Shown in pieces: positions 1 through 64,000 of a stretch of 64,000 nucleotides of DNA. Every line of letters begins with the position of its first letter. The first letter of the stretch is position 1. The notes below the pieces were generated by a model. It had not been told where the DNA came from and searched no databases. It was given only the letters and a program-made list of their open reading frames with translations. The DNA is from Squalus acanthias (taxonomy: Eukaryota), in NCBI GenBank assembly GCA_030390025.1, contig CM059431.1, positions 97,962,001 through 98,026,000 on the forward strand. The letters run 5' to 3'. The position numbers and the translations under genes are program-made.

Positions 1-72
1 GGCCCAACGAAACCTACATGAGGGTCGATCACATTACAATTTTTATTTTAACAGCTTTCACCAAGTATTCAT

Positions 73-2091
73 CAACAACAACAACAACTTGCATTTATAT
101 AGCGCCTTTAACGTAGTAAAACGTCCCAAGGCGCTTCACAGGAATGTTATCAAACAAAATTTGACACCGAGCCACATAAAGAGATATTAGGACAGGTCAC
201 TATCACTAAGGAAAAAGTACTTGGTAAAATAATGGGACTAAAAGATGACAAGTCCCCTGGACCAGATGGCCTGCATCCCAGGGTCTTAAAAGAAGTGGCT
301 GCAGAGATAGTGGATGCATTGGTTTCAATATACCAAAATTCCCTGGACTCTGGAGAGGTCCCAGCGGATTGGAAAACCGCAAATGTAACACCCCTATTTA
401 AGAAAGGAGGGAGACAGAAAGCAGGAAACTATAGACCAGTTAGCCTAACATCTGTCGTTGGGAAAATGCTGGAGTCCTTCATTAAGGAAGCAGTAGCAGG
501 ACATTTGGAAAATCATAATGCAGTCAAGCAGAGTCAGCATGGTTTTATGAAAGGGAAATCATGTTTAACAAATTTGTTGGAGTTGTAACGAGCAGGGTGG
601 ATAAGGGTGAGCCAGTGGATGTGGTGTATTTGGATTTCCAGAAGGCATTCGATAAGGTGCCACATAAAAGGTTACTGCATAAGATAAGAGCTCATGGAAT
701 TGGGGGTAATATATTAGCATGGATAGAGAATTGGCTAACTAACAGAAAGCAGAGAGTCGGGATAAATGGGTCATTTTCAGGTTGGCAAACGGTAATTAGA
801 GGGGTGCCACAGGGATCGGTGCTGGGGCCTCAACTATTTACAATCTACATTAATGACTTGGATGAAGGGACCGAGTGTAATGTAGCCAAGTTTGCGGATG
901 ATACAAAGATGGGTGGGAAAGCAAGTTGTGCAGAGGACTCAAAGCATCTGCAAAGGGATATAGACAGGCTAAGTGAGTGGGCAAACATTTGGCAGATGGA
1001 GTATAATGTGGGAAAGTGCGAGGTTATCCACTTTGGCAGGAAAAATAAAAAAGCAAATTATTATTTGAATGGAGAGAGATTACAAAATGCTACAGTTCAG
1101 AGGGACCTGGGAGTCCTTGTGCATGAAACACAAAAAGTTAGCATGCAGGTGCAGCAAGTAATCAAAAAGGCAAATGGAATGTTGGCCTTTATTTCAAAGG
1201 GGTTGGAGTATAAAAGCAGGGAAATCCTGCTACAACTGTACAGAGTATTGGTGAGATCACACCTTGAGTACTGCGTACAGTTTTGGTCTCCTTTTTTAAG
1301 GAAAGATATACTTGCATTGGAGGCAGTTCAGAGATGATTCACTAGGTTAATTCCAGAGATGAGGGGGTTGACTTATGAAGAAAGGTTGAACAGGTTGGGC
1401 CTATACTCATTGGAATTTAGAAGAATGAGAGGTGATCTTATTGAAACATATAAGATACTGAGGGGGCTCGACAAGGTAGATGCAGGGAGAATGTTTCCCC
1501 TCGTGGGGAAATCTAGAACTCGGGGGCACAGTTTCAGAATAAAGGGTTGCCCTTTTAGAACTGAGATGAGGAGGAATTTCTTCTCAGAGGGTCGTAAATC
1601 TATGGAATTCTCTGCTCCAGAGAGCTGTGGAGGCTGGGTCATTAAATACATTTAAGGTGGAGATAGACAGATTTTTGCAAGATAAGGGAGTGAAGGGTTA
1701 TGGGGAGCGGGCTGGGAAGTGGCTTTGAGCCCAGGATCAGCCATGATCTTATTGAATGGCGGAGCAGGCTGGAGGGGCCAAGTGGCCCTTTCCTGCTCAT
1801 ATTTCTTATGTTCTTATGTTCTCGGTCAAAGAGGTAGGTTTTAAAGAGGGTCTTAAAGGAGGAGAGAGGTAGAGAGGCGGAGAGGTTTAGGGAGGGAATT
1901 CCAGAGCTTGGGGCCTAGGCAGCTGAAGGCACAGCCGGCAATGGTGGAGCGATTAAAATCGGGGATGTGCAAGAGGCCAGAATTGGAGGAGCGCAGATAT
2001 CTCGGAGGGTTGTAGGGCTGCAGGAGGTTACAGAGATAGGGAGGGGCAAGGCCGTGGAGGGATTTGAAAACAAGGATGAGAATTTTTAAAT
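73..2091 (-). mobile_element. L2 LINE 3' fragment split by a CR1 insertion (pieces 73-199 and 1823-2091)
   Basis: (caa)n-cttgcatttatatagcgcc tail; the ggacaggt / ggtcaaagagg junction is contiguous in the copies at 7694 and 9278. Confidence 0.85.
200..1822 (+). mobile_element. CR1 LINE, 5'-truncated, frameshifted RT ORF2
   Basis: [30 protein letters not shown] motifs; (ttcttatg)n tail. Confidence 0.95.
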
Positions 2092-2244
2092 TTCACGCAC
2101 GCAAGAACGTTACATTAAAACTTTTGAACTTTAGCATAAGTTCCACCAGTTCACATCCTGGCTCTGAGCTTTTTCAAATCCATTGGTTATCACGATAGGC
2201 TCAGGGATCTGCAACTTTTTGCTACAATAGTTTGTAGACTTCCG

Positions 2245-2705
2245 GGAGATTTGATTCAAATCTTTAAAATGATGAAAGGACCAGGCGGTGCCCATGTTTG
2301 ATAGGTTAGGGTTAAGGAGGGGACGCGCGGATAAGCTACTCAAGCAAAGACCGAGGTTAGATATCAGGAGGTGCTACTTTTCATGGAGCAACATCAACTT
2401 CTGGGACAAGTTCGCAGCTCATGTAGTGAATGAGGATTCACTGCAAACATTCAAAAGGGAGCTGGACAGGTTCCTCGCTGAGGCTGATATCACGTTGTGC
2501 AAAGGGTAGGTGGGATACTGGGTGATGTATCGCATGGTACAGTAGGGTAGTGGTTATCAGGGAATGGTACAGCACAGAAGGAGGCCATTCGGCCCATCGT
2601 GCCTGTGCCGGCTCTTTGAAAGAGCTCTCCTATTAGTCCCACTCCCCCCTGCTCTTTCCCCATAAGCCTGCAAATTTTCCCCCTTGAAGTATTTATCCAA
2701 TTTCT
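2245..2705. mobile_element. Two degraded CR1 3' fragments (about 2245-2520 plus, 2560-2705 minus)
   Basis: FKRELDRFL coding remnant; ggaggccattcggccc 3' motif. Confidence 0.7.
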
Positions 2706-2714
2706 TTCTGTTAC

Positions 2715-3012
2715 CGTCTAGTAATCCAGAGAACGCGAGTTCAAATCCCACCAGGGCAGTTTGACAATTTGAAATCAGTTTAAAAATCCTGGAAATAAAA
2801 AGCTGGTCTCAGTAAAAGTGACCGTGAAGCTGTCGGATTGTCGTAAAAACCGATCTGGTTCACTGACGTCCTTTAGGGAAGGAAACCTGCCGTCCTTACC
2901 CGGTCTGGGCCTATACGTGACTCCAGTCCCGCACCAATATCGTTGGCTTTTAGCTGCCCTCTGAAGTGGTTTAGCAAGACACTCAGTTGTATCAAAACCA
3001 CTACCAGTGGTT
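2715..3012 (+). mobile_element. tRNA-derived SINE (family not assigned)
   Basis: B-box gagttcaaatccc; core gggaaggaaacctgccgtccttacccggtctgg shared with 5510 and 52436 copies. Confidence 0.75.
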
Positions 3013-3197
3013 TAAGGGTAAAGGTATTAAGGGTAACAGAACCAAGGCAGGTGGATGGAGTTAAGATACATGACCAGCCATGATCTGATTGAATATAGGA
3101 GCAGGCTCGAGGGGCTGAATGGCCTCCTCCGGTTCCTGTGTTCCTAACACGTCACTTTAGACACGATAGCAATGGAGAATCTTTGCTTCCGGATAAC

Positions 3198-3299
3198 CTG
3201 GTGGTCCTGGGGTTCCTGGGCCTGGAGCACCGATGAAACCTTTCCGTCCCGGGAATCCTGGTCTGGACAATCCTGGAAATCCCAGCTGACCTTTGACAC
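3198..3299 (-). CDS. Collagen IV exon, about 102 bp
   Basis: cag|(G)[34 protein letters not shown]|gttatc; donor weak, so the 3' boundary is less sure. Confidence 0.82.
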
Positions 3300-6200
3300 C
3301 TGGAATGCAACAATTCTTTTTAAGTGACCAAATAGCCCAATGTTGATTGGTGTAAATCATAACGTATATACGGCATCATCGACAGTGCAATATATCTCTG
3401 CGCTACCTTTATCTCCGGGCAAGCCTGGTAGTCCCCTTTGGCCGGGAGATCCTGGGGTTCCACAAGGAATAGCTGTGAAGATTAACATAATAACTGTTTG
3501 TAAACCAAAATTAATCTCCATAAATTCAATAAAATACCAATCATCAAAGCCCTGTTATAATGAATCTCCGATTGAAAAAATTCATATAGACTGCTTCTGA
3601 TATTTTTCTTAATGTTCTCAGGATGTGGGTGCCACTGGCAAGGACAGCATTTATTGCTCATCCCTAGTTGCCCCTTGAGAAGGTGGTGGTGAGCCGCCTT
3701 CTTGAACTGCCGCAGTCCGTGTGGTGAAGGTACTCCCACAGTGCTGTTAGGGAGGGAGTTCCAGGATTTTGACCCAGCGACGATGAAGGAACGGCCGATA
3801 TATTTCCAAGTCAGGATGGTGTGTGACTTGGAGGGGAACTTGGAGGTGGTGGTGTTCCCATGCGCCTGCTGCCCTTGTCCTTCTAGGTGGAAGAGGTCGT
3901 GGATTTGGGAGGTGCTGCTGAAGAAGCCTTGGCGAGTTGCTGCAGTGCATCTTGTAGATGGTACACACTGCAGCCACGGTACGCCGGTGGTGCAGGGAGT
4001 GAATGTTTAAGGTGGTGGATGGGGTGCCAATCAAGTGGGCTGCTTTGTCATGGATGGTATCCAGGCAAGTGGAGAGTATTCCAACACACTCCTGACTTAT
4101 GCCTTGTAGATGGTGGAAAGGCTTTTGGGGAGTCAGGAGGTGAGACACTCACCGCAGAATACTCAGCCTCTGACTTGCTCTTGTAGCCACAGTATTTATG
4201 TGGCTGGTCCAGTGAAGTTTCTGGCCAATGGTGACCCCCCAGGATATTGATGATGGGGATTCGGCGACCACACAGTGTAGGGAAACACCTACTATAATGA
4301 AAAATTCAGCAGAGACTGCTCCAGTTAAAATGAAGCTCCTCAGAGTAAGAATATTACAAGTGAGTTCCACGGCAGAATGAACATCAGCGATGAAATCCTA
4401 TAATGAACATATATGGGCGGATTCCTCTCTCTGGCTCTCACCGTGAGGAATGATTCTCAGTGGCAGCGGGTCTGGGAACTCTGTCAACGGACAGACAATC
4501 ACTGACTGTGGACTGCGATTTGCTGACCTACGCCCAGTGGCCCTATAGTTGCAATCTTGAGATCAACCATTTGGTAAATCTCGGAATGCTGATTGAAATA
4601 TATTAGGAATGTGTCCTGCAAAGAAATGTCCTAATAGCCACATTGCAAGGAATCGTTGTTCGATGGGGAAATAAGCTTCCTGTATGTCCCAGCACCGTGC
4701 TGGGTTGGAGCTTTACGCCCAAATGCATAATGGGTTTTCTCAGTTCCAGGTAAGACCCATCTCGGTCGCTATAATCATCTGTAGCCCACATCCCACAAAA
4801 TGATATACTTATATCATAGAGTTACACAAATTACAGCACAGAAGGAGGCCATTCAGCCCATCGCATCAATCTTCAACTGAAGCTGTGCAATCTAATCCCA
4901 TTCCCTCCCCTTTTCCCGTATGTCTTTATATTCTCCCTTTTTAAATTTTTCTCCAATTCCCCTTGAAATAATGTTTCAGTCTCCGTCTCAATTGTCCCCT
5001 GTGGTAAAATATTCCCTGTTGCAATAAACCTCTGTGAAAACATTTCTTCTAACTCCCCCCCTTCATTCTCCCAGTGAGAATCCTCAGTCTGCGCCCCTCG
5101 TTACTGATTCACCAACCAGTGGAAACAATATTGTACTATTTACCCTCTCAATCTCCTTCAGGACCATGCTAATTGATTCCAATATAAGGCGAAAGGAAAA
5201 CAGATAGAAAATGGTTAACTGGAAAAGGCTAAGAAAATCCCTCCGCTACCTGATTGGAATATTGAGGGATCTTCCTCTCTCGTCAAGATTTCCTGTTCAT
5301 CGATGCAGTCACCTAGCAGAAATAAGAAACACACAAATTTTGATTATATTGAATGGGAGGTAACATGCAGTTAAAAATACTCGCTAAAGATAGCCAATTA
5401 CTTGTCACCTTCGCTGAGATTCATAAGAAGTAGTTCCTGAAATGTTCCTCATACGTTTTATAATCTTTTCATCATCTTCTCTTCTGCCCAAAGGGGTATT
5501 GATAACTGAATTTGTGAGTTCAAATCCCAACAGGGCAAGTTGTGAAACTGAATTCAGTAAAATCTGGTCATTTGTGATAGGATAGCTGGTAAATTGATGG
5601 AACTGGTCAACTATGTCCTTCAGGGAAGGGAACCTACCTGAGTGACTTCAGTCTCACACTATGGGGTAACTCTCAATGCCCTCAGGGGCAACTAGGGATG
5701 GGCAATAAATACCAGCTTTCCAGCGTTGCCCATAACCCGGGAATAAATATTTGAGAAAGGTGTGGGATGCAGTGTTGAACTTTGACTCGGGAAGGCGGGA
5801 CTCGGCAGTCTGGTGCTTAGCACAAGCTTTTGGGGGAAAGCACATCTTGGGAATTTGCAGGTCGGTGGCCTTGGATTTTCCCTCCATTAAAACTAGTCGG
5901 CCTGTCACTAGAGGCTGCTCGCCCACGATTCCCTGGGATCTCCCATCGTAGAATCACCCCTACCGTACACCGATTCCCTGGGATCTCCCATCGTAGAATC
6001 ACCCCTACCGTACATCGATTCCCTGGGATCACCAATCATAGAATCACCCCTACCGTACACCGATTCCCTGGGATCACCAATCATAGAATCACCCCTACCG
6101 TACACCGATTCCCTGGGATCACCAATCATATAATCACCCCTACCGTACATCGATTCCCTGGGATCACCAATCATATAATCACCCCTACCATACATTGATT

Positions 6201-9200
6201 CCCTGGGATCACCAATCATATAATCACCCCTACCGTACATCGATTCCCTGGGATCACCAATCATATAATCACCCCTACCGTACACCGATTCCCTGGGATC
6301 ACCAATCATAGAATCACCCCTACCATACACCGATTCCCTGGGATCACCAATCATAGAATCACCCCTACCGTACACCGATTCCCTGGGATCACCAATCATA
6401 GAATCACCCCTACCGTACACCGATTCCCTGGGATCACCAATCATATAATCACCCCTCCGTACACCAATTCCCTGGGATCTCCCATCGTAGAATCACCCCT
6501 ACCGTACACCGATTCCCTGGGATCACCAATCATAGAATCACCCCTACCGTACACCGATTCCCTGGGATCACCAATCATAGAATCACCTCTACCGTACATC
6601 GATTCCCTGGGATCACCAATCATAGAATCACCCCTACCGTACATCGATTCCCTGGGATCACCAATTGTAGAATCACCCCTACCGTACATCGATTCCCTGG
6701 GATCGCCAATCATAGAATCACCCCTACCGTACATCGATTCCCTGGGATTCACAATCGTAGAATTACCCCTACCGTACACCGATTCCCTGGGATTGCCAAT
6801 CGTAGAATCACCCCTACCGTCATCGATTCCCTGGGATTGCCAATCGTAGAATCACCCCTACCGTACATCGGTGACTCATGACAGGAGGCTGCACCATGCA
6901 AATGAGCGAGTGTCACTAGTGTCAGAAACACGGTGAGGTCAGGCTCACCAGGTTATATTTACAGCTGGTAACAAGTGAAGGCCAAGACTGTTTGATACCA
7001 TTTCTAAAGCAGAAAATACAGTAATGGTCATTTGGCTCAATTCCTGCTTAGAATGAACTCCCGACACTGTGCTTTATAAAATTCAGGATTGTCCACCACC
7101 GACTTCCTATTGCATGTTGTAAATCACAGAATCACACAGCACAGGAGGAGGCCATTCGGCCCATCGTGCCTGTGCTGGCTCTTTGAAAGAGCTCTCCAAT
7201 TAGTCCCACTCCCCCCTGCTCTTTCCCCAGAGCCCAGTAAAATTTTACTCCTTCAAATATTTATCCAATTCCCTTTTGAAAGTTACTATTGAATCTACTT
7301 CCACCGCCCTTTCAGGCAGCGCATTCCAGATCACAACAACTCGCTGCGTAAAAAAATTCTCCTCATCTCCCCCCTTTGGGAGATCAGGGGGCCGGGAGCG
7401 GGGCAAGCGTGGTGACCCATGGAACTCCACCCCGTGTGTGCATGGCATTGGATCCGAGTATGGCGGGGAGGGGTGATCGTGGCACCCGCCCATTTAAATA
7501 TTTAATTGGGAGGGGAGGTTCTGTCATCTACAAAGTTTGGTAAGGCGGGATTTAATCTCTAAAGGACCCCTGTGTGCAATGGGCATCCAGGGGAGCCTAT
7601 TGGCTGTAGTGGAGGCTGCTTAAAGGCCCACAGGTCAGTAAATTCAATCTTTGTATTTCAGCCAGTTGCATCTGTCTTTGTGTGTGTTTCTGTTCAACAA
7701 CAACAACAACTTGTATTTATATAGCACCTTTAACACAGTAAAACGTCCCAAGGCGCCTCACAGGAGCGATTATCAGACAAAATCAGACACCGAGCCACAT
7801 AAGGAGGTATTAGGACAGGTGACCAAAAGCTTAGTCAAAGAGGGAGGTTTTAAGGAGCGTCTTAAAGGAGGAGAGAGAGGTGGAGAGGTTTAGGGAGGGA
7901 ATTCCAGAGCTTAGGGCCCAGGCAGCTGAAGGCACGGCCACCAATGGCAGAGCGATTATAATCAGGGATGTGCAAGAGACCAGAATTGGAGGAGCGCAGA
8001 GATCTCAGAGGGTTGTAGGGCTGGAGGAGGTTACAGAGATAGGGAGGGGTGAGGCCATGGAGGGATTTGAAAACCAGGATGAGAATTTTAAAATCGAGGC
8101 GTTGCCGGACCGGGAGCCAATGAAGATCAGCGAGCACAGGGGTGATGGGTGGACGGGACTTGGTGCGAGTTAGGACACGAGCAGTAGGGTTTTGGATGAC
8201 CTCAGGAAGGATATATTGGTTTTGGAGAGGGAGCAGCGCAGATTCAGCAAAATGAAACCCGGGGCTAAAAGGGTTAAATTACGAGGGCAGGTTGCACAGA
8301 CTAGGCTTGTATTTCCTCGAGGATAGACGATTGAAGGGGGGTCTAATTGAGATGCTTAAGGTGATTCAAGGAGTCGATAGGGTAGATAAAGGGAAACTAT
8401 TTCCTCTTGTGGGGGAGTCCAGAACAAGGGGGCATCACCTTAAAATTAGAGCCAGGCCGTTCAGGGGTGATGTCAGGAAGCACTTCTTCACACAAAGGCG
8501 AGCGGAAATCTGGAACTCTCTCTCCCAAAAAGCTGTTGAGGCTGGGGGTCAATTGAAAATTTCAAAAGTGAGATTGCTAGATCTTTGTTAGGCAAGGGTT
8601 ACGGAACCAGGTTGGGTAGATGGAGTTAAGATACAGATCAGCCATGATCTAATTGAATGGCAGAACAGGCTCGAAGGGCAGAATGGCCTCCTCCTGTTCC
8701 TATGTACAAGCCCTGGCATACCTTCCTGGCGATGACTGTGGGGGCAGTGTCTTCACCTGGACCTGGGTTAGTTTGCTGTGGGTTTGCTGAGCTGCCACTG
8801 CTTCATTGGACTCCATTCCTGCCTGGTGCCAATTGAAGGAAGCCATCAAGTGGAAGTGTGGATGAAGGAAGCTGGGATTGTGCCCCTCAAAGCAGCACTG
8901 CCGGGCAATGGAGGCTTGACCGTGAACAGTCAATTCTCCTCCACAAGTTGCCTTCTATTTAAAGGAAAGTTTCTTAACTTTACAAACTGTCACTTAGCTA
9001 AGACATGGAAGGTGCACACTTACCTGGAGTACCTGGTAGGCCCGGAATACCTGGAATTCCTGGAACACCATCAAGTCCAAGGTCACCAAGAAGACCAAGC
9101 CTCCCTTGAGGACCTCGAATGCCCACGCCCGGCAGGCCAGGCCTTCCCGAGTATCCTTTACGGCCTGGGCCGCCTCGGATACCATCATCACCAGGGTAAC

Positions 9201-12200
9201 CTTTCTGAGCATCACCCTGAAATGTACGTTATACCGTGTATTTAGACAATTGACCAGACATCTACCATTACAGCACCTTAACAACAACAACAACCTGCAT
9301 TTATATAGCGCCTTTAACGTCGTAAAATGTCCCAAGGTGCTTCACAGGAGCGATTATCAAACAGAATCTGACACCGAGCCACATAAGGAGATATTAGGAC
9401 AGGTGACCAAAAGCTTGGTCAAAGAGGTCGGTTTTAAGGAACGTCTTAAAGGAGGAGAGAGAGGCGGAGAGGTTTAGGGAGGGAATTCCAGAGCTTAGGG
9501 CCCAGGCAGCTGAAGGCACGGCCACCAATGGGGGAGCGATGGAAATCAGGGATGCGCAAGAGGCTAGAGTTGGAGGGGCATCATCGGCACTGGTTTAAAT
9601 AATAATATTGATCTGTGCCCCCACCACTGGACTCAGTATCCACCCTGTCCACCACCACAGACAGTGTAAAATACCGGATGTACTGCAGCAACCCACCTCC
9701 CTCTCCTGCGACCTCCACCAATGAGAAGGAGAAGAGCAGCAACATTGTGGGAACACCATTAGCTCCAAGAGAAAGGGCAGCGGACAGATAAACGCAAGGA
9801 GGAGCAGAAGTGGAGGGATGAGGCAGGAGGAGAGGGAAGGGAAGAGGTTAAACAAAGGGATAAGGGAGGGTGTTCCAGAGGCTAAGGGGGCACGGAGGCT
9901 GAAGGAGTAGTGAGGACAGGAATCAAAATGCAAGGCCAGTGTTAGAGAAGTGAAGGCTGTGAGTAGGGGCGTGAAGGAAGTCATTGAGGTGGGAGAGGGT
10001 GGGACAACTCAGACAGATCGCTTTGCTGAGTCAGAGAATCAAAGAATGATACAGCACAGAAGGAGGCCATTCGGCCCCTCGTGCCTGTGCCGGCTCTTTG
10101 AAAGAGCTCTCCAATTAGTCCCACTCCCCCCTGCTCTTTCCCCACAGCCCTGCACATTTCTCCTGGTCAAGTATTTATCCGATTCCCTTTTGAAAGTTAC
10201 TGAATCTGCTTCCACCGCCCTAATATGTGAATATCTATCAGCTCCATAACTTATATAAAGTGCTCTGTCAGATTAACAGAGGTGACTTAGAACTCAACGC
10301 ATCAACTGAAATTGTACTTACAGAAGGTCCTGGAAAGCCTTGCTTGCCCAGTTTACCATCTTGTCCTGGGAGACCTGGTTGTCCATGAGCTCCTGTTCGC
10401 CCAGGCGCTCCTCGATCTCCTTTGGAACCTGAATAAACAGACGTCACGTTACATGTTCGTCTTTGTTTTGTACATTGTTTTTCTGGAAGGGCAAATCAGG
10501 AATTTGAGAACGTAACTGATTTGTGAGTCAATCCTTAAATTGATAGACCAATGAACTGGGGCACCTAAACTCCTGGGGGGAAAAATTCAGCTGCTTGCGC
10601 CTCCCGTTAGTGCCTTAAGAGGGCGCTAATGGGGCGTAAAGCAGCTAACGCCCGGGCGCAGCGCCGCCCACGCCTCCCGAAAAACTTAGTGGGAGGTTAG
10701 CGGCGGCGGCAGCCGGTAGCGCCCTGTGGCGCTGCGCCGCCGGCGATGACGTCATCGCCGTGCGCAGCACCCCGCTCGCGCCCCGGCCGTGATCTTCAGT
10801 CGCGCCCCCTGATTTACCGCCAGACGCTATGTCCGACGGGTTCAGGGAGGCGTACGTGCGGCCGGGGCGGCGATATTTAAAGGGGAGGTGGCAGGCGGCC
10901 ATTTTTGTTGCTGGCCGCCTGCCAGCACCTGCCCCCGTTGCTGTCCCCGGCCCCCGTGAAGCCCCCCCACCGTGAAGTGCCGGCTGCGCTCCAAGAGCCC
11001 GGCACTTCTCTTGAGTGCCGGGCTCTTTTGCCGGCACTCCCGATCCCTGGGGGCCCAGCTGGGCCCCGGTTCGCGCTGCGCAGGGTCCCTCCCCTTTAAG
11101 AAGGGGAGGAAGGCCTGCAATACCGCGGCACGTAGCGCCAGGATATTCACTCGCAGCGCCCCAAGAGGGATGCGGGGTGCTTCCAGTGGCGCCCCGCTTC
11201 CCTCTTGGGGCGCAACCACTGAAGTTCCGGCGCGGGGCCGCTAATTTTTTCGGGGCGCTAAAAGTCGCGCCCCGGCGAGGTTAGCGCCCCAAATGGGGCG
11301 CGACTCAATTTTTACCCCCTGATGTTCACTCCCATCTGCCAATCTCTGCACCACGAGACAAAGATCGATCCTACTGTTGCACCTGGGCTGGCCAGTGGGA
11401 TTTATAAGGAAGTAGCATGGATGGACTCCTCCCTTTGGTTCCTTTTTTTAGAGAGGTGCCTCATCACTGCTCAGAACTCCACTTCGCTTCATCCCTCCCC
11501 TCCCCATGGAACCTCAGTTTCCATGGTACCTCCTCTCGCCATGCTGTCTCCCCTCACTATGAAGCCTCCCCTCCCCATGGTACCTCTCTGAGACAGTCTA
11601 CCTGACGTCATCGGGACAAGCTCACACCTCACCAGCCCTTGGTGCAGTGTAGCCCGATAAACACCAGCTCAAGGATTGGCTTACTCTCAACATTAAACAG
11701 CTTTTCATGTCAGTGTCAGACCTGATAATTGAACAATTCTACAAAAGAATATTGAATGGCGTTTTGCGTTTTCAAATCCCTACAGAAAAATATTCACCTC
11801 TCCTCCCCGACTTCCTCTCCTCCCATCGCCTCCCTCTCCTCCTCCCCGCCTCCCTCTCCTCCTCCCCATATTCTCTCCTCCCTCCATCTTCCTCCCCTCC
11901 CCCCATCTTCCTCCCCTCCCCCCATCTTCCTCCCCTCCCCCCATCTTCCCTTTCCATCCTCTACCCCTCCCCTCTCTTTCCAACACAAAATCGGTTCTTT
12001 CCAGGTCACCACCTAGGCTGGCATTTGCTTATCTGCAGCTCTGCCCCTTGTAAGGGTAGAGCCTCGTTGACCAGTCAGATACTGTACCTTTGGTGGTTAT
12101 GGTGGTGATGATGATAGAATCGCCTTTCTGTCCCTTTGGGCCTCGAGCTCCCACAGCGCCAGCTGCTCCCTGTTGGTGTGACATTAACAACAGATCGTCA

Positions 12201-15200
12201 GGTCATGTCTTTCCCTTGCTGGACAGCGACAGTTTCCACTGCCAAATTTATATATTTGATTTAAACACAGTTAGATATGCCAAGTGAAGTTTTAAGCTGC
12301 ACATCAGAACAACAACAACAACAATTTGCATTTATATAGCCCTCGGGCCAGAGTTCAAGAAGGTCATGAGGCTGAAGAGCGGCCTAGGTCACCAGGAGTG
12401 GTTGGCTATGGCTGGAGGTCAAAGGGTCAGGCAGAAGGTCAGGTCCAGGTTAACGGTGTCCATCGGCCCAAAGTGTGGCCGAGGCACCAAAGCCGCTGGG
12501 TCAAAGTTCCTGGGGGGTCAAAGGGCTGAGGTTAGGGAAAATTGCAGCAGGATTTCGGGGCTGTTGGGGTGAAGTGGTGCAGGGTTGTGATTCAGCCATG
12601 TCGCTCAGAAAAATTAGGAGAGAGTGGAGGACATTAAATTATTTTTGTTAAGAAGGTGGACAACAGTAACAGCTGTGGCTCAGTGGGCGGCACTCCAGCC
12701 CGAGTCACAGGGTCATGGGTTCAAAGTCCCACTCCAGAGACTTGAGCACAGAATCCAGGCTGACACTCCAGTGCAGTACTGAGGGAGCGCCGCACTGTCG
12801 GAGGGGCAGTACTGAGGGAGTGCCGCACTGTCGGAGGGGCAGTACTGAGGGAGCGCTGCACTGTCGGAGGGGCAGTACTGAGGGAGTGCTGCACTGTCGG
12901 AGGGGCAGTACTGAGGGAGCGCTGCACTGTCAGAGGGGCAGTACTGAGGGAGCGCTGCACTGTCAGAGGGTCAGTACTGAGGGAGCGCCGCACTGTTGGA
13001 GGGGCAGTACTGAGGGAGCGCCGCACTGTCGGAAGGGCAGTGCTGAGGGAGCGCCGCACTGTTGGAGGGGCAGTACTGAGGGAGCGCTGCACTGTTGGAG
13101 GGGCAGTACTGAGGGAGCGCCGCACTGTCGGAGGGGCAGTACTGAGGGAGCGCCGCACTGTCGGAGGGGCAGTACTGAGGGAGTGCTGCACTGTCGGAGG
13201 GGCAGTACTGAGGGAGCGCTGCACTGTCAGAGGAGCTGTACTGAGGGAGGACTGCACTGTCTGAGATGCCGTCTTTCGGATGAGACGTTAAACAGAGGCC
13301 CCGTTTGCTCTCTCAGGTGATCGTAAAAGATCTCATGGCACTATTTGAAGAAGAGGAGGGCTGTCCTGAACCAATATTTATCCTGCAACCAACATCACTG
13401 AAAAAGATGATCTGATTGGGAACTTGCTGTGTGCACACTGACATTACAGCAGTGGTCGCTGCTCAACAGTGGCTGTGAAGAGCTTTGGGATGGTGTGGAA
13501 TGCACTATATAAATGCAAATTCTCTCTCCTTTCTTTCTTAAAAGCACTTAATTTTAATTTCCTTTACTAAGGTGTCGAATGGTGAATATTAGGAACTGCA
13601 GTGAAAGTTTAAAATAGCAGATTAGCGATAGTGGACGGATGGTAAAGTGAGTCCCACTTAAAAAAATGAGTCACGTAACGTTTCACCCACAGGTGTAATA
13701 CCACAGTAGATAAGATAGAAGCTGCAACACTTACTGGAGTCCCAGGTACTCCAAATGGCCCCGGCGCCCCTTCATCTCCCAACTGACCCGTCACACCGTA
13801 TCTCCCAGGATAGCCCGGGACTCCTACAGGACCTGGTGGACCAGCGGGAGCAGCATCCTCCATAATGCAAGCGCAATGACCTGCTTCACCTGCAGGGAAA
13901 TAGAGGGAAGAGAGACCATGAGGAAAGAGAGGGCTGTGGTCTTGAGGTTGAGTTATAGCAGCTTCAGTGCACGAATGTCTATGTTGTGTTCCTCAGTGCG
14001 CTTTCGATGGAGGAGTCCACTGTCATTTCGACGATGCGCCCATTAAAAGGGATTCAGGGTGCAGAGCTCTGGGTGGCCGGAACACTTGTTAGGAGTTTGC
14101 GGACAGCGGTCAGCGGTCTCGAGCCGTAAGCTGTATGATTTCCCAGTGATTGATGATTAACGGACGGAAGAATGCGCAAAGTGTGAATCGGGGGCAATGA
14201 CCTCTGACCACGAATGCCATCGCACAAAGACCGAGAACAATGCGTAAAATCAACCCTTTACTATGAACACATTGGGACTGATATTCAACCCTCCATTGGT
14301 GGAAATGAGGCGGCAGTGTAGTCCTTACCAGCCCCCTTCCCTCAGATGCCATTTTGGTTGGGACCATGAAACTGAGCTCATCCAGAATTCTGTTACCCGT
14401 GTCCTAACTCATACCGAGTCCCGTTCACCCATCACCCCGTGCTCGCTGACCTACTTTGGCTCCCGGTCCGGCAACACCTCGATTTTAAAATTCCCATCCT
14501 CGTGTTCAAATCCCTCCATGGCCTCGCCCCTCCCTATCTCTGTAACCTCCTCCAGCCCCACAACCCTCCGCGATCTCTGCGCTCCTCCAATTCTGGCCTC
14601 TTGAGCGTCCCCGATTTTCATCGCTCCACCATTGGCGGCCGTGCCTTCAGCTGCCGAGGTCCTAAGCTCTGGAATTCCCTCCCTAAACCTCTCTGTCTCT
14701 CTACCTCTCTCTCTTCACGCTCCTTAAAACCGACCTCTATGACCAAGCTTTTGGTCACGTGTCCTAATATCTCCTTATATGGCTCTGCCATGCTTTTGTC
14801 TGATTACGCTTCTGTGAAGCGCCTTGGGACGTTTTACTATGTTAAAAGTGCTATAAAGTTGCAAGTTGGAAACTAGCAACATTCGCCTATGTGAATCGTG
14901 GTCCTATGATGTCAGTCGGACTCCGATGCAAATTTTGAAGTACCAATCAGCGAGTGTTACATAGAAACATAGAAACATAGAAAATAGGTGCAGGAGTAGA
15001 CCATTCGGTCCTTCGAGCCTGCACCGCCATTCAATGCGTTCATGGCTGAACATGCTACCTCAGTACCCCATTCCTGCTTTCTCGCCATACCCCTTGATCC
15101 CCCTAGTTGTGAGTATTATATCTAACTCCCTTTTGAATATATTTAGCGAACTGGCCTCAACAACCTTCTGTGGTAGAGAATTCCACAGATTCACCACTCT

Positions 15201-18200
15201 CTGGGTGAAGAAGTTCCTCCTTATCTCAGTCTTAAATGGCTTCCCCTTTATCCTTAGACTGTGACCCCTGGTTTTAGTTTTCCCTAACATTGGAAACATT
15301 CTGCTCGCATCTAATTTGTCTAAACCAGTCAGGATTTTAAACGTCTCTATAAGATCCCCCCTCATTCTTCTGAACTCCAGAGGATACAAGTTCAGTTGAT
15401 CCAGTCTTTCTTGATATGTCAGTCTGGCCATCCCAGGAATCAATCTAGTGAACCTTCGTTGCACTCCCTCAATAGCAAGAATGTCCTTCCTCAAGTTAGG
15501 AGACCAAAACTGCACACAATACTCCAGGTGTGGCCTCACCAAGGCCCTGTACAACTGTAGCATCACCTCCCTACTCCTGTACTCAAATCCCCTTGCTATG
15601 AAGGCCATCATGCCATTTGCTTTCTTGACTGCCTGCTGCACTTGCCTTCCCACCTTCAGTGACTGATGTACCATGACGCCCAGGTCTCGTTGCACCTCCC
15701 CTTTCCCTAATCTGCCACCATTCAGGTAATAGTCTGCCTCCCTATTTTTACCACCAAAGTGGATAACCTCACATTTATCCACATTGTACTTCATCTGCCA
15801 TACATTTGCCCATTCACCCAACCTGTCCAAGTCACTCTGTAGCCTCCTAGCATCCTCCTCATTGTTCACACTGCCTCCCAATTTAGTGTCATCCGCAAAT
15901 TTGGAGATATTACAATTAATCCCTTCGTCCAAATCATTAATATATAATGTAAACAGCTGGGGCCCCAGCACCGAACCCTGCGGTACCCCGCTGGTCACTG
16001 CCTGCCATTCTGAAAAGTACCCATTTACTCCTACTCTTTGTTTCCTGTGTGCCAACCATTCTCCATCCACGTCAACACATTACCCCCAATCCCATGTGCT
16101 TTAACTTTGCACACCAATCTCTTGTGTGGGACCTTGTCGAAGGCCTTCTGAAAGTCCAAATACACCACATCTACTGGTTCCCCCCTGTCCACCCTATTGG
16201 AAACATCCTCAAAAAATTCCAGAAGATTTGTCAAGCATGATTTCCCTATCACAAATCCATGCTGACTTGGACCTAGCATGTCGCCACTTTCCAAATGGTC
16301 TGTTATGACATCTTTAATAATTGATTCCATCATTTTACCCACCACCGATGTCAGGCTGACCGGTCTATAATTCCCTGCTTTCTCCCTCCCTCCTTTTTTA
16401 AAAAGAGGGGTTACATTAGCCACCCTCCACTCCTTCGGAACTGATCCAGAGTCTAAGGAATGTTGGAAAATGATCGTCAATGCATCCACTATTTCCAAGG
16501 CCACTTCCTTAAGTACTCTGGGATGCAGACCATCAGGCCCTGGGGATTTATCAGCCTTCAGTCCCATCAATTTCCCCAACACCTTTTCCCGACTGATAAG
16601 GATTTCCCTCAGCTCCTCCCTCTTACCAGATCCTTTGATCTCTTTTATTTCCGGAAGGTTGTTTGTGTCCTCCACAGTAAACACTGAACCAAAGTACTTG
16701 TTCAATTGATCTGCCATTTCTTTGTTCCCCATTATGACTTCCCCTGTTTCTGACTGCAGGGGACCTACGTTTGTTTTTACTAACCTCTTTCTTTTTACAT
16801 ATTTATAGAAGCTGTTGCAGTCCGTTTTAATGTTCTCCGCAAGCTTCCTTTCATATTTTATTTTCCCTGCCCTAATCAAACCCTTCGTTCTCCTCTGCTG
16901 AGTTTTAAAGTTCTCCCAGTCCCCGGGTTTGCTGCTACTTCTGGCCAATTTGTATGCCACTTCCTTGCTTTTAATACTATCCCTGATTTCCCTTGTTAGC
17001 CATGGTTGAGCCACCTTCCCTTTTTTATTTTTACGCCAGACAGGGATGTACAATTGCTGTAGTTCATCCATGCGATCTCTAAATGTCTGCCATTGCCCTT
17101 TCACTGATAACCCCTTAAATATCGCTTGCCAATCTAACCTCGCCAATTCACGCCTCATACCCTCAAAGTTGCCTTTATTTAAGTTCTGGACCATGGTCTC
17201 TGAATTAACTGTTTCCTTCTCCATCCTAATGTAGAACTCCACCATACTATGGTCACTCTTCCCCAAGGGGCCTCGCACCACAAGATCGCTGATTAGTCCT
17301 TCCTCATTACACAACACCCAGTCCAGGATGGCCTCCCCTCTAGTTGGTTCCTCAACATATTGGTTTAGGAAACCATCCCTTAAACACTCCAGGAAATCCT
17401 CCTCCACCGTATTGCTTCCAGTTTGAGTAGCCCAATCTATATGCATATTAAAGTCACCCATGATAACTGCTGCGCCTTTTTTGCCGTGCACTCTCTCCCC
17501 ATTGGTACTTGGTGTAGAGCAGCCTGACCAGCAGTCCTTAAAGGGCCGCTACAGACCACTCAAAAAAGTAAAGCAAAATAAAGAAGTTTTTAAATGACTT
17601 AATGCTTCTCCTAGCCCCAACAGAAATTGACCCTCTTCTCTGCCTGATATGCGTCACATCCTCATTTTCTGCTCATTGATCAGTGAAAATTAGACCTTGT
17701 GGAAACAGAACGAATGATGAGTGAGACAGGGACAGACAGCAAATCTGTGAATAAATAGAGAGAAGTAAAGGGGTAGAGATCGACCAGGCTCATCTGGCTA
17801 CACAGGGGTTCGGGCTAGAGTGGGCTGCAGTATCGAGGCTGACCTGTTGTTGCCCCCCCCCCTCCGTGTCTAGTGGGGTTCTGTCCCAGCATCCAAACCC
17901 CACAATTCCTGCCCTCAGGAGCACAAGGAATCAACAGGCCATCAGCAATGGGAATCTGGCTCTTTAAAACTGTCCCTGTCCAAAAACATTTTTATTGCCT
18001 GTACAGTTATTTGGATCTGATTGATTTTATGTTTGTAGGTATCGGGTTTTAATGAAATTCGATACTTAAAGCGGCAGCATCTTTATTAAAAACAAATGCT
18101 TGTGATGGTGAAGTTGGTCTGGAAGAATTCTTTGCCGTTACTTTTTAAAGATGTCTCTCACACTCTCTCACACAGTTACCTCGAGCATTGCTCACTTAAT

Positions 18201-21200
18201 TAACCATTAGAGAGACGTGGTTGCAAGGTGACCAAGGTGACCAAGGCTGGGAACTGAATATTCAGGGATATTTGACATTTCAGAAGGATAGGCAGAAAGG
18301 AAAAGGAGGTGGGGTAGCTCTGTTAATAAAGGATGAGATCAGTGCAGTGGTGAGAAATGATATTGGCTTGGAAGATCAAGATGTTGAATCAGTTTGGGTG
18401 GAGATAAGAAATAGTAAGGGTAAGAAGTCACTGGTGGGAGTAGTATATAGGCCCCCTAACAGTAGCTATACTGTAGGACAGAGTATAAATCAAGAAATAA
18501 TGGGGGCTTGTAAGAAAGGTACGGCTATAATCATGGGCGATTTTAATCATCATATAGATTGAACAAATCAAATTGGCAAGGGTAGCCTTGAGGACGAGTT
18601 CATAGAGTGTATTCGGGATGGTTTCTTAGAGCAATACGTTGAAGAACCAACCAGGGAGCAGGCTATTTTAGATCTGGTAATGTGTAATGAGACAGGATTA
18701 ATTAATGATCTCATAGTAAAGGATCCCCTAGGAAAGAGTGATCATAGCATGGTAGAATTTCAAATTCAGTTTGAGGGCGAGAAAACCTTAACCCTAAACT
18801 TAAATAAAGGCAATTACAAGGGTATGAGGATAGAGTTGGCTAAAGTGGACTGGGAAAATAGATTAAAGGGTAAGACAGTAGATCAGCAGTGGCAGACATT
18901 TAAGGAGATATTTCATAAATCTCAGCAAAGGTATATTCCAGTGAGAAAGAAAGGCTCTACGAGAAGGATGCACCATCCATGGCTAACTAAGGAAGTTAAG
19001 GATGGTATCAAATTGAAAGAAAAGGCATACAATATTGCGAAGATTAGTGGTAGGCCAGAGGATTGGGAAATTTTTTAGAAACCAGCAAAGGATGACTAAA
19101 AAAACTATAAAGAGGGAGAAGATAGATTATGAGAGTAAACTAGCAAATAATATAAAAACAGACAGTAAGAGCTTCTACAGGTATATAAAAAGGAAGTGAG
19201 TAGATAAAGTAAACGTTGGTCCCTTAGAGGATGAGACTGGGGAATTAATAATGGGAAATGGAGAAATGGCAGAGACTCTAAACAATTATTTTGGGCCGGT
19301 CTTCACAGTAGAAGACACTAAAACAACCCAATAATAATAGATAATCAAGGGGCTATAGGGAGGGAGGAACTTAAAACAATCTCTATCACTAGAGGAAAAG
19401 TACTAGGCAAAGTAATGGGGCTAAAGGCTGACAAGTCCCCTGGACCCGATGGCCTGCATCCTAGGGCCTTAAAAGAAGTGGCTGCAGAGATAGTGGATGC
19501 GTTGGTTGTAATCTACTAAAATTCCCTGGATTCTGGAGAGGTCCCAGCGGATTGGAAAACCGCAAATGTAACGCCACTATTCAAGAAAGGAGGGAGACAG
19601 AAAGCAGGAAACTATAGGCCAGTTAGCCTAACATCTGTCATTGGGAAAATGCTGGAATCCATTATTAAGGAGGTAATAGCAGGACATTTAGAAAAACATA
19701 AGACAATCAAGCAGAATCAACATGGTTTTATGAAAGGGAAATCGTGTTTGACAAATTTGCTAGAGTTCTTTGAAGATGTAACAAACAGGGTGGATAAAAG
19801 GGAACCAGTAGATGTAGTGTATTTGGATTTCCAGAAGGCATTCAATAAATTGCCACGTAAAAGGTTACTGCACAAGATAAGAGCGCACGGGGTTGGGGGT
19901 AATATATTGGCATGGATAGGGGATTGGCTAACTAACAGAAAACAGAGTCGGGATAAATGGGTCATTTTCCAGTTGGCAATCAGTAACTAGTGGGGTGCCA
20001 CAGGGATCAGTGCTGGGGCCTCAACTATTTACAATCTATATTAATGACTTGGATGAAGGGACCGTGTGTACTGTAGCCAAATTTGCTGATGATACAAAGA
20101 TAGGTGGGTTAGCAAGTTGTGAGGAGGACACAAAGAGTCTGCAAAGGGATATACAGGAACAGCACCTCATCTTTCGTTTAGGCACGCTACAGCCCTCTGG
20201 ACTCAATATCGAGTTCAACAATTTTAGATCATAACCTTAGCCCCATCACATTTATATTTTATTTTCTCATCCACCCTTTTATTTGCCCCCCCCTTTTTTT
20301 TTCCTCCTAGAAGCTGGCAGCTGTCCTTCATTCTGCCAGTGCATTTCACACTTCTTTCAGCCTTAACCTGTCACATTAACACCACCTCTTGCCTTGAATA
20401 TCTCTTAATGTCTCTCAATGTCTCTTAATGTCTCTTAATCTCTCCTTTTGTTCTTTTATCCCCTCCCCCTTTCCCCAGCTTTATCCTTGCTTTAAATCTA
20501 TTTGATTTCCTGCTGTCTCCAGTTCTGATGAAAGGTCTTCGACCTGAAACGTTAACTCTGTTTCTCTCTCCACGGATGCTGCCTCGCCTGCTGAGTTTTT
20601 CCAGCGTTTTCTGTTGTTATTTCGGATTTCCAGCATCTGCAGTATTTTGCTATCATACAGGAAACTCTTGTTTAACCGGCACCTAAATATCTGGAATTCT
20701 CTCTTAACCGGCAAAAATCATCCTCCGAAAACTCCTCTCAAATAACCGGCAATGTTGCCGAGTCGCAGTCCGAGTCTCCCGCGAACGCCGAGTACTCCGA
20801 GTACTCCTCTCAAATAACCGGCAATGTTGCCGAGTCCGAGCCCGAGCCCGCGAACGCCGAGTTAGTCAGTGGGGGCTAGTTCTCCAAGGTGCCACTACTC
20901 GGCCTCCTGGTGCTGTCGGAAGTCCGAACACTGCAGTAACAGGAGTCTGATTCTCCCACGCTGCCGGGAGTCTCTTCTGATCGGCCATTTTGCTGTGTGT
21001 CTCCCACACTGCTGGTACTGTAGTCTCTTCTGATACACCATTTTACTGTGTGTCTGCCACGCTGCTGGTAGTCTCTTCCTAGCCACCATTGTTCTGTGTG
21101 TCTTTCCATCTTCATCGGCAATTATCTCCTCCATCTTGCATTATGGAATTTCCAAAAGCTGGTCCAAGCAAAAGGAAGAGAGTGGTCTTAACTTTAAAAC

Positions 21201-24200
21201 AGAAAATCAAGATATGCCAACGACTAGAAAGGGGAGAGAAGCGTATCAACATTATGAATGAATTCAAAATCGGTTCGTCAACAATCTACGACATCAAATC
21301 GCAGAAGGATAAGCTGCTCAAGTTTTATTCAAGCTCGGAGACATCTAAGAGTGTAGAGAAACGGCGTATGCTTCGTAAGCCTAAGCTTGAAGAGCTGGAT
21401 ACCGTGCTTTTGAATGGTTTTCTCTTAAGCGTTCAGAGGGTGTTCCAATTTCCGGACCCATGCTAATCGAGAAAGCGAAGGATTTCTATGAAAGGATGGA
21501 GTTCACTGACAAGTGTGCTTTCTCCGAGGGATGGCTAACGTGTTTCAAGTTACGGCACGGGATACGACGACTCGATATTTCCGGGGAGAAGAAATCAGCT
21601 GATCACGACGCCGCAGAAGAATACTGCGATTATTTCAATCGGATTGTGCAGCAACATGATTTGTCGCCAGCACAGTTATACAATGCCGATGAAACTGGCT
21701 TGTTTTGGAGGTTTTTGCCAGAATCAACGCTTGCTGGGGCTAGTGAGGCTAATGCTTCAGGTTACAAGAAAAATAAAGATCGTGTAACCATGCTAACATG
21801 TGCGAACGCCGCTGGATCACACCGGGTTAAACTTCTTGTTATCGGGAAGTATAAAAATCCCCATGCATTTAAAAATGTGAGGCACTTACCTGTTGAGTAC
21901 AAAGCTCCAAAAAATGCTTGGATGGATAAAGAAATCTTCTCCGATAGGTTCCATCATATTTTTGTTCCATCTGTGAGGGAACATTTCCGTAAAATAGGGA
22001 AACCTGAAGATAGCAAATGCATTTTATTGCTTGATAATTGTAGAGCCCATCCGAATGAATCCGAGTTGGTTTCGGGAAATATTTTCACCATTTATTTGCC
22101 ACCAAATGTAACTTCTCTCATCCAACCCATGGACCAGGGCGTTATCCAAAATCTGAAGTGTCATTACAAGAAAAACTTCCTACGTAAACTGATAAGCCAA
22201 GATGACAATATTCAAGAATTTCAGAAGGAATACAATATTAAAGATGCCATCTATAATGTTGCATGTTCCTGGAACTTTGTGAAAGGTCACACTCTGAGGC
22301 AAGCCTGGTGCAAATTGTGGTCTTCTGTAATGTTTGCTGAAGGTTCTTCTTCAGAGGAGGAATTTCATGGGTTCAATGTTCGTCCCAAGAAGAGTACAAT
22401 AATGGAAATGGCTGGCATGGTGAAAAATGCAGGCCCAGCAAACCCTTTACATCACCTCAGTGAAAGTGATATCGAGCAGTGGGTTGATGCAGATAGAGAA
22501 GTTGGTGTTGTGCATATGCTAAGTGATGATGAAATAATTGAGAATGTTTTGAATCCAAAGAAAGAAAAGGAAAGTGAGATGGAAAGTGAAGAGGATGATA
22601 TTTCTGAAGAAGAGAAGATTTCTTGGGCTAAAGCTGCAGAAGGATTATCGACATTCCTCAAATTTGCTGAAAGGCAGACTTGCTACTCTGCCCAAGAAGT
22701 TATGCAACTCCATATTCTGCATTCCACCTTTCTACAGAAAAGGCAAGAGTCCACTAAGCAAACCGACATCCGCAACATGTTTAAGAAAGCTTCCAAAAGA
22801 GTCGCAGCAGCGGAAGTGCCTGAAGAATCTGTGGCATCTGTGGAACTGCATGATCCTGATGACCCAGCTGGCACGGATATTCCTGATGAACCAGATGACT
22901 CGGAATAAGTGTACAGTCAACTACAGTACTGTATACAGTCATTTATAAGTTTTGTTTTACTGTTAAGTAATTAAAGAGTTATGGATTACCCTCAACTGGC
23001 AGTACTGTACTTAATCAAGCATCTTCCACCATCCATTTAACACAACATTCTGTAGGTGAGAACCCAAATACTGTATACTGCACATTTCTTGATTTTTTTT
23101 ATTTTTCTTTGTTAAAAATAGCCTCGGTAGATATAACTCTCCGTTATCCAGAACTTTCGATCAACTGGCACCACGCCGGTCCCATCGGTGCCGGATACCA
23201 AAGAGTTTCCTGTAGATAGGTTAAGTGAGTGGGCAAAAATTTGGCAGATGGAGTACAATGTGGGAAAATGTGAGGTTATCCACTTTGGAAGGAAGAATGA
23301 AAAAGCAAATTATTATTTAAATGGAGTGAGACTACAAAATACTGCGGTACAAAGGGATCTGGGGGGTCCTAGTACATGAAACACAAAGTTAGCATGCAGG
23401 TACAGCAAGTAATTAGGAAGGCTAATGGAATGTTGGCCTTTATTGCAAGGGGTATGGAGCATAAAAGTAGGGAAGTTTTGATGCAACTTTACAGGGCGCT
23501 GGTGAGACCGCACCTGGAGTACTGCGTACAGTTTTGGTCTCCATATTTAAGGAAGGATATACTTGCATTGGAGGCAGTGCAGAGAAGGTTCATGAGGTTG
23601 GTTCCTGGGATGAAGGGGTTGATGTATGACAAAAGGTTGAGCAGGTTGGGCCTATACTCATTGGAGTTTAGAAGAATGAAAGGTGATCTTATTGAAATAT
23701 ATAAGATTCTGAGGGGGATTGACAGGGTGGATGCTGAGAGGATGTTTCCCCAAGTGGGGGCATCTAGAACTAGGGGGCATAGTTTCAGAATAAGGTGTCG
23801 CCCATTTAAGACAGAGATGAGGAGGAATTTCTTCTCTCAGAGGGTCGTGAATCTTTGGAATTCTCTACCCCGGAGAGCTGTGGAGGCGGAGTCATTGAAT
23901 ATATTCAAAGCGGAGATTGACAGACATTTGAACCACAAGAGAGTCAAGGGGTATGGGGAGAGAGCGGGAAAGTGGTGTTGAGGCCAAGATTGGATCAGCC
24001 ATGATCTTATTGAATGGCGGAGCAGGCTCGAGGGGCCGATTGGTCGACTCCTGCTCCTGTCTCTTATGTTCTTAATCAGCTGAAACATTGTGTCCAATTC
24101 TGGGCACCGCACTTTAGGAAGGATGTCAAGGCCTTGGAGAGGGTGCAGAGGAGATTTACCAGAATGGTCCCAGGGATGAGGGACTTCAGTTACGTGGATA

Positions 24201-26764
24201 GACCAGAGAAGCTGAGATTGTTCTCCTTAGAGCAGAGAAGGTTAAGGGAAGATTTAATAGAGGTGTTCAAAATCATGGGGGGTTTTGATAGAGTAAATAA
24301 GGAGAAACTGTTTCCAGTGGCAGGAGGGTCGGTAACCAGAGGACACAGATTTAAGGTGATTGGCAAAAGAACCAGAGGGGAGATGAGGAGAATTTTTTAC
24401 ACAGCGAGTTGTTGTGATCTGGAATGCGCTGCCTGAAAGGGCGGTGGAAGCAGATTCAATAGTAACTTTCAAAAGGGAATTGGATAAATACTTGAAAAGG
24501 AAAAATTTGCAGGGCTATGGTGAAAGAGCAGAGCAGTGGGACTAATTGGCGAGCTCATTCAAAGAGCCGGCACAGGCATGATGGGCCGAATGGCCGACTT
24601 CTGTGCTGTATGATTCTATGATTCTGTAAATAAATGACAATATAGCAATTATGTTTTCGAACAAAGATGTTCCTTTAAATAGAACACTGCCTCGAAGTAC
24701 CAAGCAGATCAGTTTACGCACTACATGTGCGATCCAGACTTAAAAAGTTGGTTTGCGTCACTTACTTGCTGCGGCTTTGGTCCTGTTCCCCTCTGTATTT
24801 AAAATTCCTCCTTACCTTTGCCTCCTGTTCCTCCTCTCTGACCAGGGTATCCTCTCTGTCCTCGCCGTCCTGGATCTCCAATAAACTCTATTCGGGTAAA
24901 ACCAGACAATATATTTTCATCCCAAAGCCAAAGGGTTTAGATTTTGTTTTGAAACACTTGGCACTTTAGCGACCAGAGCGGTAACTGACCTGCGGAAGAC
25001 GCTGGCCCGGGGAGTCCGGGTGGTCCCGGTGGTCCCGATATTCCTGGAAACCCAATGAATCCAGGCTGGAGAGCTGGCAACCCCACCTCACCTTTATATC
25101 CTTTGGGTCCTGTGACCCCTGGTGAACCTTGTGGTCCCCGGAAGCCTACGAATGACACAAATTAGAACATTAATATTTAGGTGTTTCTCACCCTTGAATT
25201 CCATTGTTTGTCCCCTTTTCCCCCTCCTTTTTCCACCCCCACCCCCCCGAATGACTTTGACTCCTTGCTGGTTCTTCCCATACCAGCCACACACGGCCTG
25301 CTTGTATATCTGGGCCTCGACACTGAGTATCAGCGTTGGGAGGGGGCTGCGATCACAGATTAACCTGATGTTGACCCCTTGCATGACCCCCCCACTCGCA
25401 GATACTCCAACAGTGGGCAGGGGACATCGGTGTGCCACAAAAGACTATTCAATGTATAATATTTACAAAACAGCTTTCATGATTACACAATTAAATTGAT
25501 TTATTGAATTGCCTGTTATTGTGAAATACACAACTTTTGAAATTGCTACATTGTTTTAAACCTTATTTTGGACAGGAAAACTCCTAGTTACTGAGGGGGA
25601 AATATGGCGGCTGAAGATTTTTCCAGTCAACATTTTGAATGATTTGTGGAGAAATGGTAACAGACCCAAGGGTACTGTTACATTGAGCCACGACACACAA
25701 GCCATACACTTAACATTATGGGAGCGAAATGTGGTTGCACCCTATTTGGGGGCGGTAACCGAATTAGCGGCGGACATTTAGCGCCCAGGACGGGAGTACC
25801 GCCCCGGCCGCTAAACTGGGCTTACCGCCCCGGCGAGGAAGCAGAGCGTTATCTCGGGCGCTCCACTTCCTCTCGGGGCGGTGTCTGGGGCGCAAAGTGC
25901 AGGAGCGCCGGAGCGCTACGCGGCCACTCCACGTAGCGCTGACGTGTTTCAGCGCCCCGCCCCTTCCGTTAAAGGGGAGGGCCGCTGCGAGCTTTGCAGG
26001 CCATTTGATGGCCTCCACCAGCCCACCAAGGCGGCGTGGTGCCGTGGCCGCAGCCCGGCACTGAGACGCAGTGCTGATGGCGCGATAGCCTCAGTAGCGC
26101 TCCGCCGAAGTTCTCGGCAGGCTCTAGTAACGCCCCCGCCCAGGCGATAAGCCCGTTCGCGCCCCCCTACTATTAGAATTCCATTTTGTTCCTCTGTCGC
26201 TGAAATTTCTAATGTCCAAAATAAGCTTTCAAATAAAATATTAAAAATACATATTTCATGATAACACAATTACATTAATCTATTGAATTGCCTGTTGTGT
26301 CTTTTAATGCTTTCATAAAACAGATTATTTCAAAGCTTCAGCCTCTCTGAGCTGGGGGTGCAATTTGATCTTTTTGCCCGGAGCTGACTGCAGACCTCCA
26401 GTCTGAGCATGTGCAGTGCATCCAATTCCCCATTAAATATCATTTCTATTCAGTCATCTGCACTGATGGGATACTTTCATCTGCTTCAAAATTTTAAAAG
26501 CTTCATTCAAATAAAGTTTCTGTCGAATGTTTTCTTAAAACAGAGAGGCTGTGTGTGTGAGCGTGTATCAGAGAGTGCAAAGATTGAGTGGACTGATTTT
26601 GCACCTGTTGTGTTCCATAAACTTCAGAAATCATATTAACTTCTCTCAAACTACTTTTAATTTCTTTAAATTAATTAAAAGTTGAACTTTGAAGCATAAT
26701 GAAAACCTTTCAGCTGTGTCCGTGAGAGAGCGAGAGAGGGGGACAGAGACAGTGAGAGAGAGAC

Positions 26765-26797
<33 letters not shown>

Positions 26798-26946
26798 GAC
26801 AGAGAGAGAGAGACAGACACAGACACAGAGACAGAGAGAGTACGAGAGAGACAGAGAGAGAGAGACAGAGAGAGAGAGACAGAGAGACAGAGAGAGAGAG
26901 AGACAGAGAGAGAGAGGCAGAGAGAGAGAGACAGAGAGAGAGAGAC

Positions 26947-26979
<33 letters not shown>

Positions 26980-29900
26980 CCCCGAGGGAGGGCAAAAAAG
27001 AGAGAATGGGAGAAAGAAAGAGCAAAATGAGAGAGAGAGCGCAAGAGAGGGAAAGACAGAGACAGAGAGAAAGAGAGAGAGAGAGAAGGAGGGAGAGAGA
27101 GGGAAAGAGAGAGAGAGAGAGACAGAGCAAGAGAGAGAAAGAGGAAGAGCAATAGAAAGAGGAAGACAGAAGGGTTGGTTTTTGTTTCACTACCTGCTCA
27201 ACTTCTCCTCATGACCAGGCGAGAAGTAATTAACTAAGAAATGAGCTTTGTCTTCCTGCTCGAAGGACATTTTAATGAATAAATTTCAAAGCCGACAGCA
27301 GAATGAAGGGGTTACAATCTACAATAGTTTGCCAGCTGACTCCGCAAAAGAATGATTAATGGAGGGAATTTCGTTCAAATATGTACTTGAGAACATTTGG
27401 GAAAATTCACAGGTGTCTCCGAACGTACCTCGATAGGAGGGGGTTTTGCCAGGGGGACCAGGGTGGCCGCGAGGCCCGTGGGGACCATAATCTCCCTGAT
27501 GTCCACGATCTCCTTCCAGACCCCGAAAACCCTTCGGACCTGAAGACAGCAAAAAATATATTCATGTTACAAAGAAAGAGGTTGGGATAGAACTTCCCCC
27601 TCACCAAATGAGTAGAAACCGACCCCGATATAGAACCCCCCGATATAGAAACCCCCCACCCGATATAGAAACACCCCCAGATATAGAAACCCCCGATATA
27701 GAAACCCCCCCGATATAGAAACACCCCCAGATATAGAAACACCCCGATATAGAAACCCCCCCGATATAGAAACACCCCCCGATATAGAAACCCCCCGATA
27801 TAGAAACCCCCCCGATATAGAAACACCCCCCGATATAGAAACACCCCGATATAGAAACACCCCCGATATAGAAACCCCCCCGATACAGAAACACCCCCCG
27901 ATATAGAAACACCCCCCGATATAGAACCCCCCCGATATAGAAACACCCCCGATATAGAAACCCCCCGATATAGAAACCCCCCCGATATAGAAACACCCCC
28001 CGATATAGAAACACCCCCCGATATAGAAACACCCCCGATATAGAAACACCCCCGATATAGAAACACCCCCGATATAGAAACACCCCCGATATAGAAACAC
28101 CCCCCGATATAGAAACACCCCCGATATAGAAACACCCCCGATATAGAAACACCCCCGATATAGAAACACCCCGATATAGAAACACCCCCCGATATAGAAA
28201 CACCCCCGATATAGAAACACCCCCGATATAGAAACACCCCCCGATATAGAAACACCCCCGATATAGAAACACCCCCGATATAGAAACACCCCCGATATAG
28301 AAACACCCCCCGATATAGAAACACCCCCGATATAGAAACACCCCCGATATAGAAACACCCCCGATATAGAAACACCCCCGATATAGAAACACCCCCCGAT
28401 ATAGAAACACCCCCGATATAGAAACACCCCCGATATAGAAACACCCCCGATATAGAAACACCCCCGATATAGAAACACCCCCCGATATAGAAACACCCCC
28501 CGATATAGAAACACCCCCGATATAGAAACACCCCCCGATATAGAAACACCCCCCGATATAGAAACACCCCCGATATAGAAACACCCCCGATATAGAAACA
28601 CCCCCCGATATAGAAACACCCCCGATATAGAAACACCCCCGATATAGAAACACCCCCGATATAGAAACACCCCCGATATAGAAACACCCCCCGATATAGA
28701 AACACCCCCGATATAGAAACACCCCCGATATAGAAACACCCCCGATATAGAAACACCCCCGATATAGAAACACCCCCGATATAGAAACACCCCCCGATAT
28801 AGAAACACCCCCGATATAGAAACACCCCCCGATATAGAAACACCCCCGATATAGAAACACCCCCGATATAGAAACACCCCCGATATAGAAACACCCCCGA
28901 TATAGAAACACCCCCGATATAGAAACACCCCCGATATAGAAACACCCCCGATATAGAAACACCCCCGATATAGAAACACCCCCGATATAGAAACACCCCC
29001 GATATAGAAACACCCCCGATATAGAAACACCCCCCGATATAGAAACACCCCCGATATAGAAACACCCCCGATATAGAAACACCCCCGATATAGAAACACC
29101 CCCGATATAGAAACACCCCCGATATAGAAACACCCCCGATATAGAAACACCCCCGATATAGAAACACCCCCCGATATAGAAACACCCCCGATATAGAAAC
29201 ACCCCCGATATAGAAACACCCCCGATATAGAAACACCCCCGATATAGAAACACCCCCGATATAGAAACACCCCCGATATAGAAACACCCCCGATATAGAA
29301 ACACCCCCCGATATAGAAACACCCCCGATATAGAAACACCCCCGATATAGAAACACCCCCGATATAGAAACACCCCCGATATAGAAACACCCCCGATATA
29401 GAAACACCCCCGATATAGAAACACCCCCGATATAGAAACACCCCCGATATAGAAACACCCCCGATATAGAAACACCCCCGATATAGAAACACCCCCGATA
29501 TAGAAACACCCCCCGATATAGAAACACCCCCGATATAGAAACACCCCCCGATATAGAAACACCCCCCGATATAGAAACACCCCCGATATAGAAACACCCC
29601 CGATATAGAAACACCCCCGATATAGAAACACCCCCCGATATAGAAACACCCCCGATATAGAAACACCCCCGATATAGAAACACCCCCGATATAGAAACAC
29701 CCCCCGATATAGAAACACCCCCCGATATAGAACCCCCCCGATATAGAAACACCCCGATATAGAAACACCCCCGATATAGAACACCCCCCGATATAGAAAC
29801 ACCCCCGATATAGAAACACCCCCCGATATAGAAACACCCCCCGATATAGAAACACCCCCCGATATAGAAACACCCCCCGATATAGAAACACCCCCGATAT

Positions 29901-32900
29901 AGAAACACCCCCCGATATAGAAACACCCCCGATATAGAAACACCCCCCGATATAGAAACACCCCCGATATAGAAACACCCCGATATAGAAACACCCCCCG
30001 ATATAGAAACACCCCCCGATATAGAAACACCCCGATATAGAACACCCCCCCGATATAGAAACACCCCCCGATATAGAAACACCCCCGATATAGAAACACC
30101 CCCGATATAGAAACACCCCGATATAGAAACACCCCCGATATAGAAAACCCCCCCGATATAGAAACACCCCCCGATATAGAACACACCCCGATATAGAAAC
30201 CCCCGATATAGAAACACCCCCGATATAGAATATAGAAACACCCCCGATATAGAAACACCCCCGATATAGAAACACCCCCGATATAGAAACACCCCCGATA
30301 TAGAAACACCCCCCGATATAGAAACACCCCCGATATAGAAACACCCCCGATATAGAAACACCCCCCGATATAGAAACACCCCCGATATAGAAACACCCCC
30401 GATATAGAAACACCCCCGATATAGAAACACCCCCCGATATAGAAACACCCCCGATATAGAAACACCCCCGATATAGAAACACCCCCGATATAGAAACACC
30501 CCCGATATAGAAACACCCCCGATATAGAAACACCCCCCGATATAGAAACACCCCCGATATAGAAACACCCCCGATATAGAAACACCCCCGATATAGAAAC
30601 ACCCCCGATATAGAAACACCCCCGATATAGAAACACCCCCGATATAGAAACACCCCCGATATAGAAACACCCCCCGATATAGAAACACCCCCGATATAGA
30701 AACACCCCCCGATATAGAAACACCCCCGATATAGAAACACCCCCGATATAGAAACACCCCCGATATAGAAACACCCCCGATATAGAAACACCCCCGATAT
30801 AGAAACACCCCCGATATAGAAACACCCCCGATATAGAAACACCCCCCGATATAGAAACACCCCCGATATAGAAACACCCCCGATATAGAAACACCCCCGA
30901 TATAGAAACACCCCCGATATAGAAACACCCCCGATATAGAAACACCCCCGATATAGAAACACCCCCGATATAGAAACACCCCCGATATAGAAACACCCCC
31001 CGATATAGAAACACCCCCGATATAGAAACACCCCCGATATAGAAACACCCCCGATATAGAAACACCCCCGATATAGAAACCCCCCACCGCCCCCCGCCGC
31101 CGATTCTCACTCGATTGGAATTGGGAATCAGGTGAGTTTTATAATTGGTGACGATTAACTCCATGAGGTCACTGATCAGCGTAGGCGAAATTTAGCTCCT
31201 TTTGTTTGCCGAGAATCTTTGTTGTGTCACTACTGTGGATCAGCAGCTCTCTGATGGGCCATATTTACCGTATATTCCAGTCAGTACGGTAGCAAACGTT
31301 TGTATGACCACCCGCTGTGATAGTGATGGCCATGTGGAACCCTCGTTATCAGACACACAGCCCGGCTGGGGCCCTGGCAATGAATGCAGCCTAGAAACTG
31401 AATTCTGGGGGCATTTCCCTGGTGGCTTTAAACGCCTGTTTATGTTTGACAGCTCTGTAGCCAGTTCTCCATATAGGCATTACACGCTTTTCCCAGTTCG
31501 CTGTTCGGATGAACTATCAGTGGGTTGAGACGATCAGAGGACTGTAGGAGTGTCCTTCTCACATAAAACTGTTTGATTGAGGATATACATCGTTAATAGT
31601 AGAGCAGAGAACTGCAAACATTTTTACTTTAATTACTTTAGGAGATGATGCAAAGTATTATAATCTAGCAAAGTCTGCTGTGCTAGCTTTTGCTTCTGTT
31701 TATATTACTTCTTAATAAACCTGATTGATAGATACTAGCCTGAGATGTATGATGTGCCAGTGTGATGTGCCTATCGATTGGAGAGACCAGGATCATACAA
31801 GACATCTCCTACTGGTTGCAGCTTGTTTATCACCATAGTTCACCCCAGACATGCTGCATACAAGAGAAAGCTTCACTTCATCGGAATCAAAGGTTTTCTC
31901 TCTACGTGAACAGCTTTTTGAAATGGGCACAAAGGGTAGCGGAAATCTGGAACTCTCTCTGGCTGTGGATGCTAGGGGGTCAATTGGAGCTTTCAGGACT
32001 GAGATCGTTAGATTTTTGTTGGGGAAGAGTATCAAGGGATATAGAGCAAAGAGCTAAGATGCAGATCAGCCATGATCTAACTGAATGGCGGAACAGGCTC
32101 GAGGGGCTGAATGGCCCCCTCCTGTTCCTGTGTGTAAATCGGGCGGCTGATTTGCTATTGCCCGGTTTGCGCTGTCTCCGAAGACCGATTTCAACCCTCG
32201 TTATTTTTTGAGCTCCTTTCTCCATCTGTGGAAAGTCAACATACCTTTGGGGACTGATCCGGAATAAGTGATGGACCTGCCAGGGAGGCCCTGGTCACCT
32301 CGATCACCCTGTGAAGGGAGGGAGGGCAAGACATCAGGGAAGATTGTTAGAGAACATCCTGCCTGCAAAAACCTCCAGCACATTTCACTGCATTTCTTCA
32401 GAATTGTCATCACACAAAAACCAAGGAAAATGGAGTCAATATTGGTCTTCGCCCCCTGGGCAGGATTCTGTCGGAGCGGATCGCTCGCTCGTTATAGAAC
32501 ACACCCGACATTCGTTCTATTGAAATCCATGGAATGAAAATAACGATGTGCGGTTGATCCACTCTGACAGATCTCCTCCCAGATGATGAAGGCGAATATT
32601 TATCCCAAGGGATCATCTATTACTCTAGTGGGTTCAGCAAAATCTACCAAAGCTTCTGTTTGAAAAGGGGCAGGGAAATGGGCTGAGAAGTAGATGGCTC
32701 CAGGTCAAGAGCCAGTGCGGCTCCAGGCAGCCCGTGTGCTGCAATGCCTCTGATCATACACTTCCCAACTTACGTAGAGCTGCGATTTGAGCGCGGAGGA
32801 GAGGGTGCCCAGTCTCCGCTCGTTTCCTGCTCTGTATCGCACAAGGCAAAGAATAGAATTGAAGGCTGGGAGAAGGGAAGTGGGGAGGGTATCAGGCGTG

Positions 32901-35900
32901 CAGTCTAGCCTGGGCAGTAAGCAATGGCTCCAAGAGCCTGGCCCAGGGGTGAAGGATTGGCGGTAGCGTGTGCGATGATCGCGATTCTGCCGCTGTCAGG
33001 CAAATCAGATGGAAGGACAGGGCTGAGTGTGACTTTGGAAGAATTGCCAATCAAAAAGACAATTCGAAAATGCAAATTCAAAATTCTGATCCAATTCTGT
33101 CAATATTATGCGGCGCGAACTAACCAATCCAAGCCACTGACTAACTTAAACTAACTTCAGAAGTCTAATCTCGTGTGTGTAGAAATCGGGCGAACTGTTG
33201 ATGAGATGTGGTGTGGGACAAAGGCTTGTGTCAAGACAGAACGATTATTAAAAGAAAATCAGAGTAAGTCTGTGATTGGAAAGGCTTTGAAATAATAAAA
33301 CACAAGTTCAGTTTTTGTGGATCAATGGTCATCTCTCTGCTGGTTATAGTTAGGAAAGTTTTGAGCCGTTTTGCATGTAGAATGTTGACAGACTGAAACC
33401 ATGAAACAGTGGGATGGGGACGGTGGTGATGGTGGGTGGGGTGGGGGTGGGGGTGGGGGGGACGGTGATGGTGGGGGTGGGGTGGGGGGGGGACAGTAAT
33501 GGTGGGGGTGGGGGGGACGGTGATGGTGGGGGTGGGGTGGGGGGGACAGTGATGGTGGGGGTGAGGTGGGGGTTGGGGGGATGGGGTGGGGGGTTGGGCT
33601 GGGGGTGAGGGGTGGGGGGGGACGGTGATGGTGGGGGGGTGGGGGTGGGGTGGACGGTGATGGTGGGGGTGGGGTGGGGGGGACGGTGATGGTGGGGGGT
33701 GAGTCGGTTTGCGTTGCGTCCGTTTCTCGGGCGGAACATGTACCAGTTTCTGGGCGTCAGGTCTCGTGACATGACTGCGCCACATTGGTCCTCGCTGTTT
33801 TTAGGTATCCCTGTCGGCTGCCTGAGGAAGCGGTGGCCCAATTTAAGTCCGCAATGAAGGCATCTGCAACTATTTCAGGATCCTTCTACAAAATGTGTTA
33901 TAAACTAGGTGAGTGTTTGCCGTGCAAACTCCAACTAGTTTTTCCACCAGTGCTGCATGGGGGTGTCCAATATGCGCACCCACCTCACCGCTATTATCAC
34001 TGTGAGGCTCGAGGGCTTATTCCCCGCTCTTCCGTCTTCGAGGATGGTGATCATTCCCTGCGCAATTCGGCCGGACCCTATTTCTATCCCAGTGACTGTA
34101 GAGAGTGTCAGGCAGGTAGAGTGAGAGAGAAAGAGAGGGTGGGGGAGAAGAGAGAGAGAGAGAGAGAGAGACAGAGGTAGAAAAAGGGAAGAAAGAGAGG
34201 GTGGGGAGAGAGAGAGAGAGATGGAGAGAGAGGGGCAAAGAGAGGTAGGGAAGAAAGGGAGCGAGAAAGTGAAAGAAGAAAACAGGGAGGGGTTGAGAAA
34301 GAGAGAGGGAGGGAAAGAGTGGAAGGGGAGAGAGAAAGAAAGAAAGAAATAGAGGCCATAAAGCGAATGAAGACAGGCTGCCATGTGAACCTTGGAAAAC
34401 AGTTCCGCTACAGATAGATGAGAAGAAAGAAAAGAAGAGAATGAACGTGCATTTCTGTAGCGTCTTTCACGACCTCAGGATGTCCCAAAGTGCTTCACAC
34501 CCAAGGACATACTTTTGAAGTGTAGTCACTGTTGTAATGTAGGAAACACGGCAGTCAATTTGCACACAGCAAGCTCCCACAAACAGCAATGTGATAATGA
34601 CCAGATAATCTGTTTTTAGTGATGTTGGTTGAGGGGTGAACTTTGACCCAGTACAACAAGTTTGAAATAAACAACTAGAATGATGTGATAATGCAGATTT
34701 CATTTGATTATCAGAAACGGAAATTCATGCAAATTACCTTCATTCCTAGGCGACCATCGACCCCTGGGAGACCACGGATACCTGGGAGACCCTGGATATG
34801 ACAAAAATAGTCACAAGATGTCAGGAATATGTAGAGTTTTATGAAACTCCGCCAAGTGAACAACTCATGGCAATTTAAAAAGTAGAATTGTCCCATTTGT
34901 TGCCTTAATATCCTCTACCCTTGGGGAGATTCCCTCCATGTGCTTAGTGTAAACCCTTTCTTTGAAACTGGACAGGGGCAGAAGCCAGGGATTCCCTGAG
35001 CCAGATGTTCTGGGCAGGGGCAAGGACTTCCAGATGTTCTAGATGGGGACAAGGGGCAACGACTCCCTGAGCCAGATGTTCTAGACCGGGGCAGGGATTC
35101 CCTGAGCCAGATGTTCTGGACAGGGGCAAAGGGCAGGGACTCCCTGAGCCAGATGTTCTAGACGGGGCAGGGACTCCCTAAGCCAGATGTTCTGGACAGG
35201 GGCAAGGGGCAGGGACTCCCTGAGCCAGATGTTCTGGACAGGGGCAAGGGGCAGGGACTCCCTGAGCCAGATGTTCTGGACAGAGGCAGGGTCTCTCTGA
35301 GCCAGATGTTCTGGACAGAGGCAGGGACTCCCTGAGCCAGATGTACTCACTCCTGAGCTTCAGTCGGGACCCGGAGCAGTACTGGAGGCCGGTACACTGA
35401 GTGAGCTGAGGGATATCATCCTCCACAAAGATTCTTTCTTTCCACATCTTTTTGGAGATCGCTGAGATCACAAGCAGGAATCTGGTCAACTCTCCCCCTC
35501 AAAGGGTGAAGCAATGGGGGGAGTGTTTTGCAGGAACTTTGCCCCCTATGCTAATAAGCTGTCCATTCACTGACCCCACAAACTCCAGCAGGGTCACCAT
35601 GGAGGCTACCAGCAGGTGGGGGTCTGTCTTAACACCCCCTAACCCATCTCCCCCAAAATACCACCCAGAGACCGGGCAGTAAGAAAGGGGCACTTATCAG
35701 AATGAGAGTAACACAGGCAGCAATTGTATTCTAGCTCTGTGGGGGTCAGTGTGTTCTGGGCCCTTTCCTGCCTCTGGTAGTTAGGCGTCCGTCTTTTCAA
35801 GCACTCTCACAGGCGAGTCTTTGCTCCCGATGGTCTCGAGAGTCTCTTCACTGATCCTGACATCTAAGTAAGTTTCTACTGGTCTGCCCAGGATAACCTT

Positions 35901-38900
35901 CCTGTTAATTACTTCAGCTTCAGGATCTATCCTGCTCCTCCACAGGAAATTATTTTCTGCCTTTGAAAAGCAACATCGGACCTTGTTTTAGGTTTTTAAC
36001 AATCACGTGAATTTATTGAACAAAAGATAAGCATTGCCGTGAAGAGATGGCTAGAGCGAATAGGGCGTTGGGGTGCATTCCTTAGACAATTGACCAAAAG
36101 ACAAAACACACTATTTTGTCCTTGTACAAGACTTTGGTCAGGTCACACTTGGAATACTGTGTCCAGTCTTGGTCTCCTCACAGGGTGGGCGATATTGAGG
36201 CTTTGGAAAGGGTACAGGGGAGGAGCCAATAGACTGATTCCCCGTCTAAAGCATCTTAGTTATCAAGATAGGTTAAAATAGTTGGGACTCTACACTTTAG
36301 AGAAGCGTAGACTTAGGGGTGATCTGATCGAGGTTTAAAAGATAATGAAGGGAATAGATTATGTTCCAGTTGACAGTGTTTTCCAATTAAATAGCTTAGA
36401 CAGGACCAGGGGTCACAAATTTAAGTTGTGTAAGGCCAGATCTAGGTTAGATGTCAGGAGGTGGTTCTTCTCCCAGAGAATCGTGGACCTCTGACACAGG
36501 CTGCCGACTCGTGCGGTGGATGCCGATTCGCTGAAATCCTTCAAGCGAGAGCTGGACCTGTTTCTGGCTGGGGCGGAGATCACCTCTTACAGAAGGTGGG
36601 TACTGCTGGGAATTCAGGGCCAGAGTGATCGCCTGGACTAGTTTCCATCGCCTAGATGGGTCGGGGAGGAATTTCACAGATTTTTTTTCCCCAAATTGGC
36701 CCGGGTTTTTAATCTGTTTTTTTGCCCCTCCCAGGAGATCACATGGTTTGGGGTGGGGTGGAGAGTATATATATTGTGATACACAAGGTATCACGGCTGT
36801 GAGAGACAGGCTGGGTGGACCAAAGGGTCTTTACCCGTAGATAATTTTTTTCTTGCAATCTTTTCTGACTGTGTGCGCCAGATCAGCCAATCTATCGATC
36901 ACTGAAGGTTCCAACCAACTTAGGAACATAGGAACAGGAGTAGGCCATTCAGCCCCTCAAGCCTGTTCCGCCATTCAATGAGATCATGGCTGATCTGGGA
37001 CCTAACTCCATCCACCCGCCTTTGGCCTATATACCTTAATAACTTTGGTTAACAAAAATCTATCAATCTCAGATTTAAAATTAACAATTGATCTAGCATC
37101 AATTGCCATTTGCGGAAGAGAGTTCCAAACTTCTACCACCCTTTGTGTGTAGAAGTGTTTCCTAATTTCACTCCTGAAAGGTCTGGCTCTAATATTTAGA
37201 CTATGCCCCCTAGTCCTAGAATCCCCAACCAGTGGAAATAGTTTCTCTCTATCGACCCTATCTGTTCCCCTTAATATCCTGAAAACTTCAATCAGATCAC
37301 CCCTTAACCTTCTAAATTCTAGGGAATACAACCTTAATTTGTGTAATCTCTCCTCGTAACTTAACCGTTGAAGTCCAGGTATCATTCTGGTAAACCTACG
37401 CTGCACTCCCTCCAAGGCCAATATATCCTTCCTAAGGTGTGGTGCCCAGAACTGCTCACAGTACTCCAGGTGTGGTCTAACCAGGGCTTTGTATAGCTGC
37501 AGCATAACTTCTACCCCCTTGTATTCTAGTCCTCTAGATATAAAGGCCAGCATTCCATTAGCCTTTTTGATTATTTTCTGTACCTGTTCATGACATTTTA
37601 ATGATCTATGTACCTGGACCCCCAAGTCTCTTTGGACCTCCACTGTTTTTAGCCTTTCACCATTTAGAAAGTACCCTGTTCTATCCTTTTTAGGTCACAA
37701 GTGGATGACCTCACACTTACCTACATTGAAATCCATTTGCCACAGTTTTGCCCATTCACTTAATCTGTCGATATCCCTTTGTAATTTTATGCTTCCATCT
37801 ACACTGCCTACAATGCCGCCTATCTTTGTGTCATCGGCAAATTTGGATATATGACTTTCTATGCCATCATCTAAGTCGTTAATAAATATGTGAATAGTTG
37901 AGGCCCCAATACAGATCCCTGCCAAGTTGAGTACCTACTGCAACAAGAGTTAAAGATACTCCTCCCCCCAAACTGAAACAAGACACAAACACAGGCATCA
38001 CCGTGAGGAAGAGGCTGGAAGTGAACGTGTCAAAACTCAATGGGTTATCCACATAGATTTTATACTCACTGTGGCTCCGTCTGAACCTGGGGGTCCATCC
38101 AAACCACTCGAACCCTAGAATCACAGAGAGGTAATTTTAAGGCGAAATTCAGTAACAATCATACAATTTTGGAAAAAGTATTCCTGTACAGGATAATGCC
38201 TTACCCTTGATCCCGGAAGCCCCATTATTCCCTCTTCTCCTTTCTCTCCTTGTGGTCCGGGAACTCCCTAAACAAAACATTGATCACAAATATAATTATT
38301 GCATGACGTTCAGAGGAAGGTCTGAATGACCCCTAATCCTCTTCCTTCATTGTAATCTCCGCTTTGCAAAGTTAACGAGCAAGTGCTGACATTGAAAGTG
38401 TTCCGAGCTGGAAGAAAACAAATCCAAAGAATGACGTTGAACAATCTGAGCATCTGAACTGAACTCAGATCCTGGTTGTTTAAACTCACCGGTTTCCCAG
38501 GGTGTCCTACTTCTCCCTCAAATCCTTCATTTCCTCTTTCACCCTGAAGAAAGAATGAAAGAAAATGATAAATATCAACAATAAATGTATGCCAATAACC
38601 TTGTAGCGATCAACATATATCCATAAACTGGTTCATCTCCAGAGGCATTGCACGGCAGGGAGTCTACACCAAGTGCGGTCCAGATGACATTGGGTTGGTG
38701 GATGGGATTACACAGGATATACGGCACAGAAACAAGGCATTCGGCCCAACCAGTCCATGCTGGCGTTTATGCTCCACTTGACACTCCTCCCATCTTTCCT
38801 CATCTAACTCTATCAGCATAACCCTCTATTCCCTTCTCCCTCATATGCTTGTCTAGCCTCCCCTTAAATGCATCTATACTATTCGCTTCAACCACTCCCT

Positions 38901-41900
38901 GTGGTAGCGAGTTCCACATTCTCACCACTCTCTGGGTAAAGAAATTTCTTCTGAATTCCCTATTGGATTTCTGGGTGACTATCTTATATTGATGGCCTCT
39001 AGTTATGCTCTTCCCCACAAGTGGAAACACTCTCTGTATAATTAAACCAGGGCGCTCAGATGTAGTTCAGGCCCCATTTTAAAGTCACACATTCTGTCCT
39101 TATTTTTATTTTTCCATTATAAATTCTTCTGTCAACATTTATAATGACTGTTTCCCGATTGAAACACTAATTGCACCTTCTCGTCAGAGTTAGAGCTGCA
39201 GCACCCCCACTGGCAGGAGTCTGCCATTACAGCGTAGGGCAAGCTCCATTTTAAAGGTTGACATAGGATTTATAATGGTAAAAATCTGCAGGAAGTGCAC
39301 AAAGATGTAAAAGTTTTAATATATTAAAGATATACACCATGAGCATATATTAATAAATATATAGACAGTAAATATGCACCATAAACATATGTTGAGGCTG
39401 CCGCGAAACACGAATTAAGGCTGAATCCATGTGTGGAAAACAAGAGACTTTTTTAATGCAACTGCATGGCACAAAATGGCTGAACAGACTGCTCCCAGAA
39501 TTCTCTGGAAAAACACTGAGGCCCCGCCCACTCCTGCCTTAAAGGGAAGGTGCTCGATATTTGTCCACGGACGGAAAAGTGGATAATGCCCGTTTAGGTG
39601 GCGATCCGCCACATATATATATATATATATAAAACCGATAAATATATACCAGCCAACATATACCAGTAAGCATACACCGATAAATAGGCATGAACTGAAT
39701 AACCTTACTTTAAATTCCACTTGTAGCACCAATTGTATTTTAACATGATTACACATAGTCATTGTCTCCAACAAGCGAGAGTCTAACCACCACCCCTTGA
39801 CATTCAACGGCACTACCATCGCTGAATCCCCCACCAACATCCTGGGGGGGTCACCATTGACCAGAATCTTAACTGAAACAGCCACATAGATGCCATGGCA
39901 ACAAGAGCAGGTCAGAGGCTGGGTATTCTGTGGCGAGTGACTCATCTTCTGACTCCCCAAAGCCTTTCCACCATCTACAAGGCACAAGTCAGGAGTGTGA
40001 TGGAATACTCTCCACTTGCCTGAATGAGTGCAACTCCAACAACACTCAAGAAGCTCGACACCATCCAGGACAAAGCAGCCCGCTTGATTGGCACCCCATC
40101 CATCACCTTAAATATTCACTCCCTCCACCACCAGCGTACTGTGGCTGCAGTGTGTACCATCTACAAGATGCACTGCAACAACTCGCCAAGGCTTCTTCGG
40201 CAGCACCTCCCAAACCCGCGACCTCTACCACCTAGAAGGAAAAGGGCAGCAGGTGCATGGGAACACCACCACCTCCAAGATCCCCTCCAAGTCACACACC
40301 ATCCTGACTTAGAAGTATATCGCCGATCTTTCATCGTCGCTGGGTCAAAATCCTGGAACTCCATTCCTAACAGCACTGTGGGTGTACCTTCACCACACGG
40401 ACTGCAGCGGTTCAAGAAGGCGGCTCACCACCACCTTCTCAAGGGCAATTAGGGATGGGCAATAAATGCTGGCCTTGCCAGTGACACCCACGAATAAAAA
40501 GATATATACATCACAGAGATTTCATTAGAAATGAAGAGATTTCACTTTAAGTACCAATTCAGAGTTTAAGAACAGGAATGCTAATATCATTGTTTTTTGG
40601 CTTCACAGAACATCCCTTTTCTTATATTTTTGTATCTATCGCCCATATCAGTGAAGAACGTCAGTGTTGGCAGTGGAACCCTTCTCATTTCTGGCGCCCA
40701 GTGTCAGCATCAGGCACTCGCAGCTTGGTTACAGTACAGCAGGACACGGAGTGAAGCTCCCTGTACTCTGACCCAGCAATGTGCCTCAGTGCCTCTTCAG
40801 ACAGAGTAAGACTGACATCGGACAGTTCCTGGATTTTCCACCATGACTGCTTGTTGGGAGGTAGCGTCAGGAGAAATTGGGAAGAATGGAATTCCCTGGC
40901 ATTGCCTCCCATGTGGACAAAATAGCCAGGACCTTACTGGAACAATGATAATTCAAAACTCCCACTAATGGGACAGTCAGCAACTCAACCCGCCCCTTAA
41001 CTGGCCTTTAAGCCGAGGGATAAATATTGGCCAGGACACTGGAGAGAATCCCCTGTTCTTCAAATAGTGCCATGGGATCTTTTACATCCACCTGAGAGGG
41101 CAGACGAGGTCTCGGCTTAACTATCCATCAGAAAGGTGGCATCTCCGACAGTGCAGCACTCCCTCAGTACTGCCCGTCTGACAGTGCAGCGCTCCCTCAG
41201 TGCTGCCCCTCCGACAGTGCAGCACTCCCTCAGTACTGCCCCTCCGACAGTGCAGCGCTCCCTCAGTACTGCCCCTCCGACAGTGCAGCACTCGCTCAGT
41301 GCTGCCCCTCCGACAGTGCAGCGCTCCCTCAGTGCTGCCCCTCCGACAGTGCAGCGCTCCCTTAGTGCTGCCCCTCCGACAGTGCAGCACTCCCTCAGTA
41401 CTGCCCCTCCGACAGTGCAGCGCTCCCTCAGTACTGCCCCTCCGACAGTGCGGCGCTCCCTCAGTACTGCCCCTCTGACAGTGCGGTGCTCCCTCAGTAC
41501 TGTCCCTCCGACAGCGCAGCGCTCCCTCAGTACTGCCCCTCCGACAGTGCAGCACTCCCTCAGTGCTGCCCCTCCGACAGTGCAGCGCTCCCTCAGTGCT
41601 GCCCCTCCGACAGTGCAGCGCTCCCTTAGTGCTGCCCCTCCGACAGTGCAGCACTCCCTCAGTACTGCCCCTCCGACAGTGCAGCGCTCCCTCAGTACTG
41701 CCCCTCCGACAGTGCGGCGCTCCCTCAGTACTGCCCCTCTGACAGTGCGGTGCTCCCTCAGTACTGTCCCTCCGACAGTGCAGCGCTCCCTCAGTACTGT
41801 CCCTCCGACAGTGCAGCGCTCCCTCAGTACTGCCCCTCCGACAGTGCAGCACTCCCTCAGTGCTGCCCCTCCGACAGTGCAGCGCTCCCTCAGTGCTGCC

Positions 41901-44900
41901 CCTCCGACAGTGCAGCGCTCCCTTAGTGCTGCCCCTCCGACAGTGCAGCACTCCCTCAGTACTGCCCCTCCGACAGTGCAGCGCTCCCTCAGTACTGCCC
42001 CTCCGACAGTGCGGCGCTCCCTCAGTACTGCCCCTCTGACAGTGCGGTGCTCCCTCAGTACTGTCCCTCCGACAGTGCAGCGCTCCCTCAGTACTGTCCC
42101 TCCGACAGTGCAGCGCTCCCTCAGTACTGCCCCTCCGACAGCGCGGTGTTCCCTCAGTACTGACACAGAATCATAGAATCATAGAAGATAGGAGCAGGAG
42201 TAGGCCATTCAGCCCCTCTAGCCTGCTCCGCCATTCAAGCGATCATGGCTGATCATCCAAATTCAGTACCCTGTCCCTGCTTTCTCCCCATATCCCTTGA
42301 TCCCTTTAGCCTTAAGAAATATATCCAACTCCTTCTTGAATCTATTTAATGAATTGGCCTCTACTGCCTTCTGTGGCAGAGAATTCACTCTCTGGGTGAA
42401 GAAATTCCTCCTCATTTCTGTCCTAAGTGGCTTACCCCTTATCCTTAGACTGTGACCCCTGGTTCTGGACACCCCGACCATCGGGAACATCCTTCCTGCA
42501 TCTAGTTTGTCCTGTCCTGTCAGAATTTTATAAGTTTCAATGAGATCCCCTCTCATTCTTCTAAACTCCAGCGAGTATAAGCCCAATCGACCCAATCTCT
42601 CTTCATACGTCATTCCTGCCATCCCAGGTATCAGCCTTGTGAATCTTCGCTGAACTCCTTCCATGGCAAGAACATCCTTCCTCAGATAAGGCGACCAAAA
42701 CTGCACACAGTACTCAAGGTGTGGTCTCACCAAGGCCCTGTACAACTGCAGCAAAACATCCTTGTTCCTGTACTCAAACCCTCTCGCTATGAAGGCCAAC
42801 ATACCATTTGCCTTCTTAACCGCCTGCTGCACCTGCATGCTTACCTTCAGCGACTGGTGCACAAGGACACCCAGGTCTCGTTGCACTTCCCCTTCTCCCA
42901 ATCTATTGCCATTCAGATAATAATCTGCCTTTCTGTTTTTGAGACCAAAGTGGATAACCTCGCATTTATCCACGTTATATTGCATCTGCCACGCTTCTGC
43001 CCAATCACCCAACCTGTCCAAATCATCCTGGAGTTTCTCGGCATCCTCCTCACAGCACACACGCCCACCCAGTTTTGTGTCATCTGCAAACTTGAAGATA
43101 ATACATCTAGTTCCCTTGTCTAGATCATTAATATATATTGTGAATAGCTTGGGTCCAAGGACCGATCCCTGCGGTACCCCACTAATCACTGCCTGCCACT
43201 CGGAAAAAGATCTGTTTATTCCAACTTTTTGCTTTCTGTCTGCCAACCAGTTCTCTATCCAAGTCAATACCTTGCCCCCAATCCCATGTGCCTTAACTTT
43301 ACACGCTAATCTCTTATGCAGGGACCTTATCAAAAGCCTTTTGGAAGTCCAAATACACCACATCCACTGGTTCTCCCTTATCTATTTTCCCAGTTACATC
43401 CTCAAAAAATTCCAGTAGATTAGTCAAGCATGATTTACCTTTTGTAAATCCATGTTGACTTTGTCCGATCCTGTCACTGTTTTCCAAGTGCTCAGCTATT
43501 ACATCTTTTATAATGGACTCTAGCATTTTCCCCACTACTGATGTCAGGCTTACCGGTCTATAATTCCCCGTTTTCTCTCTACCACCCTTTTTGAATAGTG
43601 GGGTAACATTAGCTCCCCTCCAATCCATGGGTACTGTTCCAGATTCCATCGAATGTTGGAAGCTGATCAGCAATGCATCTACTATTTCTAGGGCCACTTC
43701 CTTAAGTACCCTAGGATGTAGATTATCAGGCCCTGGGGATTTATCGGCCTTCAATCCCTTCAATTTCCCTAACACCATTTCCCTACAAATACTGATTTCT
43801 TTCAGTTCCTCCCTTTCATCAGACCCTATGTTCCCCAACATCTCTGGGAGGTTATTTGTGTCCTCCTTTGTCAAGACAGAACCAAAATATGTATTTAATT
43901 GGCCTGACATTTCTTTGTTCCCCATTATAAGTTCCCCTGATTCTGACTGCAAGGGACCTATACTTGATTTCACTAATCTTTTTCTCTTCACATATCTATA
44001 AAAGCTTTTACAGTCAGTTTTTATGTTCCCTGCAAGCTTACTCTCGTATTCTATTTTCCCCTTCTTAATTAATCCCTTTGTCCTCCTTTGTTGAATCTTA
44101 AACTGCTCCCAATCCTCAGGGTTACTGCTTTTTCTGGCCAATTTATATGCCCTCTCCTTGGATCTTATGCTATCCCTAATTTCTCTTGTTAGCCACGGTT
44201 GAGTCACCCTTTTTGTTTTATTCTTATGCCAAACTGGGATGAACAAATTCTGTAGTTCGTCCATGCGGTCTTTGAATGTTTGCCATTGCCTATCCACCGT
44301 CAACCCTTTGAGTGACATTCCCCAATCAATCCTACCCAACTCGCACCTCATACAATCGTAGTTTCCTTTATTTAAATTCAGGACCCTAGTCTCTGAGTCA
44401 ACTACTTCACTCTCCTAATGAAGAATTCTATCATATTATGATCACTCTGACCCAAGGGGCCTCGCACAACAAGATTGCTAATTAATCCTTTCTCATTGCA
44501 TAATACCCAGTCTAAGATGGCCTGATCTCTGTTTGGTTCCTCGACATATTGGTCCAGGAAACCATCCCGTAAACACTCCAGGAATTCCTCCTCCATAGTA
44601 TTGTTACTAATTTGGTTAGCCCAATCTACATGTAGATTAAAGTCACCCATGATGACTGCTGTGCCCTTATTGCACGCTTCTCTAATTTCCCTTTTAATGC
44701 CATCCCCAACCTCCGCATTACTCCGACAGTGTAGCGCTCCCTCAGTACTGCCTCTCCGACAGTGCGGCGCTCCCTCAGTACTGCCCCTCTGACATGCAGT
44801 GCTCCCTCAGTACTGCCCCTCCGACAGTGCTGCGCTCCCTCAGTACTGATCCTCCGACATGCAGTGCTCCCTCAGTACTGCCCCTCCGACAGTGCTGCGC

Positions 44901-47900
44901 ACCCTCAGTACTGCCCCTCCGACAGTGCGGCGCTCCCTCAGTACTGCCCCTCCGACAGTGCAGCGCTCCCTCAGTACTGCCCCTCCGACAGTGCAGCGCT
45001 CCCTCAGTACTGCCCCTCCGACAGTGCGGCGCTCCCTCAGTACTGCACCTCCGACAGTGCGGCGCTCCCTCAGTACTGCCCCTCCGACAGTGCGGCGCTC
45101 CCTCAGTACTGCCCCTCTGACAGTGCAGCACTCCCTCAGCACTGCCCCTCTGACAGTGCGGCGCCTCCTCAGTACTGCACTAGAGTGTCAGCCTGAATTT
45201 TGTGCTCAAGTCCCTGGAGTGGGACTTAAACCCACAACTGTTTGACTCAGAGGCAAGAGTACTACACACTGAGCCACGGCTGATACTGAAGGTCTTCTCC
45301 AGCCTGAAACTCTTACTATGGTAATTCCGAGCTTTTCATTACCCACAATAACTGGTACTTTTCCTTTAACCACCGTTCATTGCTTTGTTGCAGAAATTGG
45401 ACAGCACACGGTTGAGGTTTTACCTTTTCTCCCGCCTCTCCTTTTGCATAGATTGTCACGGGGGGTCCCGTCCCAGCTCCCGGGCCAGGGACTCCTGGCA
45501 AACCTGCTTCACCCTGAGGGACAACGGTTAAAACAAATGGTTAACAAGAGGTAAAGGCAGAAACCTGTTGTGCTTCAAAATCCTAATCTGACAGCATTAC
45601 AGGAGCGCTGGCACTGGGCTTGGAGTTAGTTTTTGCACCATAGGAAACTAATAAACTGTTGATTCGTCTGAAATTTCTTCATATAAAAGACAATCTAGGG
45701 CCCTTTATCCCTCTAGTGAAAATGACATCCTCTTCCAACTGATGTGTTGGTGGAAGAGAGAGACAGAGAGCGCACAAATCGGGCGATAACGAATCGACAA
45801 ATCGTTTTGCACTCCACCCGATTCTCTTTTCCATTGACTTCACTCTCTGCAACTCTTTCCATCCAATGCCTCTAGGTGAGCCATCCAATCCTTTGCCTCG
45901 TCTCCAGTGCTTCCCTCGCTTCCCTTCGCTCTACTGCAGACCCTCCACACCCCCCAACCCCCCTCTCCACCTCTCTCTCCACCTTCAGCCTCCTCAGAAC
46001 CTACCTCCTACCTTCTTTCATAAGAACATAAGAAATAGGAGCAGGAGTCGGCCATTCGGCCCCTCGAGCCTGCTCCACCATTCAATAAGATCATGGCTGA
46101 TCTTCGACCTCAACCCCACTTTCCCGCACTATCCCCATATCCCTTGATTCCCTTAATATCCAAAAATCTATCGATCTCTGTCTTGAATATACTCACTGAC
46201 TGAGCCTCCACAGCTCTCTGGGGTAGGGAATTCCAAAGATTCACCACCCTCTGAGTGAAGAAATTTCTCCTCAACTCAGTCCTAAATGGCCGACCCCTTA
46301 TTCTGAGACTGTGACCCCTGGTTCTAGACTCCCCAGCCAGGGAAACATCTTCCCTGCATCTACCCTGTCACATCCTGTCAGAATTTTGCATGTTTCAATG
46401 AGATCACCTCTCATTCTTCTAAACTCTAGAGAATATAGGCCCAGTCTACTCAATCTCTCCTCATAGGACAATCCCCCCCATCCCAGGAACCAGTCTGGTG
46501 AACCTTCGTTGCACTCCCTCTAAGACAAGTATATCCTTCCTTAGATAAGGAGACCAAAACTGTACACAATACTCCAGGTGTGGTCTCACCAGGGCCCTCT
46601 ATAATTGCAGTAAGACGTCTTTACTCTTATACACAAATCCTCTTGTAATGAAGGCCAACATACCATTTGCTTTCCTAATGGCTTGCTGTACCTGCATGTT
46701 AACTTTCAGTGATTCTTGTACAAGGACACCCAGGTCCCTCTGAACACCAACATTTCCCAATCTCTCACCATTTAAAAAATACTCTGCTTTTCTATTTTTC
46801 CTACCAAAGTGGATAACTTCACATTTCTCCACATTATATTCCATTTGCCATGTTCTTGCCCACTCACTTAGCCTGTCTATATCCCCTTGAAGCCTCTTTG
46901 CATCCTCCTCACAACTTACATTCCCACCTAGCTTTGTATCATCAGCAAACTTGGATATATTACATTTGGTCCCCTCATCCAAATCATTGATGTAGATTGT
47001 GAATAGCTGAGGCCCAAGCACTGATCCTTGCAGTAACCCACTAGTTACAGCCTGACAACCCGAAAATGACCCGTTTATTCCTACTCTCTGTTTTCTGTCC
47101 GTTAACCAATCCTCAATCCATGCTAGTATATTACCCACAATCCCAGGAGCCTTAATTTTGTTTAATAACCTCTTTCGGTTTCCTTCCCCAACCATTGTTC
47201 AAAGTCCAACTAATGTCACCTCTGTGAAGCCTTCCTTATGTTTTATTATGTTAAAGGGGCTACAGGAGTGCTCGTAGCTGCCTTTCTCTGATTTAATCTT
47301 TCTTATAGGAGTAAATGTTCAGATTTAGTGTTTGGAGCCAAAGGGTCCCATGATCACGTTAACGAATGGAAAACCACGCCGATTAAATCGGACACGTCGA
47401 GCTCCACGCCCGACCTTTCTGATGCGTGGCCATTCTGCAAAGTTCTGCGCCATCAAATGGACCCCAAGATGATGTTCAACAGTAACAACTCTTCGTAGAA
47501 TAAACAAATTCACCAACCTTGTCTCCAGTCCTCCCCTGGAAACTGACTGCATCGTTACCCTGTAAATCAACCGGTGACACAGCATTAACGGTTACGTGAA
47601 GACTTGCATTTCTCCAGCGTCTTTCCCAACCTCAGGAGGTCCCAAAACGCTTTACAGCCAATGAAATATTTTTTGAAGTGTAGTCACTGTTGTAATGTAG
47701 GAAACGCAGCAGCCAATTTGCTCACAGCAAGCTCCCACAAATAGCAATGTGATAATAACCAGAAAATCTGTTTTTGTTATGTTGGTTGAGGGATAAATAT
47801 TGGCCAGGGCACCGGGGATAACTCCCCTACTCTTCTTCGAAATAGTGGCCATGGGATCTTTTACGTCCACCTGAGAGAGCAGACAGGGCCTCGGTTTAAT

Positions 47901-50900
47901 GTCTCATCCGAAAAACAGCACTTCCGACAGTGCAGCACTCCCTCAGTACTGGCACTGGGAGGGTCAGACTGCATTATGGGCTCAAGTCCCTGGAGTGGGG
48001 CTTGAACCCACAATCTTCTGACTCAGAGGTGAGAGTGCTGCCCACTGACACAAGGCAGACAGATAGGAGCGTTTCACGAGAAGCATAGAAAGTGCTCAAT
48101 GTGATAAAGGTTTAATGCAACATGCAGAACGCAGCGGATATCTCAGCCCCCGATCAAGCGGACCGGAAAACACTCGGTCTACAATTCTCCGCGTATTGGC
48201 GAATTCACCTCTTTTGTTTGTTACTTAAAGTCCTCAGTTGGAGCATTATTTCCAATTCTGGGCACCACACTTTAGGAAGGATGTCAAGGCCTTGGAGAGG
48301 GTGCAGAGGAGATTGACCAGAATGGTTCCAGGGATGAGGGACTTCAGTTACACGGAGAGACTGGAGAAGCTGGGATTGTTCTCCTTAGAGCAGAGAAGGT
48401 TAAGGGGAGATTTAATAGAGGTGTTCAAAATGATGAGGGATTTTTTGAGTGAGTAGATGGGGAAAAACTGAGTCTGAAATTGAGTTTGAAGATGCCAGAG
48501 GAGAAGAAAGCAGCTCCCAAGAAGGGCGCCAAGAAAACCCTGAATAAAGTGCCAGCAAAGGGCAGCAAGAAGCGGAGAAAGTCGAGGAAAGATTGGAGAG
48601 GCTGAGGTTGTTTTCTTTGGAACAGAGGAGGCTGAGGGGAGATTTAACTGAGATGTATAAAATTATGAGGGGCATTGATAGAGTGGATAGGAAGGACCCA
48701 ATTCCCTTAGCAGAGAGGCCAAGAACCAGGGGCCATAGATTTAAAGCAGTTGGTAGAAGGATTAGAGGGGAGATGAGAAAAAAATTTTCACCCAGAGGGC
48801 AGTGAGGGTCTGGAACTCACTGCCTGAAAGGGTGGCAGAGGCAGAAACCCTCATCACATTTAAAAAGTACTTGGATATGCACTTAAAGTGCTGTAACTTA
48901 CAGGGCTACGGACCAAGAGCTGGAAAGTGAGATTAGCCTGGATAGCTCTTTTCCGACCAGTACAGGCATGATGGGCCAAATGGCCTCCTTCTGTGCTGTA
49001 AGATCCTGTGACTCTATAAGTCCTCAGCTGTTTCTGATTGTCTTGCAGTTCTGGAGCAAGGTGCATGTTTACAGGGGGTGAGGAAATCACTGGAGATACG
49101 TAGAAAGGCTTGAAAATTTGGAACTTTTTCACTGGACCTAAGACTTTAACAGAAATGTTCAAATTTGGAAAGCTTTTGAGGGAGTTACTAGTGAAAGATT
49201 GTTTCCACTGGTTGGTGAATCAGTAACGAGGGGCGCAGACTGAGGATTCTCACTGGGAGAATGAAGGGGGAAGATGGAAGAAATGTTTTCACCCAGAGGG
49301 TTGTTGGAACAGGGAATATTTTACCACAAGGGGCAATTGAGGCAGAAACATCATTTAAAGGGGAATTGGATCAATATTTGAAAAGCAAGAATATAAAAGG
49401 GTTTGGGGAAAGGGGATTAGATTGGACAGCTTCAGTTGGAGAGTTAGCACTGGCACAGAAACGATGGGCCGAATGGCCTCTATCTGTAAATTCTAGGTCT
49501 TATCCGTATCAGTAAAAGAAAAGGGCGGGTTAATGTTTTTGAGGAAGGGTCGGCACTCTAAAGGCTAACAACCTTTACTCGCTGTGTGTTTCCAGCATTT
49601 GCAGTTTTTATTTATTTTTTATGGCCTTGCTCCAATTATTGAGGGATGAGCAGAGCTTTACTTTACCCGTACTCACAGCGCGGGCTGTGGCTCACAGACT
49701 CGGCCCCAGACTATCTCCAACCCACGGTCCGATCTGGCGAGGGTCCATCGCAGGGAATGGAATTACCTCTTTACTCTCATTCAGAACAACAGAGGCAATT
49801 CCGAATGTTGGAGGTCAAGGCACATCTGCCCTTGAACAGGCAAAAATACAACAGCTCAGAAGGAGAATGAAACATTTAAATGCACATTTTTATATATTCC
49901 TTCTCGGGATGTGGGCGTCGCTGGCAAGGCTGCCTGACTGCCCATCCCTGGTTGCCCCGAGAAGATGGTGGTGGGCCTTCTCCTTGACCTCAAGTTGTGG
50001 ACGGTGCCGGGAAGGTCATATTTATTGCCCCTCGCTAGCTGCCCTCCTCGAACCTCTGCAATGATGATGGCATTTGGCTGGGAAATTCTAGGCTAGCAAT
50101 GATGAAGGAAATGGAACTAATCATAGAATCGCACAGCACAGGAGGAGGCCATTCGGCCCGTCGTGCCTGTGCCGGCTCTGTGAACGAGCTCTTCAATTAG
50201 TCCCACTCCCCCTGCCCCCCTGCTCTTTCCCCCAGAGTCCTGCAAATTTCTCCCCTTCAAGTATTTATCCAATTCCCTTTTGAAAGTTACTATTGAATCT
50301 GCTTCCACCGCCCTTTCAGGCAGCGCATTCCAGATCACAACAACTCACTGCGTAAAATTTTTAACCTCATCTCCCCTCTGGTTCTTTTGCCAATTATCTT
50401 AATTCTGTGTCCTCTGGTTACCGACCCTCCTGCCACTGGAAACAGTTTCTCCTTATTTACTCGATCAAAACCCTTCATGATTTTGAACACCTCTATTGAA
50501 TCTCCCCTTAACCTTCTCTGCTCTGAGGAGAACAACCCCAGCTTCTCCAGTCTCTCCACATCACTGAACTCCCTCATCCCCTGGTAACGTTCTGGTCAAT
50601 CTCCTCTGCACCCTCTCTAACAACAACAACAACTTGTATTTATATAGTGTCTTTTAACCTAGTTAAACATCCCAAGGCGCTTTACAGGAGTGATTATCAA
50701 ACAAAATTTGACACCGAGACGCATAAGGAGATATTAGGACAGGTGACCAAAAGCTGGGTCAAAGAGGTAGGTTTTAAGGAGCGTCTTAAAGGAGGAGAGA
50801 GAGGCGGAGAGGTTTAGGGAGGGAATTCCAGATCTTAGGGCCCAGGCAGCTGCCAATGGTGGAGTGATTAAGGTCTTGACATCCTTCCTAAAGTGTGATG

Positions 50901-53900
50901 CCCAAAATTGAACACAATACTCCAGCTGGGGCCTAACCAGTGTTTTAAAAAGGTTTAGCATAGCAGATGGGACAGATTATCTTAATTGCCATTGTTTTTA
51001 AGAGCAGCCCACACCAAGGGATTGTTGAATTCCTACCTTTGGACCTTGAGCACCTGGGGGTCCGGGCCTGCCCTATGGGGGAGAAGTTTGAGCAAGGTGA
51101 GAATCGGAAGAGCAAATTAAAACAAATAACAGCCACAATACAGAACCAAATAAATCACTCGGGAAGGTTTGGCATTCTGAGCGGGACGATTCCCAATACT
51201 GATACATACTTGTGGTCCTAATATTCCTGGAGGGCCCCTGGAGCCCATCTGTCCGGGGAGACCAGACGTACCCTGCAAGAGAAAGAAAGAACTTGTATTT
51301 CTACAGCGCCTTTCACAACCTCAGCACGTCCCAAAGCGCTTTACAGCCAATGAAGTACTTTTTGGAGTGCAGTCACTGTTGTAATGTAGGAAATGCAGCA
51401 GTCAATTTGCACAGATCCCACAAACAGCAATGTGATAATGACCAGATCATCGGTTCTTTAGTGATGTTGATTGAGGGATAAATATTGGCCAGGACACCGG
51501 GGAGAACTCCCCTGCTCTTCTTTAAATAGCTCCATGGGATCTTATACATCCACCTTGGAGAGCAGTCGGGGCCTCGGTTTAAAGTCTCGTCTGAAAGACA
51601 GCACCTCAGACAGTGCAGCACTCCCTCAGCACTGCACTGGGAGTGTCAGCCTAGATTTTTGTGCTCCAGTCCCTGGAGTGGGACTTGAACCCACAACCTT
51701 CTGACTCGGAGGCGACAGTGCTGCCCACTGAGCCACGGCTGTGACAAAAATAGCATTCAATATTTTAGAGGAACAAAATTTTTACCCAGTGCTCGTTGTA
51801 TCAGATGGGCGTGTTCCCTGTCTGCTGGAGAGGAGGAGTAACAATATCAAGCATAAAATCCAAATCATTATCACAAACACACCCCAGATTGAGGGAGTTG
51901 TTGTTCCGAGTTGGTGCTTCAAGTGAGGGAGCCTCTGTCACCAGAAGCTTCTATCGGAGGTTCGGACGTGAGTTGCCCACGATTTCCTGCAGTTTTGGAC
52001 GGACAATCACGGGGAAGGCTGTGCTCCCGGCTGGTCAGCCTCCCCGCATGAAACAGGAACTCTGAAAATGCCCCCCTCCCACTGCCCCAAAACCCAAAGA
52101 CTTACTGGATAACCAGGAGCACCTGCATGACCAGGATCACCCTGTAAACGGAAAGAGAATGGCACGTGGTTAGAATAGAATCATATTTCTTTTCATTTCT
52201 CCCTCCCTTTCCCATTGCCCGGTGGTTTCCCCCCTTTCTCCCCACTGTTTCCCAGAGGAATGATGGTTAGGCAGCTTGAACGCAGGCCTCATCTAATACC
52301 CTTATGACTCAGAGCCCGAGGGCGATGAGGTGCACGAATGATAAGGCTGTTGTGAATTAACTTACGCCGTAGTCTCAGTCACCAAACCGAGATCAGGCGC
52401 TCACTATTCACTGCAGTGTGATAATGAATCAATGATATGTGGGCGTTGCTGACAAGGCCGGCATTTATTGCCCATCCCTAGTTGCCCTGAGAAGATTGTG
52501 GTGAGTCGCCGCCTTCTTGAACCACCAGGCTTGCTGGGCCACTTCACAGGGCAGTCAAGGGGCTGGAGTCACACATAGGCCCAGACCGGGTAAGGACGGC
52601 AGGTTTCCTTCCCTAAAGGACATTGGTAAACCAGATGGGTTTTTACGACAATCCGACAGCTTCATGGTCACTTTTACTGACACCAGCTTTTCATATCTAG
52701 ATTTGTAAAACTGAATTGAAATTCTCAAACTTCTAGAAACTCACGTTCCGTGGATTCCTGGCCCAGTAACAGAGCCACGGCACCACAGCACCCACTCAAA
52801 CCTGGCGTCACAGATCTATGCCTCGTTTCTCAGTTCAGTTGTTCCCACTTTGCGCCTGTTAATTACGAGGACAGGTTGCCCAGGCTAGGCTTGTATTCCC
52901 TCGAGTGTAGACGATTAAGGGGTGATCTAATCGAGGTGTTTAAGATGATTATAGGATTCGATGGGGTAGAGAGAGAGAAACTATTTCCTCTGGTGGAGGG
53001 AGTCCAGAACAAGGGGGCATCACCTTAAATGATGAGGAAATCTATCGCAAGGAAGCATCACATACAGGCCACATACTGTCACACACCGCTTGGAATGTGT
53101 GTTCATTTGCAGAGTTATGTGAAACTCACCCTAAATCTCGTCCGCTCGACTGTAACGAGAAAAGGCTCCCCCTTCTGCCCCTTCCGGCCGGGAGCTCCCT
53201 ATGTAAGCAGCGAAGAATAAAAACATCAGCAGATCAGAATTTGTCTCTACAGCCTTCCGGACTCAACATTGAATTCAACAATTTCAGATCATAACCACTG
53301 CTCCCATTCTATCAGACAGCAGGAGCTGTTGATGATTCTGATTCCCATTCACACCTCCTCTTGACCCATCTTTTGTTTCTTTACTTATCCCATTACCATC
53401 TCCTTTCACCTTGCACCATCATCCCTTTTGTCATTTACCCTCTCCTGCCTTCCATCCTATCACAGACCTTCCCTTTTGTTCTTTCCTCCCCTCCCCCCTT
53501 TCCCAGCCCCTACACTTGCTTAAAAACCTGTTCCAACTCCAGCTTTTTCCAGTTCTGACGAAGGGTCATCGACCTGAAACGTTAACTCTGTTTCTCTCTC
53601 CACAGATGCTGCCTGACCTGCTGAGTGTTTCCAGCACTTTGTTTTTATTTCAGATTTGAAGCATCCGTAATATTTGGCTTTTGTTTCAGAATTTGTCTTC
53701 TTATGTGTGGTGTAAAAAATGCAAGAAGAAATGTTAGAACTGAAAACCATGAGAATGTGAGGATAGATTCAGCGATGCTGCACTCCCTCACTGATCCGCA
53801 CTCAGTGGGACTGGAGTTCTCAAATAGGACCATTAATATTATGGGATCAATTCTGGGACCCGTGTCCCCAGCGAATGAGACTTTGCGAAGGACAACAGCC

Positions 53901-56900
53901 TCATTGAATTCCATTTGATGTCTCCCTCACACATGTTCCTCATAGATTCTAAAACAGTTCAAAAAACATTCTCTTTCCTTGCCCAATTTAACTCTTTACA
54001 ACTCCTAGATATTTTTGCATCCTATTTCATTATATCATTACATTATAGGACTCTTGCATTAAATATTAAAGTGGTGTTTTGCCCAGGGCCAGGTGACAAA
54101 CGTGTTTAAAAAACAATAAGCTGGCAATGGAGTTGGGAGAAGATTTCAGAAATTTGATCGGTGGAGCCACTTAGTGGCCAGAGTTTGCAACTACATCGTG
54201 ACAGTTGACATAGGAAAATTGAATGGGAAATGTTGAAATAGCAGAATTTCCTCTCAATGAGGAGAAATTATTTTACAGAGCAAGTTGTTATGATCTGGAA
54301 TGCGCTGCCTGAAAGGGTGGTGGAAGCAGATTCAATAGTAACTTTCAAAAGGGAACTGGATAAATATTTGAAGGAGAGAAATTTGCAGGGCTGTGGGGAA
54401 AGAGCAGGGAGTGGGAATAATTGGAGAACTCTTTCAAAGAGCCGGCACAATGGGCCGAATGGCCTCCTTCTGTGCAATAAGATTCTATGTTTCTTTGAAC
54501 ACAGGGTTTTTTTTTAAACAATTTAAACTCTCGATGTGGTGAGAATGCAGGTCCATTTGGCAAAGGCTGGCTTTCCCAGTTCTGATAATGTTGTTCGCTC
54601 TCACCCTGCACGTGATGTATTTCAGTAACATTTACTTACAGGGAAGCCCAACAAAGCAGGAAACCCGGGTGGTCCCATTTCACCGGGAACTCCTCTCGTT
54701 CCATTGCATCCATCGTGTCCGGGAGGTCCCCTGGGGCCTGGTTGTCCTGGGTGACCCTACAACAGCAACAGTCTCATCACAAGATCCAGCTAAGCGAAGA
54801 CAGTTCTACTGTTCCTACTGAATGATAAACTCTAGGAACCAACATCAAATCAATAAAACAACCATCTCCTTTAAATCCAGTTACAGTTTATATAAAGCTC
54901 TGGTCAGACCCCATCTGGACACTACATTCAGTTCTGGGCCCCACACCTCAGAATGGATATACTGACCTTGGAGGGGGGGCAGTGCAGATTCACCAGAATG
55001 GTATTGGGGCTAAAAGGGTTAAATTACGAGGACAGGTTGCACAGACTAGGCCTGTATTCCCTCGAGTGTAGAAGATTAAGGGGTGATCTAATCGAGGTGT
55101 TTAAGATGATTGAAGAAGTTGATCGGGTAGATAGAGAGAAACTATTTCCTCTGGTGGGGGGAGTCCAGAACAAGGGGGAATAACCTTAAAATTAGAGCCA
55201 GGCCGTTCAGGGGTGATGTCAGGAAGCACTTCTTCACACAAAGGGTGGTGGAAATCTGGAACTCTCTCCCCCAAAAAGCTGTTGAGGCTGGGGGTCAATT
55301 GAAAATTTAAAAAATGAGATTGATAGATTTTTGTTGGGTAAGGGTATTAAGGATTACAGAACCAAGGCGGGTAGATGGAGTTGAGATACAGATCAGCCAC
55401 AATCTCATTGAATGGCGGAACAGGCCAGAGGGGCTGAATGGCCTCCTCCTGTTCCTATGACTTGGTTACTGCCCTTCACTGAATCACCCCCTTCCCAGGA
55501 ATCTCTGAATCAAGCAATCAGATAGTTCCCAGTTAGGGTAGATACAAAGAAACTACTTCCTCTGGTGGGGGAATCGAGGATGATACCAGGGCTGAATGGG
55601 TTAATTTCTGGGGCCAGGTTGCATAAACTTGGTTTGCCTTCCCTTGCGTTTAGACGGTTGAGGGGAGATCTGATCGAGGTGTTTAAACTGATAGCTCGAG
55701 GGGCCGATTGGCCTACTCCTGCTCCTGTTTCTTATGAGAGAGATCCCATAATGCAATTGCCAGGAGACTTGTTACCGCCGCCCCTCCCCCCCGCCCCCCA
55801 GACCGTGTACTTACCGGTATCCCATCATTCCCTGCAAATCCGGGGACACCCATTGGTCCCTGTTTTAAAACAAGATAGCGAACAGATCGAGTAAGCAATC
55901 GAGTTAATGCAAGTCACAACACACATTAAACCTCACATTCCTGAGTTACCAGTGATGTGGACCAGCGCAGCTTTAGGGTTGGACTTTACAAACGTGCACT
56001 CCCGGTTTGGAACACGCCACGTGGAATGTGTGCCGGGGGTTGTCGGGACTGCTGGAGACAGGCTGCAGCTGGGAGAGGAGCTTGGAACGGTGCAGTTCCG
56101 GGTCTCTGGCCTGCTGTCCACGTTGGGAGCGCGGGCTGGGGGAACCAGCGAGATCGGGTGAGAGATCGGTTCTGCAATAGTCGCCTTCACTGGCCGAATT
56201 CCTGATGGCCACTCCCAACTCGCAAGGCTTGCCAATAGGGAGCGCAACCAGTGATGGATAGCGCGGCCTCACTGGGAGAGGGTGGGAGGCTGGTAAACGG
56301 GCTAAAGACAGGCGCTGGGAATCTCCGCCATGGTTCTCCCGAAATCCCGCCGTACTTTCGATGGAAGATCGGAGCAATCTCGGAGAGACGGTGCAAACTG
56401 CCAAAGGGTCAGGAATTTGGGGAATTGGGATCTCACCTCTTTAAACAAGTTTTGCTAAATTGCATGGGGGAGGGGTGGTGTCGGGGAGGGGGTATGTTCC
56501 ACCTGTCCCTCCTGACCTCAAGGACGGGGGCTATCTGGGGGATGTTCCTGAGCTACCCTGTGAATTCCGCCCAGTATGTCCTTGGCAGTCCCCAGGGTAA
56601 CCCATGCCAGCGAGGCCTCAGGAAAGGCTCCAAGCCATCGGCAGGTGGAGATCATCGATCCCGGATGTGCCCCTTTAGCTGCTCGATGAGCTGAGGAGTA
56701 AAAAACTCGCCTGTGATCGGCTCCTTCCCAGATTTGGTGTCTCTGGTCTGCTGAACAAGCGCAGGTAGAGCAGAGCCGCAGGGATTTCAGGCTGTGTAGG
56801 TGCACAGGGTTTACGGGGTAAATGTTAGGAGGTTGTGACGGTCACTGTGCCTCCAATTTACCAGCGATTTATTGAAATGACCAGTAAACCTGGCCTCACA

Positions 56901-57735
56901 CACTTTACCCTAAATATATCACACTGGAAAGATGGTGGTGATATTTCTGGCAGTACCGGTTCCCTACAAGCCTTGGCAAATAAATAGATTTCTGTCAGAA
57001 AATAACATTTTGTGCTCCAGTATCTGAGTAATTGGAGACATGAGGTGTGGTGAATGTAGCGAGCTCGGGAGGAACAGGTGACTTTGGACCTCTGGTTCCC
57101 AAAGCTCTCCACCACTGGGGGTTTTCCCCACCTCATGTCTGGGTCTGTTGTAGACTCATTGATAGAGATTGATCGCTGTGATTGGTCAACAACTCCATTA
57201 TCGTTGGATCATGGGACTACCAGGATGGGAGAGGGTGAACTAGATGGACCGTGGTCTTTTCTCATCCAGCGATTCCGATGTTCCTAATGGTGAGTTAACT
57301 GGAATCTGGTGATAACTATTCCAAGGATTGGTTAGTGGGTTCCAGTGTCCACCAACTCGGCCATCAGATCAGTCACTGAAGCAAGCAATATCCCTCTGCC
57401 CTATTCCCTTGTAGCCACGACTGAATCTCAGTTCAACTACTTAAAGCCCAGTGGCCAATTTGGACATCATCACAAACAGGATGTTGAATTATTTCCATTA
57501 ATGAACAATGTCCAATCAGTCGATGCACTGGGAACCGCACAGAAATATTGGGCCGTTCAATTGGTTTTCTGATCAGTTTAAATGATTGTGTTATACCCAC
57601 CTTGTCTCCGGTATGTCCAGTCAATCCGTCTGTGCCTCTGTAACCTTTGTGTCCCTTATATCCAGGCACTCCCTGACGCCCACGAGGCCCCGGTGGGCCC
57701 TGAGGCCCCTGAACTCCCGGGATACCCGGCCGGCC
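3198..57735 (-). CDS. Type IV collagen alpha chain, even-numbered (alpha2/alpha4/alpha6) class; partial multi-exon gene (24 exons in window)
   Basis: 24 GT-AG exons splice in frame to Gly-X-Y with interruptions; 7S motif [25 protein letters not shown] motif; exon size run 135-45-117-69-36-63-36-42 matches the recalled COL4A2/4/6 pattern. Confidence 0.95.
3407..3472 (-). CDS. Collagen IV exon, 66 bp
   Basis: cag|(A)[22 protein letters not shown]|gtagcg; phase 1-1. Confidence 0.88.
3605..4270 (-). mobile_element. LINE 3' fragment, second non-LTR family
   Basis: [33 protein letters not shown]2 C-terminus; same family as 39757-40500. Confidence 0.85.
5250..5312 (-). CDS. Collagen IV exon, 63 bp, non-collagenous Cys-loop interruption
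   Basis: tag|(G)[20 protein letters not shown]|gtagcg; phase 1-1; positioned like the alpha2(IV) loop exon. Confidence 0.8.
5510..5750 (+). mobile_element. Degraded tRNA-derived SINE, same family as 2715
   Basis: gagttcaaatcccaacagggc head, gtccttcagggaagg core, ctagggatgggcaataaat tail. Confidence 0.6.
5926..6870. repeat. 45-bp minisatellite, about 21 copies
   Basis: unit cgattccctgggatcaccaatcatagaatcacccctaccgtacac. Confidence 0.95.
7125..7372 (-). mobile_element. CR1 3' fragment
   Basis: [28 protein letters not shown] and 3' motif. Confidence 0.85.
7694..8203 (-). mobile_element. L2 LINE 3' fragment
   Basis: [26 protein letters not shown]; (caa)n tail. Confidence 0.9.
8204..8705 (+). 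mobile_element. CR1 3' fragment
   Basis: [22 protein letters not shown]. Confidence 0.88.
9024..9216 (-). CDS. Collagen IV exon, 193 bp
   Basis: cag|[65 protein letters not shown]|gtaagt; phase 0-1. Confidence 0.93.
9278..9578 (-). mobile_element. L2 3' fragment
   Basis: same tail and sequence as 7694 copy. Confidence 0.88.
10030..10220 (-). mobile_element. CR1 3' fragment
   Basis: matches 7125 copy. Confidence 0.8.
10322..10428 (-). CDS. Collagen IV exon, 107 bp
   Basis: cag|(G)[35 protein letters not shown]|gtaagt; phase 1-0. Confidence 0.92.
10576..11318. mobile_element. GC-rich non-autonomous DNA transposon (MITE-like, possibly PIF/Harbinger)
   Basis: TIRs GGGGGAAAAATTCAG / GGGGTAAAAATTGAG, flanked on both sides by CTG; no coding capacity. 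Confidence 0.75.
11798..11980. repeat. CT-rich low-complexity tract
   Basis: cctcccctccccccatcttc repeats. Confidence 0.85.
12088..12169 (-). CDS. Collagen IV exon, 82 bp
   Basis: cag|[28 protein letters not shown]|gtacag; phase 0-1. Confidence 0.9.
12670..13520 (+). mobile_element. Deu-domain SINE (SacSINE1-like) with internal 33-bp array (about 12774-13261)
   Basis: tRNA head (tggctcagtgg, ggttcaaagtccc), Deu core cgtctttcggatgagacgttaaac, L2-like tail. Confidence 0.88.
13735..13889 (-). CDS. Collagen IV exon, 155 bp (CAC motif)
   Basis: cag|(G)[51 protein letters not shown]|gtaagt; phase 1-0. Confidence 0.93.
14365..14868 (+). mobile_element. L2 3' fragment
   Basis: [25 protein letters not shown]. 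Confidence 0.9.
14959..17483 (-). mobile_element. CR1 LINE, 5'-truncated within endonuclease; ORF2 with one frameshift near 16065
   Basis: MGDFN, SDH, RT motifs in 486 aa + 336 aa ORFs; (ttctatgt)n tail. Confidence 0.96.
20160..20654 (+). mobile_element. Penelope-like element 3' fragment
   Basis: [20 protein letters not shown] (GIY-YIG C-terminus) followed by hammerhead-bearing terminal region; atacaggaa on both sides. Confidence 0.85.
20521..20557 (+). ncRNA. Minimal hammerhead ribozyme motif (Penelope-associated)
   Basis: agtt-CTGATGA-aaggtcttcgacct-GAAAC-GTT-aact. Confidence 0.7.
20658..23212 (+). mobile_element. Full-length Tigger/pogo DNA transposon (2555 bp)
   Basis: TA flanks; imperfect 26-bp TIRs CAGGAAACTCTT-N6-CCGGCACC; transposase inside. 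Confidence 0.95.
21143..22908 (+). pseudogene. Tigger/pogo DD32D transposase (Jerky/TIGD-like), one frameshift near 21410
   Basis: HTH start [51 protein letters not shown]; 32 residues between 2nd and 3rd Asp. Confidence 0.9.
24073..24625 (+). mobile_element. CR1 3' fragment, different subfamily
   Basis: [22 protein letters not shown]; (tatgattc)n tail. Confidence 0.9.
24816..24887 (-). CDS. Collagen IV exon, about 72 bp
   Basis: tag|(E)[24 protein letters not shown]|gtaagg; acceptor chosen for frame compatibility. Confidence 0.82.
24990..25145 (-). CDS. Collagen IV exon, 156 bp
   Basis: tag|(G)[51 protein letters not shown]|gtcagt; phase 1-1. Confidence 0.9.
25718..26180. mobile_element. 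GC-rich MITE-like element related to 10576-11318
   Basis: start resembles reverse complement of the 11250-11318 end; shared ttagcgcc and ttaaaggggag motifs. Confidence 0.55.
26722..27170. repeat. (GA)n/(GACA)n microsatellite
   Basis: direct. Confidence 0.95.
27429..27539 (-). CDS. Collagen IV exon, 111 bp
   Basis: cag|(G)[37 protein letters not shown]|gtacgt; phase 1-1. Confidence 0.9.
27622..31085. repeat. 17/18-bp minisatellite, about 3.46 kb, roughly 200 copies
   Basis: unit C5-6-gatatagaaaca. Confidence 0.97.
31880..32130 (+). mobile_element. Degraded CR1 3' fragment
   Basis: ggaaatctggaactctct and gatcagccatgatct motifs. Confidence 0.7.
32245..32308 (-). CDS. Collagen IV exon, 64 bp
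   Basis: cag|[22 protein letters not shown]|gtatgt; phase 0-1; contains RGD. Confidence 0.9.
33410..33700. repeat. G-rich tandem tract (ggggacggtgatggtgggggtggggtg-like)
   Basis: direct. Confidence 0.9.
34118..34352. repeat. GA-rich low-complexity tract
   Basis: direct. Confidence 0.85.
34435..34640 (-). mobile_element. Deu SINE 3' half
   Basis: ttgaagtgtagtcactgttgtaatgtaggaaac motif. Confidence 0.8.
34738..34791 (-). CDS. Collagen IV exon, 54 bp
   Basis: cag|[18 protein letters not shown]|gtaatt. Confidence 0.9.
34967..35343. repeat. Minisatellite, about 35-43 bp unit, about 10 copies
   Basis: gggactccctgagccagatgttctggacaggggca. Confidence 0.9.
36090..36835 (+). mobile_element. CR1-like 3' fragment with long 3' UTR
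   Basis: [11 protein letters not shown] remnant, [14 protein letters not shown]; same family as 2245-2520. Confidence 0.8.
36921..37921 (-). mobile_element. CR1 3' fragment (1 kb)
   Basis: KFADDTK and QRDLGV-HLEYC-RTRGH motifs. Confidence 0.93.
38070..38114 (-). CDS. Collagen IV exon, 45 bp
   Basis: tag|[15 protein letters not shown]|gtgagt. Confidence 0.9.
38205..38267 (-). CDS. Collagen IV exon, 63 bp
   Basis: tag|[21 protein letters not shown]|gtaagg. Confidence 0.91.
38490..38543 (-). CDS. Collagen IV exon, 54 bp
   Basis: cag|[18 protein letters not shown]|gtgagt. Confidence 0.9.
38705..39035 (-). mobile_element. CR1 3' fragment
   Basis: [26 protein letters not shown]. Confidence 0.85.
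39757..40500 (+). mobile_element. LINE 3' fragment, same family as 3605-4270
   Basis: [34 protein letters not shown]; agggatgggcaataaatgc tail. Confidence 0.88.
41015..45282 (-). mobile_element. Deu SINE with expanded 33-bp array (41143-42162 and 44721-45180), interrupted by CR1
   Basis: tRNA head 45200-45282, Deu core 41015-41142, array continuous across the CR1. Confidence 0.88.
42163..44720 (-). mobile_element. CR1 LINE, 5'-truncated, two frameshifts
   Basis: [30 protein letters not shown]; (ttctatga)n tail. Confidence 0.95.
45424..45513 (-). CDS. Collagen IV exon, 90 bp
   Basis: cag|[30 protein letters not shown]|gtaaaa. Confidence 0.9.
46020..47172 (-). mobile_element. CR1 3' fragment (1.15 kb)
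   Basis: RT motifs [12 protein letters not shown]; (ttcttatg)n tail. Confidence 0.93.
47518..47559 (-). CDS. Collagen IV exon, 42 bp
   Basis: cag|[14 protein letters not shown]|gttggt; resembles the GNxGxxFxGxKGxK exon of even chains. Confidence 0.88.
47598..48058 (-). mobile_element. Full-length Deu SINE with a single 33-bp unit
   Basis: tRNA head, Deu core, L2-like tail. Confidence 0.9.
48237..48452 (+). mobile_element. CR1 internal fragment
   Basis: [20 protein letters not shown]. Confidence 0.85.
48492..48590 (+). pseudogene. H2B: Histone H2B 5' fragment (33 codons) fused to CR1
   Basis: [33 protein letters not shown], an H2B N-terminal tail ending just before the expected ESY. Confidence 0.88.
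48591..49010 (+). mobile_element. CR1 3' fragment
   Basis: [26 protein letters not shown]; tgggccaaatggcctcc 3' motif. Confidence 0.88.
49150..49492 (+). mobile_element. Degraded CR1 3' fragment
   Basis: [18 protein letters not shown]. Confidence 0.7.
50118..50962 (-). mobile_element. CR1 3' fragment interrupted by an L2 piece (about 50619-50865)
   Basis: [18 protein letters not shown] at 50870-50962 continues below 50618; L2 (caa)n tail at 50619. Confidence 0.85.
51037..51072 (-). CDS. Collagen IV exon, 36 bp
   Basis: tag|[12 protein letters not shown]|gtagga. Confidence 0.88.
51210..51272 (-). CDS. Collagen IV exon, 63 bp
   Basis: cag|[21 protein letters not shown]|gtatgt. Confidence 0.9.
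51281..51741 (-). mobile_element. Full-length Deu SINE abutting an exon acceptor
   Basis: tRNA head, Deu core, tail ending ttctttctttc. Confidence 0.9.
52106..52141 (-). CDS. Collagen IV exon, 36 bp
   Basis: cag|[12 protein letters not shown]|gtaagt. Confidence 0.9.
52436..52790 (-). mobile_element. tRNA-derived SINE with LINE-derived 3' tail
   Basis: core matches 2715 copy; tail matches 3620-3710. Confidence 0.8.
52858..53030 (+). mobile_element. CR1 fragment
   Basis: [23 protein letters not shown]. Confidence 0.8.
53130..53198 (-). CDS. Collagen IV exon, 69 bp
   Basis: tag|[23 protein letters not shown]|gtgagt. Confidence 0.92.
53245..53685 (+). mobile_element. Penelope-like element 3' fragment
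   Basis: [19 protein letters not shown] plus hammerhead-bearing terminal region as at 20160. Confidence 0.85.
53551..53587 (+). ncRNA. Minimal hammerhead ribozyme motif
   Basis: agtt-CTGACGA-agggtcatcgacct-GAAAC-GTT-aact. Confidence 0.7.
54256..54490 (+). mobile_element. CR1 3' fragment
   Basis: [20 protein letters not shown]. Confidence 0.85.
54640..54756 (-). CDS. Collagen IV exon, 117 bp (7S, CNGT N-glycosylation sequon)
   Basis: tag|[39 protein letters not shown]|gtaagt. Confidence 0.94.
54885..55460 (+). mobile_element. CR1 3' fragment
   Basis: same subfamily as 8204-8705. Confidence 0.88.
55815..55859 (-). CDS. Collagen IV exon, 45 bp
   Basis: cag|[15 protein letters not shown]|gtaagt. 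Confidence 0.93.
57601..57735 (-). CDS. Collagen IV exon, 135 bp (7S region)
   Basis: ttctag|[45 protein letters not shown]|gtgggt; phase 0-0. Confidence 0.93.
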
Positions 57736-57794
57736 CTAGAAAGAAAGTAAATCTGTGAACTGATGGATGGTCACATGTTTTACAATGGTAACGG

Positions 57795-57896
57795 TACAGC
57801 GTCGCTCCAGATACAGCGTCGCTCCAGATACAGCGTCGCTCCAGATACAGCGTCGCTCCAGATACAGCGTCGCTCCAGATACAGCGTCGCTCCATA
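57795..57896. repeat. 17-bp tandem repeat, about 6 copies
   Basis: unit tacagcgtcgctccaga. Confidence 0.92.
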
Positions 57897-57899
57897 CAC

Positions 57900-58062
57900 A
57901 GGCCATTATCTCATTGCTGTTTGTGGGATCTTGCTGTGCGCAAATTGGCTGCCACGTTTCCCACATTACAACAGTGACTACACTTCAAAAGTACTTAATT
58001 GGCTGTAAAGCGCTTTGGGACGTCCTGAGGATGTGAAAGGCGCTGTATAAATGCAAGTCCTT
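57900..58062 (+). mobile_element. Deu SINE 3' part
   Basis: cattgctgtttgtgggatcttgc to aaggcgctgtataaatgcaag. Confidence 0.85.
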
Positions 58063-58277
58063 TGTTTACTGGTCTAGGCATTGGGCTCCTCATCGTTAGA
58101 AACCGGACGAGGTTGCGGTCGCACAGGCTTGCGCCAGATCAGGATTCCCAGTATCAGGCTGTGACACTGATCGATCTACGACACTGGGCTATCCGTCTAG
58201 CAATGACTGTCAGGGATAATGTTGAACGAATGCTCAGCGCGTTTGTGTGACTTTACACTGCCAGATATTTGTAAAGA

Positions 58278-59141
58278 GGTGGAAAAATTTGGTTGATTAG
58301 CGCCTCCCATTAGTGCCCTAAGAGGGCGCTAATGGGGCACAAAACAACTAGCGCCCGGGCGCGGCGATGTTTGCGCCGCTCGCGAAATTGACGACATTTT
58401 GCAGCGGCGCTAAACACTACCGCCACGATCTCCTGCACCCGCAGATCGTGACATCAGTCGAGTGCGCAACGCCCCAGTAGCGCCCCGGACCGGATATTGA
58501 GTGGCGCCCCCTGCCTTACCGCCTGCCGTTTTGCAGTCAGGAAGGGACTGGGGGAGCACTATTTAAAGGCGACCGCTTCCTGCCTTTTTTTGTCGGCGAC
58601 ATTTTTGCACCACGCATTCTGAGAGAGAGAGAGAGACTTCTGGAGAGATTCAACGCTGTGTGTAGGAGTTTTGGGTACTGAGCAGCACTTTGCAGGTTCA
58701 TTTTGATTTGACCTTCCTTGCATCGATTTAGAAGAGACTGTGGGGGCTGCACTCTGAGCTCTTTCCCTGGGCCTCTCCATTGCTCTTTTCAGCAGATTTG
58801 ATGTACAGGTCTCTCCAGGCTGAGATTCATGGCTGCAATGAGCAGGGTGTGGGTGGAGAACAAGTTCGACCCTCCCCTTTAAGAATTGGCCGGCGCCATT
58901 GTGTCTGTGTTCCATTGCTGACTGACATCACATGAGCTTCACTAGCGCACTGAGGTAGCGCCTCGCTCCTCGGCCTTTGTGCCTTAAGAGAGGTGTGTAG
59001 CGCCTGATTTAGCGCTCCAATCACCTCCAGGGGCGATAGAGGCCAAGTTTGCAGTCAGAGGCGATAATTAGCGCCAGGCGCTAAACTTTGCGCCCGGCTA
59101 ATAATTGCACCCCAAACGGGGTGATACCGAATTTCTACCCC
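58278..59141. mobile_element. GC-rich MITE-like element, family of 10576-11318
   Basis: TIRs GGTGGAAAAATTTGGT / GGGGTAGAAATTCGGT; shares gcgcctcccRttagtgccYtaagagggcgctaatggggc. Confidence 0.72.
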
Positions 59142-59477
59142 ATGGTGCCTTTGTTAAGATAAGGAACAGAGGGATGTGTTAAGTATTTGCCCATATTTAT
59201 CACCGATTGATTTTATATGAAAATATATTTCATCGGTCCAAACCTCAGTCTAATATTCAAAATCATACTTCGACTAGTTTGTGTTCTGGGGCACAAGTCC
59301 GTCCGCTCGATTCGAACGTAATGAAGAGAATGTCTTGCCCGAAGTCCTGATTTACAGTCCCATGCGAAGCTTCCAATTCAGTCTACATTCAGTCACCGAG
59401 CTCACCCCTTCGTTTTACATTATACTGAAATTCTGCTTTGCAACGAAAAGTGATTGGTGAATTCAGATAGAAAGGGT

Positions 59478-59845
59478 CCTTGTTTTCAAATCCCTCCATG
59501 GCCTCGCCCCTTCCCATCTCTGTAACCTCCTCCAGCCCTGCAACCCTTCGAGATCTCTGCGCTCCTCCAATTCTGGCCTCTTGCGCATCCCCGATTTCCA
59601 TCGCTCCACCATTGGCGGCCGCGCCTTCAGCTGCCTGGGCCCCAAGCTCTGGAATTCCCTCCCTAAATCTCTCCGTCTCTCTCTCCCTCCTTTAAGACGC
59701 TCCTTAAAACCTACCTCTTTGACCAGCAACAGAAAACGCTGGAAAAACTCAGCAGGCCAGGCAACATCCGTGGAGAGAGAAACAGAGTTAACGTTTCAGG
59801 TCGAAACCCTTCGTCAGAACTTGGTGTCAAATTTTGTCTGATTAC
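59478..59845 (+). mobile_element. L2 3' fragment with an inverted Penelope piece at about 59725-59821
   Basis: GPKLWNSLP coding; ggtgtcaaattttg resumes after the insert. Confidence 0.82.
59786..59821 (-). ncRNA. Minimal hammerhead ribozyme motif
   Basis: reverse strand agtt-CTGACGA-agggtttcgacct-GAAAC-GTT-aact. Confidence 0.65.
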
Positions 59846-60145
59846 AATTTGGTGACTGGAGACTGATTTGCATCAGAACCACTAAATCTTTAGTAAAAGT
59901 GAAAGGTTTATACAATCTGAAGTGAAATCTTAAAGTCCTTCATTTCATGTTTCTAAGAAAAGATTATTGGATGTAATAATCGATGATTCCACTGGGGGGC
60001 GGTGGGAAACCAGGGAGAGAATTAAAGGAACCGTCAATACAATGACTGAGATACTCCAATCACAGGAAACGTTACAGAATGATCAGCTTCTATTTATATT
60101 CTCTTTTTATTATGTTACGAGTGCCAGTTGGACAGTCCTAACTTC

Positions 60146-61025
60146 ACTGTCGGAGGGGCAGTACTGAGGGAGCGCCGCACTGTCAGAGGGGCAGTACTGA
60201 GGGAGCGCCGCCCTGTCAGAGGGGCAGTACTGAGGGAGCGCTGCACTGTCGGAGGGGCAGTACTGAGGGAGCCCCGCACTGTCAGAGGGGCAGTACTGAG
60301 GGAGCGCTGCACTGTCGGAGGGGCAGTACTGAGGGAGTGCCGCACTGTCGGAGGGGCAGTACTGAGGGAGCGCTGCACTGTCGGAGGGGCAGTACTGAGG
60401 GAGCGCCGCACTGTCGGAGGGGCAGTACTGAGGGAGTGCCGCACTGTCGGAGGGGCAGTACTGAGGGAGCGCTGCACTGTCGGAGGGGCAGTACTGAGAG
60501 AGTGCCGCACTGTCGGAGGGGCAGTGCTGAGGGAGCCCCGCACTGTCGGAGGGGCCGTACTGAGGGAGTGCCGCACTGTCGGGGGGCAGTACTGAGGGAG
60601 CGCCGCACTGTTGGAGGGGCAGTACTGAGGGAGTGCCGCACTGTCGGAGGGACAGTACTGAGGGAGTGCCGCACTGTCGGAGGGGCAGTACTGAGGGAGC
60701 GCTGCACTGTCGGACGGGCAGTACTGAGGGAGCGCCGCACTGTCGGAGGGGCAGTACTGAGGGAGCGCCGCACTGTCGGAGGGGCAGTACTGAGGGAGCG
60801 CCGCACTGTCGGACGGGCAGTACTGAGGGAGCGCCGCACTGTCGGACGGGGAGTATTCAGGTTATCTGCTGTTTGTGGGATCTTGCTGTGCGCAAATTGG
60901 CCGCTGCGTTTCCTACTTTACAACAGTGACTACACTTCAAAAAAGTACGTCATTGGCTGTAAAGCGCTTTGGGACGTCCCGATGTCGTGAAAGGCGCTAC
61001 AGAAATGCAAATCTTTCTTTCTTTT
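60146..61025 (+). repeat. 33-bp Deu-SINE-derived array (about 21 units, to 60849) joined to SINE 3' part
   Basis: cagtactgagggagcgccgcactgtcggagggg units, then tgctgtttgtgggatcttgc and tail. Confidence 0.92.
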
Positions 61026-61464
61026 CTTATTAGCTCCAATTGTAACCTCACAGGGCTGGAGCGTAAAATGAAACGTTGTGTAAAGTGGGTGTCTGACCCC
61101 AAACCATCCCGTTACCCTCTGGGTGGGTCAGTTTAAAATCAGGACTCTTGGCAAGAGCAGAGTTGAAGATCTGGTCAGCTTTATGGACGGGAAACCGGAA
61201 GTGGGATGAATTGTGCGCCCAGTCCACACTCCCATCAAGTGAGAGAAAGAACCTTGCATTTCTATAGCGCCTTTCACAACCTCAGGGCGTCCCAGAGCGC
61301 TCTTACAGGGAGGGCAGTTAACTCCGAGTTGAGAGGGCAAGCTGAGCTAAGATGGAGATGGAAATACTGTACCACACTTGGAGCAAACCTCTCAGTTCTG
61401 GTGTCCTCCTTGTAAATCTTTATTGCACCTTCTCCAGTACCTCTAGATGCTTTTTATAATATGG

Positions 61465-61820
61465 GGCTCTGGAAAATAGAAGGCTGAGGGATGACCTGAT
61501 AAAGTTCTTTAAAATTGTGAAGGGGTTCGATAGGGTAGAGCGAGAGGAGACGTTTCCACTTGTGGGGGAGACCAGAACTCGGGGCCATAAATATAAGATA
61601 GTCACTAATAAATCCAATAGGGAATTCAGGAGAAACTTCTTCACCCAGAGAGTGGTTAGAATGTGGAACTCGCTCCCACAGGGAGTGGTTGAGGCGAATA
61701 GCAGAGATGCTGATAGGGTGAGATGAAGTAGGGTGGGAGCAGGCTCGTGTGGAGCAGAAACACCGCCATAGACCAGTTGGGTGGAATGGCTGGTTTCTGT
61801 CTTGTAAATTCAATGTAACT
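61465..61820 (+). mobile_element. CR1 3' fragment
   Basis: [29 protein letters not shown]; subfamily of 38705. Confidence 0.85.
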
Positions 61821-62199
61821 CATTGAAGATCAGGAGTTGCTCGGTGCAGAAACTCTGTTCTGAGTCCAGATATGCTCATCGCCTGGACATTTCATAAACT
61901 TGCACGGGGTTTACTGAATGGTTTTTGGGTGCGGACACTCTTACCTGCACTTGTGGCATATTTAAGATGCTGGGAGCAGAGGTCTCCAGGTGTGTAGAAA
62001 CACGCACTCTCAGCTGGCTGGATAAACCAGCTACTACCTGCTGCCAATGATACTGGAGGCACCTTCTCAGTAGCTGTGGTGTAATTGCACCCACTGTCCT
62101 AATTAGCACTAATCACACGGGCCAAACATGATAGGAGCCAAGCAATTGAAAACAGTTTGTCCTCCTTAACTACCTCTTTCAGATAGGACATTATAAACG

Positions 62200-62600
62200 A
62201 AGGCTGTAGAGCTGGAGGAGGTTACAGAGATAGGGAGGGGTGAGGACATGGAGGGATTTGAAAACGAGGATGAGAATTTTGAAATCGAGCTGTTGCCGGA
62301 CCGGGAGATAGTGTAGGTCAGCGAGCACAGGGGTGATGGGCGAATGGACTCGGTGCGAGTTAGGACAGGGGGTGATGGGCGAACGGACTCGGTGTGAGTT
62401 AGGACACGGGGCAGCAGGGTTTTGGATGAGCTGGAGTTTACAGAGGGTGGAAGGTGGGAGGCCGGCCAGGAGTGCGTTGGAATAGTCGAGTCTGGAGGAA
62501 CAAAGGCATGGATGAGGGTTTCAGCAGCGGATGAGCTGAGGCAGGGGCGGAGACGGGCGATGGTACGGAGGTGGGAGTAGGCGGTCTGGGTAATGGAGAA
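62200..62600 (-). mobile_element. L2 fragment
   Basis: HLRTIARLRPCLS-AAETLIHAFV. Confidence 0.85.
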
Positions 62601-62942
62601 GATAAGCAGTGAAATGTATATGATCAGACCATAACACAAGGCACTAATCTGCAGTGTGTTGTGAGCAGGGCTACTGGTGCAATGTGACTGATCAAAACAA
62701 AATTCCACTTTTATTACATGGGATTCCAAGATATCTGCTGGTGTAATGAGGGCTAATTTTAAACAAGTCAGTTATCTCCATGTACTGTGTACATTTACAT
62801 CCTTCCTTGAACACAGATAAACTAAAGTAGCAGTTTCTAGTAGTCTGGGGAACAGCTGAATAAGTAACTCATTGGATGTGAGGCACTAGAGACATAGGAA
62901 GGATATGCTACTGTGTGATACAGATACAAGTTCATTGAAATC

Positions 62943-64000
62943 CTGACACTAGTGCAGTACTGAGGGAGTGCCGCACTGTCGGACGGGCAGTACTGAGGCA
63001 GCGTTGCACTGTCGGAGGGGCAGTACTGAGGGAGCGCCGCACTGTCGGACGGGCAGTACTGAGGGAGCGCTGCACTGTCGGAGGGGCAGTACTGAGGGAG
63101 CGCTGCACTGTCAGACGGGCAGTACTGAGGGAGTGCCGCACTGTCGGACGGGCAGTACTGAGGGAGCGCTGCACTGTCGGAGGGGCAGTACTGAGGGAGC
63201 GCGACACTGTCGGAGGAGCAGTACTGAGGGAGTGCTGCACTGTTGGAGGGGCAGTACTGAGGGAGCGCTGCACTGTCGGAGGGGCAGTACTGAGGGAGTG
63301 CGACACTGTCGGAGGGGCAGTACTGAGGGAGTGCTGCACTGTCGGAGGGTCAGTACTGAGGAAGTGCTGCACTGTCGGAGGGTCAGTACTGAGGGAGAGC
63401 TGCACTGTTGGAGGGGCAGTACTGAGGGAGCGCTGCACTGTCGGAGGGGCAGTACTGAGGGAGGGCTGCACTGTCGGAGGGGCAGTACTGAGGGAGCGCT
63501 GCACTGTCGGAGGGGCAGTACTGAGGGAGCGCTGCACTGTCGGAGGGGCAGTACTGAGGGAGCGCGACACTGTCGGAGGGGCAGTACTGAGGGAGCGCTG
63601 CACTGTCGGAGGGGCAGTACTGAGGGAGTGCCGCACTGTCGGAGGGGCAGTACTGAGGGAGCGCGACACTGTCGGAGGAGCAGTACTGAGGGAGTGCTGC
63701 ACTGTTGGAGGGGCAGTACTGAGGGAGCGCTGCACTGTCGGAGGGGCAGTACTGAGGGAGTGCGACACTGTCGGAGGGGCAGTACTGAGGGAGTGCTGCA
63801 CTGTCGGAGGGTCAGTACTGAGGGAGTGCTGCACTGTCGGAGGGTCAGTACTGAGGGAGAGCTGCACTGTCGGAGGGGCAGTACTGAGGGAGCGCTGCAC
63901 TGTCGGAGGGGCAGTACTGAGGGAGGGCTGCACTGTCGGAGGGGCAGTACTGAGGGAGCGCTGCACTGTCGGAGGGGCAGTACTGAGGGAGCGCTGCACT
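62943..64000 (+). repeat. 33-bp Deu-SINE-derived array, at least 31 units, runs off the window
   Basis: preceded by ctgacactagtg, the SINE sequence 5' of the unit. Confidence 0.95.

What the first reader, a model, noticed from the sequence alone, without database searches (positions are those of the whole stretch)
3198..57735. Collagen IV chain with mixed alpha2 and alpha4/alpha6 features: possibly a fourth even-numbered paralog
Seen: the spliced product has [29 protein letters not shown], a CAC motif, GQKGEPF-ERTRFR, GEEGIMG, GDS-TITTKG and a two-Cys loop exon. Recalled from human chains: the first two look like alpha6/alpha4, the rest like alpha2. Established: the three COL4A pairs sit next to IRS2, IRS1 and IRS4, and IRS3 marks a fourth paralogous region with no COL4A pair in mammals. 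Inference: this is either a shark chain keeping ancestral characters or an extra paralog lost from bony vertebrates, which would imply an undescribed collagen IV protomer.
Basis: partly seen in the sequence, partly recalled or inferred. Interest (0 to 1): 0.72.

Follow-up and report, generated by a model that had tools for sequence, protein, structure and literature searches.

The report
Shark COL4A2 gene, not a new paralog
This is the front half of the ordinary collagen IV alpha-2 gene (COL4A2) of a shark, one of exactly six collagen IV genes in this genome, so it is not evidence for an undescribed extra chain.

Summary
On the minus strand, 23 exons (57735 to 3198) all have AG/GT borders and splice into an open 659-residue collagen IV chain.

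The fourth-paralog reading is refuted.
- **Gene count.** The genome (3.7 Gb) has six collagen IV NC1 loci in three head-to-head pairs, on contigs C5, C6 and C7. Two independent searches found nothing further.
- **Position.** The window's gene is the even-numbered member of the C7 pair. About 103 kb downstream lies one of only two cysteinyl-tRNA synthetase genes, and about 146 kb downstream an ING gene. Human has the same order: COL4A2, CARS2, ING1 (PMC6169464).
- **IRS2 and LIG4.** Both lie on the same contig, 6 and 8 Mb away. This matches the cartilaginous-fish inversion described in PMC12141075, which also reports six COL4 genes in shark.
- **The other pairs.** They carry alpha-3/4 and alpha-5/6 markers.
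- **The "alpha-6/alpha-4-like" motif.** It occurs in all three even chains of this genome, so it does not discriminate.

One weakness remains. Sequence trees place the gene with alpha-2 only weakly (71/45), and AU tests do not reject alpha-6 or alpha-4. The assignment therefore rests on position. Verdict: ordinary and already known.

The parts
57601..57735 (-). Exon 1 of the window model (7S/collagenous, 45 aa, ends in G-D-K); phase 0/0
   Evidence: AG/GT borders, in-frame with the next exon
55815..55859 (-). Exon 2 (15 aa, GPMGVPGF motif)
54640..54756 (-). Exon 3 (39 aa, 7S motif with D-G-C-N-G). Same-size paralogous exons exist in the C6 and C5 even genes.
53130..53198 (-). Exon 4 (23 aa, GQKGEPF...ERTRFR interruption)
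   Evidence: A similar GQKGEPY interruption is seen in the named bird alpha-2 P0116.
52106..52141 (-). Exon 5 (12 aa)
51210..51272 (-). Exon 6 (21 aa)
51037..51072 (-). Exon 7 (12 aa)
45424..45513 (-). Exon 8 (30 aa, with a short interruption). The donor is less certain: an alternative donor at 45460 has a lower score.
38490..38543 (-). Exon 9 (18 aa)
38205..38267 (-). Exon 10 (21 aa, GEEGIMG)
38070..38114 (-). Exon 11 (15 aa)
34738..34791 (-). Exon 12 (18 aa)
32245..32308 (-). Exon 13 (64 nt, ends in phase 1, with an interruption)
27429..27539 (-). Exon 14 (111 nt)
24990..25145 (-). Exon 15 (156 nt)
24816..24887 (-). Exon 16 (72 nt). The acceptor was chosen among five in-phase AG sites.
13735..13889 (-). 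Exon 17 (155 nt) with the C-A-C motif, the C-x-C cystine-knot position inside an interruption
   Evidence: PMC12107170 passages: one residue between the two Cys in alpha-2 and alpha-6.
12088..12169 (-). Exon 18 (82 nt, GDS...ITTITTK interruption)
10322..10428 (-). Exon 19 (107 nt)
9024..9216 (-). Exon 20 (193 nt, the longest collagenous exon in the window)
   Evidence: aligns with bird alpha-2 P0116
5250..5312 (-). Exon 21 (63 nt, non-collagenous; holds the first Cys of the 21-residue loop)
   Evidence: (the candidate with the best acceptor score, 7.4, of 8 phase-compatible candidates between 9023 and 3473)
3407..3472 (-). Exon 22 (66 nt; the second Cys of the loop, then Gly-X-Y resumes)
3198..3299 (-). 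Exon 23 (102 nt), the last exon inside the finding. The gene continues beyond position 1 to the NC1 exons at C7:97892207-97895195.

Best explanation
The finding is exons of the COL4A2 orthologue (collagen IV alpha-2 chain) of a shark. It is transcribed from the minus strand. The window holds the part from inside the 7S domain to about the middle of the triple helix.

**Shown here**
- An open 23-exon, 659-residue Gly-X-Y chain with interruptions.
- A 3-exon, 12-Cys NC1 domain of the even-numbered type, 67-70 kb downstream.
- An odd-numbered partner on the opposite strand of the same contig. The two NC1 ends are 603 kb apart.
- The neighbours of human COL4A2 (CARS2-type and ING genes) downstream in the same order.
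- IRS2 and LIG4 on the same contig.
- The other two pairs of the genome carry the alpha-3/4 and alpha-5/6 markers.

**Inferred from established knowledge of collagen IV, not tested here**
- The chain joins two alpha-1 chains through the NC1 domains and zips into an alpha-1/alpha-1/alpha-2 protomer.
- The 7S part, with its Cys and N-glycosylation motif, joins four protomers.
- The C-x-C motif forms the interchain cystine knot.
- The interruptions give flexibility.
- The 21-residue Cys-bounded stretch forms an intrachain loop.

The apparent mixture of alpha-2 and alpha-4/alpha-6 characters reflects motifs shared by all even-numbered chains.
For: **1. Gene count**
- Pfam C4 over the whole genome gave 24 matches of 41 scored candidates. 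All fall in six clusters that form three opposite-strand pairs.
- With the gene's own 95-aa NC1 exon as query, 12 matches at E<=1 came from 33 candidates. Eleven lie in the six loci, nine of them at E<=1.4e-11. The twelfth is a hit with E 0.08 and three stops on C2.

**2. Even type**
- NC1 lies in three exons, and 228 aa with 12 Cys were assembled.
- PDB: alpha-2 scored 217 and 176 bits against alpha-4 at 188 and 147.

**3. Microsynteny**
- tRNA-synt_1e hits lie at C7:97780611-97789416 (+), 103-112 kb downstream of the NC1 end. The only other hits in the genome are on C10.
- ING hits lie at C7:97739545-97746154 (-), 146-153 kb downstream.
- The human order is COL4A2, RAB20, CARKD, CARS2, ING1, with CARS2 128-193 kb and ING1 about 202 kb beyond COL4A2 (PMC6169464, Table 1 passage).

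**4. IRS2 and LIG4**
- The C7 IRS gene (91.82 Mb) is 99% identical to a protein named IRS2 of a sawshark, and 77-81% identical to gar, sturgeon, lungfish and coelacanth IRS2.
- It sits inside the IRS2 clade (SH-aLRT 99, starred).
- The only DNA_ligase_IV match in the genome is at C7:89.75 Mb.
- PMC12141075 (passages) reports that shark has six COL4 genes in three pairs. It also reports that an inversion in cartilaginous fishes puts IRS2 distal to COL4A1|2 on the same chromosome.

**5. Elimination**
- The C5 even gene groups with alpha-4 (98/99, starred). IRS1 lies 196 kb beyond it, and Miff/MFF lies 20 kb beyond its partner.
- The C6 even gene groups with alpha-6 (94/91). An IRS gene lies 109 kb beyond its partner on the opposite strand, and AMMECR1 lies 3.4 Mb further.

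**6. Sequence**
- The best tree joins the window gene to bony-vertebrate alpha-2 (71/45).

**7. Cys loop**
- The C-x21-C loop aligns with the same loop in a bird protein named alpha-2.
Against: **Sequence alone does not prove orthology.**
- In the NC1 tree (56 rows, 228 columns) the window gene stands alone with one unnamed relative in an unresolved fork. It falls outside the starred bony-vertebrate alpha-2 clade.
- With 419 columns its union with alpha-2 has only 71/45 support. AU tests do not reject a union with alpha-6 (p 0.278) or with alpha-4 (p 0.182).
- Raw NC1 identity is higher to tetrapod alpha-6-type proteins (81-84%) than to tetrapod alpha-2 (77-78%).
- In the pre-NC1 collagenous part, alpha-2 references scored higher on the window gene than on the C6 gene in only 5 of 10 cases. 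Alpha-6 references preferred C6 in 9 of 9.

**The partner is not identified by sequence.** Its NC1 exons do not tell alpha-1 from alpha-5; the differences are at most 4 bits.

**Gaps in the synteny evidence.**
- IRS2 is 6 Mb away, not adjacent.
- RAB20 was not looked for.
- NAXD and PCCA were not detected by the six-frame family searches.
- That the C7 CysRS is the mitochondrial CARS2 type rests on position only.
- No protein named IRS4 was in my IRS tree, so calling the C6 IRS 'IRS4' rests on position and on the paper.
Confidence: 0.93

Rival explanations
1. The window gene is the COL4A6 orthologue and the C6 pair is COL4A1|COL4A2, that is, the two assignments are swapped.
For: - NC1 identity is higher to tetrapod alpha-6-type proteins (81-84%) than to alpha-2 (77-78%).
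- The AU test does not reject window plus alpha-6 (p 0.278).
- The partner NC1 exons do not separate alpha-1 from alpha-5.
Against: - The C6 even gene itself sits in the alpha-6 clade (85/87; 94/91).
- Alpha-6 references prefer the C6 gene over the window gene in 9 of 9 cases.
- CysRS and ING genes lie downstream of the window gene in the order of human 13q34.
- IRS2 and LIG4 are on C7, not C6.
- AMMECR1 is on C6.
- The IRS next to the C6 pair lies on the opposite strand downstream of the odd gene, as PMC12141075 describes for IRS4 and COL4A5.
Confidence: 0.03
2. The window gene is a fourth even-numbered paralog kept in sharks, and the true COL4A2 has been lost or is missing from the assembly.
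For: - The gene does not join any of the three even clades with support.
- The genome holds a fourth IRS-like gene (C2997), so a fourth IRS region exists.
Against: - Only six COL4 loci were found by two searches.
- The gene sits in the COL4A2 position with the COL4A2 neighbours.
- IRS2, not the fourth IRS, is on its contig.
- No C4 match fell on C2997, a 4.07-Mb contig.
- A published survey reports six genes in shark, corresponding to the three known pairs (PMC12141075, passages).
Confidence: 0.01
3. It is COL4A2 by descent, but part of its sequence has been homogenised with the alpha-6 gene by gene conversion, or the two pairs split very shortly before sharks and bony vertebrates diverged. 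Either would blur the sequence signal.
For: - The tree is unresolved and the AU tests do not reject the alternatives.
- The window and C6 NC1 domains are 81.6% identical, and the two odd partners 88.5%.
Against: - NC1 is very conserved in all chains, so short internodes alone explain the poor resolution.
- The C6 and C5 genes do join their clades.
- No tract-wise test for conversion was run.
Confidence: 0.03

Closest known systems
COL4A2 (collagen IV alpha-2 chain) of jawed vertebrates
   Same: - Even-type NC1 in three exons with 12 Cys.
- Opposite-strand pairing with an odd chain.
- CARS2-type and ING genes downstream in the human order.
- IRS2 and LIG4 on the same contig.
- C-x-C cystine-knot motif.
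- C-x21-C loop, as in a bird protein named alpha-2.

   Different: - It does not join bony-vertebrate alpha-2 with support in trees (71/45).
- IRS2 is 6 Mb away rather than next to the partner. The literature already describes this for cartilaginous fishes (PMC12141075).
COL4A6 (collagen IV alpha-6 chain)
   Same: - Even-type NC1.
- C-x-C knot spacing, which mouse alpha-2 and alpha-6 share (PMC12107170).
- 81-84% NC1 identity to tetrapod alpha-6-type proteins.
- The 7S exon is 64% identical to the C6 gene's exon.
   Different: - Another gene of this genome (C6) occupies the alpha-6 clade and the IRS/AMMECR1 neighbourhood.
- The window gene has the 13q34-type neighbours instead.
COL4A4 (collagen IV alpha-4 chain)
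   Same: Even-type NC1 and the same 117-nt 7S exon with the D-G-C-N-G motif (56% identity).
   Different: - The C5 gene is the alpha-4 orthologue (98/99 starred, next to IRS1 and MFF).
- The PDB alpha-4 NC1 scores about 29 bits lower than alpha-2 on both exons tested.

Membership tests
Collagen IV, even-numbered (alpha-2-like) subfamily | C-terminal NC1 made of two C4 repeats with 12 conserved Cys | tested here: met
   PF01413 matched over its cut-off at C7:97892207-97895195. 228 aa with 12 Cys were assembled. The closest solved chains are collagen IV NC1 domains.
Collagen IV, even-numbered (alpha-2-like) subfamily | NC1 encoded by three exons. Odd chains use five; this rule is recalled, not taken from a call. 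| tested here: met
   The three even genes of this genome show three exon blocks, and the three partners show four to five.
Collagen IV, even-numbered (alpha-2-like) subfamily | Long Gly-X-Y domain with many interruptions and a 7S part with a Cys/N-glycosylation motif | tested here: met
   659 aa with 14 Gly-X-Y runs separated by interruptions, and C-N-G-T in exon 3. The same motif is present in the C6 and C5 even genes.
Collagen IV, even-numbered (alpha-2-like) subfamily | Head-to-head pairing with an odd-numbered gene | tested here: inconclusive
   The partner NC1 lies at C7:98488692-98495218 on the opposite strand, 603 kb from this gene's NC1. I did not locate the shared promoter or the first exons; they lie beyond 64000.
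COL4A2 orthology group | Conserved neighbours downstream (RAB20, NAXD, CARS2, ING1) | tested here: met
   CysRS lies 103-112 kb and ING 146-153 kb downstream. The human order comes from PMC6169464. NAXD was not detected. RAB20 was not searched.
COL4A2 orthology group | IRS2 linked to the pair | tested here: met
   An IRS2-clade gene lies on the same contig 6.1 Mb away, and LIG4 lies 8.1 Mb away. A distal position is reported for cartilaginous fishes (PMC12141075).
COL4A2 orthology group | Sequence groups with alpha-2 of other vertebrates | tested here: inconclusive
   The fork is unresolved in the NC1 tree. Support is 71/45 with 419 columns. AU does not reject alpha-6 (0.278) or alpha-4 (0.182).
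COL4A2 orthology group | The other even genes of the genome are the alpha-4 and alpha-6 orthologues | tested here: met
   C5 groups with alpha-4 (98/99 starred) and C6 with alpha-6 (94/91). Each has matching neighbours.
Hypothetical fourth COL4 pair | A seventh or eighth COL4 gene in addition to the six canonical ones | tested here: not met
   Two searches found six loci only. These searches score the best candidates only, so the count is formally a lower bound.
Hypothetical fourth COL4 pair | Linkage to the fourth IRS gene (IRS3) | tested here: not met
   The fourth IRS-like gene is on contig C2997 (4.07 Mb), on which no C4 match fell. The window's contig carries IRS2.

The most novel reading that the evidence does not exclude
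By position this is COL4A2, yet its C-terminal 420 residues do not join bony-vertebrate alpha-2 with support, and its NC1 is closer in raw identity to tetrapod alpha-6. A reading that is not excluded: in sharks the alpha-1|2 and alpha-5|6 pairs either exchanged sequence by gene conversion or separated only just before sharks and bony vertebrates diverged. In that case shark alpha-2 would be close to the ancestral even chain.

A linked point: a fourth, divergent IRS-like gene survives on another contig without any COL4 pair beside it. It would mark the fourth paralogous region after its COL4 pair was lost.
Probability: 0.12. Interest if true: 0.35.

Novelty: already known. Interest (0 to 1): 0.07.

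Why it matters
It matters little beyond annotation. The result removes a candidate for an undescribed collagen IV chain and protomer. It also confirms, in one more shark genome, two published findings: six COL4 genes in three pairs, and IRS2 displaced from COL4A1|2 by an inversion (PMC12141075).

It carries a methodological caution. Collagen IV 7S and NC1 motifs are too conserved among paralogs to assign orthology from motifs or from NC1 trees alone. Gene order settled the question here.

Tried and rejected
- A database search with the 45-aa 7S exon returned only unrelated collagens (XXI, MARCO and others; 49 hits) and no collagen IV. I therefore obtained no N-terminal alpha-4 or alpha-6 reference from other species.
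- The search of 1.84 billion representatives gave almost only fragments. Only one of the 150 listed exceeded 1000 aa (P0230, 1681 aa), and I did not use it.
- tblastn of long references against the window was swamped by Gly-X-Y cross-matches.
- A free local alignment with bird alpha-2 P0116 chose a wrong register. Restricting the alignment to residues 1-560 gave a usable match only for the last ~130 residues, including the Cys loop. P0116 is a poor gene model with out-of-frame stretches.
- Summed tblastn scores of the pre-NC1 collagenous part were noisy. Alpha-2 references preferred the window gene over C6 in 5 of 10 cases, alpha-6 references preferred C6 in 9 of 9, and alpha-4 references preferred C5 in 4 of 5.
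[quoted passage not shown] The C5 partner was best to alpha-3 by about 4 bits.
- Family searches for NAXD (PF01256) and for the PCCA-specific domain (PF18140) found nothing. The likely reason is that short exons escape the six-frame search, so this is no evidence of absence.
- The first automatic exon chains took in false exons (a tandem-repeat reading frame at 31171-27624 and others) and missed three real ones. I corrected them by hand from the DNA.
- The protein-atlas look-up of the fourth IRS-like gene named only generic IRS clusters and did not tell whether it is IRS3.

Full report
**What is in the window.**
All Gly-X-Y reading frames that chain together lie on the minus strand. Automatic chaining was corrected by reading the DNA at the doubtful borders. 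The result is 23 exons from 57735 down to 3198.

All 23 exons have AG acceptors and GT donors. They splice into 1978 nt, or 659 residues, without a stop. A scan of the 22 introns for further phase-compatible Gly-rich exons found none.

The product has 14 Gly-X-Y runs separated by interruptions and five Cys. One Cys is in a C-N-G-T context in exon 3. Two form a C-A-C motif in exon 17. Two are 21 residues apart and lie in exons 21 and 22.

The only correction is that the two loop cysteines sit in two neighbouring exons.

No Cys-rich 7S start or signal exon lies between 57736 and 64000; that stretch holds 33-bp satellite arrays. The gene therefore begins beyond 64000 and continues beyond position 1.

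**The rest of the gene and the gene count.**
The window is C7:97962001-98026000 of a 3.71-Gb assembly. A whole-genome search with the Pfam C4 family gave 24 matches among 41 scored candidates. All fall in six clusters that form three pairs on opposite strands:
- C7 at 97.892-97.895 Mb (-) with C7 at 98.489-98.495 Mb (+).
- C6 at 146.970-146.973 Mb (-) with C6 at 147.623-147.630 Mb (+).
- C5 at 22.999-23.001 Mb (-) with C5 at 23.366-23.371 Mb (+).

The first cluster is the NC1 of the window's gene, 67-70 kb downstream of position 1. It lies in three exons, and I assembled 228 aa with 12 Cys. Its partner and the two other plus/minus partners show the four-to-five-exon pattern of odd chains.

A second search used this gene's own 95-aa NC1 exon. 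It found the same six loci and nothing else of note: 12 matches of 33 candidates at E<=1, and the only one outside the six loci has E 0.08 and three stops. These searches score best candidates only, so formally they give lower bounds. Still, two different queries agree.

**Sequence-based assignment is weak.**
- Solved human and bovine alpha-2 NC1 chains score higher than alpha-4 on both exons tested (217 vs 188 bits; 176 vs 147 bits). No separate alpha-6 chain is among the solved structures matched.
- A database search with the NC1 exon returned 454 proteins at E<=1e-10 among 482 candidates. I used 50 of the 120 listed, chosen for a name or for taxon spread.
- Raw identity of the window NC1 is 81-84% to tetrapod alpha-6-type proteins and 77-78% to tetrapod alpha-2.
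- In a careful tree of 56 NC1 rows, C5 joins alpha-4 (100/98, starred) and C6 joins alpha-6 (85/87). Bony-vertebrate alpha-2 forms a starred clade (97/94). The window gene stands with one unnamed 94%-identical protein in an unresolved fork.
- I then added the last four collagenous exons of the three even genes, taken from 30 kb fetched upstream of each NC1. That tree has 35 rows and 419 columns. It keeps C5 in alpha-4 (98/99, starred) and C6 in alpha-6 (94/91), and joins the window gene to alpha-2 with only 71/45.
- AU tests do not reject a union with alpha-6 (p 0.278) or alpha-4 (p 0.182).
- The partner's NC1 exons cannot tell alpha-1 from alpha-5.

**Position settles it.**
Downstream of the gene, towards lower coordinates, there are two marker genes:
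- Matches to cysteinyl-tRNA synthetase lie at C7:97780611-97789416 on the opposite strand. The only other matches in the genome are on C10.
- Matches to the ING family lie at C7:97739545-97746154 on the same strand.

Table 1 of PMC6169464 (passage read) lists the human order as IRS2, COL4A1, COL4A2, RAB20, CARKD, CARS2, ING1, ANKRD10, with distances similar to those seen here. That the strand pattern also matches human is my recollection and comes from no call.

The genome has four long single-exon IRS genes. I searched with an alignment of their N-terminal parts. The C7 gene at 91.82 Mb is 99% identical to a protein named IRS2 of a sawshark. It is 91-93% identical to IRS2 of four other sharks and 77-81% identical to IRS2 of gar, sturgeon, lungfish and coelacanth. 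In a quick tree of 36 rows it lies inside the IRS2 clade (SH-aLRT 99, starred).

The single match to the LIG4-specific domain is at C7:89.75 Mb. Human LIG4 on 13q33 is recalled, not taken from a call.

IRS2 being 6 Mb from the pair rather than beside the odd gene is what PMC12141075 describes (passages read). [quoted passage not shown] The same paper states that shark has six COL4 genes corresponding to the three vertebrate pairs.

**The other two pairs.**
- **C5.** An IRS1-clade gene lies 196 kb beyond the even gene. A Miff/MFF gene lies 20 kb beyond the odd gene. The paper describes the same for COL4A4-IRS1 and COL4A3-MFF.
- **C6.** An IRS gene lies 109 kb beyond the odd gene on the opposite strand, as the paper describes for IRS4 and COL4A5. 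An AMMECR1-family gene lies 3.4 Mb further on. That human AMMECR1 lies near IRS4 on the X chromosome is recalled.
- The C6 IRS falls in a clade of cartilaginous-fish proteins that NCBI names 'IRS 2-A-like'. This clade is sister to IRS2. No protein named IRS4 was among the 120 listed hits, so I did not test that name by sequence.

**Why the features looked mixed.**
The 117-nt exon with the G-x-P-G...D-G-C-N-G motif has same-sized counterparts in the C6 and C5 even genes, at 64% and 56% identity. All three carry the motif. It is therefore a family character, not an alpha-6 or alpha-4 mark.

The C-x-C motif is the cystine knot. In mouse it has one residue between the cysteines in both alpha-2 and alpha-6 (PMC12107170, passages).

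The C-x21-C loop aligns with an identical spacing in a bird protein named alpha-2 (P0116). I could not test whether alpha-4 and alpha-6 lack it.

**Function.**
Nothing here departs from a normal alpha-2(IV) chain. Assembly with two alpha-1 chains, 7S tetramer formation, the interchain knot and the flexible interruptions are inferred from the literature on the family. They were not tested.

**Verdict.**
This is an ordinary COL4A2 orthologue. The fourth-paralog idea is refuted by gene count and by synteny. The remaining uncertainty is only that sequence trees are poorly resolved.

Supplements of the papers were not opened. Figures 5-7 of PMC12141075, which show the shark gene maps, are not held as text.

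Noticed in passing
G000:C2997:27559-27840 (locus L026); contig of 4.07 Mb: A fourth IRS-like gene with a 912-aa open frame. It is distinct from the other three (53-68% identity over the aligned parts). No PH domain is in frame upstream of the PTB domain, and its branch in the IRS tree is very long. PMC5482937 found no Irs3 in elephant shark, so this may be a shark Irs3 or a decaying copy. No collagen IV match fell on that contig.
   Followed up: partly
G000:C6:147739269-147739553 (locus L028): The IRS gene next to the C6 (alpha-5/6-type) pair falls in a cartilaginous-fish clade whose members NCBI names 'insulin receptor substrate 2-A-like'. By position it should be IRS4, so the public names may be misleading.
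   Followed up: partly
window 27623-31085: A 17-bp unit is repeated about 201 times (95% matches) inside an intron. It is open in one minus-strand frame for over 1100 codons and fooled the first exon chain. It also explains the strong GC and AT skew at 28-32 kb.
   Followed up: yes
window 12773-13265, 41143-42162, 44721-45178, 60145-60855, 62954-64000: The same 33-bp satellite (91-93% matches, 14-32 copies per array) occurs at five intronic sites in both orientations. A separate 45-bp array lies at 5926-6867.
   Followed up: partly
locus L014, about 1884-3127 on the minus strand (G000:C7:97895450-97896693): Reverse-transcriptase-like open frames (a LINE-type element) lie in the intron just upstream of the first NC1 exon.
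   Followed up: no
window 2622-2648, 7189-7215, 10104-10130; also L001 and L007: The same short translated motif (G-G-V-G-L-I-G-E-L) recurs in several introns of the gene. It most likely marks copies of one interspersed repeat.
   Followed up: no
locus L027 (G000:C7:91816081-91819365): The closest named proteins to this genome's IRS genes are from sharks. The C7 IRS2 is 99% identical to that of a sawshark (Pristiophorus japonicus), which suggests that species or a close relative.
   Followed up: no
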